Source: a virus. From it: a stretch of DNA of 64,000 bases. Where the stretch lies: IMG/VR virus record IMGVR_UViG_3300020079_000009; one strand, written 5' to 3'. Below are positions 1-64,000 of this stretch, piece after piece. The notes beneath the pieces were generated by a model, which ran no database searches, was not told the origin of the DNA, and worked only from the letters and a program-made list of their open reading frames with translations. A program made the translations under genes and the position numbers. Positions within the stretch are counted from its first letter, which is position 1; each line of letters opens with the position of its first letter.

Positions 1-2875
1 GAACTTCTTCAAGATTCTCAGATAATTCTTCTGCTGTCTTAGCAGTTTTAGCTAACTGTGCTTCTGGACTGTTTTGTTCTGCTGCAATTGCTAATCCAAC
101 AAACAAAGCAATCAAAGCAGTAACAGCGGCAATAATCCAACCAATTGGACCCATTGCTGCAGTCATGCCAGCACCCATCATTGTACCACCAGTCATACCA
201 GCAGCACCAGCTCCCATAAACGCCGGAGCTAAAGCGGTAACAGTAGAAACAACCATTGGGATAGCCATTGCTACAGTTCCCATAATAGATAAGAATTTTT
301 CCCATCCAGTCATTTCTGGGTCTTTAATAGTATCAATAGCTCCTTTGAGCATATTAAATACCATAATGGTGGTAGTAACTGTCTGCGCCGCTGCAGTGAT
401 TTTTTGACCTAAAGTCATTACTTTTCCCTGAGCTCCATCAACATAATCGCCCATAGTCTTAACACTTTGACCAAGGGTAGTCATACCAACAGAAGCTTGA
501 CCTGCTTTCAAACCTGCATCGCGAGCAGTTTCTCCAAGATTTTGTAAATCTTGAGATTGTTTTCCGCCAGCTTTTAAACCTGCTGATTTTATAATATCTT
601 CAGCACCATTTTCTTGCATATCCATAGAAAGATCGGCAACCATTTGGTCTGCTTGTTGTGCCATTCTGGTTAAATCATCTACATCTTGCTGACTTATAAT
701 ATCTTTTCCTGCAATTTCAGTAAGTTTTCTATGTAAAGTTTCAACAGACTTAGAAGTTTTTTCTACATTACTATTACCCTTAAAAATAGGATTACTTGAA
801 ATGGTTCCTAATGTAGTTTGTAAATTTTTTGCATTTTCAAGCAATCCATCAAGTCCAGAGCCTTTTGTTTTTCCTGTAGAAAGAGATTTCGTTGCGTTTG
901 AAATAGCCCCACTAATACTTTCAGCTTTACCAACATCTTGCATACCCTCTTTATAAGAGGTTACTTTTTTGCTATTGGTTTTACCATTTAAAGTTTTATG
1001 TTTTAATTTCAAAGAACGCTCTTGATTATCTGCTTCTCGAGCAGCTTCATCAGCTAATTTTCCCTGAAGAATAACTTGTTCACCAAGTGCTTTATTACCA
1101 TCCATGAGGATTTGTAAAGTACTTTTTTCAGCTTCGCTTAAACGATTAGCATTATTAAGCATTAAAGTCTGAGCTTGTTGGCGAGCATTATAAGCCTCAT
1201 TCATGGCCATACCTTCGTTGGTATCAGAATCAGAACCCATATTGGCAGTTAATCCAACAGCCTTTTTCTTCATAGCAATTGCACTCGCAGACTCTCCACC
1301 TGCAGTACGACGAATAGCCATTCCAATATTATCAATCTTTGAAGCAATTTCATTACTAAAAGATTTAATCAATAAAGTACCAACTACTGATAAAACACCC
1401 TTTAATCCACCAAGAGCATCAATAAAATGGTCTACATATTCAAGAATTTCTTTAAAACCATCTAAAAGAGTAATAAAAAATTCATCATCAATTAACTCTG
1501 AATAAATAGTTTGAGCTGCTGCTTGGACTCTTTTATGAGCGGCTTCCCAAGATTCTTCATAAATCTTCTGCTGTTCATCAAGAGCGCCATCTGCATTAGC
1601 CGCAGTATTTAAATTTTGTTTATAAAAATCCCAGTTATTCATTAATGCCATCAATTGAGTATATTGACGGACACCAGCAACTGTTTGCGCCAAAGCAGTC
1701 TGTTGGTCTCTATTTAATGTCTGCCATTTAGTACCCATTTCCTCTAACAGAGCATCCATAGTTTTTAATTCGCCACTTTGGTCTTTAATATTAATGCCAA
1801 CTCTACTTAAAGCTTCAGAATATTTATTTAAAGTTGTGCCATCCTCTAAAGTTTCTCCAAGATTTAAGCCTTGGATACGTGCAAAAATGGTTTTAAATGC
1901 AGTACCAACAACATCTGCACTTTGACGAGTTGTTGCTGTAACAGTGGCCAGTGCAGCTGCTGCATTATTAAAACTTAATCCAACAGTATCTCCAATAGCA
2001 GCAAATTTCTCTAAACCTGCAGAAATTTCATCTGAACTTGATGCAGTTTCTGCACCTAATTTTACAAGAACATCAGCAAAATGTTCAAGATTTTCAGACC
2101 CTTTAGCAAAGTTATTCCAAATAGCTGTTAATTGGTCGGAAGCTGTCTCTGCACTAATTTTAGCAACATTTGCAAGTTTAATTGTAATATCAGCACGGTC
2201 TTTTACTGCTTGACCATCCAAACCCTGTTGATAGTAAATTAAAGAAGCATTAGTATAATTAGTGGTTGTAGTACTTAAAGCCTTAGCTGCTTTATTTGCT
2301 TCTTCTGCAAATTTTGCCATTTGGTCAATATTTTGACCCGTAACAATACGGATATTATTTAATGACTCATTTAAATCTTTTGCATAACCAAAAGCACCTT
2401 GAACCGCTCCCATAAAACCATGCAACATGCTGGATGATAATTGCCAACGAGCAGTATTCATCAAGGTTGTTTTCATTTCTGTTAACAACCTGTTGGAACG
2501 CTTTAAAACAACGTCCGCATTGTATATGGAATCAGCCAAAGAAGCAAATGCTTTTGCTCCATCAGGACCAAGAGCTACCAGCTGATTTCTATATTCCTCT
2601 AAAGACATTTTACTCTTATTCATTTGAGCTTGGAATTTAGATAAATCTAACTTACCAGTATTTACATCTATAGCCGCCTGTAAATTAGTCTTTAAAGTTG
2701 CTGCGGCAGTTGTAGCTTGTTGAAGCTCTCTGGTTAAAATAAAATCAGTTCTTTTTCCACCTAAACCGCCACCACTAATCAACTTATCAAGCTGATTTTG
2801 TAAATCTTGTAATTGCGCCTTTGCTTTACCAGTATCAGCAGTAAACGCAAGACTTACATTTAATTGTTTAGCCAT
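1..2875 (-). CDS. tail tape measure protein (partial; ATG at 2875, ORF open to window start)
   Basis: Manual translation of the minus strand from ATG 2875 (MAKQLNVSLAFTADTGKAKAQLQDLQNQLDKLISGGGLGGKRTDF...) shows no stop through at least position ~2160, and the six-frame track has no fully contained ORF here, so the frame stays open to position 1. Ala/Gln/Lys/Asn-rich helical composition. Position after the tail genes is typical for a TMP. Preceded by an rho-independent terminator/RBS region at 2880-2960. Confidence 0.55.
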   Translation of the reverse strand, partial: MAKQLNVSLAFTADTGKAKAQLQDLQNQLDKLISGGGLGGKRTDFILTRELQQATTAAATLKTNLQAAIDVNTGKLDLSKFQAQMNKSKMSLEEYRNQLVALGPDGAKAFASLADSIYNADVVLKRSNRLLTEMKTTLMNTARWQLSSSMLHGFMGAVQGAFGYAKDLNESLNNIRIVTGQNIDQMAKFAEEANKAAKALSTTTTNYTNASLIYYQQGLDGQAVKDRADITIKLANVAKISAETASDQLTAIWNNFAKGSENLEHFADVLVKLGAETASSSDEISAGLEKFAAIGDTVGLSFNNAAAALATVTATTRQSADVVGTAFKTIFARIQGLNLGETLEDGTTLNKYSEALSRVGINIKDQSGELKTMDALLEEMGTKWQTLNRDQQTALAQTVAGVRQYTQLMALMNNWDFYKQNLNTAANADGALDEQQKIYEESWEAAHKRVQAAAQTIYSELIDDEFFITLLDGFKEILEYVDHFIDALGGLKGVLSVVGTLLIKSFSNEIASKIDNIGMAIRRTAGGESASAIAMKKKAVGLTANMGSDSDTNEGMAMNEAYNARQQAQTLMLNNANRLSEAEKSTLQILMDGNKALGEQVILQGKLADEAAREADNQERSLKLKHKTLNGKTNSKKVTSYKEGMQDVGKAESISGAISNATKSLSTGKTKGSGLDGLLENAKNLQTTLGTISSNPIFKGNSNVEKTSKSVETLHRKLTEIAGKDIISQQDVDDLTRMAQQADQMVADLSMDMQENGAEDIIKSAGLKAGGKQSQDLQNLGETARDAGLKAGQASVGMTTLGQSVKTMGDYVDGAQGKVMTLGQKITAAAQTVTTTIMVFNMLKGAIDTIKDPEMTGWEKFLSIMGTVAMAIPMVVSTVTALAPAFMGAGAAGMTGGTMMGAGMTAAMGPIGWIIAAVTALIALFVGLAIAAEQNSPEAQLAKTAKTAEELSENLEEV

Positions 2876-3001
2876 GTCTTTATTTGCTCCTTTCTCTCCT
2901 TATTTTTTTTATTTGCAAATAAAAAAAATGGTGGTGGAGTATTAGGAAATATACTCCACCACCATTACTCCTATTTATCTTTAAAACTCATAATAATAGG
3001 A

Positions 3002-3586
3002 TTAGCCTAATTTGGTTAAAACATCCTTTAATAAGGTCATATTATCAGGGTCTGCTAAATTCTTTTGAATTTCAGAAGCTTCCAAACTCAAATTAGAATA
3101 ATCTGCAGAAACTCTTTCCAAGATACCCATAATAGAATTATGATATGTATAAATACTTTGCACAGTATCCATCAAAGTATTCTTTAAATAATCATATTCT
3201 CCTTTAGGAAGTCTTTCAATCACTTCTTGATATAAACCAGAAGATACGATTGTATCGTATAATTTACAAACGTCTTTCTTTTGAGTGTCTGTAAAATTAA
3301 TATTTGTATAATGATACATTATCTCCAAAGTTAAGAAAATTTCAAGCTTGCCAACATTATAAAAATTCATATCATCAGTACTATTATTAATAACAGAACT
3401 AATTAACTCTAATTTTTCATTAACTGGAAGATACTGTTTAACTTCAATTTCCATATCTTTAAAAGCAAAATTGCAAGTTTCAGTATTTACTTTTAAAGCC
3501 ATTTTATTAAAACTAACTTTCGCCATAATATAGCCTCCCTTAACTCTCTTTATAAATATTATACCAGAAAATTTTTCTTTTGTCAA
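3002..3586 (-). CDS. hypothetical tail-module protein (possible tail assembly chaperone; alternative start at 3526)
   Basis: 194-aa ORF immediately upstream of the tape-measure gene. Confidence 0.3.
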   Translation of the reverse strand: MTKEKFSGIIFIKRVKGGYIMAKVSFNKMALKVNTETCNFAFKDMEIEVKQYLPVNEKLELISSVINNSTDDMNFYNVGKLEIFLTLEIMYHYTNINFTDTQKKDVCKLYDTIVSSGLYQEVIERLPKGEYDYLKNTLMDTVQSIYTYHNSIMGILERVSADYSNLSLEASEIQKNLADPDNMTLLKDVLTKLG

Positions 3587-3588
3587 GT

Positions 3589-4869
3589 TTAATATCCTGA
3601 TATCGTAACTGGGCGCGACTTTGTAACAATATCGCCCTGTTTTTCCATTTGGATTCTACCTTTAAATGAGAAAAAATATTTGCCACTTCCCGCTTTTTCA
3701 TATAATTCAATAATACGAGTCACAAAAGGCATAAAACCATTTGGAGTTAAAACATATTGATTCCCCAATTGAGACAAATGTAATACTTTACTTAATTGAG
3801 TTGCCAAGCAATAATTTGCCATTGCAGTGTACTCTTGGGTTTGTTTTTTAATATTTTTTTCTGCAGCGTCCCAGGACCTATAAAGTCCTTGTACACCATT
3901 TAAAAAATCAATATATCGACTTACTCTGGAATCTCCTGCACTTTGAGCTTCTCCGATAGAAACATGAGTGTTCTTTGAGCTGACATTCCAAGGGAGCTGA
4001 TTATAACCAGACTTTGCCTGGATGCCCATGACACTAACTTCTGTTAAAATGTCTTCTGCTTCACTACTAATAGATATTTGTTTATGCCCGCTATATTTTT
4101 CAATCATGTGGAGAAAATCTTTAATTGGCATGGAATAAGGTTTCCCATCTAATGTAAAATCAATTTCCACATCTGATTTAATATTCACTTTATCCATGTC
4201 CATAACTAAAATATCTTGAATCATCTGGCCACCACGACCTCTAATTGCGCCAGTAGAATAGGCTCTGGTATTTACTCTCATATTAGTTGGCATTCTTTTA
4301 TTTAACCATTCTACACCAACTTCTTCTAAAATATCGCCTTTAAGATGGTACAAAGTTCTTAATACAGTATCCAAATTTCCTTGTGGCAATTGCTTGATAA
4401 GAGCATCTAATTGGTCAATATACGTACTACTAATAGTCATATTAGCTTGTTTGCGCAATTTATTTAATTCTTTACCAAGTCCTTGAAGTTGAGTTACAAT
4501 TTTTGCTGCTAATTGTTCATTTTGAGCAATATTACCACGAGATTCTTGACTCATTACACCAGACCCAATTAAAATATTAACTCGCTGAAAAAGTTCGTTA
4601 ACACTATTATAAACAATTTGGTCATAAGGTTCCGAACTGGTACTAAGATTTCCATTATACATTAAAAACCAATTTAATTGTCTGGTTTTACTTTCTTCTT
4701 TAATAGCAGAAGCTTGGAAATCCATCAACTTCTTTAATTGATAATCATGTATTGCATTTGCATCTGGGATATCACTAAAACGATTTAAATAGGAATATTC
4801 TCCAAAAAATTCAGTCTGTTTTTTTAAGATTGGAGCATTTGCATACATAATATTTCTAAATAAAGACAT
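3589..4869 (-). CDS. hypothetical tail-module protein (426 aa)
   Basis: ORF tightly packed (3-nt gap) with the downstream gene, in the tail block. No recognisable motif. Confidence 0.35.
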   Translation of the reverse strand: MSLFRNIMYANAPILKKQTEFFGEYSYLNRFSDIPDANAIHDYQLKKLMDFQASAIKEESKTRQLNWFLMYNGNLSTSSEPYDQIVYNSVNELFQRVNILIGSGVMSQESRGNIAQNEQLAAKIVTQLQGLGKELNKLRKQANMTISSTYIDQLDALIKQLPQGNLDTVLRTLYHLKGDILEEVGVEWLNKRMPTNMRVNTRAYSTGAIRGRGGQMIQDILVMDMDKVNIKSDVEIDFTLDGKPYSMPIKDFLHMIEKYSGHKQISISSEAEDILTEVSVMGIQAKSGYNQLPWNVSSKNTHVSIGEAQSAGDSRVSRYIDFLNGVQGLYRSWDAAEKNIKKQTQEYTAMANYCLATQLSKVLHLSQLGNQYVLTPNGFMPFVTRIIELYEKAGSGKYFFSFKGRIQMEKQGDIVTKSRPVTISGY

Positions 4870-4944
4870 TACACTCCTCCTTTTTCACAAATAACAAAAA
4901 GGGAGAGGTATTTCTACCTCTCCCTAAAAATTCTTATGTATCAA

Positions 4945-5904
4945 TTAGCCGTTAATAGCGGCAAACTGAGTCTCAAGACGATGGTCATCAGAAACCTCTC
5001 CGAGGTCACGGATTACCTGGATAGCAGCAAGAACTTTCTTGGAACGGTCGAATCTGGTATAATCAGGGAACGCATCCATAGTGAAAGTAAATGTACTTGG
5101 GTCTCCGCTTGAAGCCATAGTGAATGTGAAGTTAGACTGAATCTTGCAGTTAGGAATGATAAATTCTGCAGGCATGTCAACACCGCTCTGGTCACGGAAC
5201 AATGTAGCAGCTTCGAGGTAGTAGTTACCACCGAACTTATCAGCTGTAATTTCAATCTGCTGTGCGCCACCGGTACGAGCTACATAGTAGTCAACCAATA
5301 CGCTATCGAACTGGTTCTTGTTAGGAACAGTACCTAAAGTATAAGCATGGTCACCAGCCTCGCCGTGAAGGTCATCCACAGTCTGAACAGTCAACTGCTT
5401 AACATTGTTGGTATTGCCATCATGAACAGGAATGTAAGGCTCAGAGATGATTTCGCCATCTTTCATGAACATTACATATGCAAAGTTATCAGCATTGTCT
5501 GCTGGTAAGTAAGGAATCTCAGACAACTTAACAACAATATTGCCACCATCTTCTGCCAAAGTAACATCCTTAGCATCGATAGTCTCAGTCATATGCTGAT
5601 AAATAGGCTTATCAGTAGAAGCTTCAACCAATCCGGCACCAGAAAGAATCATAAAGCCTTCTGGAGAAATTAAAGCGTCTTCCATAGTGAAAGTAACAGT
5701 TCTTTCACCTTCCCATGCTACCAAACGGGAGTTACCACGACCACCCTGTGCATAAACAGTTGTTGCTGCACCTTCCATGCTTGAAGTCTTAAGGGTATCG
5801 AAATAAATTACAGGTTCGTTAGCATAGAACATTTTATTACCAATCTTCTGCGCTGCTTTAGCCTTTAAAACAACGTCGCAAATCTCACGAACACCAAATT
5901 TCAT
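4945..5904 (-). CDS. probable major tail (tube) protein
   Basis: 319-aa ORF with a C-rich third-position 'highly expressed' codon bias like the capsid gene. Located between head-completion genes and the chaperone/TMP region. Strong RBS (GGAGG) upstream. Confidence 0.45.
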   Translation of the reverse strand: MKFGVREICDVVLKAKAAQKIGNKMFYANEPVIYFDTLKTSSMEGAATTVYAQGGRGNSRLVAWEGERTVTFTMEDALISPEGFMILSGAGLVEASTDKPIYQHMTETIDAKDVTLAEDGGNIVVKLSEIPYLPADNADNFAYVMFMKDGEIISEPYIPVHDGNTNNVKQLTVQTVDDLHGEAGDHAYTLGTVPNKNQFDSVLVDYYVARTGGAQQIEITADKFGGNYYLEAATLFRDQSGVDMPAEFIIPNCKIQSNFTFTMASSGDPSTFTFTMDAFPDYTRFDRSKKVLAAIQVIRDLGEVSDDHRLETQFAAING

Positions 5905-5927
5905 AGTGCATATTCCTCCTTATTTAT

Positions 5928-6653
5928 TTAATGGATATTTTTCATCCAATCTTCAGGTTGGGAATCTGGCTTACCACCCGCAAGACGAGTGCGGATGTTG
6001 ATATCCCAATTGATATATAGCATATATCTTTCTAATAAATCATACAACTGGAACATTGTACAATTCGTTAAATCTTGCAATGACATGGAGTTTAAACCAA
6101 TAGTCAAAACTGAAAGATATCTACTAAACGAGCTTTGATTGCCACCATCTTTTTGTGCGGCAACCCTTTGACGACCTCTCATAAGCTTTTGCGCTATCTC
6201 TCGAGCCTTATCATTTGCCGGATTGAATGCTTGCTGGTCCATAGGGCCAGTGTTGGCGCAAAAGACCATTCTCAAAACATTTTGAAGTGCTTCAAAATTG
6301 GAATCGTCTACCATTTGAGAGCCGCCTTCGCTTTGAAAAAGTATGGAACGTGGAGTCATTAGAACTTTATATTTAGGAAAAAGTAAAGTTAACAACTGTT
6401 GAACGCAGACTTTTTTATCTGCCGTACTTTTATCCATCATCATCGTCATAAATATTTGAAAATTATTTATATCAGATAGAGCATCTTTGTCCTCTACGAA
6501 CATACTCTTATGTAAGCATAAGCATTGGACCCCAATGAAAAAATCATCTTCCCCCAAGAAGGAAATCTCTTTAATGGAGGGTTGGTGAAGAGTAAGTTGA
6601 CACTCTGGAATAGGAATATCAGAACCCGCCATTAAAGCAAGTCTTACATCCAT
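5928..6653 (-). CDS. hypothetical protein (tail completion / head-tail joining region)
   Basis: 241-aa ORF; start overlaps the stop of the upstream gene at 6653 (translational coupling). Confidence 0.3.
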   Translation of the reverse strand: MDVRLALMAGSDIPIPECQLTLHQPSIKEISFLGEDDFFIGVQCLCLHKSMFVEDKDALSDINNFQIFMTMMMDKSTADKKVCVQQLLTLLFPKYKVLMTPRSILFQSEGGSQMVDDSNFEALQNVLRMVFCANTGPMDQQAFNPANDKAREIAQKLMRGRQRVAAQKDGGNQSSFSRYLSVLTIGLNSMSLQDLTNCTMFQLYDLLERYMLYINWDINIRTRLAGGKPDSQPEDWMKNIH

Positions 6654-7252
6654 TACTCCTCAATAGCCTCGGCCGCAATTTCTTCTAACAGTTGTTTAAA
6701 GTGGATTTGGTCCTCTTCTACTGGAGTATAACTATTCTTATCCTCTTCACCATGAACTGCCTGATACATTAAACATAAACCAGCAAATTCATCTGTTAGA
6801 ATAATTTGATTAGCTCCTACAAACTGCAAAGTGCCGATTCCAGTAAGATGAGTTCCATCAAACAAAGAATCTAATTCAGCTGCAATACGATATGGACGCA
6901 ACTGGAAATCACGCATTGGCCACTGGTCAAAGTGACAAATAACATCAAATTCAATAATATTATCTCTGAATTCCGGATTAGAGTCATTTGGTGTAAAATT
7001 ATCAAAACTAATAATTACATAATTAAGACATTTTCCATCAACACTTAATTTCGGAACGATTTTAATGTTCTTACCAAATAAAGCTAACTTATCTTCCTCG
7101 CTTAAATTATCTCTTTTTAAAGCATCTGAAACTTCATAATGCAGAAGCTTCTGAAGGCGAGGGGACTTAAACATTTCTTTTACGATAATGCTAAGGTCTT
7201 TTTCAACAGATAAGAAACTTGATTTTGGGGCTTTATATCTTTCAACTTTCAT
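6653..7252 (-). CDS. hypothetical protein (head-tail joining region)
   Basis: 199-aa ORF in operon context. Confidence 0.3.
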   Translation of the reverse strand: MKVERYKAPKSSFLSVEKDLSIIVKEMFKSPRLQKLLHYEVSDALKRDNLSEEDKLALFGKNIKIVPKLSVDGKCLNYVIISFDNFTPNDSNPEFRDNIIEFDVICHFDQWPMRDFQLRPYRIAAELDSLFDGTHLTGIGTLQFVGANQIILTDEFAGLCLMYQAVHGEEDKNSYTPVEEDQIHFKQLLEEIAAEAIEE

Positions 7253-7279
7253 ATCTCTTAAACTCCTTTAACTCTCTAT

Positions 7280-8413
7280 TTAAAACAAAGACTGAACAAC
7301 AATCTTCTTTGTATAATAATTACCATAAGACAGCTCAAATTCACCACTATAAGAGCTATTCCACTTAACAAGACAAACACCTGTGCTATTTCTATCAACC
7401 TCAATGGTTACAGGATATTTAGAATCAACTTTCCAAAGGTTGCCATTATTAGGACCAATCCATCTATACTCATAAGCAATTCTTGGCTTAATAAATACGT
7501 CACCTTTAATCAATGTGTCAATGTGCTCAGGGTTTGGACTCTCCGGTACAACAACGAGGCCGCCCGCAATTCCTTTCTCTAAGTCATCTTCATCATCGTT
7601 GGCATAATACTCAACAGCTGTAATTTCTAAAATACCAGGAGTAGAAATCCAGTCTGTGGCTTCAACTCGCCAACAAATATTAGGCTCTTCTTCCATACTT
7701 CTTGATAAATAGAATTTAGAATATCTCTGAAAATATTTCAAAGATTCTGGTGTCTTAGGCATTAAAATATTCAGACTGTGGTTAGGTTCGTCTACACTAA
7801 TACCATGTTTCTGAATATAGTTAACTTTTGTTTCTACTGGACCTCGGATTGCGGCAAAGGTGTTGTGAACAACGCCATCGTCTAACCATTGAATACTCAA
7901 CGTACATTTTCTAATATCCCCTCTGAAATAGGCAAGTTCAGTAAGGTCTTGTAGATAAATTAACCAATGTGTTTGTGTTCCTTCCCACTCAAAAACGTCT
8001 CCACATCCGAAGCCCTCTTCGTATGGAATGGAAATAATTTTATCATCATAGTCTTGCTTTAATTTATTTGGGTTAATCAAAGCTCGAACTTTTCTTTTGC
8101 TTGCTGAATTCTCTACGAATCCATCTTCGCTTTCTTTTCCACTAACTTTTTTAACTGTTGCGGCTTGATATGAATACAGTAATGCTCTATCTAAAGAACG
8201 TCTTTTATCAAAGACCATTCTGTCATGTTGCGCATGACCACCATTGTATCTCAATAGTGTAGATTGATGTTGGAAGCCTTCAAGAGAAGTTTCCTCAGCC
8301 TTACCGTCTCCCTCAACGGGAATTGGTTTTTTGTCACCCAGGTTAAAAACGCCAAGGCGGCCAGCCATCAAATTTAAAGAAGTATTGCGTTTCTTATCGT
8401 CATAACTTGACAT
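7280..8413 (-). CDS. hypothetical structural protein (377 aa)
   Basis: ORF overlaps the upstream gene by 14 nt. Confidence 0.3.
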   Translation of the reverse strand: MSSYDDKKRNTSLNLMAGRLGVFNLGDKKPIPVEGDGKAEETSLEGFQHQSTLLRYNGGHAQHDRMVFDKRRSLDRALLYSYQAATVKKVSGKESEDGFVENSASKRKVRALINPNKLKQDYDDKIISIPYEEGFGCGDVFEWEGTQTHWLIYLQDLTELAYFRGDIRKCTLSIQWLDDGVVHNTFAAIRGPVETKVNYIQKHGISVDEPNHSLNILMPKTPESLKYFQRYSKFYLSRSMEEEPNICWRVEATDWISTPGILEITAVEYYANDDEDDLEKGIAGGLVVVPESPNPEHIDTLIKGDVFIKPRIAYEYRWIGPNNGNLWKVDSKYPVTIEVDRNSTGVCLVKWNSSYSGEFELSYGNYYTKKIVVQSLF

Positions 8414-8705
8414 GGCTTAACTCCTGCAAAATACTAATGCATTCAAAAATAGTTTTGCGGTATAGTTCAAAAGTGGTTTCTTGTACACGCAATCCTTCTA
8501 ATTTACTAAGCATTTGTAGAAAAATAGGACCAATGAAAATCTCATTAAGTCCTACTACTTCTAATATTACAGTATCCAATTGTTTTTGCCAATCCTCTTC
8601 ATGTTCACGCATCGGAATTAATTTCCATAATTGGTTGGTTAAACGTTGAACATTTTTAACTAAATCTTCCTGACTGAAATCAATATTATATTTATTTAAG
8701 AGCAC
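8400..8705 (-). CDS. hypothetical small protein (101 aa)
   Basis: ORF with overlapping start and stop, typical of phage head-tail connector gene strings. Confidence 0.25.
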   Translation of the reverse strand: MLLNKYNIDFSQEDLVKNVQRLTNQLWKLIPMREHEEDWQKQLDTVILEVVGLNEIFIGPIFLQMLSKLEGLRVQETTFELYRKTIFECISILQELSHVKL

Positions 8706-9288
8706 TTGTTTCCATTAACACAGACCAGTTCGAACTAATTCGACCATCTGCGTCGACCTTTCTACGCTTATATAAGCGTTGCATATGGAAAGAATCTCTA
8801 CGAGCTTCTTCCAATAAGTTTAACAACTTCGCCAAATGATTAGCCTGTGAAGTAAACTTAAAGTCTGAGCCACTGTATTTCATACGAGTGTTCTCAATGG
8901 ATGCTACTTGACGTTGAACCCAACCTTGTTTCATCAAGAGCGCAAGAATGTTGATTTCTTCGGAAGTTAATTCAGTGTTGAAATGGGATTTTTCAACAAT
9001 TACATCTGGAGTCTGAATACCAGCATCTTCTGGAAGTTCATTCCAAATAACACCAATAATGAAATCACCTGGCAATACTTCGTTCTCAGGGAGGACAACG
9101 GTTTCGATAGTGTAGTTTCCATCAAGCACAACTCGTGGAAACTCAAAGCCAGGAATCGCATCTAACAAAAGACTTTGCAAATCTTTCAAGGTGTCTTCTG
9201 GTGTCAGTTCCATGTACATATCATCAGTAATTTTTCCAAGAAAGCGATTATAGATAGCTGAGAATTGTGTCTGATTTGTTTCAGCCAT
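8692..9288 (-). CDS. hypothetical protein (head-tail connector candidate)
   Basis: 198-aa ORF with RBS. Confidence 0.3.
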   Translation of the reverse strand: MAETNQTQFSAIYNRFLGKITDDMYMELTPEDTLKDLQSLLLDAIPGFEFPRVVLDGNYTIETVVLPENEVLPGDFIIGVIWNELPEDAGIQTPDVIVEKSHFNTELTSEEINILALLMKQGWVQRQVASIENTRMKYSGSDFKFTSQANHLAKLLNLLEEARRDSFHMQRLYKRRKVDADGRISSNWSVLMETSALK

Positions 9289-9309
9289 ACTAAATCCTCC
9301 TATCTACAA

Positions 9310-9891
9310 TTACTCAGCAGACTTCTCCTCAACCTTAGGTGTTACCACATTGTACTTTGGAGTAGTTCTGCGACCTGCTGGAACCTCATCTTTCTTCACA
9401 CGACGCTCAGGAGCAGCCTGCTTTAAGATTGTTCCATCTTCGTCTTCTTTCTCAGCAGCAATGTTTTTCAAAGCGGCATCAACATCGAAGCCAGTCTTTT
9501 TCTTCAAAGCTACTCTCTTCTGCATATCATAAAGAGGAACGCTAATAGAAAGCTTCTTAATTAAATCGATAACACCAACTGGCGCAAAATCCAAACAATC
9601 AAGAAATTCATCAAGAGAACCTGTCTGAATCAATCTAACAACATCAGCTTCGCTCATGTTATATTCAGGCTCTACTTGAAGGCCTGCAATCTGTCTACCT
9701 TCTTCTTCAATAATCTGCAAGAAACCTGCAAGAATTTCTTTTCCACCTGGTTGGAAAGTCAAATGCTCAAGTTCTTCCTGAGTAATTTTCTTTGCTTCAC
9801 CTGGTGCAAAAGAACGACGAATGCCATCTTCAGGAATCATATAAGTTACCTGACCGGCACTTCTATTCTTAATAGTAATAGTCTTTTCCAT
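9310..9891 (-). CDS. hypothetical head-associated protein
   Basis: ORF 9310-9915; AAGGAG sits 9 nt upstream of the second ATG (MEKTITIK...), so 9891 is the likely start. Confidence 0.3.
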   Translation of the reverse strand: MEKTITIKNRSAGQVTYMIPEDGIRRSFAPGEAKKITQEELEHLTFQPGGKEILAGFLQIIEEEGRQIAGLQVEPEYNMSEADVVRLIQTGSLDEFLDCLDFAPVGVIDLIKKLSISVPLYDMQKRVALKKKTGFDVDAALKNIAAEKEDEDGTILKQAAPERRVKKDEVPAGRRTTPKYNVVTPKVEEKSAE

Positions 9892-9996
9892 AAAATTTAA
9901 TCTCCTTTTTCTCATAAAGTGAAAAAAGGGGGAAGTGGGGATTTCCCCATTTCCCCCTCTAATCTATTTCTATATTATATTAGGTTAAACCAAGAA

Positions 9997-11106
9997 TTAT
10001 TCACCCTTGTGATAAGCAGCAACTTCATTTACGAAGAAAGAGCTATCCCAAGTAGAACCCTTAATATTCATCTGACCCATCAAGCTTGTATCAGCATAAG
10101 CGCAGATGTTGTTAGCCAACATAGCAGTTACGCCAACCTTCTTGTATACCTGGATCTCACGGCTTCTATCAGCGTTAACATATTCATCAACGATTGTGCC
10201 GCCCTCGAATGCAATCTTAACAGGCTTGCTATCAGCACCAGCTGGGATGATGTAGCAGTAACCAGGATCGATTACCTTGCGAGTATTGGTCTCATCTTCA
10301 AGACCCTGAGGAAGGATAATAACCTTACGTCCCTTGTAAGTTGCAAGGTGACCAGTATCCCACAACTGTTGCTTCATAGCCTCAGTATATCTCCAACCCT
10401 CAGTAGGAACCATCTTAACTGCGAACTCGTAAGTACAGTAAATAGAAGGCTCACCATAAGCGGAAGCAATAACAAGGAGTCTATCGAATTCCTTCTCGTC
10501 GAAACCATTAGCAACTACAATATTTGCAGGTGGCAACTGGTTAACGGAAGCCTTAAGAGCATGACCAACCTCTTTGAATACGAGTTCGTCCATACCCTCC
10601 ATGATAATAGCAGTAACTTCAGCGAAGTCTACACGACCATCAAGGAACTCCTCAAATCCAATCTGAGCTGCTCCACCGATAGCAGATGTACGAACTTCGA
10701 AGCTCTCGTCTTCGGACTTACCAAGCTTGAATACTTCGTAAATACCAGTAAGACCAACACGAGTTACGAACTGCTTAGCACGCTGACGTGCATCTCTCTT
10801 GCGCTTGAACATAGGCTTGTCGCCCTGTGCAAAGGTCTTGGTTTCAGCAAACTGCATATAAGCCTGCTCAACCTTCTTAGGAAGGACTTCATCCAAAGTC
10901 TCTTCGATAATAGAGAAGATTAAATTCTTGTTCTCTCTATAAAGTGAATATGTACCAGCATATTCATTAAGCTCCTGACGAAGGCATTCGTTCAGGGCAT
11001 CATAGCTGAAATTCTCGCCATTAAAGCTGTAAGAAACAGGAGCGGAAGGGTCAGCTTTTGCTACAGTTTTCATCAACTGTACTAAGTTATTTCTATCTAA
11101 AGCCAT
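9997..11106 (-). CDS. probable major capsid protein
   Basis: 369-aa ORF with markedly C-rich third codon positions (optimal-codon, highly expressed signature). Located downstream of the portal and morphogenesis genes. Strong RBS. Confidence 0.5.
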   Translation of the reverse strand: MALDRNNLVQLMKTVAKADPSAPVSYSFNGENFSYDALNECLRQELNEYAGTYSLYRENKNLIFSIIEETLDEVLPKKVEQAYMQFAETKTFAQGDKPMFKRKRDARQRAKQFVTRVGLTGIYEVFKLGKSEDESFEVRTSAIGGAAQIGFEEFLDGRVDFAEVTAIIMEGMDELVFKEVGHALKASVNQLPPANIVVANGFDEKEFDRLLVIASAYGEPSIYCTYEFAVKMVPTEGWRYTEAMKQQLWDTGHLATYKGRKVIILPQGLEDETNTRKVIDPGYCYIIPAGADSKPVKIAFEGGTIVDEYVNADRSREIQVYKKVGVTAMLANNICAYADTSLMGQMNIKGSTWDSSFFVNEVAAYHKGE

Positions 11107-11125
11107 TACTCAATACTCTCCTTTC

Positions 11126-11968
11126 TTACTGAATTCTCATAATCTTAACGCCACGCTGATGGTCAGGCATAGTATATACCTTAACTACCTGCCAGAGCAT
11201 ACCAGTTTCAGCCTCAGTTGGCTCAAGGATACCCTTAGCACCTGGAGTAAGAATGTCACCAACTGCCAATTCAGTTGCGTTGATTGTGTTAGTAGTCATA
11301 ATGTCACCAACGTTAGTCTTGAAGACACGTGGAACCATAGTTGTGCCAGTAGGCATCATTTTCTCTTCGTATTCACGAAGCTTCATAAACAATCTCTTTC
11401 TATCTTCCTCAGCGATATCTGGGTTGTTAATATCAGAGAGCTCATAATAATCATGATACTTAGCAGCAACAGAGAAGTCAGCAACTACCTGATTACCGTC
11501 AGCATCAAGAACTGGCTTACCATCTTTACCATAAACAGGGAAAGCATCGCCAAGGTCTTTAAAAGTCTTGGTTACTGGGTCATAAACTTCTCTTACACCC
11601 TGCAAGAAACGAGTAGGACCGTACATCTCCTGAGCCTTCTCGCCATCAAGTGGGCTGTATACACGAGCACCATAATGCTCCTTAACGAGTGCGAACTCGC
11701 AATCTAACTGCTCTTCACGATAAAGTTTTGTCTCATTATAAACGAGCATCCATTCGCCCTTACCGGTAAAGTTAACAAGGCCGTTTGCATAGTCATACTT
11801 AACAAACTGTCCCTGCTCGAGAACTTCAATATCGGAAGCTGCAGGAAGCTGAGCGTAAATCTGAGCTGTACGCTGTGCAGACAAGTGGTTAGGCTCAACC
11901 TGACCATAGCCTACTTCAACGTAGGAAGCCTGAGACTTAATGCTCTTTTTAAGCAATTCTCTAAGCAT
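11126..11968 (-). CDS. hypothetical head protein (scaffold/decoration candidate)
   Basis: 280-aa ORF between the morphogenesis and capsid genes; same optimal-codon bias. Confidence 0.3.
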   Translation of the reverse strand: MLRELLKKSIKSQASYVEVGYGQVEPNHLSAQRTAQIYAQLPAASDIEVLEQGQFVKYDYANGLVNFTGKGEWMLVYNETKLYREEQLDCEFALVKEHYGARVYSPLDGEKAQEMYGPTRFLQGVREVYDPVTKTFKDLGDAFPVYGKDGKPVLDADGNQVVADFSVAAKYHDYYELSDINNPDIAEEDRKRLFMKLREYEEKMMPTGTTMVPRVFKTNVGDIMTTNTINATELAVGDILTPGAKGILEPTEAETGMLWQVVKVYTMPDHQRGVKIMRIQ

Positions 11969-11998
11969 TTCTATATTTCCTCCTTAAAATTTTTTCAC

Positions 11999-13720
11999 TT
12001 AGTTCATAGATTTCGCAACATTGCGAAGTGACTTAACCCAAGCAGGAACGTTTTCGTCCCCCATACCACCATCTAAGCTATATGTGGTAGGCTTGTTGTT
12101 TTTATCATCTTTATCTTCATCAAGGTTGAAATTGACCTTGTTGCGAACACAAATAATTGAAAGCTTTGCTTCAATTTCATCAAGAGAATAAGTATCAATG
12201 TTGTCAATAACATCTTTCTTCTCTTCATCAGAAAGCATATAGAAACTTGCAATCATAGCTTCTTTATCTTTCTTTTCAATAGATTTCTTGAACTCGACCA
12301 ACTTAGCCATTTCAGCTTTCATGTTGTTATAGTCGGTTTCAAGAGCAGAATATTTCTGACTAAGCTCTACATACTCTTCAATTTCATCCAAGTTGTATTT
12401 GCCTTTCTTGCCCTTGTTTTCGTCATCATCCTCTTCATCCTCGCACTCACACTCGGAAATAGGCTTGCCGCACTTAGGACACTTCTCTTCGTCCTCGTCA
12501 TCATCCTCGGACTTAGCAAACTTAGTCTTCTTTTTCTTCTTCTTATCTTCGTCATCATCGGCGTCGTCGTCATCAGAATCATCTTCATCATCCTCTTCGC
12601 CTGACTTCTTCTTGTCTTCTGGGTCTTCCTTACCTTCCTCGCCAGGCTTCTTGGACTCATCATCGTCCTCATCCTCTTCAGCCTTTTTCTTCTTCTTAGC
12701 ATATTCAAGCTCGAAAGCTTCAACATCCTCAAGAGCGAACTGTGGCTGAGCCGCAGGAACATAAGTCTTAGTTACTTCAACCAATTCGGCAGAAGCAGCA
12801 AAACCTGTATTGTCATCCAAAGAGAAATTCATTCTAAAGTACTTGCTATTAGAACGATTCTGAAGAATAGCGAACTTTTGACTACCTTCCTCATAAATGC
12901 CTTCAATTCTATAAATAGAATCATACACATAACCCTCGTCATTAGCACGTGGATATGTATGCTCTAAATAAGAATAGATAGCACTCCATAAGGAATCGCC
13001 AATTTCAACAGCATATCTTGTAAACACTGTAGGCGCTCCTCCTTCATTTAGAACTTTCTTGATTTCATTCATCATTGAGAAGAGCTGCTCCTTGAAGCCA
13101 TCCTCAAATGAGAATGTGATTTGTGGCGAAGTGATATTGGCCCCCTCGAAACAAGGTTCGCAATCTTCACCTAAAACACAAAGTTTTGAAATAATTGCCT
13201 CATTTATAATGAAAAACTGAGGCTTTCCTTTACTATCTTTTGTCCAAAACGCATCAATTAAATCTTCATCTAATTCCATTGACTGGTTATTACCCTCGTC
13301 AATGATTCTTTGCGCTTCAGGATACTGACCTGTCCAAATATAGCCTTCGGTCATTAGATATTCACGCTCAATCTGTCCATCGTCTAAAAACTTCTGGAAC
13401 CAAACCTTTGCACCTAAATCGACAAAGCCATATGGTCGTGTTTTATCTTTAATAGTAAATTTTCCATTGGAAATATCAATAACTCGATTGTGCTCTTCAA
13501 AGTCACCTTTTGCCTCATTGAAATAACCAACAATCGGACTGCCTGGAAGTGAGTTAGCCATGTCGCGCGCAACATCTTTAGTAATAATACTTTTGTTGCG
13601 ATTAGGCTCGTCACTTACATAGCAAACCTTAATTTGACATTTAGAAATCAGTGGGTTAAGAGGAGTGACATTAATAAACTCACAAGGAGTTTCCAACTTA
13701 ATACTTGTATGTTGAGCCAT
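11999..13720 (-). CDS. head morphogenesis protein with extreme acidic/lysine low-complexity linker and CxxC zinc ribbon (possible prohead protease/scaffold fusion)
   Basis: 573-aa ORF directly after the portal. Central ~110 aa are runs of D/E and K (KKKKKAEEDEDDDESKK...DDDEDKKKKKK) with a CPKCGKPISECEC motif, followed by a coiled-coil-like C-terminus. Confidence 0.4.
   Translation of the reverse strand: MAQHTSIKLETPCEFINVTPLNPLISKCQIKVCYVSDEPNRNKSIITKDVARDMANSLPGSPIVGYFNEAKGDFEEHNRVIDISNGKFTIKDKTRPYGFVDLGAKVWFQKFLDDGQIEREYLMTEGYIWTGQYPEAQRIIDEGNNQSMELDEDLIDAFWTKDSKGKPQFFIINEAIISKLCVLGEDCEPCFEGANITSPQITFSFEDGFKEQLFSMMNEIKKVLNEGGAPTVFTRYAVEIGDSLWSAIYSYLEHTYPRANDEGYVYDSIYRIEGIYEEGSQKFAILQNRSNSKYFRMNFSLDDNTGFAASAELVEVTKTYVPAAQPQFALEDVEAFELEYAKKKKKAEEDEDDDESKKPGEEGKEDPEDKKKSGEEDDEDDSDDDDADDDEDKKKKKKTKFAKSEDDDEDEEKCPKCGKPISECECEDEEDDDENKGKKGKYNLDEIEEYVELSQKYSALETDYNNMKAEMAKLVEFKKSIEKKDKEAMIASFYMLSDEEKKDVIDNIDTYSLDEIEAKLSIICVRNKVNFNLDEDKDDKNNKPTTYSLDGGMGDENVPAWVKSLRNVAKSMN
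12390..12760 (-). repeat. low-complexity GAA/GAT/AAG codon run encoding the D/E/K linker of the head morphogenesis protein
   Basis: Plus strand shows tcatc/ttctt runs; generates spurious overlapping ORFs (12367..12762, 12393..12749). Confidence 0.5.
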
Positions 13721-13730
13721 AGTATCCTCC

Positions 13731-15401
13731 TTAACTCATAGATTCTTTATTTTGAATGGTTTTTTCACTTTTCTGGTCGTCTGCCTTTTCTGGTCGACCG
13801 GCTTGCTTTTCTGAAGAATTCCCTTCTGATACTTTTTGAGAATTGTTTGAGACTGATTTATTATTTTCGCCCCCGCCTTTTAAATCTTCCATTTTCATAG
13901 TAGAAGACATAAGTGGAGGAATCATAACTTCACTCAACTTCAAAATCTCATTCTCAAACTTAGCAGTAGCCAAAATCGCACTCTGGGTATGACCAAGAGC
14001 AATCTGAGGCAACATCTTAGAATAGCCCATTTGAACTTGCTCTTTATACAACTTGGAAAGTTCCTTATAGTTGTATTGAGTAGTTTCTAACATATAGAAT
14101 TTAAATTTATATTTCTTCCTTTGAGTGTTGAGCTGTTGCACAACATCATTGAAAAATATATGGAATTGCAAAAGTAATGTTCTCATACTTGCTTCGTCTG
14201 ACAAAATTGATTTCTCAAGACTTAAGTTACCATCAGTATTAAATAAGTTATTTGAAACACCGAAAGAGTTATATACCGCACGCTCTACACGCTCAAGTTC
14301 ATCGGTAGAAGTGCTTGTAGTCTTGTCTGAAGTATCCACGGAGTCGATGTCCGCAAATGTTGTCAAAACGTCAACACCAATAGCATTACGTAACATTTGT
14401 ACTGCATTATTATGGATATCTCTTGCTTCATCCACGTCGAAAATCAAATCGCCATTTTTATCCATAGGAAGTTTCTGAACAATAATTTTCAACAACTTTT
14501 GCATCTGCTTGCGGCGGTCTAAATCCTGCGCCGCGTCTAAGTCAAGGATGGCTGGAATAGCATTGATAAACAAAGGAATATCATTTCCGTTACCACTTCC
14601 ACCATTTCCAAAACTAAATTTGACAGTGCTGTCTGGGTCAAGAAGATACCAGCCAGTGTCGCCGAGAAGATCGGTGCGCAATCTACTGTCAATGGTTCTT
14701 GTTTCACTATAATCAGGCTTTAATCTTCCCTGTTTGTAAGCCATATAACCCTTAGCAAACTCTTCTGGGAACATTTTTAGAACTTTCATACGGTAAACAG
14801 TGTCGGGGAATTCATTATCGAAAAATTTCATATTGAATTCAATTGCCGGCTTATTACCAATAAAGTATCTTACTCGACAGTACTTAATAGGAAGTTCCTG
14901 GAGAATGATACCATTTCCACTTGGGACAATATAACCATAATAGCAACCATTTTTGATTACACTAAGTGCAATATTGTCACACATCAACTTGATGTGAGTG
15001 GAGTCAAGGAAGTCAAGCATCTTTTGGAAATCCTTAATAATCTTATCTTCCTTGACAGCATCATCAAAAATCTCTGGAACAATATACCAGTCCCATCTGT
15101 ACATATTTGCGAAATATTCACAAACGCGTTTATAGATACCACTTGTTTTATAAAAGTAATTTGAGATTTCTCTTAATTGCTCGGTGTCATTATCGTACAA
15201 GGCACGATAAATCGCAGCCTTATCAATTCTGAAGCGGGTTGCATGTTTCAAACTGCCCAGATTCAATACGGCATCATCGAGCGATTTTACTCCGACCTTC
15301 ATCTTACCGTAACGAGTAGTTCCTCCCATATCAAAGCCTTTGGAGTGAATAGCGTCCTGTCTACTTGGCTCGTAGAGAGGATTTTCTCTAATCTCTTCCA
15401 A
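13731..15401 (-). CDS. probable portal protein
   Basis: 556-aa ORF immediately downstream of the terminase region (canonical order); size typical of a portal. Confidence 0.5.
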   Translation of the reverse strand: MEEIRENPLYEPSRQDAIHSKGFDMGGTTRYGKMKVGVKSLDDAVLNLGSLKHATRFRIDKAAIYRALYDNDTEQLREISNYFYKTSGIYKRVCEYFANMYRWDWYIVPEIFDDAVKEDKIIKDFQKMLDFLDSTHIKLMCDNIALSVIKNGCYYGYIVPSGNGIILQELPIKYCRVRYFIGNKPAIEFNMKFFDNEFPDTVYRMKVLKMFPEEFAKGYMAYKQGRLKPDYSETRTIDSRLRTDLLGDTGWYLLDPDSTVKFSFGNGGSGNGNDIPLFINAIPAILDLDAAQDLDRRKQMQKLLKIIVQKLPMDKNGDLIFDVDEARDIHNNAVQMLRNAIGVDVLTTFADIDSVDTSDKTTSTSTDELERVERAVYNSFGVSNNLFNTDGNLSLEKSILSDEASMRTLLLQFHIFFNDVVQQLNTQRKKYKFKFYMLETTQYNYKELSKLYKEQVQMGYSKMLPQIALGHTQSAILATAKFENEILKLSEVMIPPLMSSTMKMEDLKGGGENNKSVSNNSQKVSEGNSSEKQAGRPEKADDQKSEKTIQNKESMS

Positions 15402-15413
15402 AACCTTACCTCC

Positions 15414-15770
15414 TTAATAACCCGCTTTCTCCATGATATAATCATAAGAAATCAGATTTTCATCAGTATATGGAATTTCTATTAACTTAAAGTCATGCAA
15501 GGCGCAAAATCTTCTCTTGTTATTATCATTATACTGCTGTTGGTAGAAACCTCTTTTACCACCAAACTTTTGACTTGGTTCATAATGTTGTCTACCTTGA
15601 TACTCAATAATAAAATCAATTTTGCCATCATCATCAAAAACAACGAAATCAAAACGCAGAGGTCTGCCATTGGGACTTCTCAAGTCTTGAAAGCTATATT
15701 CCATTCTAAATGGTAATCCAGCTTCTGTCAAAACTTCTTCAATCTTGATTTCTCCTCTTGAAGCTCGCAT
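15414..15770 (-). CDS. small nuclease-like protein (PD-(D/E)xK-like motif FDFVVFDDDGKIDFIIEYQG), possible homing-endonuclease-type insertion
   Basis: 118-aa ORF inserted between the terminase and portal; motif resembles a restriction-endonuclease-like fold. Confidence 0.3.
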   Translation of the reverse strand: MRASRGEIKIEEVLTEAGLPFRMEYSFQDLRSPNGRPLRFDFVVFDDDGKIDFIIEYQGRQHYEPSQKFGGKRGFYQQQYNDNNKRRFCALHDFKLIEIPYTDENLISYDYIMEKAGY

Positions 15771-15785
15771 AGGCTCCCTCCTTTC

Positions 15786-17525
15786 TTAATTCATAAAGCA
15801 CCAGTCTTTAGCATTGAATTTCTTTTTACGTTTCTTATTTTCTTCTACTTGTTTAATATAGTATAATCCATATTCAAAAGCGGAGAATTTATCCTTGCGG
15901 ATACCTTTGTTCGCTTGTTTCAAAATAATGTTTACGCCTTCATTTTCTTCTCGTAAGTTCATCATTTCCTCTTTTAATATGGAAGTTAGGGTAAATGGTT
16001 TTAAATATTCTGCCCTTTCCTCAGGTTTCATATTCTGACCAACCTTGGTGCCAAGCAACTTAGTCTTAGCAACACGCTCGTCAATAAGAAGTTTAACTTT
16101 ACCAGAAGATAACTGAGCTTGCGCATTTGCATGTGCTTCTGTATTGATTGGCGCATTTGCTTTAATCAAATACATAGCATCTTGTTCGGTAATGTTGGTC
16201 TTATACTTTTTATAGTATAACTCATCATCATTATAAACACCAAAGTCAGGATACGTATCTCCTGTATTTGGGTCAATCTGAGATTTAATCATATAGTCGA
16301 CCAAACCAATACCAAGACCATTGGCGTCGATTACGACTCTACGAGCTTTATACTTGTAGAACAGTTTCTTGATACGAATCGCTTGGTCTTCAAAGTGTTC
16401 ATCAGAGAATGTATAAATATTTACCAATGATTTGTATGCCGCACCCATTGATTGTGGGGTTACTTTAAATACACATACTACAGAATCACATCCCTTACGA
16501 CCAACGTCAACAGACAATACATAGAAAGCCTGCGCACTTGAGCGTCCAGAATGTTCCAATTCAGGTTTCTGTAAGTTGCGGTTTCTATCAAAGATTTCTC
16601 CATTGAAGAAAGCGTCAGCTACAGTACCAGTCCATTTTGATTCATACTCACGGTCGAAAGAAGCTTCATTGAAGGTTCCGTCCTTTTTCAGGTCTTGCAG
16701 GAAGTTTTTATCCAGCAACTTCATTAAAACAGGAATTCTCCAAGTTCCGCCCATTACCATTGCCTTGTGAGGCTCAGTAATCATCCAAACCAAGAGCTGT
16801 ATCAATTTATCATATGCAAATGTGTTTTTAAATCCGGCAGTAGTTACATAAATCTGCGACTTATTCAAAGTCTCATCAGGTTGAGTTGTGCCATCCATAC
16901 ACAAACGAGAAACGTTCATGGTAGGAATAATAACCTGAGAAAGAATATCGCCGTCAACACCAACGCACTCCTCTACGAGACCGCCATGTCGACGCTTACC
17001 TCTCGACTTCTCGGACGCCGCAATATTATCGAAATAAGAGCCATTTTTGAATACATAACAAACATAGTCCTTACCTTCACGCGTCTTACCCGGTCGGCGG
17101 TCAAGTTCTCGGTCAAAGGCCGGAACCAGCGTGCAAATTTCTGTAACTTTTTCTTTTACGATACCTGCAGCCTGCTCTTTACCACCAGAAGTAACGAATA
17201 ATTTACTACGTGGATATAAGATACAACGGCACATCAGTACCATAACAGATAAGAATGATTTTGAATACGCACGAGGGAACACCATGTATACATATTTGTA
17301 ACGCATAGCCGCACGCAAAAATACTCGTTGATAGAAGAAAAACTTTAATTTCCTTTCCTTTGTAGGGTCTCCGCCATCTTGGAGAAAATCAATGAACATG
17401 TCTGGATATTCGCGCCAATAGGCAATATATTGGCGCACCGCAGGCTTAATAGCTTCGATACGCTCTTCAGATAGTCCAATTTTCTTTCTCTTGGTAGAGA
17501 GGTCTAATAGGTCTTGAAGAGCCAT
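15786..17525 (-). CDS. terL: terminase large subunit
   Basis: 579-aa ORF. N-terminal ATPase Walker-A-like MVFPRAYSKSF. C-terminal RNase-H-like nuclease motifs VLSVDVGRKGCD and VVIDANGLGIGL typical of TerL. Confidence 0.8.
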   Translation of the reverse strand: MALQDLLDLSTKRKKIGLSEERIEAIKPAVRQYIAYWREYPDMFIDFLQDGGDPTKERKLKFFFYQRVFLRAAMRYKYVYMVFPRAYSKSFLSVMVLMCRCILYPRSKLFVTSGGKEQAAGIVKEKVTEICTLVPAFDRELDRRPGKTREGKDYVCYVFKNGSYFDNIAASEKSRGKRRHGGLVEECVGVDGDILSQVIIPTMNVSRLCMDGTTQPDETLNKSQIYVTTAGFKNTFAYDKLIQLLVWMITEPHKAMVMGGTWRIPVLMKLLDKNFLQDLKKDGTFNEASFDREYESKWTGTVADAFFNGEIFDRNRNLQKPELEHSGRSSAQAFYVLSVDVGRKGCDSVVCVFKVTPQSMGAAYKSLVNIYTFSDEHFEDQAIRIKKLFYKYKARRVVIDANGLGIGLVDYMIKSQIDPNTGDTYPDFGVYNDDELYYKKYKTNITEQDAMYLIKANAPINTEAHANAQAQLSSGKVKLLIDERVAKTKLLGTKVGQNMKPEERAEYLKPFTLTSILKEEMMNLREENEGVNIILKQANKGIRKDKFSAFEYGLYYIKQVEENKKRKKKFNAKDWCFMN

Positions 17526-18754
17526 TAGTCTTCCTCTCCATTCAAGAGTTTTTCAATGTAAGCGGTGTCGTATTCTTCGACATCCTCTTCAAATTCTCTA
17601 AATTCTTCGAAATCACTATCTGTGAGAACCTTAGTAGCACCATCCTCAAATAGTGCGGCTTCCATGAGTTCTTCCTCATCAGCTGCCTCAGATGCGCCAT
17701 CGGCCTCTCTTTGTTTTTCTTCTTCAATCTGTTTAATAGCACTTTCAATCAAGTTACCAAGGTTCATTTCCTCAGTTACCAGATTATAAGTGTAACTTTG
17801 TAAATCTTGTAATGTTCTATCAACCTTATCCTGTGGCCCGTCTGTATAATAACGAGGGATGAACCCATCCTTTTCGCAAATTGCCACAAGTTCGGAAATG
17901 GAGTCTACATACTCACCAGATTCTGCTTTATTCTGAGCCGCAGTAAACTTACCAGACTTCATAAGTCCGTCATACATTTTAATCATCTTCTGAGCACCAT
18001 CAACATCACCAATATCCAAGAGCTGATTAGCTTTCAAAGATGTTTTACAAACTAATTTCAATGTATCAATATGTCCCGCAGTTTGAATATCGTAAGAACT
18101 CATCATTTCTTCATACAACTGTTCCAACTTAATCCATTCTTCTGGTTTATAGGTTTTGCCCCACTTTAATCGCAAGTATGTTCTATCTTCTTCTGTTAAA
18201 TCATCATCAAAAGAAGTATCCTCTCCGGACTGCTGTGCGAAGTAATCATCTTCTTCAAAATAACCAGTCGGTCCAGTATAAGGAGTGTACTCAGGTTCTT
18301 TTAAAATCTCATCCGGGATTGTAAAAGTCGCCTTCGTAACAGCTTCATTAATTTGTATTGCGTCATAGCCTTGACGCTTCATAGTTTCTTCAATTTTTTT
18401 GTTAGCGACTTCTTGTAGATAATCAGTGTGTTCCCAACGATAATCTCGCCACTGTTTTAACTTCATCTTAGATAAGTATCTACCAAGAATTGTCATGCCA
18501 GTTAATTTAGATTTGTCTTTTCCGTAGGACGCAAGTAGCTTATTCCATTCATCTTGAACATAAGGTACATCGCATTCCTGCAGAATCCATAAATATGTAT
18601 CAGGGTTAAAATTGTCAACATGCATTGAAATACATTTCTTGCATTGTTTCAATTTTCCTTCTGGATATTTTTCTAAATTATTTGAACCATAAAATTGTTC
18701 TGCACTCATCGTTCTATTACATTTTTCGCAGTAGAACGTACGGTTATCTGCCAT
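17525..18754 (-). CDS. zinc-ribbon protein upstream of terL (possible terminase small subunit / DNA-binding packaging protein)
   Basis: 409-aa ORF; N-terminal CEKC...CKKC ribbon and acidic C-terminus; stop overlaps the terL start. Confidence 0.3.
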   Translation of the reverse strand: MADNRTFYCEKCNRTMSAEQFYGSNNLEKYPEGKLKQCKKCISMHVDNFNPDTYLWILQECDVPYVQDEWNKLLASYGKDKSKLTGMTILGRYLSKMKLKQWRDYRWEHTDYLQEVANKKIEETMKRQGYDAIQINEAVTKATFTIPDEILKEPEYTPYTGPTGYFEEDDYFAQQSGEDTSFDDDLTEEDRTYLRLKWGKTYKPEEWIKLEQLYEEMMSSYDIQTAGHIDTLKLVCKTSLKANQLLDIGDVDGAQKMIKMYDGLMKSGKFTAAQNKAESGEYVDSISELVAICEKDGFIPRYYTDGPQDKVDRTLQDLQSYTYNLVTEEMNLGNLIESAIKQIEEEKQREADGASEAADEEELMEAALFEDGATKVLTDSDFEEFREFEEDVEEYDTAYIEKLLNGEED

Positions 18755-18800
18755 GCTCGTTACCTCCTCTCTAATTTATTATAAAAATACCTGGCCGCAA

Positions 18801-19853
18801 TTATGACTTTTTGCCCTTTGAATTTCTGCAACATTTGCAAATAGAGTAAAAACCATCTTTGCTGGTCTTATTCTTAGAGAAGTATTTATTATGAGCAAGT
18901 TTAATTTGCCCGCATCGAGAGCATCTCTTGTACTTACCTTTTTCCTCATTGAGGAAATACCAATCTAAATATTCATCCTCGGCCGCAGAAGCTATCAAAC
19001 TTGGAATCTTCTTGCGCCAGAGGCTACTAATATACTCAAGAGAATGAGTAATACCAAATTCATCTTTCAGAATCTCTTGAATCTGAACATTTTGGAGTCC
19101 ATCAATTTTACATTCAACAATTCGCTCATAAAGTGGATAATCTGCTAATGCTTTTGTAGCAATATTGTCAAAGTCCTCCATTAAATACCAAGTGTTCGAA
19201 TCAAAGACTCCCCAACTGTCTTGTTTTAATCTTGAATAGTTACATAGGATGGCTTCGCATACTTTTGGGTCCACCAAAGTAACTCCTTTAGAAACGCAAT
19301 ACCCATTTTCATCTAAAGTAATTTCGCCATCCAATTGAATTGGATTTCTGCCATGCATTACTTTATTTAAAACAATTGGTTTGCGGAAAGCATCTTTAAC
19401 CAAGTACTGGTCCTTACGCAATTCAATAATAGCCTTTTTGGCAATGAAAGCGTCTCGACCTGTCGCTTTCTTCAAGATATTTTCCCAAACCTGAATGGCC
19501 TCTCTAATTTGCTGTAACTCTGGGATTTCTTCTAAATCTTTCTTTGTGATTGAAACTTTAGGTCTAAAAATTTGATTCTTGTCTTCTGTTATTAATCCAT
19601 AAATACCATCTTCGCCATTTTCAAATTGGGAAACAAGACCTTCAAAAGACGTTTCGCGCTTTGTAACTGTAGCCATACGGTTTTCAGTTAAAATCTTGCG
19701 CTCCTTTTTCTCTTGTTTCTCCATGCAGAGGATTAGGTAATCAGCGAGAATTTCCAGGTATTTATCACCTGGGTCTGGATTCTCTGCGAGAATCTTCTCA
19801 ACCAATGCCTTTCGCTCTTCTGGAGTTGTTAAACTGTAATCTAATTTAATCAT
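18801..19853 (-). CDS. hypothetical protein with C-terminal Cys-rich zinc finger (first gene of the leftward operon)
   Basis: 350-aa ORF directly downstream of minus-strand promoter TTGACT-17-TGGTATAAT. Confidence 0.3.
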   Translation of the reverse strand: MIKLDYSLTTPEERKALVEKILAENPDPGDKYLEILADYLILCMEKQEKKERKILTENRMATVTKRETSFEGLVSQFENGEDGIYGLITEDKNQIFRPKVSITKKDLEEIPELQQIREAIQVWENILKKATGRDAFIAKKAIIELRKDQYLVKDAFRKPIVLNKVMHGRNPIQLDGEITLDENGYCVSKGVTLVDPKVCEAILCNYSRLKQDSWGVFDSNTWYLMEDFDNIATKALADYPLYERIVECKIDGLQNVQIQEILKDEFGITHSLEYISSLWRKKIPSLIASAAEDEYLDWYFLNEEKGKYKRCSRCGQIKLAHNKYFSKNKTSKDGFYSICKCCRNSKGKKS

Positions 19854-19859
19854 CTTTAA

Positions 19860-19900
19860 CCTCCAGTCTTATACTATAATTATACCAGAAAATTTTCGAA
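19860..19900 (-). promoter_or_regulatory. leftward (late/structural operon) sigma-A-type promoter TTGACT-N17-TATAAT with TGG extended -10
   Basis: Reverse complement of 19860-19900 reads gggTTGACTtttcgaaaattttctggTATAATtatagtataagactGGAGGttaaagATG, leading into the 18801..19853 gene. Confidence 0.6.
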
Positions 19901-19927
19901 AAGTCAACCCGCACTGGAAACCGAATG

Positions 19928-19956
19928 TTGACAAATTAAAAATTTTTTGGTATAAT
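19928..19956 (+). promoter_or_regulatory. rightward promoter TTGACA-N17-TGGTATAAT, divergent from the structural-operon promoter
   Basis: tgTTGACAaattaaaaattttttggTATAAT, followed by RBS GGAAAGGA and ATG 19989. Confidence 0.6.
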
Positions 19957-19988
19957 ATTAGTAAATATGAGGAAAGGATATTGGAGAT

Positions 19989-20336
19989 ATGAAAGTATTA
20001 CTTTATATCCTCGCATTCTTCCTTCTTTCACTCTTGGTTGGAATTATATATTGTTGTATTGCGGTAAGTAAAAATAAAGGTCAAGAGTTTTACGATGACA
20101 AGTGGATTGGTTCTTTAACCCTTGTTGAACATTTTAATCAAACAGAACATAGTGAATTATTTTATTGTGAAAATCACTATGAGCATTTAAATGCAAAAAT
20201 GCAATTGGTTATTTGCCACAAGAGGGCGCCGAGCGCAGAAGAATCTCCTTGGGACGGAGTCCCAAGGGAAATACATAAAGCACAAGTTATTGAGTTGGAG
20301 GGGAGATACTTTTGGCGGGAACTTGGATTGCAATAA
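19989..20336 (+). CDS. membrane-anchored protein (N-terminal TM helix)
   Basis: 115-aa ORF with hydrophobic N-terminus MKVLLYILAFFLLSLLVGIIYCCIAV. Confidence 0.4.
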   Translation: MKVLLYILAFFLLSLLVGIIYCCIAVSKNKGQEFYDDKWIGSLTLVEHFNQTEHSELFYCENHYEHLNAKMQLVICHKRAPSAEESPWDGVPREIHKAQVIELEGRYFWRELGLQ

Positions 20337-20545
20337 TCTTGTGGGGAGTTATTTCCACAATTACATTTATTCCACATATGCCTGCATGCAAAGAGCTTAG
20401 CAGCGCAGATAAATTTACAGTTATGGTCATATTTTTAATCGGAGGGCCATTTTTTGCAATATCTAATATTCTTGAAGAATTATTAAATTGCATTATGCCA
20501 CCTGGTTGGGGAGGAGACGACGATGATTTCTTCAACAAATACTAA
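20312..20545 (+). CDS. small two-TM membrane protein
   Basis: 77-aa ORF with two hydrophobic segments and acidic C-terminus GGDDDDFF. Confidence 0.35.
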   Translation: MAGTWIAIILWGVISTITFIPHMPACKELSSADKFTVMVIFLIGGPFFAISNILEELLNCIMPPGWGGDDDDFFNKY

Positions 20546-21380
20546 TTTTGAACTAAAAAATATTAAAGAGTTTTGTGCCGATTGGAAAGCCAGTCTTAAA
20601 GATCGGCTGAGCGGGCAGCGCGCAATCCTTCATATTATTCAAGTTGGTGACAATCCCGCATCAACACGCTATGTTCGCAATAAAGTGAAGGACGCACAGG
20701 AAGTGGGCATCGAAGCGCAGGTTATTCATTTTCCAGAATCAGTAACCCAAGAGACTGTCGAACAATCCATTATTCAAATTGTTCAGACTAATGCTGAAAA
20801 TCCAGCTGGCATTATTGTGCAGTTGCCATTACCAATTCATTTGGATAAAAATAGAATTACAAGACTTATCCCAAGCCGCATGGATGTAGATGGATTTAAG
20901 AATGATAGTCCTTATTTCCCTTGCACTCCTCTTGGTATTATCACATATCTGAAAGCATGCAATTTCAATTTTGAGGGGGCAAATGCGGTAGTAATTGGAC
21001 GTTCTGAGATTGTAGGGAAACCCGTCGCAGAAATGTTGGTAGATTTGAATTGCACAGTTACATTGTGCCATAGTAAAACAAAGAATTTGCATACCTTTAT
21101 TGATAGCGCAGACTTGATAATTTGCGCGGTGGGTAAGGCCGGATTCCTGAACTGCTATCCGATCTACGTACCGGTTATTGATGTAGGTATTAATTTTAAT
21201 GAAGAAGGTAAAATGGTTGGAGACTGTATTAATACCGAGAATAGACTGGTAACCCCAGTTCCGGGTGGAGTTGGTCTTTTAACCAGATGCGCACTCTTGG
21301 AAAATATGGCGGTAGCCAAGCTGTTGTTTGAAAATCCTCGGCTTGACGAGGCGCAAATTCCAATTAAATTAGGAGAATAA
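20523..21380 (+). CDS. folD: bifunctional methylenetetrahydrofolate dehydrogenase/cyclohydrolase
   Basis: Collinear FolD motifs: VGDNPAS..YVRNKVK, VQLPLP, MDVDGF, PCTPLG, VVIGRSEIVGKP, CHSKTKNL, ADLIICAVGK, VIDVGIN, VTPVPGGVG. Confidence 0.9.
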   Translation: MISSTNTNFELKNIKEFCADWKASLKDRLSGQRAILHIIQVGDNPASTRYVRNKVKDAQEVGIEAQVIHFPESVTQETVEQSIIQIVQTNAENPAGIIVQLPLPIHLDKNRITRLIPSRMDVDGFKNDSPYFPCTPLGIITYLKACNFNFEGANAVVIGRSEIVGKPVAEMLVDLNCTVTLCHSKTKNLHTFIDSADLIICAVGKAGFLNCYPIYVPVIDVGINFNEEGKMVGDCINTENRLVTPVPGGVGLLTRCALLENMAVAKLLFENPRLDEAQIPIKLGE

Positions 21381-21382
21381 AA

Positions 21383-21646
21383 ATGAGAATTAGACCAGAA
21401 AACACAACAAGAAAAATTGATGCGCTCGGACGTGTCACGATTCCTAAGGGCTTGCGTGACCGAATGGGACTCCATGAAAATGATGACATGGAATTGTTCA
21501 CAATGGAAAGCGGCGGATGCGAGTACATTTGTTTGCGCTCAGCCCGCATTGAAGCTGATAAATATCGCCTTGCCGCAGAATTGCTCCAAGAATTGAATAT
21601 TGCTGTTCCAGCTGAACTCGCAATCAAGGTTGGGTTGGAGGACTAA
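21383..21646 (+). CDS. AbrB/MazE/SpoVT-type swapped-hairpin DNA-binding regulator
   Basis: N-terminus RKIDALGRVTIPKGLRDRMGL..DDMEL matches the AbrB N-domain consensus (RKVDELGRVVIPIELRRTLGI..D.LEI). Confidence 0.8.
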   Translation: MRIRPENTTRKIDALGRVTIPKGLRDRMGLHENDDMELFTMESGGCEYICLRSARIEADKYRLAAELLQELNIAVPAELAIKVGLED

Positions 21647-21648
21647 TT

Positions 21649-21987
21649 ATGGCAGGGCGCAATTTAGCAGAACTATTTCATGGAAAAGAAAATGCGATTA
21701 CCGCGCAGAAATTGCGTGAGGGTCGCAGTTGTTTGGTAACTGGGTATGGACAAAGCATGACTCCCATTTTGGAGAGTGGAGATAGTGTTATTTGTATTCC
21801 TGTAACCGAGGATACGAAATTGCATAAGAATGATATTGTTCTATGTAGAGTGGGTGGGCATTACTACCTGCACAAGATAGTAGCTATTAAGAATGGAAAT
21901 CGGTATACGATTGGAAACAACCATGGACACATTAATGGCACTATTGGGCGAAACAATATTTTTGGAGTCGCCGTAGAAAGAGTTTAG
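21649..21987 (+). CDS. standalone S24 (LexA/CI-like) serine peptidase domain protein
   Basis: GQSMTPIL (Ser nucleophile in a GxSM context), GDSVI, and downstream LHKIV (candidate Lys of the Ser-Lys dyad). Starts 2 nt after the AbrB-like gene stop. Confidence 0.65.
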   Translation: MAGRNLAELFHGKENAITAQKLREGRSCLVTGYGQSMTPILESGDSVICIPVTEDTKLHKNDIVLCRVGGHYYLHKIVAIKNGNRYTIGNNHGHINGTIGRNNIFGVAVERV

Positions 21988-22397
21988 AAAGATTGGGTTC
22001 CGTACCATTCGGTATGGGACCCATTTCTTATTTTTCCCGTAAACCGAAATCTGAAATTGATTTAGTGGGAGGTTTGTCCAGGAAATAACATTTCATCAAC
22101 AATAAAAAAAAATTTTCCCGAAATACACCCCCCCGGGTATGTTGGCATACACAGCACAGGCACACACACAGACAGAGAGGTACGCCCCTCTCTACGCCCT
22201 ACAGAGCTACGCACATGTACATACAAAGAGATACATACACAATGACCAAGAGGTAATGAGTACATAACACATACACATCTATCTATACATACAACAATAG
22301 ATAATAATAATAAATAATAAACAACACAATGATGTACATACTAATACATACGCTGGGCCGTGCATGGATGGCGCGGCCCTGGTTGGCATGGTATACA

Positions 22398-22468
22398 TCT
22401 TGCACAAATAAAGGGCGCAACAATTGTGCAAATCTACCTATTGACAAACCTCCCGAAACGTGTTATAC
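22398..22468 (+). promoter_or_regulatory. class-3 promoter (TTGACA-17-TATACT) with upstream inverted repeat TGCACAA-N16-TTGTGCA (candidate operator)
   Basis: cTTGCACAAataaagggcgcaacaaTTGTGCAAatctacctaTTGACAaacctcccgaaacgtgtTATACT. Confidence 0.55.
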
Positions 22469-22503
22469 TAAGGGTACAACAAAGGAAGAGAGAGGTACAC
22501 ACA

Positions 22504-22839
22504 ATGAAACACATCAGCACAATCTACGTAGTAAGAAACAATGAGACACACAGACACACCTACTATACTAAGGAATGCGCACCTGCTGAAGCAAGACCTA
22601 TGCTTTACCACACAAGCAAGACTATCAACGTACACCAAGAGGATGGCACAGTGCGCACAGCATACATGTACGGAGAGAAGAGCTACAGCTACGACGCAAC
22701 AGAGGTAGCACAGTACAAAGAAGCACAAGCAGCTAAGAGACAGAGAGAAGCAGAGAGAAAGGCTATGCTTGCTACTATCATGACACACTATGAGGCAATG
22801 GATACTGAGGCACTGGCTAAGGTAATAGCTACTCTGTAA
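22504..22839 (+). CDS. hypothetical protein (within the T-depleted compositional island)
   Basis: Promoter TTGACA-17-TATACT at 22440-22468, RBS GAGAGAGG, ATG 22504. Coding strand almost devoid of T at many codon positions. Confidence 0.4.
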   Translation: MKHISTIYVVRNNETHRHTYYTKECAPAEARPMLYHTSKTINVHQEDGTVRTAYMYGEKSYSYDATEVAQYKEAQAAKRQREAERKAMLATIMTHYEAMDTEALAKVIATL

Positions 22840-22996
22840 GGGTAGCTACCGTGTGCGGCCCTGCTATCCCTAACTGCCACAGAGCCAGGAGGCACAGAAA
22901 AAAGTCTGCACAAACGTGTAAAAAAAGCTTGACACAAACCTCCTGTAATGGTATAATAAAGATACAAAGAAAGAAGTAAAGAAAGAGGTAGATACA

Positions 22997-23287
22997 ATGA
23001 GTAAGAGAGTAACAGAGATGATGACTATACTGTTGGTAGTAGTAGTGTTCATGGGCATGCTGGGGCTGTGCGGCTACGTAGAGACACACTACACACGCAA
23101 GGACTGCGTAGTAGTACACACAGAAGGACAGCTTGCAGAGGTAGAGGACAAGCAAGGACATGTGTGGTGCTATGAGGTAGAGGGCACAGCACCAAGCGTA
23201 GGCACAGTGGTAGATGTACACATGTACACAGCACACACTGATGGATACATCTATGATGATGAGGTAGTAGGAGTAAGCACACACTAA
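22997..23287 (+). CDS. small membrane protein
   Basis: Promoter cTTGACAcaaacctcctgtaatggTATAAT at 22929-22957, RBS GAGGT, hydrophobic N-terminus. Confidence 0.4.
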   Translation: MSKRVTEMMTILLVVVVFMGMLGLCGYVETHYTRKDCVVVHTEGQLAEVEDKQGHVWCYEVEGTAPSVGTVVDVHMYTAHTDGYIYDDEVVGVSTH

Positions 23288-23517
23288 TGCAGTGTGTGCT
23301 ACTACACACTACTACTAATACTACACTAATACAGAAAGACCGCCATAGGCGCGCGCACGGTCCTGGCGCGCCTGATTGGTGCTATTGTAAAACCTGCACA
23401 AAAAAGGCTTGCAAAATCGGCGTAAATTTGTGTAAAATAAATCTCCCAAAACCCTTGACAAAATACCTGCGCGCATGGTATACTATAGATACAAAGAAAG
23501 AGAGAGAGGTACAACCT

Positions 23518-23772
23518 ATGAACACTTATACTATCTACATTAACAACAACGCTATCGCTACTATTAGTGGTACTGAAGCTTGCTATGCTTGCTACGAAGC
23601 AGCTAAGACCATCGCAGAGATGACTTGCCAGACTGCTTCCCTTGTGTGGGATGAAACTGGCGAAGTAGTAGCCTTCTACGACCCTGAGGAAGAGGACTAC
23701 GAAGAGCCTGCTGACATTGATGACGATTTTGGCTTTGACCCTTACGAAGGATGTTACACTTATGATTGCTAA
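23518..23772 (+). CDS. small acidic Cys-containing protein
   Basis: Promoter at 23456-23486 (TTGACA...TGGTATACT), RBS GAGAGGT, ATG 23518; 84 aa. Confidence 0.4.
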   Translation: MNTYTIYINNNAIATISGTEACYACYEAAKTIAEMTCQTASLVWDETGEVVAFYDPEEEDYEEPADIDDDFGFDPYEGCYTYDC

Positions 23773-23860
23773 AAAAAAATTAAAAAAGGGGCTTGACAAA
23801 AAGCCCCCTCCATGTTATAATAAAGATACAAAAAAGGAAAACAAAAGGAGACTGATAACT

Positions 23861-24286
23861 ATGATGTGTGCAAGTGAACTGGCAATTGTGAGAAATGCAA
23901 GCGTAATGAAGTGGGAAAAAGAAAAGGCAGAAAGTCTTGCTCGTCTGTTGGGTGCGAGTGTTGAATTCTGTGAAACTGAGATTGGACCTGCCCTTGAGAA
24001 GCAGGCTCTCAACCCTAAGGGTGGACTGATTTCAACTTCTATTGACCTCGCTATGGCTTCCGATGCTTACGGCAACGAGGTACTGCGTCCTATTCGTTTC
24101 GATGGCAAGAAGTATGCAAATGGAGATTGGAGTTATTCTCCTTGCACTGACAAGAACTATCACAAGACTTTCATTGAAGAGTATCTTGCTCAGCATTGTC
24201 TGTCTGTAAGGTGGGAAGAAACTACTTACAATCGCTATGGTTTTGGCTCTTGCCGAGCTTACAAACTGATTGTTGAAGTAAAGTAA
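23861..24286 (+). CDS. hypothetical protein
   Basis: Class-1 promoter at 23794-23821 with -35 inside the GGGGCTT...AAGCCCC hairpin; RBS AAGGAG; ATG 23861. Confidence 0.45.
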   Translation: MMCASELAIVRNASVMKWEKEKAESLARLLGASVEFCETEIGPALEKQALNPKGGLISTSIDLAMASDAYGNEVLRPIRFDGKKYANGDWSYSPCTDKNYHKTFIEEYLAQHCLSVRWEETTYNRYGFGSCRAYKLIVEVK

Positions 24287-24365
24287 AAAAATGCAAAAAG
24301 GGGTTGACAAACTCAACCCCTTGTGCTATAATAATTACAGAAAGAAACAGAAAGAAGTGGTAAAA

Positions 24366-24698
24366 ATGGCTTACGGATGTTATTCAGAAGTGTATTACGC
24401 AGAACATTTAGAAATTAGAACGGCAATCAAAATTGGGGAAACGACTAATGCAAGGCGTAGAAGTAATCAGTTGCTCCAAGAAGATTATTTAATTCTTCAA
24501 TCATTAGACATTGGCGGCGGAGAATGCGAAAGGCTATTTGTAGAAAGTTTTTTGCGAATGAAAATTCTAAAAACACAAAAGGCTCGGCGCATTCGCAAAG
24601 ATTATTTTAATTGCGCTGATCTTGATACAGTAGAATTTATTAAATCTCACTTTCAAGAGTGGGTAATGGAAGCAATAACAACAATGAGGGGAATGTAA
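24366..24698 (+). CDS. T5orf172/GIY-YIG-like domain protein (putative)
   Basis: Motif IKIGETTNARRRSNQL resembles the KIGxT...R..QL core of the T5orf172 (GIY-YIG-related) domain. Class-1 promoter at 24304-24332. Confidence 0.4.
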   Translation: MAYGCYSEVYYAEHLEIRTAIKIGETTNARRRSNQLLQEDYLILQSLDIGGGECERLFVESFLRMKILKTQKARRIRKDYFNCADLDTVEFIKSHFQEWVMEAITTMRGM

Positions 24699-24770
24699 AA
24701 ATTCCCCTTGACAATCAATTAAAATTATGGTATAATAATAATACAAAGAAAAGAAAAGGAGATAGATACA

Positions 24771-24980
24771 ATGGGTGAAGGTTGTTTGATGGTAATTCTC
24801 GCGCTGGCACTGGTGTTCGGCGTTGTGTGTTTCGAGGCATGGATTGGGATGCTTCTGTTTAACTGGGTGATGAGCCTGTTCGGCTGTGCGTTTGCTCTAA
24901 CATTTTGGCAGGCTTTCGGCATCTGCGCTCTGCTCAGTTTTGTAGGTGGCTTTTTCAAATCGAGTTCCAAGAGCAATTAA
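24771..24980 (+). CDS. small hydrophobic membrane protein
   Basis: 69-aa, two TM segments; class-1 promoter at 24709-24739; followed by intrinsic terminator 24983-25011. Confidence 0.45.
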   Translation: MGEGCLMVILALALVFGVVCFEAWIGMLLFNWVMSLFGCAFALTFWQAFGICALLSFVGGFFKSSSKSN

Positions 24981-25011
24981 GGAGAGGGGAAACCCTCTCT
25001 TTTTATTTTTT

Positions 25012-25130
25012 CGGCCGCGCGCTGTCGGCTGTGGCGCGCGGTGTTTCTGCCAAGAGGTAATCTGCACAAAAATCTCGTGGAAAATTTGTGCAATTTTGTG
25101 CTTGACAAACATCCCGAAATGGTGTATACT
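25012..25130 (+). promoter_or_regulatory. class-3 module: GC-rich hairpin (25012-25041) + operator TGCACAA(25063)-N16-TTGTGCA(25092) + promoter TTGACA(25102)-17-TATACT(25130)
   Basis: Coordinates worked out by hand; the half-site TTGTGCA is repeated a third time right before the -35. Confidence 0.55.
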
Positions 25131-25160
25131 TAAGGTACAAAAGATGAGGGGGTAATAACT

Positions 25161-25343
25161 ATGATGATGAACATTACTATTGACAGACCTTGGAGCGAAC
25201 AGCCTGAGGAAGTACGCAACGCAATCGACGAACAGACTTACAACAAGGTTGCTGAGGTTCTCGGCATTAAGTTGGTAAGTCGCAAAAAATGGTACGAAAA
25301 GGTATTGACAAACATCTCAAAGTATGGTATACTTAGAGCATGA
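25161..25343 (+). CDS. small hypothetical protein (3' end overlaps the next promoter)
   Basis: Class-3 promoter at 25102-25130, RBS GAGGGGG. C-terminal codons ...EKVLTNISKYGILRA are encoded by a TTGACA-17-TATACT promoter. Confidence 0.35.
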   Translation: MMMNITIDRPWSEQPEEVRNAIDEQTYNKVAEVLGIKLVSRKKWYEKVLTNISKYGILRA

Positions 25344-25359
25344 AAGGGGGATACTAAAG

Positions 25360-25683
25360 ATGAAACCTATGAATACTACATTCCACGCAGGAGTGGAACG
25401 AGCAAACCGACTGCAAGCATTGGAAGAAGTTCTCGGCTTCACAAACCCTGTGCTTGAAGTTGAAGTAATTGAAGAAGAAAAGAGGTACTTGCTAACCAGT
25501 AGTGGAATTATCATTGTTAAGAATTTGTATCGTGACATTGTGATAACTGCATTTATGGCAAATGTCAATCAGTGCTATCGTCTTTACAGAATGGCGGGCA
25601 AGGGGCAGATGTCACCTAAAATGGAAAAGCGAGTAATGAAAAATTGTCAAAGACATCCAGAATTATTTACGATTAGGGGTTGA
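25360..25683 (+). CDS. hypothetical protein
   Basis: RBS AAAGGGGGA, ATG 25360 (MKPMNTTFH...). Confidence 0.4.
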   Translation: MKPMNTTFHAGVERANRLQALEEVLGFTNPVLEVEVIEEEKRYLLTSSGIIIVKNLYRDIVITAFMANVNQCYRLYRMAGKGQMSPKMEKRVMKNCQRHPELFTIRG

Positions 25684-25741
25684 CAAAACCCCTAAGCCGT
25701 GGTATAATAATTACAGAAACCAAGAGAGAGGAATTGATACT

Positions 25742-26155
25742 ATGAAGAAATTAGTAAACCTTAGATGCTATGCGGCAATCGGCAATGATGACTACTGCGA
25801 CACTTCCATTTGGAATCACATTCGCTATGTGGAAGTTGGCGAGTGTAACACGACAGAATACACACTCGAAACCTTTGAAGAAGCATTTGCGGCAGTTCGT
25901 GACCACAGAATCAGAAATGCAGAAACTGGTTGCACTCTATTTCGCAATCGTCCGACCATCGAAATTGGTTGGGGCGACTTCTACAGAAACAAAAGCAAAA
26001 TGACAGAAAAGACTTTCAAGCCCATTCGTGTCAGGTGGGAATGGGAAGAGGTTACAAGAATGTACACAATGAAAGACCTTGCGGACTTGCTCCCTGCTGA
26101 ACAGTTCTGCGAATGGTTGAAAGACAGAGGGATTACAATGGTTGGCTCGATGTGA
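25742..26155 (+). CDS. hypothetical protein
   Basis: Class-1 promoter at 25680-25708, RBS GAGAGGAATTGATACTATG. Confidence 0.45.
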   Translation: MKKLVNLRCYAAIGNDDYCDTSIWNHIRYVEVGECNTTEYTLETFEEAFAAVRDHRIRNAETGCTLFRNRPTIEIGWGDFYRNKSKMTEKTFKPIRVRWEWEEVTRMYTMKDLADLLPAEQFCEWLKDRGITMVGSM

Positions 26156-26262
26156 GCCAACCGCCCGTACAAAATAAATTAAAAAAGTTTTGAAAAACCT
26201 ATTGACAAACCCACGAACCTATGTTATAATAAATACAGAAATTGAGAGAGGAATTGATAACA

Positions 26263-26937
26263 ATGAACAAGAAAATTATTTACTGCACACTTGATACTGA
26301 AACTGTTGGCGGAGCTTCTAATCCTACTGGAATGTACAACCTCGGTTGCACTATCCACGACAGAGAGGGCAACATTTTCGCAACCGCTTCTCTGCTTGTA
26401 ATGGAACACTATGACGAAATCGCACAGGACGATTACGCAAAGAAGAACTTCCCTATCTATCGCGAAAGACTGATGACTGGCGAAATGTCTGCGGTGGCTA
26501 CCGAAGCCGAAGCACTTTCCATCGTTCGCAACCTTTGCAAGTTCTATGGTGTTCGCTATGTAATGGCTTACAACTCTGCTTTCGACTTTACCAAGACTAT
26601 TTGCAGAGAACTGCTCGACGAGTTTGAGTTCATCGACATTTACTTGATGGCTTTGCAGACCATCTGCCACAAGAAAGGCTTTGCGAACTTCTGCCACGAG
26701 AATGGCTTCCAGTCCTCTTCCAAGAAGTCTTGCTCTACTACTGCACAGACTGTCTATGGCTTCATCACTGGAAATGCTGACTACATCGAAGAACACACTG
26801 CACTGGCTGACGCACTCATCGAAATGGAAATCTTTGTGGCTTGTCTGAAAATGCACAAGAAATTCAACAAGAACATTCACCAGTGGGACGCAAAGGGCAG
26901 AGAGTACAACAAGTGCTTTCCGAAGTGGGTGGACTAA
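26263..26937 (+). CDS. DEDDh 3'-5' exonuclease (DnaQ/RNase T-like) paralog 1
   Basis: Exo motifs YCTLDTETVG (Exo I D-x-E), AYNSAFDF (Exo II), HTALADALIEMEIF (Exo III with His). Class-1 promoter at 26203-26230. Confidence 0.7.
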   Translation: MNKKIIYCTLDTETVGGASNPTGMYNLGCTIHDREGNIFATASLLVMEHYDEIAQDDYAKKNFPIYRERLMTGEMSAVATEAEALSIVRNLCKFYGVRYVMAYNSAFDFTKTICRELLDEFEFIDIYLMALQTICHKKGFANFCHENGFQSSSKKSCSTTAQTVYGFITGNADYIEEHTALADALIEMEIFVACLKMHKKFNKNIHQWDAKGREYNKCFPKWVD

Positions 26938-27048
26938 GTCCCCCACTTTCCCCGGTCAAAAAAAATAAAAAACTTTTCAAAAACCTATTGACAAACACGA
27001 AAATCCATGCTATAATTAAGATACAAAAAAGGAAAGGAAGTAAACACA

Positions 27049-27498
27049 ATGAAGACTATGAACATCACAATCAACTTTGACATGGACGGCACAATCGCTG
27101 ACCTCTATGGAGTAGAAAACTGGCTCGAATACCTCATCGCAGGCGACACATTCCCTTACGCAAACGCAAAGCCTCTGCTTAGACTTGCAACTCTCGCTCG
27201 CAGACTTAACACTCTCCAGAGAAATGGCTACAACATCGCAGTTATCTCTTGGCTGAGCAAGAGTGGCACAGAAGAATACAACAGAGCAGTTACCGAAGTC
27301 AAAATGGATTGGCTCAAGAAACATCTGCCAAGTGTCAACTGGAACGAAATCCACATTGTACCTTACGGCACACCAAAGCAGAACTTCTGCAAAACTCCTC
27401 TCGATGTGCTTTTCGATGATGAAGAACGCAACAGAACAAACTGGACTGGCAAGGCTTATGATGTGCAGAACATCTTGGAAATTCTCGCAGAAATGTGA
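27049..27498 (+). CDS. HAD-superfamily 5'(3')-deoxyribonucleotidase-like hydrolase
   Basis: N-terminal HAD motif I FDMDGTIADLYG (DxDGT) and overall NT5C-like size; class-1 promoter at 26988-27016. Confidence 0.6.
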   Translation: MKTMNITINFDMDGTIADLYGVENWLEYLIAGDTFPYANAKPLLRLATLARRLNTLQRNGYNIAVISWLSKSGTEEYNRAVTEVKMDWLKKHLPSVNWNEIHIVPYGTPKQNFCKTPLDVLFDDEERNRTNWTGKAYDVQNILEILAEM

Positions 27499-27571
27499 GA
27501 ATTTCCCCTTGACATTTTCAAACCGTTGTGCTATAATTTAATTACACCAAGAGGAAAGGAACTGATACCCC

Positions 27572-27790
27572 ATGATGATTAACACGAATGAACCCACTTG
27601 CCCCACTTGCGGCGGCTCCCTCATTTCTATCTCACACTACGATGTTGAAGACCTCGACACAGGCACAATCGCAATGAGCGTGGTCGGTGGCTGTGACCAC
27701 TGTGGCAACACCTATGAATGGGTTGAGTATTACGCCTACAAGGGTCACGCAGACATCAAGCCCACCCAAATCAGGGCGAGAGCAATTTGA
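27572..27790 (+). CDS. small zinc-ribbon protein
   Basis: CPTCGG...CDHCGN pairs; class-1-like promoter at 27505-27535; terminator at 27776-27805. Confidence 0.45.
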   Translation: MMINTNEPTCPTCGGSLISISHYDVEDLDTGTIAMSVVGGCDHCGNTYEWVEYYAYKGHADIKPTQIRARAI

Positions 27791-27805
27791 CGCTCTCGCC
27801 TTTTT

Positions 27806-27958
27806 GGCGCGCCGCCCACGACCCAGGCGGCACGAATTTCCATTATAACACTTCCTCAGCATTTTGTCAATAGGCAATTTGCACAAAGTTGCGAGAGGTC
27901 AAATTCCTGAAATTTGTGCATTTTGACTATTGACTTCTATTGGGGAGTGTGTTATACT
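27806..27958 (+). promoter_or_regulatory. class-3 module with divergent promoters: GC hairpin 27806-27834; antisense promoter (minus strand) -35 at 27865-27870 and -10 at 27842-27847; operator TGCACAA(27880)-N27-TTGTGCA(27920); sense promoter TTGACT(27930)-17-TATACT(27958)
   Basis: Reverse complement reads cctaTTGACAaaatgctgaggaagtgtTATAATgg, a perfect class-1 promoter firing leftward into the GC hairpin and the preceding gene terminator. Confidence 0.5.
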
Positions 27959-27964
27959 GTACTT

Positions 27965-28055
27965 ACAGATGAGGGGTGAGGTTTAATGCTGAGCCGCTCA
28001 AGCAGAAAGGGTTCAAACCCCTTGGGGGACGCCCCTAAAAGCCCCTCATCTTTTT
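27965..28055 (+). ncRNA. candidate ~90-nt small RNA (or leader with tiny ORF) from the class-3 promoter, enclosed by a long-range stem GATGAGGGG...CCCCTCATC plus U5 terminator
   Basis: The gene-less transcript begins GTCAG-type conserved start, has internal hairpins, and ends in a T-run at 28051-28055; only an in-frame run-on ORF (27986) with no independent support. Confidence 0.35.
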
Positions 28056-28144
28056 CAAAAAAAATAAAAAAAGTGCTTGACAAACGGTCAATGCGGTGCT
28101 ATAATAAAGATACAAAGAACGGAACAGAAAAGGAGACAGGAACA

Positions 28145-28633
28145 ATGACTAAGGGAAACGCAATCAGATACTACAGAAAGTTTAGTGGCGCACAGGGTTA
28201 CATCCTCGGTTTCACTTACAAGAAGAAGAACTACATGGCAATCGTTGATGAAATCATGCCTCGCTTCATTCGAGTAGAAAAAGAAGCAAGCAAAAAGGGT
28301 GGCAAGGAAAAGCTTCAGCTTCGACTGACTAATCAGCACATGGAACAGCTCATTCGCAAGGGCGCAATCGAAATCGACTACGAAGTAACCAACGGCAACA
28401 ACGGCAGAAACTTTGAAATGTGGGTACAGAGATACTTCGGTCAGGTCGCAAGAGATTGGGATAATGACGGCTTTTGGGTTGGTGGTGATGTCAATGTGAA
28501 CGGCATTGAGTATCAAATCAAATTCAACGGCGCACAGATTGTCACTTTCGACACTCTCCACAATTTGCAGAAGTGTGGCAAGGACTACAAAAACTATGTG
28601 CCTAAGCGTGGCAGAAAGAAAAAAGTTGCCTAA
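28145..28633 (+). CDS. hypothetical protein (162 aa)
   Basis: Class-1 promoter at 28078-28106, RBS AAAAGGAGA, ATG 28145 (MTKGNAIRYY...). Confidence 0.45.
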   Translation: MTKGNAIRYYRKFSGAQGYILGFTYKKKNYMAIVDEIMPRFIRVEKEASKKGGKEKLQLRLTNQHMEQLIRKGAIEIDYEVTNGNNGRNFEMWVQRYFGQVARDWDNDGFWVGGDVNVNGIEYQIKFNGAQIVTFDTLHNLQKCGKDYKNYVPKRGRKKKVA

Positions 28634-28687
28634 GGGGGTTGACAAACCCCCAAAGGTATGCTATAATAATACCAAGAGGTGAGATAA

Positions 28688-28849
28688 ATGAAAAAGAAGA
28701 AAACCATTGACAATCGCATTTTTAAGAAAGAGGGCGAAGAACTGCAACAGTATTTGCACTTTCGCAAGCGTGGGTCGGTAGTCGAGAACAAAAAGGGCAA
28801 AGGCTCGTACAATAGAAAAAAGTTCAAGAAAATTGAAAAAGACTATTGA
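28688..28849 (+). CDS. small lysine-rich protein (53 aa); 3' end overlaps the next promoter
   Basis: Promoter gGTTGACAaacccccaaaggtatgcTATAAT, RBS GAGGTGAG, ATG 28688. Not in the ORF track (<60 aa). Confidence 0.3.
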   Translation: MKKKKTIDNRIFKKEGEELQQYLHFRKRGSVVENKKGKGSYNRKKFKKIEKDY

Positions 28850-28907
28850 CAATTAAATAAAAATGTGGTATAATAATTATAGAAAATAAAGAAAAGAGGT
28901 TGTTACT

Positions 28908-29153
28908 ATGAAAATGTTTTCCGAAATGAGTTTGAAATCTATCCGCAACAAGTTGGCAAAGGTTGGGGTCACAATGAGTGACGAGCAGTTCAATGCTCTT
29001 ACCTACTCCGAGTTGAAGAAAGTCTATCGCAAGGCGAGCAAGGCTTACAAACTCTATGAGCAGGTTGATGCAATCATCACCAAAGCACAAGCTCCCACTC
29101 CGCAGATGCCCTTGACCAATGACAGTCCCAAGAGCGTAAGCGCAAAAAAGTAA
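28908..29153 (+). CDS. hypothetical protein (81 aa)
   Basis: Class-1 promoter at 28846-28875, RBS AAGAGGT. Confidence 0.4.
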   Translation: MKMFSEMSLKSIRNKLAKVGVTMSDEQFNALTYSELKKVYRKASKAYKLYEQVDAIITKAQAPTPQMPLTNDSPKSVSAKK

Positions 29154-29228
29154 AAAATGGGGGTTGACAAACCCCCAAACCTATGCTATAATACAAGTAC
29201 AAACCAAAAGAAAAGGAGAATGATACTA

Positions 29229-29381
29229 TGAGTATTCGAGAAGTAGCAAATGCACTGAATGAGATTCGCGCAAACATGAGCAACCCCGAAGGTATGGTGG
29301 TTGCGTCCATCACAAAGGACGAAGTCATTTTTGAGAATGGGGTTGCCTATTCGCTGACAACGAAGCAGAGAACGCGATAAG
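29229..29381 (+). CDS. small hypothetical protein (50 aa)
   Basis: Class-1 promoter at 29165-29192, RBS AAAGGAGA, ATG 29229; terminator at 29385-29412. Confidence 0.3.
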
Positions 29382-29429
29382 GAAGAGCGAGGGGAAACCC
29401 TCGCTTTTTCCATTTCAAAATCCAAAATG

Positions 29430-29590
29430 CATCGGCCGGTCCACGTGCGCGCGGACCGGTGTTTTGGCCTAACCTTCCATTATAACATTTTTCGAGCAAT
29501 TTGTCAATAGGCAAAATGCACAAAGATTTTCCTGTAATTTTGTGCAATTTGCCACTTGTATTTTGGTGGCTGATGTGGTATACTATTATT
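29430..29590 (+). promoter_or_regulatory. class-3 module (GC hairpin CCGGTCC..GGACCGG, antisense promoter, operator TGCACAA-N16-TTGTGCA, TGGTATACT promoter) not followed by a gene
   Basis: Same architecture as 27806-27958; downstream transcript ATTATTGTCAGTAAGGGAGAG... has no ORF before the next class-1 promoter. Confidence 0.5.
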
Positions 29591-29639
29591 GTCAGTAAGG
29601 GAGAGAACAAAATCCCATCAAAAAGATTTTGAAAAAACC

Positions 29640-29870
29640 TATTGACAAAATAAAAAAATTATGTTATAATTATTATAGAAAAAAGGAAAAAGCCATTACC
29701 AAAAAATTTCTAAAAAAGTTTTGAAAAAGGTATTGACAAATCCTAAAGAGTATGCTATAATAGTTATACAAGGTAAGGGAAAACCTACTGAGAGGTCAAC
29801 AAAAAAAATAAAAAAAAAGTTGAAAAAACCTCTTGACAAACAACTCCCAATGTGCTATAATAAGAATGTA
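29640..29870 (+). promoter_or_regulatory. three tandem class-1 promoters (TTGACAAA-N16/17-TGnTATAAT) separated by <60 nt with no intervening ORFs, upstream of paralog A1
   Basis: ttgacaaaataaaaaaattatgtTATAAT; ttgacaaatcctaaagagtatgcTATAAT; ttgacaaacaactcccaatgtgcTATAAT. Each is preceded by an AAAAAAGTTTTGAAAAAACC(T/C) UP-like element. Confidence 0.55.
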
Positions 29871-29937
29871 AAGAGGGACACCTCTTACAGAATAAAAACT
29901 TGGGTCGTGACCTACCACGAGATTGGAGATTGATACT

Positions 29938-30297
29938 ATGGCAAACACTAAGAAGATGACTAAGCGTGAGATGTTCGAGCAGATTAAGGCTTCCTACCCT
30001 CTGACTGAGGCTGAGGTTGAGTTCATTGACCACGAACTCGAACTGCTCGCAAAGAAGAACAGTGCCGAGAAGAAGCCTACCGCTGTGCAGGTGGCTAATG
30101 AGGGCATTAAGGGCGACATTGTCGCAGGTATGGAGCAGGGTAAGTCCTACACCATCACTGACCTGATGAAGACCATTCCTGCCTGTGCCGAACTGAGCAA
30201 CCAGCGTGTGTCTGCTCTTGTTCGTCAGCTCGTCACTGATGGCGTGGTTGTGCGAACTGAGGAAAAGCGTAAGGCTTATTTCTCCCTCGCTGACTAA
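29938..30297 (+). CDS. winged-helix-like protein, paralog A1 of a triplicated family
   Basis: MANTKKMTKREMFEQIK... is ~75-80% identical to the products of 33663..34022 and 34524..34883. C-terminal TITDLMK..LSNQRVSALVRQLVTDG..RTEEKRKAYFS resembles a winged HTH. Confidence 0.6.
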   Translation: MANTKKMTKREMFEQIKASYPLTEAEVEFIDHELELLAKKNSAEKKPTAVQVANEGIKGDIVAGMEQGKSYTITDLMKTIPACAELSNQRVSALVRQLVTDGVVVRTEEKRKAYFSLAD

Positions 30298-30385
30298 GGG
30301 AAAAAAGTCAAGGGGAAATGCAAATTTCCCCTTGACAACCCCTTTGATGTGTGGTATAATGTAATTACAGAAAGGGGGATTGCCT

Positions 30386-30766
30386 ATGACAGCATCCGAG
30401 AGAGAAAAACTGATTGCCAAGCACATGGGTCTGTTAGGTATCAGCCGAGAGGAAGCCGAACAGTTGGTCGCTGATGATGAAGCAATCGACAAGGGAGCAA
30501 AACTCTTTGAGTTGAGTGCCGAGCAAGAAAAGGCAAGCAAAAAGGCAAGAGCCATTGGAACAAAGACCACCACCACAACCAAGACCACAACCAAGAGAGA
30601 ACGCAAAGCCGACAACGACAAGGCAATGCTGATTGACGAAATCAAGCAAGCCCTTGAGGGATTGGAAAGCATTGAGGGAATTGAGGTTACGAACGCCGAG
30701 AGGGAAATGCTTTTCCACTGCAATGGGCGAAAGTTTAAGGTGGTACTGTCTGCCCCTCGTTCCTAA
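30386..30766 (+). CDS. partner protein B1 (paralog of 35007..35375)
   Basis: MTASEREKLIAKHMGLLGISREEAEQLVADDEAIDKG... aligns with ..LMKNLGISEEEALQVIADDKAIDRG.. Thr/Lys-rich linker. Confidence 0.5.
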   Translation: MTASEREKLIAKHMGLLGISREEAEQLVADDEAIDKGAKLFELSAEQEKASKKARAIGTKTTTTTKTTTKRERKADNDKAMLIDEIKQALEGLESIEGIEVTNAEREMLFHCNGRKFKVVLSAPRS

Positions 30767-30789
30767 CTTGTCAATGGGCGAAAGTCACA

Positions 30790-30970
30790 AACTTTCGCCC
30801 TAATTTTTGTGCATTTTTACCACTTGACAAATCGGGCCGGCTGTGGTATAATGGCCGCCCGTGCACAAGTGCGCGGGCCGGTATTCCTGTCAATAGTTAA
30901 TTTCAACAAAAATGCGGGCGAAAATTTGTGCAAATTGCCTATTGCAAAATCTCCCGAAACGTGGTATACT
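30790..30970 (+). promoter_or_regulatory. class-3 module with two promoters (TTGACA..TGGTATAAT inside a GGCCGGC hairpin, then TTGCAA-17-TATACT) and TGCACAA motifs
   Basis: cacTTGACAaatcgggccggctgtggTATAATggccgcccgTGCACAAgtgcgcgggccgg ... aaaatTTGTGCAaattgcctaTTGCAAaatctcccgaaacgtggTATACT. Confidence 0.5.
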
Positions 30971-30994
30971 AATAATGTCAGGAGGGATAGAACG

Positions 30995-31240
30995 ATGTTA
31001 GAACTGAACCAAGAGGAAAAGAAAGTAATCGAAAAGGTAGTTGACGGAATGACAGAATGCGGTCTGTTCTGCGGTCGGTACGATGCAAAGAATGGCAATG
31101 AGCATTTCATGTATGGGGTGAGCACTGTAATGGAATACCTCGCCTATCTTGTCAGCGATGAGTATGGGGATGAGTTCTCCGATGCTTTTACAAAAAATAT
31201 GATAAAAAGTGAAAAAAAGGTATTGACAAACGAGCATTGA
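30995..31240 (+). CDS. hypothetical protein (81 aa); C-terminus overlaps next promoter (..KKVLTNEH)
   Basis: Class-3 promoter at 30937-30970, RBS GGAGGGA, ATG 30995. Confidence 0.45.
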   Translation: MLELNQEEKKVIEKVVDGMTECGLFCGRYDAKNGNEHFMYGVSTVMEYLAYLVSDEYGDEFSDAFTKNMIKSEKKVLTNEH

Positions 31241-31283
31241 TGTGCTATAATAATTACAGAAAGAAACGAAAGAGGTAAACGCT

Positions 31284-31757
31284 ATGAATACACAGTTACT
31301 TATTACATTTATCATTCTTAACATTCTGAATGTTATCATTCAGACAGTGAAAAGTATCGCCACTGTGAAGTGCGGTAAAGGGGTCGCCGCAATCGTAAAT
31401 GCTGTTGCTTTTGGTCTTTACACAATTGTCACTGTTTACTTAATGTGTGAACTTGACCTTTACTTAAAGGCTGGCATTGTGGCTCTGTGCAACCTTGTTG
31501 GTGTGTATGTTGTTAAGTGGTGCGAAGAAAAGGCACGCAAGGACAAACTTTGGAAAGTTGAAGCAACTGTTCCCCACGAATGGACTGACGCAGTACATTT
31601 TGATTTGAAAGACATTCCCCACAACTATGTGGAAAATGTTGGAAAATATACCCTTTTCAATTTCTACTGTGCAACACAGAAAGAGAGTGCAAAGGTGCGT
31701 GACATTCTCGCACAGTATGAAGTGAAGTATTTTGTGAGCGAAAGCAAGACCCTTTAA
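31284..31757 (+). CDS. membrane protein (3 TM N-terminal + soluble C-terminal domain)
   Basis: Class-1 promoter at 31224-31252, RBS AAGAGGT; hydrophobic N-terminal half. Confidence 0.5.
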   Translation: MNTQLLITFIILNILNVIIQTVKSIATVKCGKGVAAIVNAVAFGLYTIVTVYLMCELDLYLKAGIVALCNLVGVYVVKWCEEKARKDKLWKVEATVPHEWTDAVHFDLKDIPHNYVENVGKYTLFNFYCATQKESAKVRDILAQYEVKYFVSESKTL

Positions 31758-31863
31758 TGGGTCAGCTTTTCGCCCGGGCGCAAAATATTTTTCAAAAACC
31801 TATTGACAAATCAAAATGAAAGTGCTATAATAATTACAGTTGATACGAAAGGATTTGATACCC

Positions 31864-32601
31864 ATGGCTCGCAAGAAAGAATTATTTTTAATCATCGACA
31901 CTGAAACAGCAAACACCATTGAACAGCCTTTGTGCTATGACATTGGCTATGCAATCTGTGACAGACAAGGCAAGATTTACCTTGAAAGAAGTTTTGTGGT
32001 TTCTGAAATGTTCCTCGACCACAAAGACTTGATGCAAAGTGCCTACTTTGCTGAAAAGATTCCCCAGTATTGGGATGACATTAAAAATGGCACTCGCACT
32101 TTGAAAAGCATTTTCAACATTCGCAAGCAAATCCATGAGGACATGAAAAAGTATTCCATTCGCAAGGTGGGTGCTTACAACATGGGTTTTGACAAGAGAG
32201 CATTGAATAATACAATTCGCTATTGTTCTCAATCTCGCTGGCGTTGGTTCTTCCCTTGGGGAACTGATTACATTTGCATTTGGAACATGGCTTGTCAAGT
32301 GGTTCTCAATCAAGTTTCCTATGTAAAATTTGCTTTACAGAATGGTTTAATTAGCGAAAGCGACAACATTCAGACAAGTGCTGAGGCTTGTTACAAGTTT
32401 CTGAAAAAGCAAGTTGATTTTGTGGAAAGCCACACAGGACTTGAGGATGTGAGAATTGAAGTTGAAATTCTCGCAAAGTGTTACGCAATGCACAGAAAAC
32501 TTGAAACTAAAATTTCCCCTGCGTGTTGGAGAATCCCCCAGAGAACACGCAAGGAAATGGACTTGAAAAAAGTTTTCAAAAATAGTGGGGAAAGGGCTTG
32601 A
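31864..32601 (+). CDS. DEDDh 3'-5' exonuclease paralog 2
   Basis: LIIDTETAN (Exo I), AYNMGFDKRAL (Exo II), HTGLEDVRIEVEIL (Exo III); class-1 promoter at 31803-31832. Confidence 0.65.
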   Translation: MARKKELFLIIDTETANTIEQPLCYDIGYAICDRQGKIYLERSFVVSEMFLDHKDLMQSAYFAEKIPQYWDDIKNGTRTLKSIFNIRKQIHEDMKKYSIRKVGAYNMGFDKRALNNTIRYCSQSRWRWFFPWGTDYICIWNMACQVVLNQVSYVKFALQNGLISESDNIQTSAEACYKFLKKQVDFVESHTGLEDVRIEVEILAKCYAMHRKLETKISPACWRIPQRTRKEMDLKKVFKNSGERA

Positions 32602-32659
32602 CAAAAGCCCTCCCCCATGGTATAATGAATACAGAAATTAAGGAAAGAGGTTGATACTA

Positions 32660-32818
32660 TGTTAGAACTTATTTGTCAAATTCCTGACCACATCGGTTGG
32701 GTGCTCGTTGGTGTTGTTGGCTGTCTGTGTGTGCAGATGCTTGGTCTGTTGATTGGTACTACCATCCAGGCAATCAAGGAACGAATTGAAGACCGCAACG
32801 AGGAATGCGAGGGTTAAT
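32660..32818 (+). CDS. small membrane peptide (52 aa)
   Basis: Promoter TTGACAaaagccctcccccatggTATAAT, RBS AAAGAGGT; hydrophobic core; terminator 32806-32832. Confidence 0.3.
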
Positions 32819-32844
32819 CCCTCGCTTTTTTGTTTGAGATTTCA

Positions 32845-33000
32845 GCGCCGCGCGCACGAACGTAGCGCGCGGAATTTACCATTATACCATACCCCGGCAT
32901 TTTTGTCAAGAGAAAATGTGCACAAAGATCGAGAAATAAAAATCCTGTAATTTGTGCATTCTGTCTATTGCAATCTGCTTCTGGATGTGGTATACTATCT
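32845..33000 (+). promoter_or_regulatory. class-3 module (GC hairpin CCGCGCGC..GCGCGCGG, antisense TTGACA-17-TGGTATAAT promoter on minus strand, operator, TGGTATACT promoter)
   Basis: Reverse complement is cTTGACAaaaatgccggggtatggTATAATggtaaattccgcgcgc... Confidence 0.5.
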
Positions 33001-33099
33001 ATGTCAGGTGAGGGGAGCACCCAAGAGGAGCTCAAAAAAACTTTGAAAAAAGTTAAAAAACCTCTTGACAAATAGCGCCGAGTGTGCTATAATAAATAC

Positions 33100-33300
33100 A
33101 GAAGTTAAGGGAAGCGACCCGAAGAGGGAAGCCCACGAGAGCGATGTAAGACTTCCCCCTTGAGCCAAGGCTCTTGCTTCTGACCGCAAGGTGTTCGCGT
33201 TTGCGGTATACAAGTGTGAACCAGTGCCCCAGAGGTTGAAGTAATAGGGGATTATGCGCGATACAATACCTCACACAAAAAAGTCAAGAATCTTGAAAAA
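33100..33300 (+). ncRNA. candidate noncoding RNA 1 (~200 nt, purine-rich, GC-rich relative to flanks) transcribed from the class-1 promoter at 33065-33093
   Basis: No RBS-preceded ORF; GC ~55% versus ~38% background; multiple local hairpins (e.g. ACCGCAAGGTGTTCGCGTTTGCGGT); ends at the next promoter. Confidence 0.4.
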
Positions 33301-33340
33301 AGGTCTTGACAAATACCGCAAAGTGTGGTATAATGATTAC

Positions 33341-33560
33341 AGTCAAGAGGGGAACCTTGACAGCGAAAGCCACCAAGGACAGTGGAAACAGACACGAAGC
33401 GAACTGAAACCCAAAGGATACACGAATCCCAGTAGCCCCCACAGAGCGTGGCAAAGCGATTGCGTGGTGAGGGTAGACTTAGGGCTGGGCCAGCAACAAG
33501 GCTGAGAAGTGGGCGAGTAGCGAAGATAAGAAAAAAAGTCGCGAATTTTTTTCGAAAACC
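33341..33560 (+). ncRNA. candidate noncoding RNA 2 (~220 nt) from the class-1 promoter at 33306-33334
   Basis: Purine-rich, no plausible ORF start with RBS; ends with AAAAAAAGTCGCGAATTTTTTT near the next promoter (33563-33591). Confidence 0.4.
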
Positions 33561-33662
33561 TCTTGACAAATCAAACCCCATGTGGTATAATTAAGATGTT
33601 CCAAGAGAGGAACGAAACTTCAAAAAGGGTCGCAACCAATAGCGAGAAATGGAGACGATACT

Positions 33663-34022
33663 ATGGCAAATGTTAAGAAGATGACTAAGGCTGACTACTT
33701 CCGCCAGATTATGGCAAACTACAACCTCACTGCTGACGAAAAGGCTTTCGTTGAGCATGAGCTGGAGCTTCTGGCAAAGAAGAACTCCGCAGAGAAGAAG
33801 CCGACTGCGGTTCAGGTCGCAAATGAGGGTATCAAGGCTGACATCCTCGAAGCCATGGAGAGTGGCAAGAAGTACACCATTACTGACCTCATGAAGAGTG
33901 TCGATGCGTGCGCTGACCTCTCCAATCAGCGAGTGAGCGCACTGGTGCGCCAGCTGGTTACTGAGGGTTCTGTGGAGCGCACTGAGGAGAAGCGCAAGGC
34001 TTACTTCTCCAAGGTGGACTAA
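33663..34022 (+). CDS. winged-helix-like protein, paralog A2
   Basis: MANVKKMTKADYFRQIM... paralog of A1/A3; promoter at 33563-33591. Confidence 0.6.
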   Translation: MANVKKMTKADYFRQIMANYNLTADEKAFVEHELELLAKKNSAEKKPTAVQVANEGIKADILEAMESGKKYTITDLMKSVDACADLSNQRVSALVRQLVTEGSVERTEEKRKAYFSKVD

Positions 34023-34039
34023 GGGCAAGGGGCGCAAGC

Positions 34040-34270
34040 CCCTCCCTCCCCTCTCTCAATTTTCACTTGACCCCTGGGGTGATTCGCTCCCCTGGGGGTT
34101 TTGTGCATTTTGCACAAAGCGCCGGCCCGGTCACGGCCAGCGTGACCGGAATTTTCCATTATACCACCGGCCGCAAATTTTGTCAAGAGAAAAGTTGCAC
34201 AAAAAATAAAAAATAATTTTCCTAAAATTTGTGCATTTTGACACTTGTATTTTCTCTTGGTCTGTGGTAT
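34040..34270 (+). promoter_or_regulatory. class-3 module: terminator GGGGCGCAAGCCCC, adjacent palindrome TTTGTGCAtttTGCACAAA (34108-34128), GC hairpin CCGGTCACG..CGTGACCGG, antisense promoter, operator TGCACAA-N..-TTGTGCA, TGGTATACT promoter with no downstream gene
   Basis: Near-identical to the 29430-29640 module (duplicated cassette). Confidence 0.5.
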
Positions 34271-34523
34271 ACTATTATTGTCAGTAAGGGAGAGCCGAAT
34301 TGATAGAGGTCAAAAAAAGTTTTTAAGAAATTTCAAAAAACCTCTTGACAAATCCCCCAAGATGTGCTATAATGAATACATCAAAGGGAGAGAGAAGTCA
34401 ACAGAGAGTTGAGAAAAAAAATAAAAAAACTTCAAAAAACCTCTTGACAAATCGCTCAACCTATGATATAATTAAATCATCAAAGGGAAGGAAAACCCAA
34501 CAAACCAGAAAGGAATTGATACT

Positions 34524-34883
34524 ATGGCTAATACTAAGAAGATGACTAAGAGAGAAATGTTTGAACAGATTAAGGCAAACTATGCCTTGAACGCAGACGA
34601 GATTGCGTTCATCGACCACGAGTTGGAATTGCTCGCAAAGAAAAACTCTGCTGAAAAGAAACCTACTGCTGTACAGGTTGCCAACGAAGGCATCAAGGCT
34701 GAAATCCTTGAAGGTATGGAAGTCGGCAAGAAGTACACTATCACAGATTTGATGAAGTCTGTGCCTGCGTGTGCAGAGTTGTCCAATCAGAGAGTGTCTG
34801 CCCTTGTCAGACAGTTGGTAACTGATGGCTCTGTTGAGAGAACAGAGGAAAAGAGAAAGGCTTACTTCTCCAAAGTAGCCTAA
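34524..34883 (+). CDS. winged-helix-like protein, paralog A3
   Basis: MANTKKMTKREMFEQIKANYALNADEIAFIDHELELLAKKNSAEKKPTAVQVANEGIK...; promoters at 34348-34378 and 34443-34471. Confidence 0.6.
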   Translation: MANTKKMTKREMFEQIKANYALNADEIAFIDHELELLAKKNSAEKKPTAVQVANEGIKAEILEGMEVGKKYTITDLMKSVPACAELSNQRVSALVRQLVTDGSVERTEEKRKAYFSKVA

Positions 34884-35006
34884 CTCCCCCAAGGGGGCAG
34901 AAATGCCCCCTCCCCTAAAAGGGCGGTAGAAAAAAATTTTGCAAAACCCCTTGACAGATAGCCTTAACTGTGCTATAATAAGGGTACAGTAAAGGAGTTG
35001 ATAACT

Positions 35007-35375
35007 ATGACAGAACAGGTTGCAAAGCTGATGAAAAATTTGGGTATCAGCGAAGAAGAGGCTCTGCAAGTCATCGCAGACGATAAGGCAATCGACAGGG
35101 GCGAGCGAATGTCCTTCGACCTTTCCAAAGAAGAAGAGAAAGCCGCCAAGAAGTACGCAAATGTGGGCGAAAAAACTGTGAAAACCCCACGAAAAGCGCC
35201 AGTTCGCAAGGAAAATGCGACAAAATCGCAGATAATTGCAGAAATTTCGGCATTTTTGAGCGAAAAAGGCTACGAAATGGTCGAAATCACCAATAAAGAG
35301 CGCCAAATCGCCTTCAAAGTTGGTGAAAATGACTATGAATTGACCCTTGTGCAGAAAAGAAAGCCGAAAAAGTAG
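35007..35375 (+). CDS. partner protein B3 (paralog of 30386..30766)
   Basis: Class-1 promoter at 34941-34969, RBS AAGGAG, ATG 35007. Confidence 0.5.
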   Translation: MTEQVAKLMKNLGISEEEALQVIADDKAIDRGERMSFDLSKEEEKAAKKYANVGEKTVKTPRKAPVRKENATKSQIIAEISAFLSEKGYEMVEITNKERQIAFKVGENDYELTLVQKRKPKK

Positions 35376-35404
35376 AAAAATCGCCCCAAAAGGGCGATTT
35401 TTTC

Positions 35405-35538
35405 GTCATTTTGCACAAAAACCGGCCGTTTTCGCCTGCGGCGGGCCGGAATTTCGTCAATTAGCAGATTCCACAAAGTTTTGGAGCGAAAATTGTGCAA
35501 AATTACCTGTTGACATTTCTCCCGAAATGGTGTATACT
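35405..35538 (+). promoter_or_regulatory. class-3 module (TGCACAAA, GC hairpin CCGGCC..GGCCGG, TTGTGCA, TTGACA-17-TATACT) driving gene 35564
   Basis: cgtcatttTGCACAAAaaccggccgttttcgcctgcggcgggccgg...aaaatTGTGCAaaattacctgTTGACAtttctcccgaaatggtgTATACT. Confidence 0.5.
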
Positions 35539-35563
35539 ATGTATAGAAAGTGAGGGAAACAAA

Positions 35564-35764
35564 ATGGAACAAGTTACGAAGTTTGTACTATCACGATTAC
35601 AACTTGCTGAACAGCGCCCTGTTTCTGCGAGCGTGTTTGAAGCACAAGCCTATGGGGCACTGGTTTACCATTGTGAGTTGAACCCCCAAGATGAAGAAAT
35701 GCTCATTCCGATGTGGGAAGAATGGCAACAAACATTTTGGAAAATAATTTCTGAAACCCCTTGA
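35564..35764 (+). CDS. small hypothetical protein (66 aa)
   Basis: Class-3 promoter at 35510-35538 (TTGACA-17-TATACT), RBS GTGAGGGAAA, ATG 35564. Confidence 0.4.
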   Translation: MEQVTKFVLSRLQLAEQRPVSASVFEAQAYGALVYHCELNPQDEEMLIPMWEEWQQTFWKIISETP

Positions 35765-35822
35765 CAAACCCCACAAAGTATGCTATAATAAATACAACAA
35801 AACAAAGAAAGAGGTAGATACT

Positions 35823-36071
35823 ATGATGAAGATTTCTGAGATGATTGCAATGCTGTCTGAGGTTATGGCTGACCATGGTGACAAGGAAGTTATCCTTGTG
35901 AATGATGCGACTGGTGAAATTCGCTATGCGTCTGGCATGACTGTTGACCTCGTTGAGGGTACTGTCACTATCGACCACATTTCCTATGGTGAAAAGCAGG
36001 AAATCGAAGCAGGTCTGGCTATGATGGAAGTGATGGCGAACATCATGGCGATTTGTGGGGGTAAGCAGTAA
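35823..36071 (+). CDS. hypothetical protein (82 aa)
   Basis: Class-1 promoter at 35762-35790, RBS AGAGGTAGATACTATG. Confidence 0.4.
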   Translation: MMKISEMIAMLSEVMADHGDKEVILVNDATGEIRYASGMTVDLVEGTVTIDHISYGEKQEIEAGLAMMEVMANIMAICGGKQ

Positions 36072-36337
36072 TGGCTCACATCCACTGCCCTATGAATGGT
36101 TGGGACTGTCCTTACTACAGCGACAGTCCCATCCCCTGCCAGTGTACACTGGATGACCCTATGAATGAGTGCGACGACTTCGCTGTCTTCTGGGACCCCG
36201 ATGATGATTACATCTGTCACGATGAGTGCCGAGGTTGTTCTACTTGCCACAATGCCGACCAAGATACGACCGACAAGGTGGCTTGCTGTAACTGCTGTGA
36301 AAACCATTCCTTTTATTCCCCTGCGTCCGAGGTGTAA
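36071..36337 (+). CDS. Cys-rich small protein (multiple CxxC)
   Basis: Start overlaps the upstream stop (ATGG); 14 Cys in 88 aa. Confidence 0.4.
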   Translation: MAHIHCPMNGWDCPYYSDSPIPCQCTLDDPMNECDDFAVFWDPDDDYICHDECRGCSTCHNADQDTTDKVACCNCCENHSFYSPASEV

Positions 36338-36374
36338 AAACCTCGGATTTTTTATTTTTGTTTCAAAAAACACT

Positions 36375-36745
36375 TGACAAGTGCGCCCGGGTATGGTATA
36401 ATAATAGTAGGTAGAGCGGGCCCTGGACGGAGGCCAGGTACCGAATTTCCGATCGGTACCCCCATATGCGATTTTTTCGGTGGAAAGTGCGGCCCTTCCA
36501 TATGCGTTCAATTTCCCGTAAAACCCGGCCGCCGATCGGTTCTTGTTTTCCCGATCGGTTCGCACCATATGACCATCCTGGCCGCAAAATCTTAATTCAA
36601 AATGCCTGGTTTCGGGCTCATATCGCCGCGTTTACATCTTCTCACGAGTTTGTGTTCAGCCCGAGAAAAATTTGACATTTTGAATTAAATTTGATATAAT
36701 ATAAAAAAAGGAGTCATTGCCGATCGGGACGCGCACCGACCGCAT
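36375..36745 (+). ncRNA. candidate ~300-nt structured noncoding transcript from promoter TTGACA-N17-TGGTATAAT (36375-36403); contains three CCGATCGG and three CCATATG palindromes
   Basis: No ORF >20 codons with RBS; GC-rich; local stems (CCTGGACGGAGGCCAGG, GGTACCGAATTTCCGATCGGTACC, TTTCGGGCTC...GAGCCCGAGAAA). Confidence 0.35.
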
Positions 36746-36808
36746 TTGATTTTTATAAAAAAATATGGTATAATATATACATAAGATATGAAAGAGAGGT
36801 AATTACCT

Positions 36809-37252
36809 ATGGTAAATCAGAAAGATATTCTTGCCAGACTGCAGGCTGGTGAGAGCGCAGATGTTATTGCCCAGGAGCTGGTAGACGCACTCAACGCAGC
36901 TAATGCCGAGTTCGCCGCTGAGCAGGAAAAGGCAAGCACTGCAAAGGCTAAGGCCGAGTACATTGAGGAAATTGGCGCGCTCATTAAAGATTACATCCTC
37001 GAGTTCCACGCTGGTTCTGCTGTCGCCGAGGCAATCGCTGATCAGGAGATCGATGCAGCTGAGATTGTTGAAATGATTGACGCCGCTTTCGAGCAGCTTG
37101 ATGCCGAGGTGCGCAAGCTCAAAGAGTTTGAGAAGATGCTGAAAGGTATCATGGACCATGCAGATCACGCTCCTAAGGCACCTGTAGGCGGCAAGATTGA
37201 GCCTAATGTAGATGCGCTTGGAGCATTTCTAAAAGCCAACGGTTTGGCTTAA
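36809..37252 (+). CDS. acidic alpha-helical protein (147 aa)
   Basis: Class-2-like promoter at 36745-36775, RBS AGAGAGGT; terminator at 37331-37362. Confidence 0.45.
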   Translation: MVNQKDILARLQAGESADVIAQELVDALNAANAEFAAEQEKASTAKAKAEYIEEIGALIKDYILEFHAGSAVAEAIADQEIDAAEIVEMIDAAFEQLDAEVRKLKEFEKMLKGIMDHADHAPKAPVGGKIEPNVDALGAFLKANGLA

Positions 37253-37369
37253 GGTGAAGTCGTCCTCACTGGACTAAAAATTTGCTCCGTAGACTGAACA
37301 AGAACATAGCCCAAGAGGCAAAAAAGAAGAGGCTCTCTCCAGAAATGGAGAGGGCCTTTTTATATTATA

Positions 37370-37395
37370 TGTGCGTTTAAGAATTTAAACGCACA
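37370..37395. repeat. perfect 26-bp palindrome TGTGCGTTTAAGAATTTAAACGCACA
   Basis: 11-bp arms with a 4-bp centre, located between converging transcription units (terminators at 37331-37362 and 37503-37529). GGCCGATCGGCC palindrome follows at 37444-37455. Confidence 0.5.
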
Positions 37396-37519
37396 GGGTA
37401 ACGAAGACGGTGACGATGGAATTTTGATCAGCATGTCGCGGGCCGATCGGCCACCACTTCCACTGGATTTTACTGGATTTTCACCATTCATAACCAAGAG
37501 CAAAAGAAAAAGCCGAGGG

Positions 37520-37942
37520 TTAAACCTCGGCCTTAAACTCACCAACTAAATCGGTAATCTCCATATTACGTGCGGCAATGATGAAATCATTAATCATCTT
37601 ATCTAAATCTGTAGGGTCAACAACCGTGCTCTTCAACACATCATCAACTGCAACTTCTCTGCGCTTACCCCTACCAGGCTTACTTACTGGTACATTATCT
37701 TCATATTTATAAGTCTTGACCGCTTCGCGTTCAACTGGATATTTATAAGCATAACAACGATGGTCATCATACTCAGTAACAGAGCCAGACGCAAACGCCA
37801 CCTTACCAACAACTTCTCCATTAAGAATCAGTTCACCAGTCTCAGCAACTGCGTAAAGCACTCCTTTTTCCTGGTCTTTCTTCATCTCACTCTTTGGAGT
37901 CTTATATACATTATATCCTTTATACTTACCAATATGTTCCAT
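37520..37942 (-). CDS. hypothetical protein (140 aa), leftward island
   Basis: Minus-strand ORF; bidirectional terminator at 37503-37529. Confidence 0.45.
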   Translation of the reverse strand: MEHIGKYKGYNVYKTPKSEMKKDQEKGVLYAVAETGELILNGEVVGKVAFASGSVTEYDDHRCYAYKYPVEREAVKTYKYEDNVPVSKPGRGKRREVAVDDVLKSTVVDPTDLDKMINDFIIAARNMEITDLVGEFKAEV

Positions 37943-38067
37943 CTCATTTTTCCTTTCGTTTTTTTCATTTCATTTTTCGAAATGGGAATGAATTTTCAAT
38001 TCATTTTTCTATTTCTTTACTTATATTATATCATATTTTCATTTGAAAATCAAACCGATTTTTCAAT

Positions 38068-38298
38068 TCAGTTTTCAATTTCATTTAACTGTTGATATAT
38101 ATAATCTTCAAACGAAGTTTTTGTAGAAAATCCGACAGGATTTTCATTTTTCCTTTTGAAAGATACAACATAAAGGCTACCATCTTCCTTATCAAAGTAT
38201 ACCTCGGCTTCAGTAATACTTGGTCTTACTTTCATAAGGTCTAAAATCTGTTCCTTTGTTCCCCATTTAAACTTAACTTGCATCGCCGATCCTCCCAC
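38068..38298 (-). CDS. hypothetical small protein (76 aa)
   Basis: Minus-strand ORF preceding an A/T-rich TTTTCAATT-repeat region. Confidence 0.4.
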   Translation of the reverse strand: MGGSAMQVKFKWGTKEQILDLMKVRPSITEAEVYFDKEDGSLYVVSFKRKNENPVGFSTKTSFEDYIYQQLNEIEN

Positions 38299-38424
38299 GC
38301 GAAACGAGCTCGCTAAGGAAGGATTATAAAAGCCTGAGGACCGAAGGTCCGAAGGATTTTTAATCCTTCCCCACTATTGAGCCACTCTCTATTATTATTT
38401 AATAGGATACTATTTTTTTAACAA

Positions 38425-38545
38425 AAATGCCGATTTTGCCGAAAATTTTTAACAACTATTGCCGAAAATTTTTAACACATTGCTTAGATGTACAAAATTT
38501 TAACACTTTTATATAGGTGTCTAAATTTTTAACAAATCTCATTCG
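38425..38545. repeat. iteron array (left of HTH gene): GCCGAAAATTTTTAACA x2 and (A/G)GATGTACAAAATTTTAACA / GGTGTCTAAATTTTTAACA
   Basis: Direct repeats at 38430, 38460, 38486 and 38517 ending in TTTTAACA. Confidence 0.6.
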
Positions 38546-39143
38546 TAAGCCATTCTAATTCATAGATTGTCTTGATATTCTTAAATGAAGTATCGTCCTG
38601 TTCCTTTGTAGTCATATGGTATTTAATCAGTCCCAATTTCTCCAATACATAAAGAATATTCGTAATAGTATCATCGTTACTTCTTGTTGTAGAACAAATT
38701 CCAATATTCTCTTTCACTTGAGCCAATGTGAACTGGAATGCTTTACAACCAGTTGCATAGTATCTATTAAATAGATACACATATGTATTAATACTGTGCT
38801 CACTTAATGTATCAGTAATCAGTTTCAAAGTCTTATATGGCACGAGTGAAGCGATATCATTCGCCAAAGGTAGAATTAAAAACGAATTCTCGTCTTTCTT
38901 CGTGACGAGCCCTAAATCTACGAGATTGTTAAACTTCTTAGAAACTGTCTGACGGCTCATATTAAACATGGCAGATAACTTTGAGAAGTTAATCTCTTTC
39001 TTCCCAACAGTTCTCTCACCAGTCTTTTCGTCATAAGAAGAAATGCACTGAAGGTGAGCATAGAGAATGTCATAATATCTCTTATCAGCACAAATCTGTT
39101 TTACCTTCGGGACCTGACGAGAGTCCCTTTTCATTTCAAGCAT
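38529..39143 (-). CDS. HTH DNA-binding protein flanked by iterons (candidate repressor or replication-initiator/ori-binding protein)
   Basis: AGGAGG 8 nt upstream of ATG 39143 (MLEMKRDS...). HTH segment SKLSAMFNMSRQTVSKKFNNLVDLGLV. Opposite orientation to surrounding genes; direct repeats GATGTACAAAATTTTAACA on both sides. Confidence 0.55.
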   Translation of the reverse strand: MLEMKRDSRQVPKVKQICADKRYYDILYAHLQCISSYDEKTGERTVGKKEINFSKLSAMFNMSRQTVSKKFNNLVDLGLVTKKDENSFLILPLANDIASLVPYKTLKLITDTLSEHSINTYVYLFNRYYATGCKAFQFTLAQVKENIGICSTTRSNDDTITNILYVLEKLGLIKYHMTTKEQDDTSFKNIKTIYELEWLTNEIC

Positions 39144-39209
39144 GCAACTATTCCTCCTTTGCCATACATAATATATGAACAAAGTTGTTAATGGGTTAAC
39201 AGAATCTAC

Positions 39210-39345
39210 CCATTTATATAGATGTACAAAATTTTAACAAAATATCAAGGTGTCTAAAAATTTAACACATTTTTTTAACAATTATAGAGATGTACAAAAT
39301 TTTAACAACTCAATAAGATGTACAAAATTTTAACAAAAATCTCCG
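39210..39345. repeat. iteron array (right of HTH gene): four copies of GATGTACAAAATTTTAACA-like 19-mers
   Basis: Copies at 39217, 39247 (GGTGTCTAAAAATTTAACA variant), 39285 and 39316, spaced ~30-35 bp apart. Confidence 0.6.
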
Positions 39346-39396
39346 CAGTTGATTTTTACAAAATAATATGTTATAATATATATATAAAGTAAAAGG

Positions 39397-39708
39397 ATGG
39401 TAGATAATATGTCAGTAGATTATTCAGCAGGTGTTGTTTACGGTTGGAAACTGAAGCAGGGACGATATGATGAACTCCCCGACGAAATCAAAGATGAATA
39501 CGGCATTCAGACCGACTGTTATGGTTACGGCGGAGATTACTTTGTCGGTGTAAAGCAGTATGGTTGTGATTGCGGCGAGTCTGACGAGATGAATACCGAT
39601 GAAATCGCATTGCCTTTCGAAGACTTTGCAAAAATCCTCGCTGCAATACCCGACATCATAGCAAAATATCCTAATCCGTCACTGTATGTATATTGCAGAG
39701 TTTCCTAA
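39397..39708 (+). CDS. hypothetical protein (103 aa)
   Basis: Class-2-like promoter at 39341-39375; RBS AAAGGA. Confidence 0.4.
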   Translation: MVDNMSVDYSAGVVYGWKLKQGRYDELPDEIKDEYGIQTDCYGYGGDYFVGVKQYGCDCGESDEMNTDEIALPFEDFAKILAAIPDIIAKYPNPSLYVYCRVS

Positions 39709-39800
39709 CGGTGCCGTCAATTTTCGTTCCGTCACGAAAAATTGACAAACTCTAAAAATGCCGAAAAATTTTAACAGAAATAAAAGGAGAGTACAAGTCT

Positions 39801-40280
39801 ATGAATACTCAAAAATTTTGTAGAACTTGCGCCCTGGCCGACCCTGAGAATCTTGTATGTCAGCTTCTCCGAATGAGAATCGACCTTGATAAAGACTTTT
39901 GCTCAAGACACACAACTGAGGACCAGCTTGGGACTTGCGCGTACTGCGGCCAAATGTATCTTGGACCCGCAATTTTGGAGCAAACGGAAGACGGTTCGTT
40001 CATTGAACTGTGTCCTTCCTGTAACGAAAAGTTTGGAACCTGCGTGATGTGCACCGGTTTCACCAAGTGTAAACTGACAGATGAATCTTATAAACCACAG
40101 ATTCCGGTTACGGTCATCAAGACTATCCAACAGGGCAATATGAGAGCCCGCACGCAGATTGTTAACCCGGAGCGCATTGATGCAATCTGCAAGGCAGAGT
40201 GCAAATGCTGGGATGGCGAAGGTTGCGCGAGACGCGATTTCGGTACTTGCGCCAAGTATAACCAAAAGAAACCAAAGTAA
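39801..40280 (+). CDS. Cys-rich protein (159 aa, multiple zinc-ribbon-like CxxC pairs)
   Basis: RBS AAAGGAGAG; 18 Cys. Confidence 0.45.
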   Translation: MNTQKFCRTCALADPENLVCQLLRMRIDLDKDFCSRHTTEDQLGTCAYCGQMYLGPAILEQTEDGSFIELCPSCNEKFGTCVMCTGFTKCKLTDESYKPQIPVTVIKTIQQGNMRARTQIVNPERIDAICKAECKCWDGEGCARRDFGTCAKYNQKKPK

Positions 40281-40364
40281 AATTGTCACGATTTTCAGTC
40301 CTTTCTGAAGTTTCCTACATATATTATACCAAAATTTCGACAAAAAGTCAAGGAGGAGCGCACG

Positions 40365-41159
40365 ATGTTCGGATTTATAAAAAAGGCGGCACAAGGCGCG
40401 ATCGACACAGAACGTGCGCTCGCTGCATGCACTATGAACCAACAGGAGATTTATGAGAAACAAGTTGATAAACTTATCGAGGATGAAGGGGACGAATGGA
40501 TTTGGGTTCCCGGATGGAAAGCCACCGACTATTATATGCGTGGATACGGAGAATTTCAGTTCGAGATTGGACAGACCTACGAGCTTGCCGATGGTGAAGA
40601 ACCAGATGTCTGCTCTAAAGGATTTCATTTCTGCCCTAAACCCCAGTACGTGCGACAGTTTTATCATTATGGACGCCTTTTCCGAGTTGAAGTTTTGATT
40701 CGTAAAAGCGAATGGATAAAAGCTGAAGAGTGGGTGCGCGAACACCCCTATGGACCGGAATGGGGCTACAGTCTGTACCATATGGGCCCGACCTATATGA
40801 AGATGGCTGCAAAAGCGGTAAAGTTCATCGAGGAAGTTCCTGTCGCAGAGGCTCGTGAGTATTTCTACGATGTGGACTATGTCACTACTGATGAAGAGTA
40901 TTTGGATTTCATCAAGTGGATGGCCGACAAAAAAGAAATGAATGAGTGGTACTTCCAGCGCTACAAAGTGCTGATGGAACAAGCCGGAATCTCTGAAGTA
41001 CTTGCAAGAGTAATCTGGGATGACTTCAAATATAAACACAAGGGAAAAGTTGTTGCCGATTATGCTCTTGGTCTGCGAAGCAGTGGCGTAGGCACTGATA
41101 TGATGGTTTACCTTATGACGAAGAAGGCGAGCGAGCTCGTGGCTTCAGAGTCTAAGTGA
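40365..41159 (+). CDS. hypothetical protein (264 aa)
   Basis: RBS AAGGAGGAG; terminator at 41178-41200. Confidence 0.45.
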   Translation: MFGFIKKAAQGAIDTERALAACTMNQQEIYEKQVDKLIEDEGDEWIWVPGWKATDYYMRGYGEFQFEIGQTYELADGEEPDVCSKGFHFCPKPQYVRQFYHYGRLFRVEVLIRKSEWIKAEEWVREHPYGPEWGYSLYHMGPTYMKMAAKAVKFIEEVPVAEAREYFYDVDYVTTDEEYLDFIKWMADKKEMNEWYFQRYKVLMEQAGISEVLARVIWDDFKYKHKGKVVADYALGLRSSGVGTDMMVYLMTKKASELVASESK

Positions 41160-41271
41160 TGATATAGGAAGCTCTCTTGGTGAATTCAAGAGAGCTTCTT
41201 TGATTTTTTTATAAAAATATGTTATAATATATATGTAAGATAAAGAAAGAGATAAAAGCGAGGTTGATAAT

Positions 41272-41568
41272 ATGATGATTATTTTAGCTCATTGTGGAAA
41301 TGGTTACTGCGGCTGTGACTCTGAGGAGGTTTTCTTCTTCGAAGATGGAACCGCCGAAGCGATTATCAACGAAACTGTTTGCGACTGGGCTCGCGATAAC
41401 GCAGAATCCTATGCATATGTTCACTTCGGTTGGGGTGAAGAGTACTCTGATGAGGACTATGAAGACTATCTGGAGAACTATGTTGATTTCGACTGGTACG
41501 ATGCAACCTATGAAGAGTATGTTGAATGGTGTGAGAACTGGGGTTATGAGCCTAAGGAGGTTGAATAA
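41272..41568 (+). CDS. small acidic protein
   Basis: Class-2 promoter at 41201-41232, conserved leader GTAAGATAAAGAAAGA, RBS GCGAGGTTGATAATATG. Confidence 0.4.
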   Translation: MMIILAHCGNGYCGCDSEEVFFFEDGTAEAIINETVCDWARDNAESYAYVHFGWGEEYSDEDYEDYLENYVDFDWYDATYEEYVEWCENWGYEPKEVE

Positions 41569-41828
41569 TGGGTTATTTCGAGTATGAAGTTCGTGTTTAC
41601 GAAGAGTCTATGGTTGTTGAGAACCAGCTCGATAAAATGATTTATTGCGGCGTTATCTGCGCCGACAGCTATCCCGATGCCATCACCAAGGTCATTGACT
41701 ACTACGGTAAGGACGCAGTAATTGATGTTCGTCTGAGTGAGTGGGATTGCAGTGGCTGTATCATTCAGATTTCTAAGTCTGTTCTCGATGAACTGCGAGA
41801 GGACGAGGGAGACGGAATTAAGATTTAA
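41568..41828 (+). CDS. small hypothetical protein
   Basis: Translationally coupled (ATAATGG). Confidence 0.4.
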   Translation: MGYFEYEVRVYEESMVVENQLDKMIYCGVICADSYPDAITKVIDYYGKDAVIDVRLSEWDCSGCIIQISKSVLDELREDEGDGIKI

Positions 41829-41845
41829 GAAAGGAGGGTCTGAAT

Positions 41846-42424
41846 ATGGCTCTGAGTGGTGTTTATGAAATTTTTAACGAGAGATGGTGTAAGCAGACCG
41901 TGTGGCTGTATTCTGACCCTCACTTCGGTGATGAAGACCTGCGCGCAGGCATGCCTAACCGTCCTTCTGACGAGGAAATGGTAAAGATGATTAACGCTTG
42001 CGTTGGTCGTAAGGATACCATCATCTTCCTCGGTGACATTGGCGACATTGAATATGCTCGTCAGATTCGTGGCTACAAGGTTCTCATTTGCGGCAACCAC
42101 GATGTAGGTCATACTGTTTACAACGAAGTATTCGATGAGGTTTACTCTGGTCCTCTGATGATTGGTGAGAAGCTGTTGCTCTCTCACGAGCCTGTGGAAA
42201 TTCCTTGGGCGTTCAACATTCACGGTCACGACCACAAGGGTACCAAGAGAGAGGGTCATCTCAATGTCTGTGCCGATGTTATCGGTTACAAGCCTGTTCA
42301 TATGAACAACCTGCTTGCAAAGACTGGTATTCTCAGCAAGACTGAGTCTATCCACCGCCAGACTATCGACCAAGCAACCAAGAGAAAGAAAAAGCGTGGA
42401 GGTAAGAAAATTGGACAGAAATAA
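41846..42424 (+). CDS. calcineurin-like metallophosphoesterase
   Basis: Motifs SDPHFGD, GDIGD, GNHD, HGHDH in canonical order. Confidence 0.7.
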   Translation: MALSGVYEIFNERWCKQTVWLYSDPHFGDEDLRAGMPNRPSDEEMVKMINACVGRKDTIIFLGDIGDIEYARQIRGYKVLICGNHDVGHTVYNEVFDEVYSGPLMIGEKLLLSHEPVEIPWAFNIHGHDHKGTKREGHLNVCADVIGYKPVHMNNLLAKTGILSKTESIHRQTIDQATKRKKKRGGKKIGQK

Positions 42425-42635
42425 GGTAATTGAGCTTGCCTTCCGCAAGGCTTGCAAGTTCATGCGCGACCACCCCGCATATGATACCTGCGAACACATT
42501 GAGTTGGTTCAGCTGGTATATGACGGCAATAGTGACCCCGAGGGTCGCAGATACGCAGGTTATTTCCTGCAACAGGCTATCGACGAACTGAAGGAGAAGG
42601 AAAATGATGAAGTACGAGATTCTGCCGATAATTGA
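42411..42635 (+). CDS. possible small protein with TTG start
   Basis: GGAGG 8 nt upstream of TTG 42411, in frame with ORF 42315-42635; overlaps the previous gene's stop. Confidence 0.25.
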   Translation: MDRNKVIELAFRKACKFMRDHPAYDTCEHIELVQLVYDGNSDPEGRRYAGYFLQQAIDELKEKENDEVRDSADN

Positions 42636-42891
42636 TATTTATGACCTGCAGGACGCGATGGTTTCTCATTATGGAAATGATTTCCGTGTCTGCGATTTGC
42701 GCCAGATTATGTTTGGCGACCAGTATATGAACGATGTGTATAAGCGTTACAGTTGGGAAGATGGTCCCGTTGAATACACCGGCGCTTCTTGGCAGAACGA
42801 AGAGCACATTCGTCTGGAAAACTGCATCATCAGCTTTCTGGCTGATACTTTCCCCAGATATAAGGAGGTAATTGTCAATGTCGCATGGTAA
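42604..42891 (+). CDS. hypothetical protein (95 aa)
   Basis: RBS AAGGAGAAGG. Confidence 0.4.
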   Translation: MMKYEILPIIDIYDLQDAMVSHYGNDFRVCDLRQIMFGDQYMNDVYKRYSWEDGPVEYTGASWQNEEHIRLENCIISFLADTFPRYKEVIVNVAW

Positions 42892-43111
42892 AGTTGTCGG
42901 AGGAATTCCGATTGAAAAATGGAAATTGGCTTTCGCCGACGCGGTGAATACTGCGATTGATAAGGATTACTTTTCTGATACTCTGTTCTTCGAGCTGTAT
43001 CCTGAACACGGTGATGAAGATGAGGATTATGATAAGATGTGGGCCAGCGTAGATGAAGCATTCAAGGAGGTATTCGGATATGACCGACACGACTGCGGCA
43101 TCCTCGGTTAA
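42872..43111 (+). CDS. hypothetical protein (79 aa)
   Basis: RBS AAGGAGG; coupled. Confidence 0.35.
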   Translation: MSMSHGKVVGGIPIEKWKLAFADAVNTAIDKDYFSDTLFFELYPEHGDEDEDYDKMWASVDEAFKEVFGYDRHDCGILG

Positions 43112-43346
43112 GCGATACTGGAGGATAACTGCCTATACGCCGTTCTGCGGTGAGGATAAAATCGCATATTACAGCGGCACAAGTGAAGCTAATATGCACA
43201 AGTTCGCTCAGGAGCTGACAGAAGATAATGCAGCTGAATGGTGGGATACTTCTTGCGGCATGGATGAAGAGGAATACCTTGAAGAGTGCGGCTATGGCTT
43301 CGAGGAGATTTCGTACGAGACCTTCCGAGAGGAATGCGGCTACTAA
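43080..43346 (+). CDS. hypothetical acidic protein
   Basis: RBS CAAGGAGG 9 nt upstream of ATG 43080; terminator 43351-43378. Confidence 0.4.
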   Translation: MTDTTAASSVKRYWRITAYTPFCGEDKIAYYSGTSEANMHKFAQELTEDNAAEWWDTSCGMDEEEYLEECGYGFEEISYETFREECGY

Positions 43347-43455
43347 TATATGAAGCCCTGTGGAGACACAAGGGCTTCTTTGATTTTTATAAAAAAATAT
43401 GTTATAATATATATATAAAGTAAGAAAAGAAATTAAGAAAAGAGAGGTCGATACT

Positions 43456-44172
43456 ATGGCAGTAGCAAAGAGCTATCAGGGTCTGAAACAGCTGGGTCAG
43501 CCTTATGCGGTAAACGGAAAAATGTATGTAAAAGTGGAAACTGTCAAGGGCGGCACCCGCCAGGTTCGTTGGTATAGCGATGCTGAATATGCCAAGATGT
43601 ATGGTGAAGCTCCTACTGAGCGTGCTAAGCCTAAGACTGAAAAGGAAGCTCTCGGCTTTGCCAATGGCTTCATTCATATCTTCAAGGGCGATACTTATGC
43701 GGCTCTGGAATGGTTCCGTGCCTCTGTTTGCAAATACAATAAGATTTTCGGTTGGTATTGCCCTTCTACTGAAGAGCTGCCTAAGGATATTCCTATTGGC
43801 ATTGACCCTATCGAAATTCGTTGGTCTGATGTCTGCGCCGAGGATCAGATTTGCCTGAAAAATGAAACTGCGGTTAAGGAATGGTGTGCTCAGTTCCTGT
43901 ATGAGCCTTCTGATTCCGAGTTCATTGGCAATATCGGCGACCGAATCGAAGTGGTTGTTACGGTTGAGAAAGCAATCGAAATGAATGGCTACTATGGTCG
44001 TTCCACGATGCATGTGATGCATGACTACGAGGGTAATGTCATCATGTGGACCACTTCTGCTAAGCAGCTCGTAGAGGGTAACGAGTATACTCTGCGAGGT
44101 ACGATTAAAGACCACAAGGTCTATAAAAACGAAAAGCAGACCGTGCTTACTCGTTGCATGGTCCTCAACTAA
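43456..44172 (+). CDS. hypothetical protein (238 aa)
   Basis: Class-2 promoter at 43381-43412, RBS GAGAGGTCGATACTATG. Confidence 0.45.
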   Translation: MAVAKSYQGLKQLGQPYAVNGKMYVKVETVKGGTRQVRWYSDAEYAKMYGEAPTERAKPKTEKEALGFANGFIHIFKGDTYAALEWFRASVCKYNKIFGWYCPSTEELPKDIPIGIDPIEIRWSDVCAEDQICLKNETAVKEWCAQFLYEPSDSEFIGNIGDRIEVVVTVEKAIEMNGYYGRSTMHVMHDYEGNVIMWTTSAKQLVEGNEYTLRGTIKDHKVYKNEKQTVLTRCMVLN

Positions 44173-44190
44173 GAAAAGGAGATAGGGAAT

Positions 44191-44463
44191 ATGAAGAAAA
44201 TTTTTGCGATTGTTTTGGTGCTGGTGATGGTTCTGGGTTTGACGGCCTGCGGTAATGAGAACTGGGGTTTCGGTAACTACAACTTCACCCACGTCCATGT
44301 GAGCGACGGCGTTGATGGCTATTGTGCCACTATCAAGAGCTGGCACGATAATGAGCGAGGCATCGAGCTGCATACCGAAGAGTTTGGCAATGTTTATCTG
44401 AGCGAGGGCACATATGCACTGTTTGAGTATGGTAAGAATTGCCCGTTTTGCAACCAGGAGTAA
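44191..44463 (+). CDS. putative lipoprotein
   Basis: Signal peptide MKKIFAIVLVLVMVLG plus lipobox LTAC; RBS AAGGAGA. Confidence 0.55.
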   Translation: MKKIFAIVLVLVMVLGLTACGNENWGFGNYNFTHVHVSDGVDGYCATIKSWHDNERGIELHTEEFGNVYLSEGTYALFEYGKNCPFCNQE

Positions 44464-44578
44464 CATATGAGAGCGTTTTTCAGTTGCCTAATCATAGGCA
44501 TATACATTGTTTGCCTCGTTGTAGGCATATTTTATGATAGATAATATAAGGAAGCCTGCTGGTCACCAGTAGGCTTCT

Positions 44579-44625
44579 TTGATTTTTTATAAAAAATATG
44601 TTATAATATATATGTAAGATAAAGA
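44579..44625 (+). promoter_or_regulatory. class-2 promoter unit: TTGATT(44579)-N17-TATAAT(44602) with TGT extended -10 and conserved leader ATATATGTAAGATAAAGAAAGA; -35 overlaps the U-tract of terminator 44550-44580
   Basis: Near-identical 50-mers recur at ~39341, 41201, 43381, 46976, 47097, 48768, 51941, 61171, 62196, 62384, 63343, 63438 and 63672. Confidence 0.6.
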
Positions 44626-44654
44626 AAGAAAGAAAAAAGAAAGAGGTCGATACT

Positions 44655-44966
44655 ATGTCTAAATATAGAATTCTTGGTCTGGACGACGATAATCATTCTC
44701 CTATGTTTGTGTGCGAAGGTGGTCACGGTCACTACAATACTTTCAAGGAGCTGGTTGAGTTCCTGTCCCGTCCTCATCAGTTTGAAGTTGAAGTTAAGAT
44801 GTTCGCTATCGTAGACGAATGGTCTACTGAACTCGAAAAGTATGAGGAAGAAGAAATCAATGCTATGTTCGACGCTCTTGCTGGCACTTGCAGATATAGC
44901 GAAGATATGGTTCCTGAAGATGTCTTCAATCTGTTCTGGGAATCTGCAAATCGTAACTGGTGGTAA
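44655..44966 (+). CDS. hypothetical protein (103 aa)
   Basis: Class-2 promoter at 44579-44607, RBS AAGAGGTCGATACTATG. Confidence 0.4.
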   Translation: MSKYRILGLDDDNHSPMFVCEGGHGHYNTFKELVEFLSRPHQFEVEVKMFAIVDEWSTELEKYEEEEINAMFDALAGTCRYSEDMVPEDVFNLFWESANRNWW

Positions 44967-44976
44967 GGAGGTTCAT

Positions 44977-45174
44977 ATGACAAGAACTAAGGCGTTAGAG
45001 GCTTCCCGTGCACTGGATGCGATTGATGGCTTCCAGGCGTTTATGGACGAAGTTGATAAGGCGGTTAAGGATGCTGAAGACTTCGCACTTTTTAATCCAG
45101 AATTCAAAAACGCTCTGAATGAGCTGATGGAAAATGAACTCGCAAGACTGAACAAGGTACTTGCAGATTTATAA
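44977..45174 (+). CDS. small helical protein (65 aa)
   Basis: RBS GGTAAGGAGG before ATG 44977. Confidence 0.35.
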   Translation: MTRTKALEASRALDAIDGFQAFMDEVDKAVKDAEDFALFNPEFKNALNELMENELARLNKVLADL

Positions 45175-45193
45175 GAAAGAGGTTGGTATTTTT

Positions 45194-45448
45194 ATGGTAG
45201 ATATTAAGTCTATGTCCCTTGAGGAACTGTCCATTCTGGCTGAGGATATCAGCCATGAACTGAAAAAGCGTAAGGATATCCGTTTTCGTGAGCTGGCGTC
45301 TGGTGTGCTGGATGCAGTCAAGGCTCTGAAAACTGAGTTCCCTTATGTGAGTTACGATGTTGAAGTTGAAGATGAAGACGGCGGCTACCATGATGTAGAT
45401 GTGCTGGCTTATCTGGTCGACGGTAGCGTTTCTAAGTTTAGTAAGTAA
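45194..45448 (+). CDS. hypothetical protein
   Basis: RBS AAGAAAGAGG, ATG 45194. Confidence 0.4.
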   Translation: MVDIKSMSLEELSILAEDISHELKKRKDIRFRELASGVLDAVKALKTEFPYVSYDVEVEDEDGGYHDVDVLAYLVDGSVSKFSK

Positions 45449-45459
45449 GGAGGCGTGTC

Positions 45460-45747
45460 ATGTTTGATGGAAAATTTGGCGTTGACCCGCCTTGGTATAG
45501 AGAAAGCCCAATAGAAAGAGAAGCATTCAACCTTTATGCGATGGAGTGTGAGGGAATGCTTCCTACTCGACAGGGTAAAATCAATCAAGTTATCAATCTG
45601 ATGGTTGCGGCCGGGCCTATGTGTAACGACTTCGCCACTCAGTGTGATATATACGATGAGGTCGGCATCGATAGTGATACTTTTACCGACCAAGAGGTAC
45701 AATATATAGAAAGCGAGGTTGCAAAGCGACTTGTATACGGCTATTGA
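45460..45747 (+). CDS. hypothetical protein (95 aa)
   Basis: RBS GTAAGGAGG. Confidence 0.4.
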   Translation: MFDGKFGVDPPWYRESPIEREAFNLYAMECEGMLPTRQGKINQVINLMVAAGPMCNDFATQCDIYDEVGIDSDTFTDQEVQYIESEVAKRLVYGY

Positions 45748-46933
45748 TTCTCGAGAGCTGGATTTCGCTTTGACAGACTTTGCGGACCTGGTCAAGGATA
45801 AAACCTACAAGAAATTCCCATATGACCGCTGGAAGGAATTCGTCAGCAAGTTTAAGGGCAAGTGCATTGAGATTGAGGGTGACGATTATGAAATCGAAAT
45901 TCATTCCAATGACAGAAAGAGTATGACTCTTGACCCTTGCGACCAGTCATTGGGTACATTCCTTTGGTCCGAGTTCTGCGAAGACTACTCAGAGTATGGA
46001 ATGAGCGCCGAATTTGACAAAGAACACGCATTTGGTCAAGACTTAGTTAAGGTCAAGTGCAATATCGCTTCAAGCGAAGTAAACAAAAATATGAGCAGAA
46101 TTATGCCTGATGCGATTGGGATGCGTATTAAGGCTCCTGATGGGGATTGGATAGAAGTCCGTCCCGAAGATGTTTCTGTGCAATGCACTTCAAGCAACTG
46201 CTATCCCGTAAAAAACTATAAGATTGATTTAGACCATGCAAATCTCGATATGAGCTGTAGTCTAAAGAAACCTATTGACGAAATTCTGAAAAATGAAAAG
46301 GAGAAAACTGATATGAAGGGTTTCAATTTTGATTTCGGTCCTTGCAGCAATGATAATATCCGAATGAGCATCTACGGCCTGGCTGTTCAGAACAACGCCG
46401 GTATCTGGGTGTCCTATAACAACGGTCAGATTGTCGATGTTGATGTGTTCAACTTCGATGGTCGCCAGTATATGTTCAAGATGCCTGTTGCTATCAAGGA
46501 CATTAAGGTTGGCGATATCGTCATCCACAACCGTGTGCCTATGTTCGTAACTTCCACTGAGGGTGGTTCCATCTCTGCTGTGGATGTGCGCGCTGGCGAG
46601 GCTAAGACTATCATTCCTACTACCAATATGTTCGGTTTCAACTTCGTTACCAAGATTGTGTCTATGTTCGACGCCTTCACTGGCGCTCCTACTGCCGACC
46701 AGCCTTTCGGTAATATGCTGCCTTTCATTATGATGGGCGAGGGTAAGGATATCGACCCTATGATGATGTTCTTCCTGATGAATCAGGGCAACGGTAACTT
46801 CGATATGAACAATCCTATGATGCTCTACTTCATGATGGGTAAGGATGGCAAGTCTAACGACTGGATGCTGCCTATGATGATGATGAATATGCAGACTGGT
46901 AAGCACGAGTGCCACTGCGGCCATCACGACTAA
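45719..46933 (+). CDS. hypothetical protein (404 aa) with Met/Asn-rich C-terminus and CHCGHH tail
   Basis: Long ORF; terminator 46940-46968. Confidence 0.45.
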   Translation: MQSDLYTAIDSRELDFALTDFADLVKDKTYKKFPYDRWKEFVSKFKGKCIEIEGDDYEIEIHSNDRKSMTLDPCDQSLGTFLWSEFCEDYSEYGMSAEFDKEHAFGQDLVKVKCNIASSEVNKNMSRIMPDAIGMRIKAPDGDWIEVRPEDVSVQCTSSNCYPVKNYKIDLDHANLDMSCSLKKPIDEILKNEKEKTDMKGFNFDFGPCSNDNIRMSIYGLAVQNNAGIWVSYNNGQIVDVDVFNFDGRQYMFKMPVAIKDIKVGDIVIHNRVPMFVTSTEGGSISAVDVRAGEAKTIIPTTNMFGFNFVTKIVSMFDAFTGAPTADQPFGNMLPFIMMGEGKDIDPMMMFFLMNQGNGNFDMNNPMMLYFMMGKDGKSNDWMLPMMMMNMQTGKHECHCGHHD

Positions 46934-47165
46934 TAAATTCCATAAGGCTCTCTGACTCGCTTCAGAGAGCCTTTTTGATTTTTTATAAAAAATATGTTAT
47001 AATATTTATAGAAAGTGATAAAGAAATCAAAATGAGTGCGAGCGGTACTCAAGGCGTTAAAAGGTAAGCCTACTGGGCACCAAAGAGCTTATTTGATTTT
47101 TTTATAAAAATATGTTATAATATATATGTAAGATAAAGAAAGAACAATAAAGCGAGGTAGATACT

Positions 47166-48767
47166 ATGTTATTTAAGGAAGTTTTGGCTGCGGCCGATAA
47201 GGAACTGATTGAAGCGTGGATTTCTGACTACGCACTCGACGAAGTAAACTGTGGCGGCTCCAAAGCCTCCCTTGAGTACATTCTTCGTTATTGGAACTCC
47301 AATAAGGCTCGTCTGTTCAAGCTGATGGGCGAAAATCTCATTCTCTCCAAGGACATCACCGTTGTCAAGGAAGCCGGCGATATGGAGCGTGAGATTGGCG
47401 AACTGCTCAGCTTCCGTGAGGACGGTCCTTCCATGCGTCCTTTCTATATGAATCTGAGCAACTGCGTTGACCGCAACTGGCGTGAAATGGGCGTCAATCG
47501 TTGGTGCATCATGGACCTGTTCAGCTCTTACTACCTCGCTCGCAACAGTTATGAGGGCGACAGCTTCACTGTCAATGTGCCTAATGATGGCAAGCCTATT
47601 CAGGTTCAGCGTGGTTGCAAGCCAGTTAAGATTCTCGGCAAGATTGCACAGGCGTGGAATGTGGACGGCTTTGAAGAGTTCCGTCTGTGCCACTCTCGTG
47701 TATTGAACCAGAAGATGCTGAAAGGCGAACTCTGCATCTCTATCCATCCTATGGACTATATGACCATGAGCGACAACGATTGCGACTGGGACTCTTGTAT
47801 GTCTTGGCGTAATACGGGTTGCTATCGCCGTGGTACTGTTGAGATGATGAACTCCGAGTGTGTCGTGGTTGCTTATCTCCGTGCTAAGGAAGATATGCGT
47901 TTCTACGACAAGTACTGGAACAACAAGAAGTGGCGTCAGCTCTTCATCGTTCAGCCCGAGTGCGTTGTTGGTGTTAAGGGTTACCCTTACTGCCACGACG
48001 GTCTGGCTAACGAGGTTATCAACTGGCTCTGCGCTCTGGCTCAGAAGAACCTCGGTTGGGAATACAAGGAGCAGGTTTACACTATGGAACACGAAAACTG
48101 GTTCCAGGTGGATGGCGAGAATTGGAAGTTCCAGTTCTGGTGCGACACTATGTACAATGACTTCGGCTCTTGCTCTCACCAGATTCGTGTGACTGCTAAT
48201 CCGGAGAGTGTATATGAGCACAAGTACCAGTTCAACTACTCCGGTCCGGAAGTATGTATGTACTGCGGCCGTTCCGATGTGGACTTCGATGGTGAAGAGC
48301 CTCTGACTTGCAACAGCTGCTCTGACTATGTCTACTGCTGCTGCTGTGACAACCGCATCAACCCTGACGATGCAGTCGAAGTTGATGGTAGCTGCTACTG
48401 TGACTACTGTTATGACGAGCACGTCGCAGAGTGCCCTGTGTCCGGCAGGGAACATCACGATTCCAACTTCGTGACTCTGAATGTAATTCCGGACGACTTC
48501 CCCGAAGAGAAGCTGAATGACCGTGAGTGTCCTTACTCCGTTCGAGTTTGTCTGGATGATATCTATGACGACTTTAATGTGAGTGATGAACAGTTCAGCA
48601 AGTTCTTCACCATTGACCCTAAAAATCGTGAGTTCCATCGTTATGGTAGCTTCTGGCGTGAGCTGTACTATGTACGACTTGGGGAGCTGACCGAGAGAGG
48701 TCGAGAATTGTTCGACCTCTGTGATGAGGCTGATATGGAATGGTTCCTAAAGCATCATAAGAACTAA
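47166..48767 (+). CDS. large Cys-rich protein, paralog X1 of 53076..54488
   Basis: Shared blocks with X2: ISIHPMDYMTMSDNDCDWDSCMSW / FSVHPLDFLSTSENTYNWRSCHA, KKWRQLF / KKWRMLL, and C-terminal zinc-ribbon clusters. Class-2 promoter at 47097-47129. Confidence 0.5.
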   Translation: MLFKEVLAAADKELIEAWISDYALDEVNCGGSKASLEYILRYWNSNKARLFKLMGENLILSKDITVVKEAGDMEREIGELLSFREDGPSMRPFYMNLSNCVDRNWREMGVNRWCIMDLFSSYYLARNSYEGDSFTVNVPNDGKPIQVQRGCKPVKILGKIAQAWNVDGFEEFRLCHSRVLNQKMLKGELCISIHPMDYMTMSDNDCDWDSCMSWRNTGCYRRGTVEMMNSECVVVAYLRAKEDMRFYDKYWNNKKWRQLFIVQPECVVGVKGYPYCHDGLANEVINWLCALAQKNLGWEYKEQVYTMEHENWFQVDGENWKFQFWCDTMYNDFGSCSHQIRVTANPESVYEHKYQFNYSGPEVCMYCGRSDVDFDGEEPLTCNSCSDYVYCCCCDNRINPDDAVEVDGSCYCDYCYDEHVAECPVSGREHHDSNFVTLNVIPDDFPEEKLNDRECPYSVRVCLDDIYDDFNVSDEQFSKFFTIDPKNREFHRYGSFWRELYYVRLGELTERGRELFDLCDEADMEWFLKHHKN

Positions 48768-48865
48768 TTGATTTTTTCAAAAAAAAATGTTATAATATAT
48801 ATGTAAGGTAAAGAAAAAACCTTAACTCAAAATCAAAAAAAATTATAGAAAGAGGTACAAAGACT

Positions 48866-49279
48866 ATGACTAACGCTAAGATTACTAAGAAAGACAAGTT
48901 CGCAATGATTCTCGACATTCTCGCCACTTCCGACCATGCAGATGCTGATATGCTCACTGAGTTCGTGGGCAACGAGATTGCTCTGCTCGAGAAGAAGGCT
49001 GCTAAGGCTAAGGAAGCCGCTGCTAACAAGAAGGCTGAGGCTGACGAGCTCACTATCGCAGTTGAGAATGTTCTCACTGATGAGTATCAGACTATCGCCG
49101 AGGTTACTGCCTGCATCGAGGGCGAAGATGTGACTACTGCTAAGGTTGCATATCGCTTGAACGCACTCGTTAAGGCTGGTGTGGCTGAAAAGGCTGAGAA
49201 GACTATCCCTGGCGGCGAGGGCGTTAAGGCTCGTAAGGTTCAGTCTTACAGAATCGCACAGGTTGCTGACGCTGAGTAA
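48866..49279 (+). CDS. hypothetical protein, distant relative of the A-family winged-helix-like proteins
   Basis: Similar N-terminal MT.AKITKKDKF.. and EIALLEKKAAKAKE.. segment as A1-A3; terminator 49283-49322. Confidence 0.45.
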   Translation: MTNAKITKKDKFAMILDILATSDHADADMLTEFVGNEIALLEKKAAKAKEAAANKKAEADELTIAVENVLTDEYQTIAEVTACIEGEDVTTAKVAYRLNALVKAGVAEKAEKTIPGGEGVKARKVQSYRIAQVADAE

Positions 49280-49343
49280 GATTGGCGATTTGAGGGGACA
49301 GGGAAACCTGTTCCCTCTTTTTTAATTGAATAAGGAGGTTATT

Positions 49344-50750
49344 ATGTCTGGTAAAAAGATGTTTGCATTTTGGCTTGGGTGCATATGCATGTTCTTTACG
49401 ACATTGTTCCCAAGTTTGGACATTGCGTTCGCTGGGTTAAGTGGCGATGCAATTACAATGATTGGCATATTCATTGGTGCTATCATTATGTGGCTTTTTG
49501 TGGATGTAGGCTGGCCGAGCTTACTGGTGCTATTTTCATTGACGCAGTTGACTGATGTGACCATATCGATAGTAATGGCGAATTCATTGGGTAATAATAC
49601 TATTGCCTTCCTCATTTTCAGTTGCGCGCTGACATATGCGCTCTCCACGACTGGACTTTTGAGACGAATCGCATTATGGTTTGTTAATACACCAATAGCA
49701 AAGAAATCCCAATGGGCATTTGCGGCAATGTATTTCGTATCCATTTTGGTAATCGGAAGCTTCATTTCCCCGACCGTTTTATTCGTTTTATTCTTTGCTT
49801 TGGCGAAGGAAATTTACGACATTAATGGATTCCAAAAGGGCAACGCATATGCAAAGATGTTAATGATTGGTACGGCTATTATGACTTCAATATCTTGCGC
49901 GATGACTCCTATTGCTCACACCTTCCCGCTCATGGCGATTGGCTTTTATGAATCTGCGACTGAGGAAGTTATTAACTGGATTGATTATATGCTGATTGGT
50001 ATTCCAGCTGGATTGTGTGCGGCGGGGGCAACCTTTGGCGCTTTATGGTTAGGTTTTAGGAAACAAGTGGCTCATGTTCAAGTCGCTGCTTCTGAAAATA
50101 CGACTAAGATTACTCGAAAAGAGATTGTTGCTTTAATTGTTTTCTTGGTTGTTGTGGCAATGTGGATGGTCTCTGGTTTATTCCCAGATTGGCTTCCAAT
50201 ATTAAAAACTTGGACCACAACTGTTCCTCCTATGCTGGGCGTCATTGTTCTTTGTTTGTTTGGCATTTTGAAATTCAATGATGCAATGAAGAATGGCGTG
50301 CCTTGGACAGCAATTATTTTGTGTGCATCAACTCTTGCAGTTGGTAAATGGTTAACTTCTGCGGACCTCGGCATTACCGCGGCGATTGGCGAGGGTCTTG
50401 GAGCAATTATTGGTCAACCTTCAATGTTAGGTTTGATTTTTGCAATAGTATGCTTCACTGTAGTAATGACTAATTTAATGTCAAATATTGTTACGACTAC
50501 CGTTTCATATAATTTACTGACACCAATAGTAATTGCAACTGGAGTTATTTCGCCTGTTTTGTCTACTATCTTGATTGGTATGTGCGCATCAATGGCTTAT
50601 GCAACTCCACCAGCTATCGCTCATGTAGCACTTGCGGCAGGGTCTGAATATTGTGATTCCAAAGATATGTTGATATATGGTGGTATTGCAACGGTTATTT
50701 CGATTGTATTCGTTGTAGGTTTTGGATTCATATTTGGAGGTATTATATGA
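49344..50750 (+). CDS. polytopic membrane transporter (ArsB/NhaD/DASS anion-permease superfamily-like)
   Basis: RBS AAGGAGG before ATG 49344; ~12 predicted TM segments; hairpin-tip-like motifs ANSLGNNT and LMSNIVTT. Confidence 0.5.
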   Translation: MSGKKMFAFWLGCICMFFTTLFPSLDIAFAGLSGDAITMIGIFIGAIIMWLFVDVGWPSLLVLFSLTQLTDVTISIVMANSLGNNTIAFLIFSCALTYALSTTGLLRRIALWFVNTPIAKKSQWAFAAMYFVSILVIGSFISPTVLFVLFFALAKEIYDINGFQKGNAYAKMLMIGTAIMTSISCAMTPIAHTFPLMAIGFYESATEEVINWIDYMLIGIPAGLCAAGATFGALWLGFRKQVAHVQVAASENTTKITRKEIVALIVFLVVVAMWMVSGLFPDWLPILKTWTTTVPPMLGVIVLCLFGILKFNDAMKNGVPWTAIILCASTLAVGKWLTSADLGITAAIGEGLGAIIGQPSMLGLIFAIVCFTVVMTNLMSNIVTTTVSYNLLTPIVIATGVISPVLSTILIGMCASMAYATPPAIAHVALAAGSEYCDSKDMLIYGGIATVISIVFVVGFGFIFGGII

Positions 50751-51010
50751 TGAAACCAGAAGATGAAGCTATGTTGGACACTTTACGAATGACAATTCAG
50801 TTAATTGATACTGATATTTTGCATTTATTGGAGGAGCGCATCGACGCTGTAAAGCAAGTTGGTGCAATTAAAGAATTATATAATGCTCCTATTTATGTCC
50901 CAGAAGTAGAGAAAAGAAAAATTGAAGCTTTGGCTGCGGCCTGTAAGTATCCCGGTCTGGTCGAAACAATTTGGCCGGTAATTATGTGTTACGCTCGTAG
51001 CGTTGAATAA
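50747..51010 (+). CDS. chorismate mutase (AroQ class)
   Basis: LRMTIQLIDTDILHLLEERIDAVKQVGAIK..PIYVPEVEKRKIEAL matches the AroQ helix-1/2 consensus (R..ID..D..LL.LL.ER...VG..K...P..D..RE). Start overlaps the transporter stop. Terminator 51016-51045. Confidence 0.6.
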   Translation: MMKPEDEAMLDTLRMTIQLIDTDILHLLEERIDAVKQVGAIKELYNAPIYVPEVEKRKIEALAAACKYPGLVETIWPVIMCYARSVE

Positions 51011-51177
51011 TATAGAAACCCATCTCAAATTTTGAGATGGGTTTTTTGTTTCACAAAGCTGCTCCGGGCGCTGAGGGGCGTGCAAATCGTAAGGCGAGAA
51101 TAAAATTGCCATTGGGTAATTTTTATTGACTTTCTTACAAAAAAATGGTACAATATAAGTAAAAGGAGGAGTTTAAG

Positions 51178-51954
51178 ATGAAATATTGCTTAAATTGCAG
51201 ACAAGAAAAAGCATATCTCCAAAAGGCAGATGAAATTAAAGTTGAATTTAGAGATAGAAAGATTATTCCGGATTTAATTGATAATTATCCAGACGCAACA
51301 ATTATTTTAATGTGTTACTCTGGAGAAGAGATTAACTGGAATGATTGCGTTCGTTGGAATGTTTTAGCTAAAGGTAATTTTATTATGTGTTTATCTTCTT
51401 TTGAAGATGCTAAAGTATGTAAAGAAAAAGAATTAAAGTTTTATATTGGTTATCCAATTAAAACTTTTTATGAATTGAACGCTTTAAGAGATTTGGGCGT
51501 TTGTTATGTGCGCCTGGCCGAACCTTTATTCTTCCAAATGGATGAAGTTAAGTTGTTTAATATTCCTGTTAGAGCAATTCCAAACATTGCATTTACAGAT
51601 ACCTTTCCTCATCCCGATGGGGTTTGCGGCACATGGATTCGTCCGGAAGATGTAGATACATATGCTCCATATGTTGAAACAATTGAGTTTGAGGATTGTG
51701 ATAATCGCAAAGAACAAGCTCTATATAGATTATACGCAGAACAAAAGAGCTGGCCCGGAGATTTATCAATGGTTATTACAAACTTAGAATATCCAGCTGT
51801 GAATCGTATGATTCTTCCAGATATGGCAAGAAGTCGTTTAAATTGCGGCCAGAAGTGTCAAATGAATAGGCATTGTAAGATATGTTATCGTGCTTTTGAT
51901 TTGGCTGACCCGGAAAAAATTAGAGACTATATGGAAGCTACCGACCAATCTTGA
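51178..51954 (+). CDS. hypothetical Cys-containing protein (258 aa)
   Basis: Promoter at 51118-51150 (TTGACT-17-TGGTACAAT), RBS AAGGAGGAG. Confidence 0.45.
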   Translation: MKYCLNCRQEKAYLQKADEIKVEFRDRKIIPDLIDNYPDATIILMCYSGEEINWNDCVRWNVLAKGNFIMCLSSFEDAKVCKEKELKFYIGYPIKTFYELNALRDLGVCYVRLAEPLFFQMDEVKLFNIPVRAIPNIAFTDTFPHPDGVCGTWIRPEDVDTYAPYVETIEFEDCDNRKEQALYRLYAEQKSWPGDLSMVITNLEYPAVNRMILPDMARSRLNCGQKCQMNRHCKICYRAFDLADPEKIRDYMEATDQS

Positions 51955-52017
51955 TTTTTTATTAAATTTTTGATATAATATATATATAAGAATATGAAGA
52001 GAGGTAGGTTGTTGTGA

Positions 52018-53073
52018 ATGAGAATTTTACGAGAAAATGAATTGAAGACTTTTGAACAAATCGTATCTTTAAAGCAACCGGCTTTGAAAAAGGTAATGTC
52101 CAATTTCCTCAGAAAGAAGTATAGCAAGGTTATTGAAACCAAGGATTATATTGTTGCGGTTGGTGAGATTCCGATTGCTTTGACGGCGCATATGGATACT
52201 GTCTTTGACAAGCCAGTTTCTGAAATGTTTTATGATACTCGCAAGAATGTAATTTGGAGTCCTGAAGGATTGGGTGCAGATGATAGAGCTGGTGTGTATG
52301 CAATTATTCAGATTCTGCGTGCAGGTTACCGTCCTCATGTAATCCTTACCACCGATGAAGAAAAAGGTTGTTTGGGTGCTGGAGAACTTGCAAAATTAAG
52401 CTGTCCTTTTGAGGATTTGAAGTATGTTATTGAACTGGATAGACGTGGTACAAATGACTGTGTATTCTATGATTGTGAGAACCCTCAGTTTGTTGATTAT
52501 GTTGAGCAGTTCGGCTTTACTGAGGCCTATGGTAGCTTTTCTGACATCTGTGAGTTTTGTCCTGAATGGGGAGTTGCTGGTGTAAATCTGTCTATTGGAT
52601 ACCGTGATGAACACAGTCATCAAGAACTTTTGTTTGTAAGCCCTATGTTCGCAACAATCGAAAAAGTTAAAAAGATGTTGGACGAGGAAGAAATTCCTTT
52701 CTTCAAGTATATTCCCAGTCCCTACGCTTGGAATTGGAAAAACTGGAAGAAAGATGGGTGGGAAGAAAACTACTACTCTAAAGCGTATGGGTACGGTTGT
52801 TACTCCTATCCATATGATGATGAAGTCGTTTGTACGAAGTGTCATAAGACCTTCCTCGAAGAAGAAGTATTTCCAGTTAAACTCTTAGATGGTAAGACAG
52901 GCTGGTATTGTCCTGACTGTTTAGTTGATAATGTATCTTGGTGTAAATATTGTCAAGAGCCATTTGAGGTTGAACCTGGTACTGATATTAGTCTTGTGGA
53001 TGTTTGCCCCGACTGCGCAAAGAATCCAAAGCCTAAGTCCGATAAAAAGAAAAAAGGCAAGGGGAATAAATAA
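52018..53073 (+). CDS. M28/M42-family-like zinc aminopeptidase with C-terminal Cys-rich zinc ribbon
   Basis: Metal-ligand motifs AHMDTV, GADDRAGV, TTDEEKGCLGA; C-terminal CTKCH...CPDC...CKYC...CPDC. Confidence 0.55.
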   Translation: MRILRENELKTFEQIVSLKQPALKKVMSNFLRKKYSKVIETKDYIVAVGEIPIALTAHMDTVFDKPVSEMFYDTRKNVIWSPEGLGADDRAGVYAIIQILRAGYRPHVILTTDEEKGCLGAGELAKLSCPFEDLKYVIELDRRGTNDCVFYDCENPQFVDYVEQFGFTEAYGSFSDICEFCPEWGVAGVNLSIGYRDEHSHQELLFVSPMFATIEKVKKMLDEEEIPFFKYIPSPYAWNWKNWKKDGWEENYYSKAYGYGCYSYPYDDEVVCTKCHKTFLEEEVFPVKLLDGKTGWYCPDCLVDNVSWCKYCQEPFEVEPGTDISLVDVCPDCAKNPKPKSDKKKKGKGNK

Positions 53074-53075
53074 AC

Positions 53076-54488
53076 ATGGTTAATATTAAAGAAATCCAAG
53101 AGCAATTTAATAAAGTTATTTCACATTCTCAGGGCATTAATGAACCCCAAACTGACGAGCTTTTTAGCAGATGGCTTGAGGCTAAGAGAGACATTATTGA
53201 AGCGATGGATGGGCGTCTTATTTATACCATTCCACAAAAAGTCAGTTTTGAACTGAGCTATAAAGAGAAAATGAATCGAGTTAATGAGTTTATCGAGTCT
53301 GTTTCTATGACTTGGAGAAACAATGATTTGGCTTGTTTCATTGATGAAAATAAAGACGGTTTTTTCAGTAATGTTGTCGTTGAGAGTTTTACTGCGCCAA
53401 GGGGTGAAAAGATTCCGAAGGGCATGAAGCTCGTTAAGGCTTTTAAGTTCTTTGAAGATGACAAGATTACTTTGGAAGAAATTCAGAATCGTGCAAGTAT
53501 GATTATCCAAGAGGATAAGGTAGAAGGCTGGTTGTGTTTTTCAGTTCATCCTTTGGACTTTTTAAGTACGAGTGAAAACACATACAACTGGCGCTCTTGT
53601 CATGCGCTTGATGGCGAATATCGTTGCGGCAATTTATCTTATATGATGGATAAGTCTACTGTTATTTGTTACTTAAAGAGTGACAAAGACGATAACCATT
53701 TGCCGAATTTCCCAAGTGATGTTCCTTGGAACTCTAAGAAATGGAGAATGTTATTGTTCCTTAGCGATGCTTGGAATGCAATGTTTGCGGGCAGGCAATA
53801 TCCATTCTTTAGTGAAACTGCTTTAGAATCAGTATTGTATCACTCTATGAATGTGTTTAAGTTCCACGGACAGTGGAGTAAGTGGCATAATGATGAATTG
53901 CGCAACTTCAATTTTGCTGGAGATGAGGAACATGAAGATGAGATGTACTTCAGGAGTCCATATCTTCCAATTCGAGGGAGATTGTATCCTAAAGAAGAGC
54001 TGATTGAAGACTGTGAAAATCCGATGCACTTCAATGATTTGTTGAGAAGTTCTTGTTATATTCCATATTACTGTTGGAATAAATCATATTTCAGTGGTCA
54101 TAAAGAGATTCACTTTTTGATTGGTGGCGAAATTCCTTGTTTGCGCTGCGGCGAATATCCGGTCGCTCAGACAGATGATATGCTTTGTCGAGATTGCGAA
54201 CTCGAGTATGGGAGTTCTGAAGATGAAGCCTACATCACCTGCTCTTGTTGTGGACGAAGAATTTTATATGATGATTCTTGGTACGTCGAATCTTCAGGAG
54301 AAAATGTTTGTGAAGAATGTGCCAATAGAGAATGTAGAACCTGTGATAATTGCGGAGAACTTTATTGGAATAGCGATATAGTGTATGACAAGAAAAATCA
54401 TGACTATCGTTGTGAGCATTGTCACTCTGATAATGACGATAGACAAGAAAGGATGCAAGAGTTTTTTAGCTCATTGCTACCGTTCTAA
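53076..54488 (+). CDS. large Cys-rich protein, paralog X2 of 47166..48767
   Basis: See X1; coupled to the peptidase gene (stop/start 3 nt apart). Confidence 0.5.
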   Translation: MVNIKEIQEQFNKVISHSQGINEPQTDELFSRWLEAKRDIIEAMDGRLIYTIPQKVSFELSYKEKMNRVNEFIESVSMTWRNNDLACFIDENKDGFFSNVVVESFTAPRGEKIPKGMKLVKAFKFFEDDKITLEEIQNRASMIIQEDKVEGWLCFSVHPLDFLSTSENTYNWRSCHALDGEYRCGNLSYMMDKSTVICYLKSDKDDNHLPNFPSDVPWNSKKWRMLLFLSDAWNAMFAGRQYPFFSETALESVLYHSMNVFKFHGQWSKWHNDELRNFNFAGDEEHEDEMYFRSPYLPIRGRLYPKEELIEDCENPMHFNDLLRSSCYIPYYCWNKSYFSGHKEIHFLIGGEIPCLRCGEYPVAQTDDMLCRDCELEYGSSEDEAYITCSCCGRRILYDDSWYVESSGENVCEECANRECRTCDNCGELYWNSDIVYDKKNHDYRCEHCHSDNDDRQERMQEFFSSLLPF

Positions 54489-54655
54489 ATATGGGTATGA
54501 AATATATAATTGACGGCTTCAATTATCCTTATAGAGGAATTGAAGCGCAACGTCAAACTTCATATTGGTTGATTGCGGCGTTCTGGTTTGCCGTTTACTC
54601 AGTCAAGTTTGATGGTGTTAATATAATCAAGAGAAAGTAAAAGGAGAAAGAGCAT

Positions 54656-54976
54656 ATGGCAAAGGGTGCAGAAGCAAAGGCTAATGTAGTCAAGAAAATC
54701 CAAGCTGCTTTTGGAGCAGATTTTGTTGGTGAATATGATAAGAAAGTGTATGTGTGGGCACAAGAGAACGGCGAGAAAATTCAGATTGCTATTTCTATGA
54801 CCTGTCCTAAAAATCCAGTAGGTGCAGTTAATCCTGCAGCTTTAGATTTCGGTGGCGACCTTGATTTTGAAAATATGGGTGCGCCGGTTGTTGCACAGAC
54901 CTCTTTCGAGCCAGCTGAAATTTCCGATGAAGAAAAGCAGACTGTTGCAGATTTAATGGCGAGACTTGGTCTATAA
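54656..54976 (+). CDS. hypothetical protein (106 aa)
   Basis: RBS AAAAGGAGAAAGAG. Confidence 0.4.
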   Translation: MAKGAEAKANVVKKIQAAFGADFVGEYDKKVYVWAQENGEKIQIAISMTCPKNPVGAVNPAALDFGGDLDFENMGAPVVAQTSFEPAEISDEEKQTVADLMARLGL

Positions 54977-55155
54977 TTGAAATTTGGACGAAAGATAAGA
55001 GGTGTGTGAAGGGATTCACATACCTCTTTAATAGTTTTGGTTAGAAGTTAACAATTTATCTATAATGAATTTTATAGTATACAGGAGACAATTCAGCTTT
55101 GTCTTGACTTAACATAAAATTTATGTTATAATATAATTAAAAAGGAAGGAGTTTT

Positions 55156-56961
55156 ATGATGTCAGAGAATCTATTATCGAATAAATATAAAGACCGTAGT
55201 CCGATGGATACAGTCAATTTAATTAAATCATTTTTCGAGAATAGTGGATTTAAAATCGGACATACAATGTTCCAGACTGAAATTGGGACTTGGACTTGCC
55301 ATGTAACTATTTCTTCCAATAACTTAGAGGTTCTTGGTAGTAATGGCAAGGGTATGACTCAAGAATTCGCTTTGGCCAGCGGCTACAGTGAAATGTTCGA
55401 GCGTTTTTCCAATAAAGTAGGATATATTAACAATCCTTACTTCCAAAGAAAAATTAGAGCCTTGAGAGAAGACTATGTATATTGTCCAGAAGAAAAGAAG
55501 ATTGATGCTTATGATATGGTTATTGAGAATCATATTTTAGACCAATATTATAGAACATTCTTGAAATCTGATGAAAATATGAAGAAGTTCTTTGAAATCA
55601 ATTATCCTGATGGCGCAATCGGCGTTCCTTTTACAAGCGTTTCTGACCCCACAAAGGTTAAGTATTTAGACCCAAGTATTATGCAGCGTGCTACTGGTAG
55701 TAATGGTATGGCGGCTGGTAATACAGAAGAAGAAGCTTTGAATCAAGGTTTGTCCGAGCTTTTTGAGCGCAAGGGAACTGTATTATTTTATAGTCAGCCA
55801 CAAGAGCATTATCGTGCGGTTGACCTTGAAACAATTACAAGAGAAGATTTTAGAGAAGCAGTAAGTAATATCGTTAATCGAGAGTTTGATTTTATTGTTA
55901 TGGATTTATCCCATAATTTTGGCATGCCAGTATTAGCTGGTTTGTTAATTGATAAAATTGGTTGTAATTGCCGTGTAAACTTCAGTGCCTTTCCAGTTTT
56001 TGATATCGCATTTGAAAGAATTTTAACTGAGTTATATCAAGGTATTGATAATATGAGAATGTATTGCTCTGGTTTTGAAGTTCCTGCAAAAACAAATAAA
56101 GCATCTTTTGTTTTGAATTTCTATGGAAACAATTATTCTCAAGCTAATTATATTCATGATGAATTTATTACTGAAAAAGTAGAGTATGTTCCTTATGATG
56201 TTTTGGCATATGAAAGTAAAGTGTTCGTAAATCCTGATAGTACAAATGTGAATTTATTGGATTACTATAAAAAGCTCTCCAAAGATTTGGGTTATGAATT
56301 CTTTTATTATAATTGCAGTCCTATCCCAAATGAGATGGCAGCTGTTTATATTTTAGGACCAGATTTTTGTTCTATTGAACAAATTCGTGAAAAGAATGCT
56401 CGTTTCATTAGTCCTATTATTGTTCAAGCATTGCTTATAATGTTTGAAAGAATGCAAAATTTAACCTCTTTAATTTGTGACTTAACTGACCATATTGGTG
56501 ACCAAGAGTATTATGATAAGCTTTATAATGAGTATAACTTATTTAGAAACTTATCTGCTAATACAAATGATTATGAACATTTTGGCGATTTATTATTGTC
56601 AACTTATGATAGCTGTCTGTTTAATGGAGAAGGTATTTCACCAATGTTCTCTGTTGAGCAAATGTTAAATAATGGAAATAATGGTCAAATTCCAACTGTT
56701 AATCCAAAGAGTTATCTTTATGGCATCCAGAAATTATATGCTTCTATTATGGTATATAAGTGTAATGGATACAGCAATAAAGAGATTAAAGATATTTTCA
56801 AAACTTTGTTTGGTACAGAATTAACTTATCCTCAAATTGAAGATGTACCTAATATGGACATTGCATTGATGGATTGTTATTTCTATCCAACTTCTGCCTT
56901 TTACAATAGTGATATTTACGATAATATTGTAAAAGCATATTTTAGCGTAAAGGAGGAGTAA
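55156..56961 (+). CDS. YcaO-domain protein (azoline-forming cyclodehydratase / thioamidation family)
   Basis: Signature GSNGKGMTQEFALASGYSEMFERFSN matches the YcaO ATP-binding motif (GKG...A..SA..E..ER). Size 601 aa. Promoter TTGACT-18-TATAAT at 55105-55134. Confidence 0.75.
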   Translation: MMSENLLSNKYKDRSPMDTVNLIKSFFENSGFKIGHTMFQTEIGTWTCHVTISSNNLEVLGSNGKGMTQEFALASGYSEMFERFSNKVGYINNPYFQRKIRALREDYVYCPEEKKIDAYDMVIENHILDQYYRTFLKSDENMKKFFEINYPDGAIGVPFTSVSDPTKVKYLDPSIMQRATGSNGMAAGNTEEEALNQGLSELFERKGTVLFYSQPQEHYRAVDLETITREDFREAVSNIVNREFDFIVMDLSHNFGMPVLAGLLIDKIGCNCRVNFSAFPVFDIAFERILTELYQGIDNMRMYCSGFEVPAKTNKASFVLNFYGNNYSQANYIHDEFITEKVEYVPYDVLAYESKVFVNPDSTNVNLLDYYKKLSKDLGYEFFYYNCSPIPNEMAAVYILGPDFCSIEQIREKNARFISPIIVQALLIMFERMQNLTSLICDLTDHIGDQEYYDKLYNEYNLFRNLSANTNDYEHFGDLLLSTYDSCLFNGEGISPMFSVEQMLNNGNNGQIPTVNPKSYLYGIQKLYASIMVYKCNGYSNKEIKDIFKTLFGTELTYPQIEDVPNMDIALMDCYFYPTSAFYNSDIYDNIVKAYFSVKEE

Positions 56962-56965
56962 CAGT

Positions 56966-57970
56966 ATGCCTACAGTAAGTCGCGGCGATAGACTATTATA
57001 CAGCGCGCAAATTAAAAATTGGTATGATAGACTTAATTCTGTAATTACGAAATATGGCGGAGGTATGGCTACGATTGCTGTTCCTTCTGCTACTCCCGCA
57101 AAAGCCTCCGATGTAAATAATCTTGTGGCTAAATTAAATGCCATGAAAGCAGATAGTTACCTGGGTTCAAATGCAAACTTATACCCAACATATTCTACTG
57201 TTGGAATAGGTACAATCATTTATGCGAATACGGGTAACCAGTTAGAAGCAGTTATTGCTAAACTGGAAACTATTAAGTGTCGTAACTCTTATACTCACAG
57301 TAACCAGAATCATTCTAATGGAACAAACAGCCAAACTTGTTCTAATAGTGCTCATAGCAATAATAACTCTAACACATCAAACAGTAATACTTGTTCCAAT
57401 AGTACAAATAGTAACACTTGTACAAACGGCTCTAATAGCAACACTTGTTCCAATGGTAGCCATAGTAACACCTGTTCTAATGGTACTCATGGAAATACAA
57501 ATAGCCACGGCTATAATAGCAATACCAATAGCAATAGTTCTCATGGTCAATCTTGTTCTAATGGTAGCAACTCCTACGGTGCACGTGGCAATGGATTGAA
57601 GCATCATAGTAGTAGATTCTATACTGACCAATGTTCTTATCAGTATAAATCTAATGGTACTTGTGGAACTAATGGTAGTCACAGTAATACTTGTTCAAAC
57701 GGAACCAATGGTAATACCAATAGTAATGGATATAACAGTAATACTTGTTCTAACAGTGCTCATAGCCAGGGTTGTTCTAATAGTGCGCACAGCCAGAGCA
57801 GAAGCCATAGTACACATGGTCAGACTTGTTCTAATAGTGCTCACAGCCAAACAAATTCCAATGTCACTAACTCACAGACCTGTTCAAACAGTGCTCATAG
57901 TAACACTAATTCTCACCAGGCTAAATCTAATGTAACGGTTATTGATATTATGAATAGTTATAAACCATAA
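56966..57970 (+). CDS. candidate RiPP precursor: ~115-aa leader-like N-terminal region followed by a Cys/Ser/Thr/Asn/His-rich repetitive core (~20 Cys)
   Basis: Core is imperfect 9-10-aa repeats (SNTCSNGSH / CSNSAHSQT ...) encoded by nucleotide tandem repeats 57290-57900. Lies immediately between the YcaO and two rSAM/SPASM genes, coupled (5-nt gap). Confidence 0.5.
   Translation: MPTVSRGDRLLYSAQIKNWYDRLNSVITKYGGGMATIAVPSATPAKASDVNNLVAKLNAMKADSYLGSNANLYPTYSTVGIGTIIYANTGNQLEAVIAKLETIKCRNSYTHSNQNHSNGTNSQTCSNSAHSNNNSNTSNSNTCSNSTNSNTCTNGSNSNTCSNGSHSNTCSNGTHGNTNSHGYNSNTNSNSSHGQSCSNGSNSYGARGNGLKHHSSRFYTDQCSYQYKSNGTCGTNGSHSNTCSNGTNGNTNSNGYNSNTCSNSAHSQGCSNSAHSQSRSHSTHGQTCSNSAHSQTNSNVTNSQTCSNSAHSNTNSHQAKSNVTVIDIMNSYKP
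57290..57900 (+). repeat. imperfect tandem nucleotide repeats (~27-30 nt units, e.g. TGTTC(T/C)AATAGTGCTCATAGCCA) encoding the precursor core
   Basis: Repeats of aatagtgctcatagc / aacacttgttccaatgg visible by eye; spurious ORFs on other frames (57255..57599, 57377..57682, 57654..57935). Confidence 0.6.
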
Positions 57971-57985
57971 GGAGAGTTTTGACAT

Positions 57986-59362
57986 ATGAAATGCGGATTA
58001 AATTGTATGAATAAAGAGCGCAGTGTCGCGGTGTTTTACACCTGCGGCACCTGCAATCTAAAATGTAGATATTGTAACATCGATAAGAATCCTGTGTTAG
58101 CTAAGATTGATGAAAAGTTAGCAGAGAGTTTTGAAGGCGATTACTATTTTAACCAAATGAAAGAGTGGTTTCCAAATATTGACCAGCTTCGTAAGATTGA
58201 AACTTGGGGTGGAGAGCCATTTTTGCATATGGAAAGAATTTATAATTTGATTACTCAAGTTATTGAATATTATCCATATTTCGACCAGTTCTTCTCTTCT
58301 ACAAACTTCTCATATCCAGAGTGGACAAATAAAGTATTTGGTTTAACTGACCAGTTTGCCAAGTACCCAGAAAGAACTTTTAGATTCACTTTACAGCTTT
58401 CTATGGACGGTCCTGAGTATATCAATGACCCAAATAGAGGTAAGGGCGTAACCAAGAGATGTATTGAAAATTTCAATAAGTTAATGGATATGATTCCTGA
58501 AAGACTTCCAAATAATGTTGTTTTAGAAATCGTATTCAAGCAGACTTTGGATACTTATTCAGTAAGAGAACTTTGCGATAAGCAAAAGATTATTGAGTAT
58601 TTCCAATTTTTTGAGAATTTTTATTTGAGAATCAATGAGTTAAATCTGCCAAATGTATTGATGTCTTGTACAGTACCTAACACTGCCGTACCTGCGCCAG
58701 TCACTAAGAAAGATGGCGAAATCTTTGCTGAGTTCTGTCGTCTTTGCAATGAAATTGAAGTTGAGAATTATAGAAACCATTACTTTAGATACTATGAAAG
58801 TATCATGCCTTATTTTGGCGAACCAATGCCTTTAAATGCAACATATGAACACTGTTCTACTTTGTGCGGCAGTGGGTCTATTATGGTTTGTTTATTGCCA
58901 GATAATCTGGTATCTACTTGCCATGAAGGATTTACTTCATTATATGAAGACTATAAGAAGTTTGCACAATCTTCTGGACGTGTTGAAGATGGTACTATTA
59001 ACTTTAACCAGTGGGTAAATGAAGATGGTCCTGTATATGTGTTGGATGCAGAAGGTTATAAAGAGCATGAGAGATTTATGGGTTATTATAACCATCCATG
59101 GTCAACTGCGCGAATGGTTAACACGACCGCTTTGATTCGTACTCTCGCTCTTGCAGATGAGATTGAAAGAAAATACTTGAATGAAGATGAAGCGTTGCGT
59201 GCTGCGCATTTTATGGCAGGTCATTCTTCTTATTGTATCAAGGATAATTATAATGTAACAGGTTCTCATAGCTTGACACCTGTTGGTTTGTTTAAGTTAT
59301 TATTAAACGGAGCGAAAGCTTATATTGAAGAAGGAGAAAGGAGAGTAAGATCGAATGGATAA
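57986..59362 (+). CDS. radical SAM enzyme with C-terminal SPASM/twitch-like Cys cluster
   Basis: CGTCNLKCRYC (Cx3Cx2C), GGEPFL SAM-binding motif, C-terminal CSTLCGSGS...C..C cluster. Confidence 0.8.
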   Translation: MKCGLNCMNKERSVAVFYTCGTCNLKCRYCNIDKNPVLAKIDEKLAESFEGDYYFNQMKEWFPNIDQLRKIETWGGEPFLHMERIYNLITQVIEYYPYFDQFFSSTNFSYPEWTNKVFGLTDQFAKYPERTFRFTLQLSMDGPEYINDPNRGKGVTKRCIENFNKLMDMIPERLPNNVVLEIVFKQTLDTYSVRELCDKQKIIEYFQFFENFYLRINELNLPNVLMSCTVPNTAVPAPVTKKDGEIFAEFCRLCNEIEVENYRNHYFRYYESIMPYFGEPMPLNATYEHCSTLCGSGSIMVCLLPDNLVSTCHEGFTSLYEDYKKFAQSSGRVEDGTINFNQWVNEDGPVYVLDAEGYKEHERFMGYYNHPWSTARMVNTTALIRTLALADEIERKYLNEDEALRAAHFMAGHSSYCIKDNYNVTGSHSLTPVGLFKLLLNGAKAYIEEGERRVRSNG

Positions 59363-60806
59363 TGTGATTGTAAATATTCATGACGACAAGGAATTATTCC
59401 AGCAAGAACAAGATAAATTATTGCAAGTTGTATTAGATAAACGATTCTTCTCTACTTGGAGACCAAATAATAGTGCGATGGATGTACCTCGTGGGCATGT
59501 GGAGTTATTTATTACTTCTCAGTGTAACCAAAAGTGTGAGTATTGTTATTTGGTTAAATATCCTGACCTTTATCCAAAGGAATTTTTAAACCCAGAGCAA
59601 ATCAAAGAAAACCTTAAAATTTTTTATGACTGGGTTATTGCAAATAATTATTGTATTCCTCAGATTGAGTTTTATACTGGCGAAATCTGGCATAGTAAAT
59701 TTGGAACTGATATCTTAGATATTACTTTTGATTATCTTTTAGCTGGATTGCAAGTGCGCCAGTTCATGATTCCTTCTAACTGCAGTTTTCTTAAAGACCG
59801 TAAGAGAGCTGCAATTATTCAAGGATATATTGACAAGTTTAGAGCTATTGGTGTTCCACTTATTTTCTCTATCTCTATTGATGGAAAGTATGTAGATAAT
59901 GATATTCGCCCTAATGTCAATGCGAAAATTACTCATGATGATGACTTTTATGATATGGCGTTTTCATTTTCTAAGCACAATGGATTTGGCTTCCATCCGA
60001 TGATTGCGGCAGCCTCTATTGAAATGTGGCCAGAGAATTATAAGTGGTGGAAAGAAATGCTAAAGAAATATGGCTTGACTCTTGGAGAAGTTATGATGCT
60101 TGAAGTAAGAAATGGAGACTGGACTCCAGAGAAAATTCAAGCGTTCTTAGATTTTGAGGATATTTTAATTGATGGTCTTTTAGAGCGTAATGATAATGAC
60201 CCAATTAAAGCTTGTATTTTCGGTTTTGGTATTAACCAAACTTATTATGATAAGAATTTGTTAGCTATCGAAGACGAAGAAATGAGTGCATATACGCCTT
60301 ATCATTTAGCAGAAACTGATGAATTTCTTGGATGTACGTTACAAAATACTTTAACAGTTCGTTTAGGTGATTTAGCAATTTGCCCTTGCCATAGAACTGC
60401 TTATAATAAAAATCTATATGGTTGGTTTACTGTTGAAAATGGGGCAATTACAGGTATTAAATCTAATAATCCTCATCAGGCTATTAGAAATCTAATGGTA
60501 AATAACCATGTGGGAACTTTAGGTTGCGACTCTTGTTTCTATAATAGATATTGTATGGGTGGATGCCCTGGTCAACAAATGGAAAAATTTAATGACCCAT
60601 ATCATTTAGACCCTACGGTTTGCAACTTCTTAAAGAGTAAGATTAAGCATTTGATTAAACGTTACCATGATTTAGGATTTTTGGATTGGTTAAAAGAAAA
60701 CATTTCTCCTTACCATGTATTTTATCCAAATGCGCAGAATCTTATTCGTTTATATGAAAATGTAATGGAGGAGGAGCGTCATGAGCGAATGGCAGAATTT
60801 AGATAA
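59355..60806 (+). CDS. radical SAM/SPASM-domain enzyme (second)
   Basis: SQCNQKCEYC (Cx3Cx2C); C-terminal SPASM-like CPCHRT...GCDSCFYNRYCMGGCPG. Overlaps the rSAM1 stop by 8 nt. Confidence 0.8.
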   Translation: MDNVIVNIHDDKELFQQEQDKLLQVVLDKRFFSTWRPNNSAMDVPRGHVELFITSQCNQKCEYCYLVKYPDLYPKEFLNPEQIKENLKIFYDWVIANNYCIPQIEFYTGEIWHSKFGTDILDITFDYLLAGLQVRQFMIPSNCSFLKDRKRAAIIQGYIDKFRAIGVPLIFSISIDGKYVDNDIRPNVNAKITHDDDFYDMAFSFSKHNGFGFHPMIAAASIEMWPENYKWWKEMLKKYGLTLGEVMMLEVRNGDWTPEKIQAFLDFEDILIDGLLERNDNDPIKACIFGFGINQTYYDKNLLAIEDEEMSAYTPYHLAETDEFLGCTLQNTLTVRLGDLAICPCHRTAYNKNLYGWFTVENGAITGIKSNNPHQAIRNLMVNNHVGTLGCDSCFYNRYCMGGCPGQQMEKFNDPYHLDPTVCNFLKSKIKHLIKRYHDLGFLDWLKENISPYHVFYPNAQNLIRLYENVMEEERHERMAEFR

Positions 60807-61176
60807 AATTTTTGTTGACGATGCCTATGGCATTGGTAATGCTGATGAAAATTTTACTATTATCACAAAAGAATGGCTTGCTAATGGTGGAAAGATTGAT
60901 TCTTTCACTCAAGAAATTATTAAGCCAGTAGACAATATCGCTGTTATGGCAGAAGATATGGAAGGTACAACTCCTCTTCTTTGGAAAGAAAGATTGATTT
61001 TCTATTCCGATGGCAGAATGGAAAGATACTTCTTGTATAATAGATATCCTTCTGATATAATTCGCACAAGGGTTAATAGCCGTCCAGCTTTAACCCCTTG
61101 GGCACAAACCATTATGCAAGAGGCAATTTATGAAGAGAGATGTCGAGTTGAAGATTTGCAAAACGAAGATTGGTAA
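60781..61176 (+). CDS. hypothetical protein (131 aa) downstream of and overlapping rSAM2
   Basis: Start overlaps the rSAM2 stop by 26 nt. Confidence 0.4.
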   Translation: MSEWQNLDKIFVDDAYGIGNADENFTIITKEWLANGGKIDSFTQEIIKPVDNIAVMAEDMEGTTPLLWKERLIFYSDGRMERYFLYNRYPSDIIRTRVNSRPALTPWAQTIMQEAIYEERCRVEDLQNEDW

Positions 61177-61236
61177 ATTGATTTTTAATTAAAAATATGG
61201 TATAATTATAGTAATAAGAGAAAAAGGAGATTTTTT

Positions 61237-62187
61237 ATGGCGAACTTTTATTGTCCAGGCTTTTATGAAAATGCCGTTATGTATAAAAGACTCTTATGGT
61301 TCCAAAAGTATTATCCACAGTGTTGGGTAGATGGCGCAAAAATTACTCATATTTTTGGTTGTTTCCCTAACTGTATTTGGAATGGAGGGTCTACTTGGAT
61401 TCAATATCCGCCCGCAAAACCTATCATGAGAAATGTATTCCAGTGGTATAAAGACCAAGGTATTATTATTCAGTTAACTTTTACTAATCCTATGTTACAG
61501 GAAACTGATGTATACGACAGATATGCTAATTGCATTTTAGATGTTGCGGTTGAGATTTTAGGATATGAGCAATTAGAAGTATTAGTTTCTGCTCAGTGTC
61601 TTGAGGATTATATTCGCAATAAATATCCAAAAGCCAATGTAACAAGAAGTATTGTTGGTGCAACTGGCTGCGAAAACACTTGTAGCACAATTGAAGATTA
61701 TGTCGCGCTATTGGATAAATATCCTCGTATTGTTGTACCTCGTAAAAAGGTTAATGATATTGATTTTATTCAAGGCTTTCCTCAGGAATTAAAGCATCGA
61801 GTAGAGTTACTTTGTACAGATGCCTGTCCCATTGATTGCCCTCGAATTTATCAGCATTATACTAAATTAGGTATGGAACAGTTATGGGAAGATGTTTCTT
61901 TTGAAGAAGTAATTTGCACGGGTTTTGCAAAAGATAATCCTTTCCATGAAGCAACTTATTCTCAATATAAGATTACTCCACCTGAAATTGCGGCATATGA
62001 AGCTCTTGGATGGTCAGAGTTCAAAATTAGCGGTCGTATTTCTACTGCGGCAGCTCCTTTGAGATTGGTACCATATTTAATTAAGCCAGAATTTTGGGAA
62101 GATGTTTATATCAACATTTATTTCGATATTTTTGGTGATAATAGCTATTTCCCAGACTATGATTTCTGGTCAGATTCAACTATTTAA
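61237..62187 (+). CDS. hypothetical Cys-containing protein (316 aa)
   Basis: Class-2-like promoter at 61171-61204, RBS AAAGGAGA. Confidence 0.45.
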   Translation: MANFYCPGFYENAVMYKRLLWFQKYYPQCWVDGAKITHIFGCFPNCIWNGGSTWIQYPPAKPIMRNVFQWYKDQGIIIQLTFTNPMLQETDVYDRYANCILDVAVEILGYEQLEVLVSAQCLEDYIRNKYPKANVTRSIVGATGCENTCSTIEDYVALLDKYPRIVVPRKKVNDIDFIQGFPQELKHRVELLCTDACPIDCPRIYQHYTKLGMEQLWEDVSFEEVICTGFAKDNPFHEATYSQYKITPPEIAAYEALGWSEFKISGRISTAAAPLRLVPYLIKPEFWEDVYINIYFDIFGDNSYFPDYDFWSDSTI

Positions 62188-62280
62188 TCTTAATTGATTT
62201 TTATAAAAAATAATGTTATAATATATATGTAAAGATGATAAAAGAATATAAGGCACATACAGCAAAATGCTTAAAAAGCT

Positions 62281-62352
62281 AATGCAATAGTCAAACGGTT
62301 AAGACATTACCCTTCCACGGTGAAAGTTGGGGTTCGATTCCCCATTGCGATT
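62281..62352 (+). tRNA. tRNA-Gly(UCC) (no encoded CCA; one A-A mismatch in acceptor stem)
   Basis: Manual fold: acceptor AATGCAA/TTGCGAT, U8A9, D-loop with GG, anticodon stem TTACC/GGTGA, loop CTTCCAC (U33, UCC, A37), T-arm TGGGG-TTCGATT-CCCCA. Flanked by complementary AAGGCAC (62251) and GTGCCTT (62358). Driven by class-2 promoter at 62196-62226. Confidence 0.55.
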
Positions 62353-62628
62353 CAGAGGTGCCTTGGAAATAAAAATTCTTTTTGATTTTTTATAAAAAAT
62401 ATGTTATAATATATATGTAAGATAAAGAAAGCCCTTTAATCTTAGTCGTAAAGGAAAGACGCGAGTCCGGCCATCGTATTCACTGTGAGTTCCTCTCGTA
62501 AGAGGGTTGACGGTAGTAGTGCCCAGCGCAACTGGTGAGTAAACAGGTCCGAGGGTATGAATAGGTGTCACGACCACCTAACTTTCTTTGTCTGATATAT
62601 GTATTATATAGGAAAGGAGAAATTATCA

Positions 62629-62952
62629 ATGAGTTCTCTTGGTAAGTGCTATATCTACATTGATGACACGAGATATGACTACTCCAATGTTCCTGATGGA
62701 ATGGCGTTTGTTCATTGCAAGACTTACAAAGATGCTATTGAGAAACTCCGTTTCTATATCGAGCATGGAACTAAGCTGATTGTCGACTTCGACCATGACC
62801 TTGGTTGCAAGAAGAATGGTTACGATATCGCTAAATGGATTGTCGCCTCTGGTTATCCGAACATTAGGTTTAGAGTCCATTCTATGAACCCAGTAGGAGC
62901 TCAGAATATCAGAGAGACTTTGAGCCACTATGGCTACGAGGAAATCAGATGA
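62629..62952 (+). CDS. hypothetical protein (108 aa) with ~170-nt structured leader
   Basis: RBS AGGAAAGGAGAAATTATCAATG; class-2 promoter at 62384-62412. Confidence 0.45.
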   Translation: MSSLGKCYIYIDDTRYDYSNVPDGMAFVHCKTYKDAIEKLRFYIEHGTKLIVDFDHDLGCKKNGYDIAKWIVASGYPNIRFRVHSMNPVGAQNIRETLSHYGYEEIR

Positions 62953-63065
62953 AGTTACTTTTCATTTTGGGTGGCTGCGCGATGGCCGCTCTGTGTATCG
63001 CCGGAGTTGGTGCAATTCTGGGAATCATCGCGGTTCATATGCATCAAGCAAGTGAAAATTTTTGA
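62949..63065 (+). CDS. possible 38-aa membrane peptide
   Basis: ATG overlaps the upstream stop (ATGA); hydrophobic MKLLFILGGCAMAALCIAGVGAILGIIAV. Confidence 0.25.
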   Translation: MKLLFILGGCAMAALCIAGVGAILGIIAVHMHQASENF

Positions 63066-63157
63066 AAAACTGTGGACAGAGTGGGATAAAACCTACTTGA
63101 CAGTTTTCAAATGATAATACCTAAATAAAAGACCGTTACTGCAATTTTCAAATGATT

Positions 63158-63237
63158 GCCTGCCAAGCCGGAAGTCGGAGGTTCGAGCCCTTCTCCCCCT
63201 GCCAACATAGGGGGATAGCTCAGCTGGGAGAGCGCCG
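63158..63237 (+). tRNA. circularly permuted tRNA-Gly(GCC)-like gene: 3' half (nt 30-76 incl. CCA) 63158-63204, spacer ACAT, 5' half (nt 1-29) 63209-63237
   Basis: 3' half is GC-CTGCCAA-GCCGG-AAGTC-GGAGGTTCGAGCCCTTC-TCCCCCT-G-CCA. 5' half is AGGGGGA-TA-GCTC-AGCTGGGA-GAGC-G-CCG. Joined 5'+3' they give a 76-nt cloverleaf with all-Watson-Crick acceptor (7/7) and anticodon stems (CCGGC/GCCGG), U8, A14, G18G19, U33, GCC, A37, T-loop TTCGAGC. No matching partner half exists in conventional order on either side. Confidence 0.6.
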
Positions 63238-63801
63238 TTAAATCGAAAAAGCGGTCTTGTTTTTTATCGCCGGAATTGCTGAAGGAACCATAGAAGTAGG
63301 TGGCCTCCAAACCAAGGTTCCTGTTAGGGAGGCTGAAAAAACTTTTTTGATTTTTCTTAAAAAATATGTTATAATATTTATAGAAAGTTAAGAAAGAGAT
63401 TTTTACAAGACCTTTCCAAGATGTTGAAAATAAAAAATCTTTCTTGATTTTTCAAAAAAAATATGTTATAATATATATGTAAGTTAAATAAAGGATATGG
63501 AAATTCCACGAAGACTATTGATGTGATGCAAGGAGTTTCGGAGATTCGAGAGAAAATAGGAAACCATTGAGATTATTTAATGAGCATTAAAGACGACTTC
63601 AGCAACTTTTGAGGAAACATTTTTACTGAATACTTGAAACTTCCATGTTGTCTTGTTCTAAACGAAAAATCTTAATTGATTTTTTCAAAAAAATATGTTA
63701 TAATATATATGTAAGATAAAGAAAGAAATCTTACAGGTTGTGCCTTCAAGCTGTGATTTCAGCGTTGTCCTAAAACAGCGTAGAATATCAGCAACAGATA
63801 T

Positions 63802-63877
63802 TGCCCTGTAGCTCAGTCGGTAGAGCACGCGGCTGTTAACCGCGCTGTCGTGGGTTCGAGCCCCACCGGGGCAGCCA
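63802..63877 (+). tRNA. tRNA-Asn(GUU) with encoded CCA
   Basis: TGCCCTG-TA-GCTC-AGTCGGTA-GAGC-A-CGCGG-CTGTTAA-CCGCG-CTGTC-GTGGG-TTCGAGC-CCCAC-CGGGGCA-G-CCA; canonical cloverleaf. Class-2 promoter at 63672-63704. Confidence 0.85.
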
Positions 63878-64000
63878 GAGAGTTTGTTTCTTATGGTTCG
63901 CTTCTCGATGAATAAAAAGTTGAAAGCCATACGAGGTTTTAGCCGTGAGTTTCTCGTAAATATAAGCCGCGGCACATAATTTCCTTCTCATATCACAGCA

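Follow-up and report, generated by a model that had tools for sequence, protein, structure and literature searches.

A run of small genes with individual promoters

Why would a viral genome furnish each gene in a long run of small genes with a promoter of its own, and why would the -35 hexamer of several of these promoters lie within a hairpin? These questions were raised by a sequence-only reading of a 64,000-nucleotide stretch of viral DNA (hereafter the window), in which about 28 copies of a promoter motif, termed class 1, were claimed between positions 23790 and 36410. The window encodes portal, terminase-like, virion and sigma-like proteins and is that of a phage, probably a large tailed phage with a Firmicutes/Clostridia-type host. 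From its gene content, the region at approximately 22.4-36.7 kb looks like an early, ORFan-rich module of this phage, containing some 30 small genes, mostly without family matches, that are separated by short intergenic gaps (54-88 nt) and each have their own near-perfect host-type promoter. Genes of the region include those for an NT5C-like nucleotidase (ATG 27049), an exonuclease-like protein (ATG 31864; phrog_20187) and the winged-helix paralogs g17 (ATG 29938), g23 (ATG 33663) and g24 (ATG 34524). We consider it likely that the region is an early module of repeated cassettes composed of a promoter, a leader and a gene-end stem-loop, in which the stem-loop closes the upstream message and the cassettes act as crossover points.

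Class-1 promoters

A strict search for TTGACAAA-N15-18-TATAAT returned 27 matches in the window and none in 100 shuffles, in good agreement with the number of copies first described. The interval 23790-36410 does hold 25 of these, though a class member at 22929 falls outside it; 21 of the 25 are on the + strand, whereas the four on the - strand (27870, 29507, 32909 and 34186) belong to a different module. A relaxed pattern, TTGAC[AT]-N17-TATA[AC]T, identified 38 sites from 22441 to 36672 (34 on the + strand, 4 on the - strand), nearly all preceding small + strand ORFs, and a consensus scan of 21.5-37.5 kb recovered 33 sites that match the hexamers at 12/12 positions and have both the 17-bp spacer and the TG element. 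Both the orientation of the promoters and their distance to the Shine-Dalgarno sequence and ATG are constant across the window sites.

In each promoter most of the elements known to strengthen sigma-70/sigma-A promoters are present, from an A/T-tract UP-like element through TTGACA, a 17-bp spacer, TRTG/TGn and TATAAT to a purine start. The conserved UP-like element that had been described was recovered as an A-tract/T-tract/A-tract upstream of a number of sites, including those at 26202, 26988, 29642, 29733, 29833, 31803, 33065, 33306, 33563, 34345 and 34444. The motifs are almost certainly textbook sigma-70/sigma-A-type promoters, one per small gene, as had been proposed, and they would be expected to be active early. 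The window also encodes, at 18801-19853 (- strand), a match to the phage 'sigma factor' PHROG phrog_5767 (E=3e-53), and the motif could conceivably be read by this sigma-like protein instead of the host primary sigma, which would make the promoters middle or late. Such a reading is very improbable given that the motif is the primary-sigma consensus with all accessory elements, that the sigma-like gene itself lies behind a promoter of class-1 type (19907), and that the genes served are small ORFans whilst the structural genes are without the motif.

Arrangement of cassettes along the region

The cassettes and terminators given below are on the + strand. The most upstream cassette described consists of a promoter, TTGACACA..TGGTATAAT (22929..22957), serving ATG 22997 through a leader that ends ..GAGGTAGATACA-ATG. 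In several cassettes a gene-end hairpin lies some distance upstream of the promoter. For instance, in the cassette at 26140..26230 the hairpin (26140-26162) encloses the stop codon 26153-26155 and is followed by the UP-like element AAAAAAGTTTTGAAAAACCTA (26181-26201) and the promoter 26202-26230, serving ATG 26263. Hairpin, UP-like element and promoter follow in the same order at 26923..27016 (hairpin 26923-26948 with stop 26935-26937 in its loop, promoter 26988-27016, ATG 27049), 31748..31831 (hairpin 31748-31763 with stop 31755-31757 in its loop, promoter 31803-31831, ATG 31864) and 34892..34979 (hairpin 34892-34911, promoter 34951-34979, ATG 35007). At 27477..27537, a hairpin with a 10-bp stem (27477-27506, stop 27496-27498 inside) abuts the promoter 27509-27537, which serves ATG 27572, and the promoter at 28077..28105 has an A-tract upstream and serves ATG 28145.

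The claim that promoters lie within the 3' ends of upstream ORFs was borne out. In ORFs 25161-25343 and 30995-31240 the promoter is translated as ..VLTN..; in the latter (..KKVLTNEH*) it lies at 31223..31251 and serves ATG 31284. ORF 28688-28849 ends in ..IEKDY, and its TGA (28847-28849) is inside the TTGACA of a promoter without a hairpin (28846..28874) that serves ATG 28908. The stop TGA falls inside TTGACA in four genes altogether (ends 25683, 28849, 32601 and 35764), the last being gene 35564-35764, whose stop (35762-35764) lies in the promoter 35761..35789, serving ATG 35823 (GATACT-ATG).

Promoters also occur in groups. Three in tandem (29642, 29733 and 29833; 29642..29861), each with a UP-like element and with no ORF between them, feed a structured leader (29862-29937) ahead of the ATG of g17. 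Three more (33065, 33306 and 33563; 33065..33591) have apparently non-coding DNA between them, the last serving the ATG of g23 (GATACT-ATG), and a tandem pair (34345 and 34444; 34345..34472) serves that of g24 (GATACT-ATG). A class-1-like promoter at 36374..36402 is located directly 3' of a terminator (36326-36347), and no convincing ORF was found in the stretch downstream of it (36403-36671).

Transcription units are closed by canonical intrinsic terminators, consisting of a hairpin and a T-run, at 24982..24999 and equivalently at 27775-27800, 29386-29405, 30776-30800, 32807-32825, 35376-35402 and 36326-36347. Unit boundaries carry modules of a class other than the class-1 cassettes. The module at 27772..27975 comprises, in order, a terminator, a GC hairpin, a leftward consensus promoter (-35 at 27870), a TGCACAAA..TTTGTGCA pair and a rightward TGnTATACT promoter (27930-27958); sister modules are located at 22340-22485, 23340-23500, 24978-25145, 29383-29600, 30773-30985, 32804-33010, 34024-34295 and 35373-35555.

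The shared leader

The promoters are followed by a polypurine leader ending GAGGT-N-GATACT-ATG. The common 5'UTR and ribosome-binding site that had been described are evident from GATACTATG, which occurs 13 times in the window against 0.42 expected, with the start codon included in all seven of the copies in the region. The start context is nonetheless not invariant, contrary to what had been stated, since among 29 starts only 7 have the exact GATACTATG and approximately 7 a close variant. With its own promoter and a shared 5'UTR/RBS, each gene looks like the self-contained unit envisaged in the sequence-only reading.

We considered whether the GATACT leader might be more than a good ribosome-binding context, namely a dedicated site for a phage-encoded post-transcriptional regulator (for instance a RegA-type translational repressor or a RegB-type endoribonuclease, as in T4) that would shut off the early genes together. 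In addition to the enrichment of GATACTATG and the inclusion of the start codon, this would fit TGATACT being the commonest 7-mer before ATG in related contigs (53/553; TGATACA, 21), and the GATACT context being rare in structural genes and common to two promoter classes, namely class 1 and a TTGATT class (43450, 44649 and 47160). Nevertheless, approximately one early start in two has a different spacer, the portal gene (13726) is also preceded by GATACT, the resulting distance from Shine-Dalgarno to ATG is the usual 7-8 nt, and no protein resembling RegA or RegB was found. Common ancestry or the exchange of whole cassettes would spread GATACT without any special function, and a dedicated signal therefore appears unlikely.

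Stem-loops follow the upstream stop codon

Hairpins with the -35 in a loop or arm were found within a few bases of the sites originally described, six of them being centred on the -35 in the window against 0.29 +/- 0.55 after flank shuffling. The first (23788-23807, GGGGCTT/AAGCCCC, -35 in the loop) begins 16 nt past the stop 23772 and forms, with promoter 23793-23821, the cassette 23788..23821 serving ATG 23861. The second (24298-24322, AAGGGGTTGA/TCAACCCCTT) lies 12 nt past the stop 24286 and, with promoter 24304-24332 (cassette 24298..24332), serves ATG 24366. In the cassettes 25673..25708 (hairpin 25673-25695, promoter 25680-25708, ATG 25742, GATACT-ATG) and 32593..32626 (hairpin 32593-32611, promoter 32598-32626, ATG 32659, GATACT-ATG), TTGACA holds the stop of gene 25360-25683 (TGA 25681-25683) and of gene 31864-32601 (TGA 32599-32601), respectively. 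The remaining two are 28634..28667 (hairpin 28634-28651, GGGGG/CCCCC, beginning 1 nt past the stop 28633; promoter 28639-28667; ATG 28688) and 29158..29192 (hairpin 29158-29177, 5 nt past the stop 29153; promoter 29164-29192; ATG 29228, GATACT-ATG). Two further hairpins abut the -35: that at 24687-24708 has the stop TAA 24696-24698 in its loop and precedes promoter 24708-24736 (cassette 24687..24736; ATG 24771, GATACA-ATG), and that at 30307-30336 has a stem of 13 bp, with its 3' arm running into the -35 and ending in the TTGAC there, ahead of the rest of promoter 30332-30360 (cassette 30307..30360; ATG 30386).

Across the relatives, 88 -35 hairpins were counted against 4.3 expected, a 20-fold excess over shuffles. 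With a perfect stem of at least 6 bp as the criterion, 219 of 515 junctions (~40%) have a hairpin, whilst four window junctions have none. Upstream stops account for their position: 196 of the 219 contain the stop or begin no more than 20 nt after it, and the hairpin centre shifts with the stop, coinciding with the -35 only when the stop is within -30..+14 of it. That the -35 comes to lie in a hairpin loop would follow only from the shortness of the gaps, which leaves the gene-end hairpin overlapping the next promoter. Orthologous junctions retain a hairpin, although its position and sequence differ, and perfect pairing is kept in 92 distinct hairpin sequences. Non-Watson-Crick stem pairs are G·T on the + strand in 32 cases and A·C in 6 (p=2.4e-5), or 12 and 1 in -35-centred hairpins only, and this excess indicates that selection acted on the fold of the sense-strand RNA. 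The hairpins thus fold in sense RNA and not in leftward transcripts.

These observations disfavour the earlier proposal that the -35 hairpin and the A-run preceding it form an intrinsic terminator of leftward (antisense) transcription, insulating each gene. Five or six window hairpins do have a T-run on the - strand and were flagged as terminator-like (23811-23784, 24322-24298, 29177-29158, 30336-30307 and 32616-32588 among them), and transcripts from two of the four leftward consensus promoters (29507 and 32909) would meet such a hairpin after one small gene. The A-run is indeed present, but as a general promoter feature, the 9 nt beside the stem containing 4.86 A and the corresponding 9 nt of hairpin-less promoters 4.64. 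At least 6 A in 8 nt occur beside the stem in 34% of -35-centred hairpins across the relatives, so that about a third do resemble leftward terminators; 65% of -35-centred hairpins, and 65-82% of the hairpins, have no T-tail on either strand. Furthermore, hairpins follow the upstream stop even when it is 50-150 nt away from the promoter and no A-run is present, and transcripts from most leftward promoters in the relatives would reach, 40-85 nt on, a terminator belonging to the neighbouring gene; a -35 hairpin comes first for only 4 of ~40. As selection on the - strand would reverse the wobble bias, leftward termination seems decidedly unlikely.

Some phages use hairpin promoters, such as those of the N4 virion RNA polymerase, and in 80 promoters of related contigs the inverted repeat has its centre very precisely on the -35, as might be expected if the hairpins acted at the DNA level, either as a supercoiling-sensitive cruciform sequestering the -35 or as a palindromic protein site over it. 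However, it is the stop codon and not the promoter that accounts for their position, many hairpins are located far upstream of the promoter, and the 92 stem variants argue against a sequence-specific protein site. Bases that pair as G·T on one strand leave a mismatched A·C on its complement, so that the strong bias also does not fit a cruciform, for which both arms are needed, and we regard action at the DNA level as highly improbable.

In the favoured model of cassettes with gene-end stem-loops, the first part of each would be a maximal-strength promoter for host primary-sigma RNA polymerase (A-tract/TTTT/A-tract UP-like element at approximately -57 to -40, TTGACA(AA), 17-bp spacer ending TRTG, TATAAT, AT-rich discriminator and A start) and the second a short polypurine leader with a strong Shine-Dalgarno and shared spacer (..AAAGAGGT-N-GATACT-ATG). 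The third, at ~40% of junctions, would be a GC-rich stem-loop without a U-tract, on or just past the preceding stop. Host RNA polymerase would fire at every cassette right after infection, transcribing each small gene from its own promoter, and the stem-loop would fold only in sense RNA reading through from upstream promoters, closing the upstream message by acting either as an attenuator or as a barrier that protects its 3' end from exonucleases, in the way shown for the PeSL stem-loops of T4-type phages. True termination in the sense direction is doubtful as the hairpins have no U-tract, a + strand T-tail being present in 1% of those centred on the -35.

Known equivalents and mosaicism among relatives

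Among known systems, the closest is that of the PeSL (promoter-early stem-loop) cassettes of T4-type phages, in which stem-loops with polyG/polyC stems overlap the -35 and for which promoter and terminator/attenuator activity has been measured (PMC2839356, PMC4122927). The same parts can be recognised in the present sequence. Given this T4-like equivalent, the cassettes are clear but are not a new kind of feature. The genes, small and presumably early, also resemble the host-takeover genes of SPO1, which are early genes of small size with strong promoters and RBSs (PMC6873191).

The same cassette architecture was found in ~50 related viral contigs (36+13 loci, each with 12-30 class-1 promoters per 20 kb), giving 683-916 distinct promoters depending on the set. 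In 645 non-window promoters the consensus continues on both sides, upstream as aaaaaa.tt.aAAAAA..tc and downstream as aAatatAtaAaaa, and this extended consensus is identical in 11 genomes. Cassette similarity within genomes barely exceeds that between genomes (0.415 vs 0.389; 0.472 vs 0.446), and is therefore attributed mainly to shared functional constraint.

Gene order varies among the relatives, and mosaic boundaries between close relatives cluster in the cassettes, as they do in the PeSLs of T4-type phages. Between relatives that share 88-99.5% identity, blocks start within -40..+75 of a -35 in 53% of cases and end there in 47%, against 20% for random positions, with starts peaking at -20..0 and ends at +40..+80; breakpoints at gene boundaries are nonetheless expected under gene-wise mosaicism of whatever kind, since hardly any intergenic space lies outside the cassettes. 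As the cassettes are conserved over ~100 bp and the genes between them are not, they may also serve as crossover points at which early genes would be shuffled, inserted and deleted between related phages. A clear indel example comes from two relatives and not from the window, L018 having a single, chimeric cassette at the place where L024 has an 877-bp insert with a cassette on either side. In the window itself, comparison with the relative L002 revealed a replaced patch (32905-33055) bounded by two promoter cores.

Predicted consensus promoters of the early region

The motif repeated between the small early genes, TTGACAAA-N15-18-TATAAT, was matched 27 times in the 64-kb window and not once in 100 dinucleotide-preserving shuffles, which bore out the promoter copies recognized in the sequence-only reading. 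The class begins further upstream than had been described, at 22929, and of the 25 strict copies within the interval first assigned to it (23790-36410), 21 are directed rightward on the + strand, whilst the four on the - strand face leftward and are part of another module. A consensus scan of 21.5-37.5 kb located 33 sites combining a perfect TTGACA, a 17-bp spacer, a perfect TATAAT and a TG before the -10 element, and a relaxed TTGAC[AT]/TATA[AC]T pattern located 38 sites between 22441 and 36672. The 34 of these on the + strand, in ~14 kb, amount to approximately one promoter per gene. The structural module is without cassettes, the composites of promoter, gene-end hairpin and leader that are described here.

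Alignment of the 29 + strand TATAAT promoters of the window, anchored on the -35 hexamer, gave the consensus aaaaa......aAaaAa.TT..AAAAAcc.c TTGACAAA..c....a..TgTG.TATAAT aAa.AtA.aaa.aaaga. An A-tract/T-tract/A-tract element lies upstream at roughly -57 to -40, the 17-bp spacer ends in a Gram-positive TRTG -16 element, and the -10 hexamer is followed by an AT-rich discriminator and then a pyrimidine-purine start. As far as can be judged from sequence, the repeated intergenic motif is a consensus primary-sigma early promoter, and the promoter reading is very likely correct. No relevant report of TTGACAAA in phages came up in a literature search. The upstream A/T tracts, the shared leader, the -35 hairpins and the ORFs ending inside promoters were all located within a few bases of the positions first noted for them.

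Full UP elements carry A/T tracts phased at -57 to -47 (distal) and -46 to -38 (proximal), and a full UP element consensus was reportedly selected by Estrem et al. in 1998. In the window, AAAAAAGTTTTGAAAAAACCTA before the -35 hexamer places the T-tract at approximately -49 to -46 and the A-tract at approximately -44 to -40, within 1 nt of the UP consensus, nnAAAWWTWTTTTnnAAAAnnn (-59 to -38). By these positions, the upstream tracts are a putative, UP-like element for the alpha subunit C-terminal domain. Unlike full UP element promoters, the cassettes of hairpin type have the A-tract shifted further upstream or lack it. The TRTGnTATAAT of the cassettes matches the Gram-positive -16 element, known from the extended -10 and TRTG -16 promoters that Voskuil and Chambliss are said to have described in 1998.

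Phage context and relatives

The early block consists of 29 small + strand genes beside the structural block, a stretch of - strand genes at 1-19.9 kb with PHROG matches to portal, terminase, virion proteins and a sigma factor. Most of the early genes searched had no Pfam, PHROG or NCBIfam assignment, with the exception of an NT5C-like nucleotidase, two exonuclease-like paralogues and three winged-helix paralogues, and searches of PDB sequences and NCBIfam returned nothing for the early proteins. At the gathering threshold, Rfam recognized two tRNAs only, elsewhere in the window, and at E<=1 it retrieved nothing credible from 29.5-37 kb.

The host-takeover module of Bacillus phage SPO1, which has parallels in the early regions of other large Firmicutes phages, is a cluster of small early genes with the promoters and RBSs of highly expressed genes, read by host sigma-A before the phage sigmas (PMC6873191). 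By analogy, the gene profile of the window is that of an early or host-takeover region, which host polymerase would read before the phage sigma takes over. The likeness to SPO1 extends to the small-gene cluster and an encoded sigma-like protein, but no protein homology to SPO1 was found in searches of the early proteins. To our knowledge, neither stop-codon hairpins nor a shared spacer has been reported for SPO1.

In tblastn searches the portal shared 53% identity with a human-faecal phage scaffold that lacks annotation, 38% with phAss-1 and 30% with Enterococcus phages EF1/VRE9. The phAss-1 group has been assigned Clostridia hosts, in a paper that does not discuss promoters (PMC10607447). The phage is large and siphovirus-like, with a portal distantly related to those of phAss-1 and Enterococcus EF1, and its host is probably Gram-positive. 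It has no annotated close relative, since a megablast of the whole region against GenBank phages gave no match. Two protein queries retrieved 49 related viral loci on contigs of ~130-200 kb, the closest relative by the second query (26263-26937) being 74% identical. Per 20 kb, these relatives have 12-30 such promoters on the strand of the genes and 2-5 on the opposite strand. Outside the window, the extended consensus, including the A-tract/TT/A-tract, was recovered from 645 distinct promoters, and it also emerged when each of 11 genomes was taken by itself. The natural variants, which number several hundred (as many as 916 distinct promoters on ~50 contigs), make up a library of predicted very strong Firmicutes-type promoters, leaders and 3' hairpins.

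The shared leader and start context

Each ATG is preceded by a polypurine leader of ~20-35 nt that contains AAAGAGGT; the spacer, of 7-8 nt, is mostly (A/T)GATACT. In 29/29 early genes the SD lies 7-9 nt before the ATG, with GAGGT-N-GATACT-ATG as the shared context. GATACTATG occurs 13 times against 0.42 expected, all seven in-region copies including the start codon, and TGATACT is the most frequent 7-mer before the start codon across the family. This context, which had been called invariant, is indeed widespread but does vary. Polypurine or Stab-SD 5' mRNA stabilisers, as in SP82 early RNA and cryIIIA leaders, stabilise mRNA in B. subtilis via ribosome binding. The window leaders are alike in being short and purine-rich, with a strong SD near the 5' end, a likeness that is one of analogy only.

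Hairpins at gene ends

Of hairpins centred on the -35 hexamer, the window has six where shuffled flanks would give 0.29, and the relatives have 88 where 4.3 would be expected, an enrichment of 20-fold over shuffles; perfect pairing was kept in all of their 92 differing sequences. Eight window hairpins lie at or abut a -35 hexamer and eight lie at gene ends, with stems of G-runs and C-runs in variable positions. Strict hairpin criteria recovered one at only ~40% of family junctions, and the junction table shows that nearly every gene of the window is closed by a single GC-rich hairpin, placed at the stop codon or directly behind it.

Hairpin position in the window junctions varies with the spacing between genes. 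In intergenic gaps of 54-88 nt the hairpin lies across the next -35 hexamer, and in gaps of ~107-111 nt it sits at the stop codon, upstream of the UP-like element; junctions whose promoter is embedded in the upstream ORF lack a hairpin. Across the family, 219 junctions had a perfect hairpin, with the stop codon inside it in 125 and the hairpin starting <=20 nt after the stop in 71. The median hairpin position shifted with the stop codon, from -116 to +4, and -35-centred hairpins were found only where the stop lay within -30 to +14 of the -35 hexamer. The TGA within TTGACA itself serves as the stop codon at 76 promoters of the family, including four of the window.

The -35 hairpins had been proposed to terminate leftward (antisense) transcription, and five or six of those in the window do resemble - strand terminators; at least six of eight - strand positions were T at 34% of -35-centred hairpins, against 4-11% of other gene-end hairpins. 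As a general role, however, leftward termination is probably wrong. The A-run adduced for it is general to promoters and not hairpin-specific (4.86 A per 9 nt beside hairpins vs 4.64 without), and in the majority of hairpins a T-tail is missing from both strands (65% of those centred on the -35 and 77-82% of the others). Among family hairpins, neither the U-tract of a leftward intrinsic terminator nor selection of the stem on the - strand was found as a general feature. A transcript from a family leftward promoter would in most cases run into a different terminator-like hairpin after 40-85 nt, and only rarely into one on a -35; because these promoters seldom reach one first, they were mostly ruled out as the cause of the -35 hairpins.

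The strand on which the fold is maintained is indicated by wobble pairs. In stems with one internal non-Watson-Crick pair, counted after removal of duplicate hairpins, + strand G·T exceeded A·C by 32 to 6 (p=2.4e-5), and by 12 to 1 in -35-centred hairpins (p=0.003), although base composition would slightly favour A·C. Since G·U is tolerated in RNA, the G·T excess on the + strand indicates that the fold has been selected in sense RNA, again at odds with a leftward terminator. A cruciform was also considered and is disfavoured by the same bias, because it needs both strands to be paired.

The sense U-tract of an intrinsic rightward terminator was likewise not found as a feature of the family gene-end hairpins, a sense T-tail following 1% of those centred on the -35 and 13-21% of those further upstream. 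Seven canonical + strand terminators (24982, 27775, 29386, 30776, 32807, 35376 and 36326) are present only at unit ends, and delimit ~8 units.

Transcripts from the embedded promoter start 3' of the hairpin, which is thereby confined to RNA from upstream promoters; it can exist only at the 3' end of the preceding cistron, in read-through RNA. We propose that host polymerase would initiate at every cassette, so that each accessory gene would have its own strong promoter and a strong, uniform translation start, whilst the gene-end stem-loop would close the upstream message. The stem-loop could do so either by attenuating read-through or by blocking 3' exonucleases after cleavage in the A-rich leader. 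Because the hairpins are without U-tracts, we favour a putative 3' exonuclease barrier over an attenuator, and such stop-linked, U-tract-less sense hairpins offer a testable hypothesis on mRNA 3'-end protection. In a further reading, which we hold to be improbable, the stop-codon hairpins and the polypurine leader, both shared by two promoter classes, would be recognized by a phage-encoded switch acting globally after transcription, through which all early messages are stabilised, processed or silenced together. The cassettes would then do more than drive strong expression and recombine, and candidate regulators for such a switch would be the winged-helix paralogues behind tandem promoters, or an ORFan.

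Mosaicism at cassettes

The order of the conserved early genes differs widely among the relatives. Between relatives 88-99.5% identical, 53% of block starts and 47% of block ends fell within a cassette, compared to 20% of random positions, with starts peaking 0-20 nt upstream of the -35 hexamer and ends 40-80 nt downstream. Gene-wise mosaicism alone would put many breakpoints there, because cassettes fill most of the intergenic space. In one instance, two cassettes surround an 877-bp insert at locus L024, whilst locus L018 has in its place one chimeric cassette, the left half of which is that of the first L024 cassette and the leader that of the second. The window itself, relative to the 95%-identical locus L002, has a replaced patch at 32905-33055 that is bounded by two promoter cores. 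As no relative of the query was closer than 74%, the case for cassette-mediated indels is drawn from comparisons among relatives and from this one patch. In a test for concerted evolution, cassettes were only marginally more alike within than between genomes. The cassette may be a crossover point, one insulated expression unit per accessory gene doubling as a recombination site.

Comparison with the PeSL of T4-type phages

The PeSL (promoter-early stem-loop) cassette of T4-type phages, reported by Arbiol et al. 2010 (PMC2839356) and Comeau et al. 2014 (PMC4122927), is a composite of ~100 bp that combines an upstream stop codon in an AT-rich stretch with a consensus sigma-70 promoter and a polyG/polyC stem-loop, and ends in the SD and ATG of the next gene. 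Five stem-loop positions are known, one of them overlapping the -35; PeSLs occur in small-ORFan regions and are implicated in modular shuffling (PMC2839356, PMC4122927). Promoter and terminator/attenuator activity and mini-circle formation have been shown experimentally, with attenuation of read-through measured for one stem-loop (PMC2839356, PMC4122927).

The window cassettes are similar in being a repeated composite of small-ORFan regions, built from the same kinds of element, with indel and replacement junctions between close relatives inside them. They belong to a separate phage lineage, with no homology to PeSL sequences implied. Unlike those of PeSLs, the window stem-loops are bound to the stop codon and mostly without a U-tract, and the promoters carry the Gram-positive TRTG/-16 element. 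By their predicted layout, the cassettes are a counterpart of the PeSL in another phage lineage and another type of host, and the comparison points to convergent evolution of a shared modular solution. Composite promoter/stem-loop/RBS cassettes, so far reported from T4-type phages of Gram-negative hosts, also organise the early region in an unrelated family of large uncultured phages whose promoters are of Gram-positive style.

Further modules and features of the window

A second module marks the unit boundaries, at 22340-22485, 23340-23500, 24978-25145, 27772-27975, 29383-29600, 30773-30985, 32804-33010, 34024-34295 and 35373-35555. Its order is a + strand terminator, a GC-rich hairpin of 7-10 bp, a leftward consensus promoter, a convergent TGCACAAA...TTTGTGCA pair, 9 nt, and a weaker rightward TGnTATACT promoter. 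The hairpin varies in sequence with pairing kept. Copies of the leftward promoter stand at 27870, 29507, 32909 and 34186, whilst four modules have it deleted and the copy at 30824 is inverted; hairpin and leftward promoter are both conserved across the family. The GC hairpins downstream of leftward promoters gave wobble pairs of 3 vs 0, which are too few cases to read. Against an expectation of 4.4, TTTGTGCA was counted 18 times, without exception between 22.4 and 35.4 kb, and 34100-34118 is a perfect palindrome. The module may be a pair of promoters under operator control or a small RNA with two hairpins.

The three winged-helix paralogues (29938-30297, 33663-34022 and 34524-34883; 119 aa, 76-83% identical), each situated behind two or three tandem consensus promoters, are candidates for binding the TTTGTGCA boxes. 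An AlphaFold model (pLDDT 82) has a C-terminal winged helix, with the best PDB fold matches to MarR/ArsR/TubR-type regulators only at E ~2e-3 to 2e-2. Relatives carry 2-5 copies, usually then a paralogue of 30386-30766 or 35007-35375. The leader of the first paralogue (29862-29937) has 81-97% DNA identity in five relatives, above that of the gene itself, and contains two hairpins that compensatory changes support, with double changes in 8/14 pairs across seven sequences; this leader may serve 5' stabilisation or autoregulation.

Three stretches of 200-270 nt directly downstream of consensus promoters (33094-33305, 33335-33562 and 36403-36671) hold no convincing ORF and had no Rfam match. The cores 33182-33266 and 36417-36477 are conserved at 80-93% in several relatives, and 33100-33305 folds no better than shuffles (z = -0.65). 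Small hydrophobic ORFs are present at 32659-32817 (52 aa) and 24771-24980 (69 aa). The former is located between the -35 hairpin at 32593-32611 and the leftward consensus promoter at 32909, from which an antisense RNA is predicted, a layout reminiscent of type I toxin-antitoxin systems.

A third cassette class was found exclusively on the + strand, at 14 sites within 36746-63704 (for instance 43380-43408, 44579-44607, 46975-47003 and 62382-62410) against none expected. The T-run of a terminator hairpin forms the -35 in TTGATTTTT(T)ATAAAAAATATGTTATAATATATAT(G)TAAGATAAAGAAAGA, often leading to GAGGT(C/A)GATACT-ATG, and the class serves the genes that follow the early block, as well as the tRNA region. 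Consensus promoters at 3558-3586 (-), 19879-19907 (-) and 19928-19956 (+) share a distinctive spacer, (G/T)AAAAATTTT(C/T)TGGTATAAT, two of the three forming a divergent back-to-back pair between the sigma-like gene and the + strand genes. The cargo at 49326-50750, 55156-60806, 62281-62353 and 63802-63877, unusual for a phage, comprises a Na/sulfate-citrate-type transporter, a YcaO cyclodehydratase followed by two weak radical-SAM-like proteins, tRNA-Gly and tRNA-Asn.

Follow-up and report, generated by a model that had tools for sequence, protein, structure and literature searches.

A conserved early-region module of paralogous, predicted winged-helix proteins and their gene neighbours in a large gut phage

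SPO1-type host-takeover modules, like other phage early regions, are packed with small genes that lie behind strong sigma-A promoters. In phi29 the proteins p4 and p6 control the early-to-late transcription switch at the divergent promoters A2c/A2b and A3. Protein p4 binds AACTTTTT-15 bp-AAAATGTT between divergent promoters (PMC1904284) and cooperates with p6, an abundant protein (PMC1904284, PMC3100819), which is required in very large amounts (PMC3100819, PMC10899789). The locus described here lies in a stretch of viral DNA of 64 000 nucleotides (IMG/VR record IMGVR_UViG_3300020079_000009; 'the window') and belongs to the early region of a large gut phage (about 200 kb in relatives) with promoters of the Firmicutes/Clostridia type. 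The relatives of this phage by portal protein are phages of Firmicutes, and homologs occur in contigs whose MAG labels are Clostridia, Acutalibacteraceae and Lachnospiraceae. The two protein families at the locus are called A and B (Table 1).

Table 1. Coordinates of the features of the A/B locus in the window.
Feature	Position	Strand	Remarks
Module 1 GC-rich hairpin CCGGTCCACGTGCGCGCGGACCGG	29436..29459	.	Just downstream of the antisense promoter
Module 1 antisense consensus promoter	29479..29507	-	TTGACA-17-TATAAT with TG; 12/12
Module 1 inverted repeat TGCACAA-N16-TTGTGCA	29517..29546	.	Halves 9 bp upstream of the -35s of two divergent promoters
Module 1 sense 'class-3' promoter	29556..29584	+	TTGTAT-17-TGgTATACT
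Three stacked consensus promoters before A1	29642..29861	+	-35 starts 29642, 29733, 29833; all 12/12 with TG
A1	29938..30297	+	119 aa; two N-terminal helices, then winged helix (predicted)
B1's own consensus promoter	30332..30360	+	-35 inside the 3' arm of the hairpin after A1 (30307-30336)
B1	30386..30766	+	126 aa; ancient B-alpha orthogroup, C-terminus ...LSAPRS
Module 2	32846..32909	-	GC hairpin 32846-32872; antisense consensus promoter 32881-32909
Module 2 inverted repeat TGCACAA-N26-TTGTGCA	32919-32958	+	Within 32919..32996
Module 2 sense promoter	32968-32996	+	TTGCAA-17-TGgTATACT
Distal consensus promoter	33065..33093	+	Drives the structured leader RNA; 12/12
A-leader, conserved structured non-coding RNA (model R1)	33095..33305	+	Covariance model
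Middle consensus promoter upstream of A2	33306..33334	+	12/12
Second conserved non-coding element upstream of A2	33336..33562	+	nhmmer homologs
Proximal consensus promoter of A2	33563..33591	+	12/12
A2	33663..34022	+	119 aa; B gene absent after A2
Module 3	34101..34186	-	Palindrome TTGTGCAtttTGCACAA 34101-34117; GC hairpin 34127-34149; antisense consensus promoter 34158-34186
Module 3 inverted repeat TGCACAA-N26-TTGTGCA	34196-34235	+	Within 34196..34273
Module 3 sense promoter	34245-34273	+	TTGTAT-17-TGgTATACT
Two stacked consensus promoters before A3	34345..34472	+	-35 starts 34345, 34444; both 12/12
A3	34524..34883	+	119 aa; query for the structure model
B3's own consensus promoter	34951..34979	+	
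B3	35007..35375	+	122 aa; ancient B-beta orthogroup, C-terminus ...LVQKRKPKK
Fourth, divergent A-family member	48866..49279	+	137 aa; outside the reported region

A preliminary description of this DNA had proposed three recent tandem cassettes, each with its own regulatory module. The A proteins are indeed paralogs of equal length, with 76–85% protein identity and 87 invariant columns, and B1 and B3 are paralogs as well (40% identity, E = 1e-22). 'Tandem' describes the three paralogous cassettes only in part, as four unrelated genes (81, 157, 245 and 52 aa; 30995–32817) separate cassettes 1 and 2. The fourth A-family member scores 25 in hmmsearch and aligns to the A profile in hhalign with a probability of 96.8% (E = 2.4e-10). 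The DNA identity among A1, A2 and A3 is only 71–74%; pS is 0.68–0.76, which is saturated, dN is 0.15–0.22 and omega is about 0.05–0.12. Separate A1, A2 and A3 orthologs are found in the relatives L001, L005 and L010, and pS between the orthologs of relatives is 0.35–0.58. With saturated synonymous sites and orthologs already distinct in relatives, the duplication is, as judged from the sequences, old and under purifying selection and not recent. Neither the low omega nor the searches of PADLOC, Pfam and NCBIfam, which returned no full-length defence or anti-defence match, bear out the suggestion of a rapidly evolving counter-defence locus. Two ancient B orthogroups, B-alpha and B-beta, co-occur in many lineages; the A copies, in contrast, cluster within genomes, for which repeated duplication, co-evolution and gene conversion long ago are possible causes. 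A B-type-specific signature was looked for in the A proteins and none was found.

The region of 6.3 kb contains 17 perfect TTGACA-17-TGnTATAAT promoters (12/12) among 27 promoter-like sites, where 8.9 such sites are expected. The same elements precede each A gene in the same order, starting with a GC hairpin and an antisense consensus promoter, continuing with TGCACAA-N16/26-TTGTGCA and a TGnTATACT promoter, and ending with two or three consensus promoters. The first 50 nt past the antisense promoter of module 1 fold at -20.6 kcal/mol, and for modules 2 and 3 the folding energies are -17.6 and -20.9 kcal/mol, respectively; the terminator of the upstream gene (29389–29409) precedes the module 1 hairpin. 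The module that was said to introduce each cassette is thus present in all three, but it is not specific to them. It is a general element of the early region, and the window contains at least eight copies; other full or partial copies lie before other genes at about 22.4, 25.1, 27.9, 30.8–30.9 and 35.4–35.5 kb, and that at 27.9 kb aligns equally well as the three A-linked modules. The exact 30-mer TGGTATACTATTATTGTCAGTAAGGGAGAG is confined to cassettes 1 and 3 (29576–29605, identical to 34265–34294) and has more than three mismatches in cassette 2. Within 450 bp upstream, near-consensus promoters average 2.06 per A gene (n = 184; 81% have two or more), compared with 0.71 for B genes and 0.67 for the background. 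Stacks of two or three consensus promoters are typical of A genes. If promoter number is taken as a proxy for expression, each A gene is predicted to be a very high-output transcription unit.

Upstream of A2 lies the A-leader, a structured RNA that is newly recognised here and shows strong covariation. The covariance model matches 13 loci (E = 1e-12 to 1e-50), always 79–360 nt upstream of an A gene; compensatory changes are seen in 19 of the 36 pairs, 96% of cells are paired compared with at most 47% in slid controls, and the indels disrupt any reading frame. The helices comprise 33099–33105/33176–33182, 33109–33114/33152–33157, 33195–33200/33256–33261 and 33205–33211/33216–33222, plus smaller ones, and a comparison with Rfam gave no match. 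The second element has nhmmer homologs in three loci (L013 14252–14481, L089 3234–3464 and L095 15–133), each adjoining an A gene on its upstream side; its folding z-score is -0.26. Two gene-less units do occur in cassette 2, as described earlier, but they are leaders upstream of A2 and do not take the place of a B gene.

The same layout is found throughout an uncharacterised lineage of phages. At 90% identity the A family falls into more than 6,000 clusters and the B family into 3,771; at 50% identity B forms 1,325 clusters, every one a stand-alone protein. Across 74 non-redundant loci the copy number varies among related phages, as anticipated, from two to five for A and from one to two for B, and in 96 of 114 cases the B gene directly follows an A gene (median gap 91 bp), which makes B a genuine partner of A by gene neighbourhood. 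No recognisable fold relatives were found for B, and the SAP/HeH-like assignment made earlier is without support. The A-then-B pair is found lineage-wide in Clostridia-type phages of 130–240 kb, as are the units of antisense promoter and GC hairpin. This recurrence argues for a conserved high-output early module and not for a recent, fast-evolving duplication.

The AlphaFold model of A (mean pLDDT of 87.5) has helices at residues 9–19 and 24–42, followed by helices at 49–64, 73–84 and 88–101 and a beta-hairpin wing at 104–117. Foldseek against the PDB gives probabilities of about 1.0 to the winged helices of MarR, ArsR, TubR, MecI and Hop2 (entries including 7wze, 4omz, 3e6m, 1sd7 and 3f72), and a PDB profile search finds Hop2 (2mh2; E = 0.009). 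In Pfam the Mnd1 HTH matches at E = 5.5e-5 and MarR_2, TrmB and Penicillinase_R match weakly, all with scores under the gathering thresholds except that of the Mnd1 HTH for A1, which exceeds it by 0.3 bit. The C-terminal half of A is thus modelled as a canonical winged helix, in agreement with the preliminary description. The best-conserved part of the protein is formed by the canonical DNA-contact positions, with conservation at the start of the recognition helix (S/T-N-Q-K/R) and in the basic wing (KRKAYF). A might instead coat phage or host DNA without sequence specificity as an architectural, chromatin-like protein, for which phi29 p6, SPO1 TF1 and archaeal Sso10a are comparators. The high inferred dosage would suit such a role, the N-terminal helices could mediate oligomerisation, and NCBIfam gives a weak match to the Sso10a chromatin family (winged helix plus coiled coil; E = 0.007), albeit at a score far under the family cutoff (16 versus 60 bits). 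However, A is near neutral (pI 6.6–8.6, net charge 0 to +2), unlike basic nucleoid proteins, which does not favour histone-like coating and would also fit a protein-binding winged helix. Furthermore, the recognition helix varies between lineages yet is common to the paralogs of one genome, which fits specific recognition better. We regard a purely architectural role as very unlikely.

The preliminary description proposed the TTGTGCA elements as candidate binding sites of A. TTGTGCA occurs 28 times (12.3 expected) and the inverted repeat six times (0 expected), with the half-sites 9–10 bp upstream of their own -35 and with variable spacing between the halves (N16, N26 and N27). Dimers of A would bind the TGCACAA...TTGTGCA repeats, auto-regulating the cassettes and controlling the other early promoters that bear the module. 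This is consistent with the predicted fold, with recognition helices that are identical in the three paralogs, with spacing classes (N16 and N26/27) about one helical turn apart and with the precedent of phi29 p4 for a widely spaced inverted repeat (PMC1904284). The modules are also fourfold enriched before A (33 of 91, against 8.7% expected), but 64% of them precede other genes, and the position of the half-sites means that two divergent promoters, each with an upstream element, can explain the 'inverted repeat'. Moreover, the density of TTGTGCA among the 74 related loci varies between 0 and 16 per 10 kb and does not track the recognition helix of A: with the LTNQRITHMLTDL type it is 7–8.5 per 10 kb in L040 and L048 and 0.6–1.0 in L056 and L052, and with the LTNQRVSAIV type it is 8.4 in L013 and 0.5–1.0 in L022 and L024. 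Phages without TTGTGCA still carry both A and B, as well as the promoter stacks and the units of antisense promoter and hairpin, and a 217-aa winged-helix protein encoded on the minus strand of the same window (38529–39182) is just as good a candidate for the binding factor. The proposal is thereby weakened, and we consider it unlikely. TTGTGCA would rather be a promoter-linked upstream element of the general early-region module, with a binder that is not demonstrably A.

A further alternative is that A serves host takeover or anti-defence in a stoichiometric manner, either as a decoy for or a binder of some abundant host component, or as a CARF-less mimic of a CRISPR regulator of the Csa3 type. 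Possible host targets are RNA polymerase or a sigma subunit, which a high gene dosage would titrate. The extreme promoter stacking and the three to four A gene copies are in keeping with this, as are the near-neutral charge, the location of the A genes among small early-region genes without known function, and matches in PADLOC of the Csa3 model to residues 11–116 of A2 (E = 2.5e-6) and of CARF3 models (E = 1.9e-5). The similarity to Csa3 is, however, limited to a generic linker and the winged helix, and Csa3 is not among the top matches in either the PDB profile search or Foldseek. The strong constraint and lineage-wide conservation of A are unlike the fast turnover typical of anti-defence genes, and conservation that peaks at DNA-contact positions also speaks against this role, which we hold to be quite unlikely.

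The best overall explanation, to which we give about an even chance, is that A acts early and at high dosage as a DNA-binding protein, in concert with B, in a conserved module. The locus combines three old A paralogs with one member each of B-alpha (B1) and B-beta (B3), each A unit consisting of a bidirectional promoter module and two or three stacked consensus promoters of the sigma-A type, with A2 also behind a structured leader RNA. A probably reprogrammes or organises early-phase transcription; the elaborate region upstream of its own gene, together with the leader RNA, probably puts A under feedback control. Its multiple copies may be kept for dosage, for combinations with the two B types or for both, and would not be the product of recent diversifying duplication.

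Csa3, a CARF and winged-helix regulator of CRISPR–Cas loci, resembles A in that Csa3/CARF3 models align to its helical linker and winged helix; A, of only 119 aa, lacks the CARF domain and is encoded in the early region of a phage rather than at a CRISPR locus. With MarR, ArsR and BlaI/MecI, A shares a three-helix bundle with a beta-hairpin wing, but it has neither the dimerisation helices at the C-terminus of MarR nor the C-terminal domain of BlaI/MecI; an N-terminal helical hairpin and a conserved KKPTxxQxxNE motif are features of its own. The layout resembles SPO1 in its dense small early genes, with a consensus host-type promoter and a terminator for each gene or pair; to our knowledge, two or three promoters stacked on a multi-copy family, antisense promoter–hairpin units and a structured leader RNA have no counterpart there. 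Compared with phi29, p4 and p6 have no sequence or fold relationship to A and B: p4 uses an N-terminal hook, not a winged helix, and p6 is not B-like. There are three to four A copies and two B types here, and p4 binds its repeat, whereas the comparison among related loci speaks against binding by A. Both systems nevertheless have two small early proteins in a Firmicutes phage, divergent promoters with a widely spaced inverted repeat (here TGCACAA-N16/26/27-TTGTGCA) and one abundant partner, p6 there and, from its stacked promoters, presumably A here, so that the A/B pair may functionally resemble the p4/p6 pair.

The late and structural genes lie on the minus strand over 1-19.8 kb of the window and are followed by a plus-strand early region from ~19.9 to 37 kb, in which three cassettes encode the 119-residue paralogs A1, A2 and A3 and the partner proteins B1 (after A1) and B3 (after A3). 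The preliminary description had taken these cassettes for a recent tandem duplication in a rapidly evolving counter-defence or host-takeover locus. The locus is real, non-random and conserved, but this evolutionary reading, tempting as it was, is wrong. The paralogy of A1, A2 and A3 is genuine, with 76-85% protein identity and just 71-74% DNA identity. Nei-Gojobori pS between the copies is saturated (0.68-0.76), dN is 0.15-0.22 and omega is ~0.05-0.12; instead of evolving rapidly, the A genes are, by these estimates, under strong purifying selection. The order A-B ... A, A-B is also present in the close relatives L001-L008 and L010 (L numbers denote related phage or contig loci), and A1, A2 and A3 each cluster with their own orthologs from close relatives (ortholog pS of 0.35-0.58, and 0.14 for the very close L010). 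Loci L001-L006 and L008 come from the ERZ272974xx/ERZ272975xx/ERZ272976xx/ERZ272977xx samples. The triplication therefore happened before these phages diverged, and the module is old and conserved rather than recent. The copies are also not strictly tandem, since cassettes 1 and 2 are parted by four unrelated genes. A fourth, divergent member of the A family is acidic (pI 5.1) and lies outside the early cluster.

Features of the window (positions in nucleotides)
Feature	Position	Strand	Remarks
Portal	13731-15401	-	late block; PHROG 2739
FolD-type methylene-tetrahydrofolate dehydrogenase/cyclohydrolase	20523-21380		Pfam E 2e-41; auxiliary gene
231-aa protein	26242-26937		
NT5C-like 5'-nucleotidase	27049-27498		149 aa; Pfam E 2.3e-6
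A1	29938-30297		119 aa
B1	30386-30766		paralog of B3
157-aa membrane protein	31284-31757		
245-aa protein	31864-32601		
Segment 1 (A-leader)	33095-33305		promoter at 33065; conserved structured RNA
Segment 2	33336-33562		homologs directly upstream of A genes in L013, L089, L095
A2	33663-34022		119 aa
A3	34524-34883		119 aa
B3	35007-35375		paralog of B1
Promoter-hairpin units	27870, 29507, 32909, 34186	-	
Promoter-hairpin unit	30824	+	
217-aa winged-helix protein	38529-39182	-	MarR_2 E 1e-5; HTH_Crp_2 E 2.6e-5; Lrs14 E 9e-6
Fourth A-family gene	48866-49279	+	137 aa; hhalign versus A profile, probability 96.8%
Two adjoining radical-SAM-like proteins	57986-60806		PHROG 1802; auxiliary genes
tRNA-Gly(TCC)	62281-62353		
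tRNA-Asn(GTT)	63802-63877		

In public metagenomes A and B each form a very large family, and neither family has a characterised member. With A3 as the query we obtained 6,389 protein clusters at 90% identity, the contigs reaching ~199 kb, and with B3 3,771 protein clusters. The preliminary description had proposed comparing copy number among relatives, and it does vary: across 69 IMG/VR loci and nine further loci (contigs mostly of 100-240 kb) there are 2-5 A genes per locus, making A always multi-copy or nearly so, and 1-2 B genes. B lies directly 3' of A in 96 of the 114 B genes (median intergenic distance 91 bp), and the two form a conserved gene pair. Several neighbouring genes recur in the same loci: that for the 231-aa protein accompanies A/B in 75 of 78, the nucleotidase is found in 63, the membrane protein in 41 and the 245-aa protein, which has DEDD-exonuclease-like motifs (IDTET...HTGLEDV) and lacks a Pfam match, in 75. 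A DNA similarity search against 50,697 phage records returned just two trivial short matches, and tblastn with A3 against the same records gave one, an unannotated faecal contig. Among annotated phages phAss-1 comes closest, though it is distant (the portal is 38% identical; PMC10607447) and has no A homolog detectable by tblastn with A3. Homologs in genome collections are on MAG contigs labelled mostly as Clostridia, Acutalibacteraceae and Lachnospiraceae; these labels agree with the sigma-A-type promoters and are indirect evidence of the host. The carriers are big phages, probably of gut and rumen Clostridia, and lack a cultured representative.

The AlphaFold model of A, built with a 49-sequence alignment, has a mean pLDDT of 87.5 (above 90 in the winged-helix part) and bears out the winged helix that had been proposed. 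Two N-terminal helices (residues 9-19 and 24-42) are joined by a conserved linker, KKPTxxQxxNE, to a three-helix bundle (49-64, 73-84 and the recognition helix 88-101) with a two-stranded beta-hairpin wing (104-109 and 112-117). According to Foldseek, the model resembles the winged helices of MarR, ArsR, TubR, MecI and Hop2 in the PDB (probability ~1.0), and nearly all of the best 50 PDB matches are winged-helix proteins (probability 0.95-1.0). The searches concur on A at the level of the fold and assign it to no family. The MarR family (PF01047/PF12802) threshold is not reached (MarR_2 gives 14-16 bits versus a Pfam cutoff of 27), and A lacks the dimer interface of MarR proteins (about 140-150 aa), which is built from helices on both the N- and the C-terminal side of the winged helix, as A stops after the wing at residue 119 and has no C-terminal helices. 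For the Mnd1/Hop2 HTH (PF03962) the gathering threshold is 23.5 bits, which A1 exceeds at 23.8 and A2 and A3 miss at 20-21; the Pfam match (E 5.5e-5) and a PDB profile match to Hop2 (2mh2, E 0.009) are both weak. This similarity is at the fold level only: Mnd1/Hop2 proteins belong to eukaryotic meiotic recombination and have long coiled coils, and A is unlike them in both context and architecture. The PADLOC Csa3 model aligns with A2 over the linker and the winged helix (E 2.5e-6), but the match spans just profile positions 103-200 of 305, and the 119-aa A has no N-terminal CARF (Rossmann-like) domain. Partial Csa3/CARF3 winged-helix matches are all that PADLOC returned for A, with no full-length match to a defence or toxin-antitoxin model, and the full-length matches in BFVD are solely to uncharacterised proteins of uncultured gut siphoviruses. 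In seven MAG contigs assigned to Lachnospiraceae, Acutalibacteraceae, Faecalimonas and Faecousia (L093, L094, L097, L098, L100, L102 and L103), residues ~35-119 of A alone are matched, with 60-73% identity; the winged helix may carry another N-terminus in other elements or prophages.

The conserved canonical contact positions of A (S/T-N-Q-K/R at the start of the recognition helix and KRK in the wing) are the only indication of DNA binding. The protein is near neutral (pI 6.6-8.6). A would bind DNA through the canonical recognition helix and wing, acting with B. Alternatively, A might target a host factor, as its stoichiometric binder or decoy, or be an unspecific architectural protein.

B1 and B3 are real paralogs (40% identity, E 1e-22). 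In the B model (pLDDT 76), three N-terminal helices are followed by a basic, disordered linker (residues 52-70) and a C-terminal part consisting of a helix and a three-stranded sheet. The SAP/HeH-like fold considered earlier is not borne out, as profile and fold comparison gave no helix-extended-helix motif; these searches found no family or fold relative of B, and PADLOC returned zero matches. An exhaustive profile search for informative domain fusions found none: all 1,325 clusters at the 50% identity level are stand-alone proteins of ~100-150 aa. There are two ancient B orthogroups, found together in many lineages: B-alpha, including B1, with the C-terminal end ...LSAPRS, and B-beta, including B3, which ends in ...LVQKRKPKK. 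Unlike these orthogroups, the A copies cluster by genome, with a within-genome pS mostly of 0.5-0.8 and a few younger events (for example 0.09 in L032). This contrast could reflect repeated duplication, old gene conversion or co-evolution. A search for A residues that track the adjacent B type gave low mutual information, confounded by phylogeny.

The early region contains ~36 near-perfect TTGACA-N17-TGnTATAAT promoters. Between 29300 and 35600 there are 27 promoter-like sites where 8.9 are expected, 17 of them perfect (12/12) with an extended -10. A1 and A2 are each preceded by a module promoter and three consensus promoters, and A3 by a module promoter and two. The stacking is lineage-wide: on average, 2.06 near-consensus promoters lie in the 450 bp ahead of an A gene (184 genes, 81% of them with two or more), compared with 0.71 for B genes and 0.67 for the background by the same measure. 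Promoter stacking on a multi-copy gene family is genuinely new. Together with the 3-4 A gene copies, it suggests that very high or finely graded expression of A is required. Host RNA polymerase would make A immediately and in large amounts. The strict early position, multi-copy state and promoter stacking together argue that A/B would be central to the start of infection. By their sequence these sigma-A-type promoters are exceptionally strong and compact, and could serve as Firmicutes parts.

Two gene-less units had been placed in cassette 2 in lieu of a B gene; instead, both lie upstream of A2. Neither is a decayed A or B gene, as blastx against all locus ORFs gave no such similarity, and they are unrelated to each other. 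A covariance model of segment 1, built on six sequences, has matches in 13 loci (E 1e-12 to 1e-50), including L013, L019, L020, L024, L080 and L087, in which A is ~60-70% identical to that of the window; segment 1 is invariably 79-360 nt upstream of an A gene. Across the 13 aligned sequences pairing is kept in 96% of cells, and compensatory changes on both sides occur in 19 of the 36 pairs; fitting the alignment to the covariance model inflates the pairing somewhat. None of 500 shuffles was as good, and slid controls were 29-47% paired. A 6 bp helix (33195-33200/33256-33261) is formed by three wholly different complementary sequences in an unfitted MAFFT alignment. Indels of 2 nt and 1 nt disrupt any reading frame. 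Segment 1 is thus a conserved, structured non-coding RNA. Its structure emerged solely from comparative analysis, single-sequence folding of segments 1 and 2 not being significant (z of -1.15 and -0.26). Rfam 15 gave nothing at the gathering threshold, nor any match on segment 1 at E up to 1 in a search over 29300-35700, and segment 1 is a candidate new RNA family. As no terminator follows, the simplest reading makes it an extended 5' leader on the transcript from the distal A2 promoter, and the level of A would be set through its upstream region and this leader. Segment 2 has weak covariation, with only 3-4 distinct homologs. Another gene-less region, 36374-36800, is driven by two consensus promoters (36374 and 36672) and is 73-95% identical in DNA in L001-L010. 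Of the five CCGATCGG palindromes in the window, four are in this region, where 0.32 are expected, and one further site is at 37443. Compensatory changes are seen in several of its hairpins, and the region may be an array of binding sites or a non-coding RNA.

The regulatory module consists, in order, of the terminator of the upstream gene, a GC-rich hairpin, an antisense consensus promoter, an inverted repeat (TGCACAA-N16/26/27-TTGTGCA) and a sense promoter with a TGnTATACT -10. It does precede each cassette as described, but is general to the early region rather than cassette-specific, with at least eight copies between 22 and 35.5 kb, and it is kept in distant relatives (for example L062 and L009). 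A 30-mer quoted as near-identical in each cassette has exact copies in cassettes 1 and 3 only. TTGTGCA occurs 28 times versus 12.3 expected, and the inverted repeat six times versus 0 expected. The two half-sites each precede the -35 of one divergent promoter by 9-10 bp, so the 'inverted repeat' is better described as two back-to-back promoter-linked upstream elements. The TATACT promoters at 22441, 25102, 30942 and 35510 (+) carry an upstream TTGTGCA and have a conserved -35/-10 spacer in common, TCCCGAAA(Y)G; this spacer is absent from the three TATACT (class-3) promoters ahead of the A genes, so class 3 comprises at least two types.

The antisense transcript begins with GGAAAUUYC and enters the GC-rich hairpin at once. 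In the non-redundant loci, 62% of the 405 near-consensus promoters in antisense orientation have a fold of -15 kcal/mol or lower within 50 nt, versus 6% of the 2,248 in sense orientation. These promoter-hairpin units, mostly antisense to early genes, are also found in L022, L033, L042, L052, L056, L062, L071, L074 and others, and are retained in lineages that have lost TTGTGCA. The hairpin is a perfect, GC-rich stem of 7-11 bp, of which the sequence differs and the structure is kept. Such lineage-wide units are genuinely new; they could produce short antisense or small RNAs, act as insulators against read-through, or both.

As A was thought to bind the TTGTGCA half-sites, we compared the motif and the protein across loci. 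Inverted-repeat modules are fourfold enriched upstream of A (33 of 91, versus 8.7% expected), as would fit such binding. However, the density of TTGTGCA differs from locus to locus (0-16 per 10 kb) independently of the recognition helix of A, near-identical helices are found in motif-rich and in motif-free phages, and the motif-free phages keep A, B, promoter stacking and hairpin units. We therefore regard binding of TTGTGCA by A as unlikely. The 217-aa winged-helix protein is an alternative candidate binder: phylogenetic profiling found it in 16 motif-rich and 0 motif-poor loci, a result confounded by relatedness and the 20-kb extent of the loci. This protein is a candidate TTGTGCA-binding factor or replication initiator; a host factor is also possible as the binder. 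The 217-aa gene lies opposite to two flanking plus-strand blocks, and the protein is conserved as far as L009 and L076, where identity falls to 28-32%. In L012, TTTGTAAAA was considered as an alternative 'operator' and proved to be a separate iteron-like array rather than a promoter module. Dense, iteron-like direct and inverted TTTGTAAAAA / TTTTTACAAA repeats occupy 14590-15060 of L012, downstream of its A/B cluster, and are possibly a replication origin.

A, B, the A-leader, the bidirectional TTGTGCA modules and the antisense GC-hairpin transcripts might together form one undescribed early circuit, a proposal that we consider doubtful. Such a circuit would be common to a large, abundant lineage of 130-240 kb gut and rumen Clostridia phages; in it, the leader would respond to A, B or a metabolite and so set the dose of an abundant, multi-copy winged-helix A, which in turn would bring about the switch from the early to the middle phase or the takeover of the host. 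On this reading the leader would represent a novel class of cis-regulatory RNA, and the hairpin units would be novel as small phage RNAs or insulators.

The locus belongs to a kind already known, in which phages encode small early proteins of the winged-helix type together with a partner. No PHROG or Pfam link connects A/B to p4/p6 of phi29, and phi29-family records are absent among the tblastn matches of A3 in the 50,697 phage records; the likeness is functional and architectural only, without homology. The p4/p6 pair remodels a divergent promoter region with a widely spaced inverted repeat (PMC1904284, PMC3100819) and, by analogy, would offer the closest functional picture for A/B.

Follow-up and report, generated by a model that had tools for sequence, protein, structure and literature searches.

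Bacteria and phages have few complex, pseudoknotted RNAs in which dozens of nucleotides are invariant, and those found in the past proved to be ribozymes, riboswitches or the cores of ribonucleoprotein machines. Phage T4 produces two small stable RNAs, known as C and D (or species 1 and 2), that lie beside the phage tRNA genes and are matured from shared transcripts; neither is known to form a double pseudoknot, nor to have a promoter to itself. The 6S RNA is bound by the sigma-A/sigma-70 holoenzyme and serves as the template for a product RNA; its two ends pair as a closing stem, beyond which lie a central bubble and a terminal stem-loop. The put RNA of phage HK022 (~70 nt, two simple stem-loops) and the Bacillus EAR element are promoter-proximal and cis-acting, and confer processive antitermination whatever the cargo. 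GOLLD is an RNA of ~800 nt. ROOL, of ~580 nt, was found in a cow rumen metagenome, and both GOLLD and ROOL are orphan structured, pseudoknotted RNAs that often occur near tRNA genes and in prophages (PMC5737381). SD-like polypurine 5' stabilisers have been described for mRNAs of B. subtilis and phage SP82, according to a passage in PMC7509114 that cites Hue et al. 1995.

The window analysed here, a stretch of 64,000 nucleotides from IMG/VR virus record IMGVR_UViG_3300020079_000009, carries two ORF-less segments, R1 and R2, side by side upstream of a small gene, A2. We put the probability at roughly 60% that R1 and R2 are separate genes, each of which has a structured noncoding RNA, in its folded form, as the product. 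The phage looks like one that infects Bacillota, and the region like one given to host take-over. Its layout is as follows.

33065..33093, + strand: promoter P1, TTGACA, 17-nt spacer with TGn, TATAAT; upstream of R1
33100..33273, + strand: R1 RNA, three-way junction in the 5' domain, two interleaved pseudoknots in the 3' domain
33306..33334, + strand: promoter P2, 12/12 consensus; upstream of R2
33341..33530, + strand: R2 RNA, a 5' hairpin and a long imperfect rod; ~190 nt
33531..33561, + strand: A/T-rich, an inverted repeat around GTCGCGAA; follows R2 and precedes the promoter P3 -35
33563..33591, + strand: promoter P3, 12/12 consensus; proximal to gene A2
33598..34022, + strand: A2 mRNA, leader of 65 nt, with a hairpin at its 5' end, ahead of A2
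33663-34022, + strand: gene A2, 119 aa; one of three paralogues in the window
34127..34149, + strand: first terminator-like hairpin downstream of promoters P1, P2 and P3, from a terminator scan

The three promoters upstream of gene A2 (starts 33065, 33306 and 33563) are of the sigma-70 type, with TTGACA-N17-TATAAT and an extended -10 TG, and each is a perfect 12/12 match to the consensus, as a preliminary description of this DNA had stated for the first two; the extended pattern occurs 43 times in the window against 0.53 expected. Most promoters of the region have leaders of 14-33 nt, and promoters P1 and P2 are outliers, with 563 and 322 nt, respectively, of ORF-less leader to A2 at 33663. 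Placed from promoter P1, the start of R1 transcription probably lies at ~33099-33101. Because a terminator scan of 33094-33660 found none, the discrete ~200-nt transcripts of the preliminary description are not demonstrated for the window copies; the hairpin at 34127..34149 is likely the 3' end of read-through transcripts. The paralogues of A2, namely A1 and A3, lie at 29938 and 34524. Gene A belongs to no solid family and gives weak winged-helix matches only, and A2 is a putative small winged-helix DNA-binding protein. At the position equivalent to R1 and R2, A1 and A3 are preceded by two or three promoters in tandem, at intervals of 62-71 nt, instead of the protein genes that had been reported for the other cassettes; that statement, true of the cassette at 27838-29475 alone, is mostly wrong.

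R1 (51.7% GC, 57% purine) and R2 (55% GC, 67% purine) are richer in GC and purines than the window (39.8% and 51%), as first noted. They are not demonstrably rich in local hairpins, another early claim: single-sequence folding energies are no better than those of shuffles (z = -0.57 and -0.24 for the two stretches), and the structure of R1 and R2 is visible only by comparison with relatives. The described absence of an RBS-preceded start is borne out, in that neither promoter is followed, before A2 at 33663, by an SD-preceded ORF of at least 35 aa. Moreover, no reading frame is conserved on either strand among the relatives of R1 and R2, and by blastn and tblastx the two segments resemble neither each other nor the rest of the window, its coding parts included.

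R1 is a large RNA family absent from Rfam 15. A covariance model of 166 positions, built from 72 distinct relatives, gave 98 matches in contigs of uncultivated phages from gut and rumen; 89 of these are distinct, and the family has at least that many distinct copies. Window positions 33096-33273 align with model positions 1-166 at 127.6 bits (E 1.2e-27). This copy was itself part of the seed alignment; independently, blastn gives 90-93% identity between its core and relatives. It is the sole R1 copy in the window, where the next best match scores 9.3 bits. The same 90-93% core identity is seen at loci where the A protein is just 62-71% identical. The RNA is ~165 nt long, with length differences within the family that are not multiples of three, and ~45 alignment columns are invariant, many of them outside helices. 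Its parts in the window copy are listed below; coordinates of the 3' domain were read off the sequence.

33100..33181, + strand: R1 5' domain, helices P1-P4 and a copy-specific hairpin
33100-33104/33177-33181, + strand: helix P1, covaries across the family
33107-33114/33152-33161, + strand: helix P2, covaries across the family
33118-33120/33126-33128, + strand: hairpin P3
33131-33132/33141-33142, + strand: helix P4, covaries across the family; just 2 bp in the window copy
33133-33140, + strand: P4 loop CCACGAGA, conserved, 8 nt
33146-33152, + strand: GUAAGAC, conserved
33162-33173, + strand: extra hairpin, specific to the window copy
33183..33273, + strand: R1 3' domain, P5-P8
33184-33190/33200-33206, + strand: helix P5
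33195-33199 with 33257-33261, + strand: pseudoknot P6, from the P5 loop; UCGCG/CGCGA in the window
33227-33230/33247-33250, + strand: helix P7, covaries after register correction
33232-33236 with 33268-33272, + strand: pseudoknot P8, P7 loop with 3' tail; covaries after register correction

In 5' to 3' order the helices of the R1 3' domain run P5, P6, P5', P7, P8, P7', P6', P8', and compensatory changes maintain at least six R1 helices. In pseudoknot P6, the five pairs are 99.5% paired and have all changed on both sides, with up to 4-5 pair types per position (column pair 148/240, for example, is CG in 39 sequences, AU in 26, GC in 14 and UA in 4). In alignment A2 of R1, 85.0% of cells are paired versus 62.9 +/- 0.7 in shuffles, 22 of 23 pairs have changed on both sides, and the covariation score is 0.472 compared with 0.155 in shuffles and at most 0.08 when partners are slid, although such shuffle controls overstate significance for R1 and R2 alike, because the sequences are related. 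MAFFT and the first covariance-model alignment had placed the P7 3' strand and the P8 tail out of register in two sequence classes, and the P7 and P8 registers were then set by rule, by hand, to maximise pairing, so that the values with both pseudoknots included (91% of cells paired versus 72.5% in shuffles; both-side changes in 27 of 36 pairs versus 20.6 in shuffles and 10-15 when slid) are to be read with that choice in mind; both versions are reported. A kink-turn comprises a helix, a 3-nt bulge, tandem sheared G.A/A.G pairs and a second helix. A pattern that might form such a motif, GGnGA-GGG / CCC-nnn-GA-nCC, lies between helices P1 and P2 in 44 of 79 family members; the window copy lacks it and has a plain 5-bp helix P1 and the extra hairpin.

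Among R1 copies with enough upstream sequence, 74 of 83 have their own consensus promoter 2-8 nt upstream; in the window, the -10 hexamer ends at 33093 and the R1 model starts at 33096-33100. Downstream, the context varies between copies: the next promoter, a terminator, a tRNA or tRNA-like gene, other noncoding motifs or gene A, a homologue of which follows in 36 of 90 units. An intrinsic terminator precedes any next promoter in 14 of 78 copies, within 30 nt in 10 of these, and such members form complete promoter-RNA-terminator units. In 43 of 78 copies, that of the window among them, R1 runs into the next promoter with no intervening terminator, an arrangement that fits a leader role equally. 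Several copies have a phage tRNA-Lys(UUU) gene 5-190 nt downstream, which in L073, L132 and L104 starts 5-18 nt after R1; overall, a tRNA adjoins a minority of copies. One phage can hold several diverged R1 copies, some in tandem, and relatives of the window phage are on contigs of up to several hundred kb.

R2 has eight distinct relatives, all with the promoter-RNA-promoter layout. An exact R2 pattern hit the window's own contig alone among viral contigs, and a gapped pattern added few loci. The predicted elements are:

33347-33350/33355-33358, + strand: 5' hairpin, encloses SD-like GAGG
33371-33373/33509-33511 and 33380-33383/33501-33504, + strand: rod, outer pairs
33398-33400/33484-33486 and 33404-33407/33479-33482, + strand: rod, middle pairs
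33409-33412/33471-33474 and 33417-33421/33464-33468, + strand: rod, inner pairs
33384-33397 and 33487-33500, + strand: conserved internal loop, ~14 by 13 nt

Pairing in the eight sequences is 90.6% versus 80.6% in shuffles, and 15 of 35 pairs have changed on both sides versus 8.2 in shuffles and 1-7 when slid, counted on the same eight-sequence alignment from which the fold was derived. Outside the rod are the 5' 30 nt and the 3' 20 nt, which do not pair as a closing stem, and the apical half is poorly conserved.

Comparison with databases placed neither RNA in a described family. A search of the window with Rfam 15 (4227 covariance models) at the gathering threshold, the check proposed initially, matched two tRNAs alone, at 62281 and 63802, and thus neither R1 nor R2; over 32800-33700, matches at E <= 10 were scattered, at chance level and no higher than 22 bits, far below threshold. 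On 14 + 12 related loci, Rfam matched tRNAs and one U7 snRNA model, and nothing on R1 or R2. The U7 match (L095, 11704-11767; 38.9 bits against a threshold of 34) is away from the R1 copy of that locus at 8204-8368, and at E <= 1 the related loci gave three sub-threshold chance matches. ARAGORN found nothing in 33065-33660, and the Rfam tRNA, tmRNA and RNase P models did not match there. DNA comparison with 50,697 GenBank phage records returned no relative of R1 or R2, but one 55-nt match at the promoter region and a chance 27-nt match in a Streptococcus phage terminase gene. A full-text literature search with six diagnostic strings retrieved unrelated PCR primers alone; a catalogue of 10,006 viral RNA motifs, whose unnamed candidates measure at most 151 nt (PMC10690425), lies outside the comparison. 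Resemblances to hammerhead, HDV, RNase P and T-box RNAs were considered and rejected: conservation of the strings is lacking, the helices come in another order, and none of the models gives a match. A riboswitch reading of R1 was likewise set aside, with a variable downstream context and no alternative terminator/antiterminator pairing seen.

According to the favoured reading, host RNA polymerase with the primary sigma factor would start at promoters P1 and P2 straight after infection, the 5' ends of R1 and R2 would be set by transcription start, and the nascent RNAs would fold. In the R1 3' domain, two hairpin loops pair with downstream segments, the last pairing tucking in the 3' tail. R1 and R2 would accumulate as abundant, stable early RNAs and would act through tertiary structure on a macromolecular partner, perhaps a protein or a tRNA, and so contribute to host take-over or counter-defence. 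Other members of the family have an intrinsic terminator or an adjoining tRNA, whose 5' end would mark where R1 stops; in the window nothing of the kind is present, and the 3' ends of R1 and R2 may arise by processing, or the RNAs may remain 5' domains of nested A2 transcripts. It is from the gene layout alone that we infer action in trans. The headline of the preliminary description, candidate noncoding RNAs, holds up, since relatives keep the promoter-RNA layout, have no ORF and carry compensatory changes; covariation among related phages, named there as a check, indeed reveals compensatory base-pair changes in both R1 and R2. Among the roles it had offered, sRNAs come closest in spirit, but these are large, highly structured RNAs and not short antisense regulators; cis-regulatory decoys are not favoured for R1, given the complete promoter-RNA-terminator units; and degenerated genes still transcribed are contradicted by the lack of likeness to window coding sequence, the lack of a conserved frame and indels that are not multiples of three.

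Described RNAs resemble R1 and R2 in part. R1 recalls GOLLD and ROOL in that it is found on contigs of phages and, in several of its copies, lies next to a tRNA-Lys or tRNA-like gene; it differs from them in its ~165 nt, in its lytic-type early region and in having its own consensus promoter, and, because Rfam holds both families and neither matches, R1 is without sequence or model likeness to them. R1 and R2 may be likened by description, with no homology expected, to T4 RNAs C and D, which are small stable phage RNAs encoded next to tRNA genes. With the pRNA of the phi29 family, a ~170-nt RNA, R1 would share a strong early promoter and host polymerase; however, the Rfam pRNA model gives no match, the fold differs, and pRNA is single-copy in 20-kb podoviruses, whereas R1 is multi-copy and the contigs of the window phage's relatives reach several hundred kb. 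The locus sets two complex RNAs side by side, each with a defined promoter, in a seeming host take-over region. R1 offers more than 70 distinct full-length relatives, a testable two-pseudoknot fold and two recurrent neighbours, phage tRNA-Lys(UUU) and a very highly promoted small putative winged-helix protein. The two RNAs would add to early phage-host conflict an RNA layer that is invisible to gene-centred annotation.

It is possible, though unlikely, that R1 and R2 are cis-acting leader elements that act on their own transcript or polymerase. They might render polymerase termination-resistant, as do HK022 put RNA and Bacillus EAR, or, with the same modest likelihood, stabilise or regulate their cargo, here A2. 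R1 always begins at the transcription start, and its cargo varies (gene A, with its 36 of 90 units, tRNA and other noncoding elements), a pattern usual for antitermination elements but not for riboswitches; the 43 of 78 copies that enter the next unit without a terminator point the same way. Every early transcript here opens with a purine-rich SD-like segment or a hairpin; the R1, R2 and A leaders carry SD-like strings (AAGGGAAG, AAGAGGGG and AAGAGAGG) a few nt from the start, and such openings recall the mRNA 5' stabilisers that the passage cited above (PMC7509114) describes for B. subtilis and phage SP82. That likeness, however, covers the first ~15 nt alone and not the at least 150 nt of conserved structure behind them, and known 5' stabilisers are far simpler than a 165-nt RNA with ~45 invariant positions. 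R1 is also far more complex than put. In the 14 of 78 terminator-closed copies, nothing lies downstream for cis action, and a strong promoter usually separates R1 from the next gene, so that the cargo is independent of read-through. Furthermore, the 3' tail of R1 is built into the fold by P8, as expected of a released RNA, and tandem R1-R1 arrangements occur.

A more specific proposal, distinctly unlikely, is that R1 represents a new catalytic or tRNA-directed class of phage RNA and R2 a 6S-like sponge for primary-sigma polymerase. R1 might then serve, for example, as a decoy or shield against host nucleases that target tRNA-Lys, or as a binder of tRNA-Lys(UUU), which it would engage through its invariant UGAAR..AAU loop; R2 would remove primary-sigma polymerase from circulation and so end the early phase. 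Like 6S, R2 (~190 nt) is a largely double-stranded rod with a sizeable conserved internal loop, and it comes from a genome that relies wholly on primary-sigma promoters for its early programme. In contrast to 6S, its ends are not paired as a closing stem and its apical half is poorly conserved, and no Rfam 6S model matched over 32800-33700, even at E <= 10. The tRNA-Lys(UUU) is both target and antidote in tRNA-directed immunity (PMC11464382). If the proposal were true, R1 and R2 would be RNA-only effectors of take-over or counter-defence, of a kind undescribed for phages.

We consider it very unlikely that R1 is a self-processing RNA, either a new self-cleaving ribozyme or a cis element for tRNA 5'-end maturation, that would cleave polycistronic early transcripts and so release the tRNA or RNA next to it. 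A complex pseudoknotted fold with many invariant unpaired nucleotides would suit such an RNA, as would the tRNA-Lys(UUU) or tRNA-like gene 5-18 nt after several copies and the lack of a terminator in most. Nevertheless, tRNAs adjoin only that minority of copies, and the promoter already fixes the R1 5' end. Rfam hammerhead, HDV-like, twister, pistol, hatchet, glmS and RNase P models yield no match, even at E <= 10. The hammerhead core is CUGAnGA...GAAA, and HDV forms a nested double pseudoknot, P1-P2-P3-P1.1-P4; in R1, the CUGAnGA-like string varies, with CUGAAAA or UUGAAGU in its place in many members, the helix order differs from that of the HDV fold and the HDV P3 hairpin is absent.

It is scarcely credible that the region encodes small proteins. 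The 83-aa ORF 33254-33505 does exist, but is not the sole one that had been claimed, as there are minus-strand ORFs of 73 and 109 aa; a 16-aa TTG ORF at 33357 in R2 starts 4 nt after SD-like AAGAGGGG, and one minus-strand frame is free of stops. However, stops interrupt the 83-aa frame in R2 homologues, and its ATG at 33254 is part of a conserved R1 segment, UAUGC, that reads UACGC in a large part of the family. The TTG is CTC in most R2 relatives. The minus-strand frames are open because of pyrimidine-rich composition, and R1 relatives have the open frame in any of the three phases, in a family whose length differences are not multiples of three. Almost no weight attaches to R1 and R2 being functionless, whether spacer or the remains of decayed genes, between redundant promoters in tandem that boost A2 expression or soak up host polymerase: tandem promoters before A1 and A3 mark such promoters as a feature of gene A in their own right, and folding energies are no better than those of shuffles, but covariation already contradicts this reading through the at least six maintained helices, the R1 core outstrips the A protein in conservation, R1 also occurs away from gene A, beside tRNAs or terminators, and no window coding sequence is similar.

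The inverted repeat at 33531..33561, which might serve as an UP element or fold into a weak hairpin, is kept as AAAATAGTCGCGAATATTTT..GAAAACCTCTTGACA in all R2 relatives.

R1 (33100-33273) and R2 (33341-33530), two ORF-less, promoter-driven stretches, are noncoding RNA elements, as the preliminary description had proposed. R1 is a member of a sizeable family of phage RNAs with a complex double-pseudoknot fold, a family not in Rfam 15; R2 is a member of a second, smaller family. The region contains three promoters:

33065-33093, + strand: promoter, 12/12 match, extended -10 TG
33306-33334, + strand: promoter, 12/12 match, extended -10 TG
33563-33591, + strand: promoter, 12/12 match, extended -10 TG

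The first two had been called perfect from the sequence alone, and the stretches GC- and purine-rich without an RBS-preceded start. These features were confirmed: the stretches are 52-55% G+C (window, 39.8%) and 57-67% purine, and neither contains an SD-preceded ORF up to A2 (33663), the gene directly downstream. Two further claims fared worse. Single-sequence folding did not beat shuffled sequences (z-scores, -0.57 and -0.24), so that a richness in local hairpins is not supported. A scan of 33094-33660 found no terminator, the first terminator-like site being 34127-34149, 3' of A2; discrete transcripts of about 200 nt are therefore not demonstrated for the window copy. The dense early region occupies about 22.4-36.7 kb of the window, and most of the 43 matches to CTTGACAAA-N12-TGnTATAAT (0.53 expected by chance) fall within it. 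Most plus-strand promoters lie 14-33 nt upstream of a Shine-Dalgarno sequence and start codon; the leaders to A2 would measure 563 and 322 nt, clear outliers for the early region.

The A2 protein, used as query against viral contigs, identified 38 loci from large uncultivated phages. Where the R1 core recurs among them, it retains 90-93% identity compared with only 62-71% for the A proteins, and a consensus promoter precedes it each time. Degenerate DNA patterns from the R1 core gave 17 loci in viral contigs, 70 in metagenomes and 7 in MAGs. A covariance model derived from 72 distinct full-length copies finds exactly one copy in the window (33096-33273, 127.6 bits; runner-up 9.3 bits) and 98 copies over the loci, 89 of them distinct, including diverged tandem second copies and two 5'-domain-only versions. 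Relatives of R2 are present in a subset of R1-bearing loci, invariably laid out as promoter, about 195 nt, a conserved A/T-rich repeat and the next promoter.

The R1 fold, with all helices checked against the window sequence, comprises:

5' domain: closed by helix P1; P2 runs to a junction bearing hairpins P3 and P4
P4: 8-nt loop CCACGAGA, then conserved GUAAGAC
3' domain, P5/P6: the loop of hairpin P5 pairs with a downstream strand to form P6
3' domain, P7/P8: the loop of hairpin P7 pairs with the 3' tail to form P8

As suggested in the preliminary description, covariation was analysed, and relatives of both elements show double-sided pair changes above shuffles. For R1, a scan of all column pairs revealed a six-pair helix between a hairpin loop and a segment 60 nt downstream, with as many as five kinds of pair at a position. 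Of the cells of the 23 nested pairs in the model-derived alignment, 85.0% are paired (shuffles, 62.9 +/- 0.7), 22 of the pairs show double-sided changes, and the covariation score is 0.472 versus 0.155, with slid partners at most 0.08. Two sequence classes in this alignment are out of register at P7/P8 and were corrected by rule; 36 pairs, including both pseudoknots, are then 91.0% paired, against 72.5 +/- 0.5% in shuffles and 27-46% for slid partners, and double-sided changes occur in 27 of the 36 (20.6 in shuffles, 10-15 slid). Invariant columns number about 45, and many fall in junctions. Between P1 and P2, 44/79 copies fit a kink-turn consensus, the window copy not among them. Two copies (L088 1042-1160 and L100 3472-3568) have the 5' domain alone, with P1-P4, CCACGAGAG and GUAAGAC, and lack the 3' pseudoknot domain, which suggests that the 5' domain may be an independent module.

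The consensus fold of R2, from eight distinct sequences, places a 5' hairpin around an SD-like GAGG ahead of a long imperfect rod interrupted by a conserved internal loop. Pairing reaches 90.6% of cells (80.6 +/- 1.4 in shuffles), and 15/35 pairs show double-sided changes compared with 8.2 in shuffles and 1-7 slid. The window copy has the lower two-thirds of the rod; the apical part is unconserved. The structural evidence is weaker than for R1, because the sequences are few and the fold derives from the same alignment used for counting.

Coding alternatives were rejected. Stops interrupt the frame of the 83-aa ORF 33254-33505 in R2 relatives, and its ATG lies within a conserved RNA segment, which in much of the R1 family has the sequence UACGC. 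The TTG start following AAGAGGGG in R2 is unconserved, and long minus-strand frames, found in all three phases among R1 relatives, result from pyrimidine-rich composition. An ATG TAA start-stop pair inside R1 (33144-33149) is a coincidence, since the TAA belongs to conserved GUAAGAC and the ATG is unconserved. R1 family members measure 159-177 nt, and the steps between their lengths are not divisible by three. Neither element resembles the rest of the window at the DNA or translated level.

Across the family, 74/83 R1 copies with enough upstream sequence have their own consensus promoter ending 2-8 nt upstream. Among the 78 distinct copies whose downstream sequence reaches at least 120 nt, an intrinsic terminator comes ahead of any further promoter in 14 (within 30 nt in 10), and such copies are complete promoter-RNA-terminator genes; in 43, the window copy likewise, the next consensus promoter follows without an intervening terminator. 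That R1 and R2 are purely cis-acting leaders is unlikely, given the closed units among R1 relatives and an R1 3' tail built into the fold. On the same grounds we favour stand-alone RNA products acting via their fold, with a probability of roughly 60%.

The best functional lead is a tie to tRNA-Lys and to gene A, which encodes a heavily promoted, small, putative DNA-binding protein (winged-helix matches, weak only). A tRNA-type T-arm lies within 160 nt downstream in 9/78 R1 copies. Eleven of the 15 tRNAs in the loci and window are tRNA-Lys(UUU), starting 5-18 nt past R1 in L073, L132 and L104; the four others include two ARAGORN calls without assigned identity and two distant window tRNAs. Immunity that cleaves tRNA-Lys is known to be countered by phage tRNA-Lys (PMC11464382). 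A gene A homologue lies about 150 nt downstream of R1 in 36/90 units, and next to it there is usually a homologue of the 125-aa protein encoded at 34998.

Odd tRNA-like genes occur directly 3' of R1 (L085 3951-4027, L122 274-347, L074, L090): ARAGORN assigns two of them four-base anticodons (cgag, gagc) and misses others, which have acceptor and T arms and no normal anticodon arm. Two conserved noncoding motifs also follow R1, one of about 70 nt, CCUUGG-UGG..CUAAC..-CCAAGG (L042 1925-1995, L069, L068, L096), the other starting CACACAACGGCCGGGA (L107, L110, L091, L075); such regions resemble islands of RNAs that lack annotation. In a related phage (L014 2690-2900), R1 and gene A are separated by another noncoding element, about 210 nt long and flanked by promoters, which scored as neither R1 nor R2 in the searches run. 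In the window, a further perfect promoter (36374-36402) precedes about 270 nt (36374-36670) that have a G+C content near 50% and contain no SD-preceded ORF; nhmmer shows the stretch to be conserved in L064, L019/L020/L033 and L042 (E down to 1e-28), and it is probably a further noncoding RNA of the same early region.

The Rfam comparison proposed earlier, run with Rfam 15 on R1, R2 and relatives, gave no family match at any threshold tried. Both elements are absent from GenBank phage records by DNA comparison, and their diagnostic strings from the searched literature, which did not extend to the 10,006 unnamed candidates of a viral RNA catalogue. The nearest known counterparts are GOLLD and ROOL (PMC5737381), orphan RNAs with elaborate structures that are associated with phages and tRNAs; R1 resembles them in context but differs in size, sequence and fold. 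R2 has a 6S-like rod outline, but no 6S RNA model matches it and its two ends do not pair. Every early transcript here starts with a purine-rich, SD-like string reminiscent of the 5' stabilisers found in mRNAs of B. subtilis and SP82 (PMC7509114), a likeness that would cover only the first 15 nt or so of the transcripts.

The other two cassettes had been said to hold protein genes at the position equivalent to R1 and R2; those carrying paralogues A1 (29938) and A3 (34524) instead have tandem perfect promoters there, three and two respectively, spaced only 62-71 nt. Promoter stacking, whether or not RNAs are inserted, is thus common to all three A genes. The stacks (29642-29861 for A1, 34345-34472 for A3) have an additional TATACT-type promoter upstream. 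A hairpin just 5' of the gene A SD (29903-29937 in the A1 leader; L010 2958-2990, L095, L105, L064) covaries between loci (UCGUG/CACGA, UUGCG/CGCAA, UCGCG/CGCGA) and may be a translational operator; in a second class of A leaders, CGAC-AGGUUCAA-GUCG replaces it. The cassette borders (27838-27958, 29475-29584, 32877-32996, 34154-34273) are marked by a repeated module that combines a perfect promoter on the minus strand, TTGTGCA/TGCACAA inverted repeats and, on the plus strand, a TGnTATACT promoter; for a related segment, 30853-30994, nhmmer gives 132 hits in the related loci.

The window is a portion of a tailed phage's genome and encodes a portal protein as well as a terminase-like one. A Bacillota-type host is likely, because among cultured phages the portal is closest to gut Phage Phass-1 (38% identity) and to 140-kb Enterococcus phages (about 30%). 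Also encoded, both unusual as phage cargo, are a YcaO cyclodehydratase (55156-56961; Pfam E 1.7e-30) and a protein resembling transporters of the Na/sulfate or citrate type (49326-50750).
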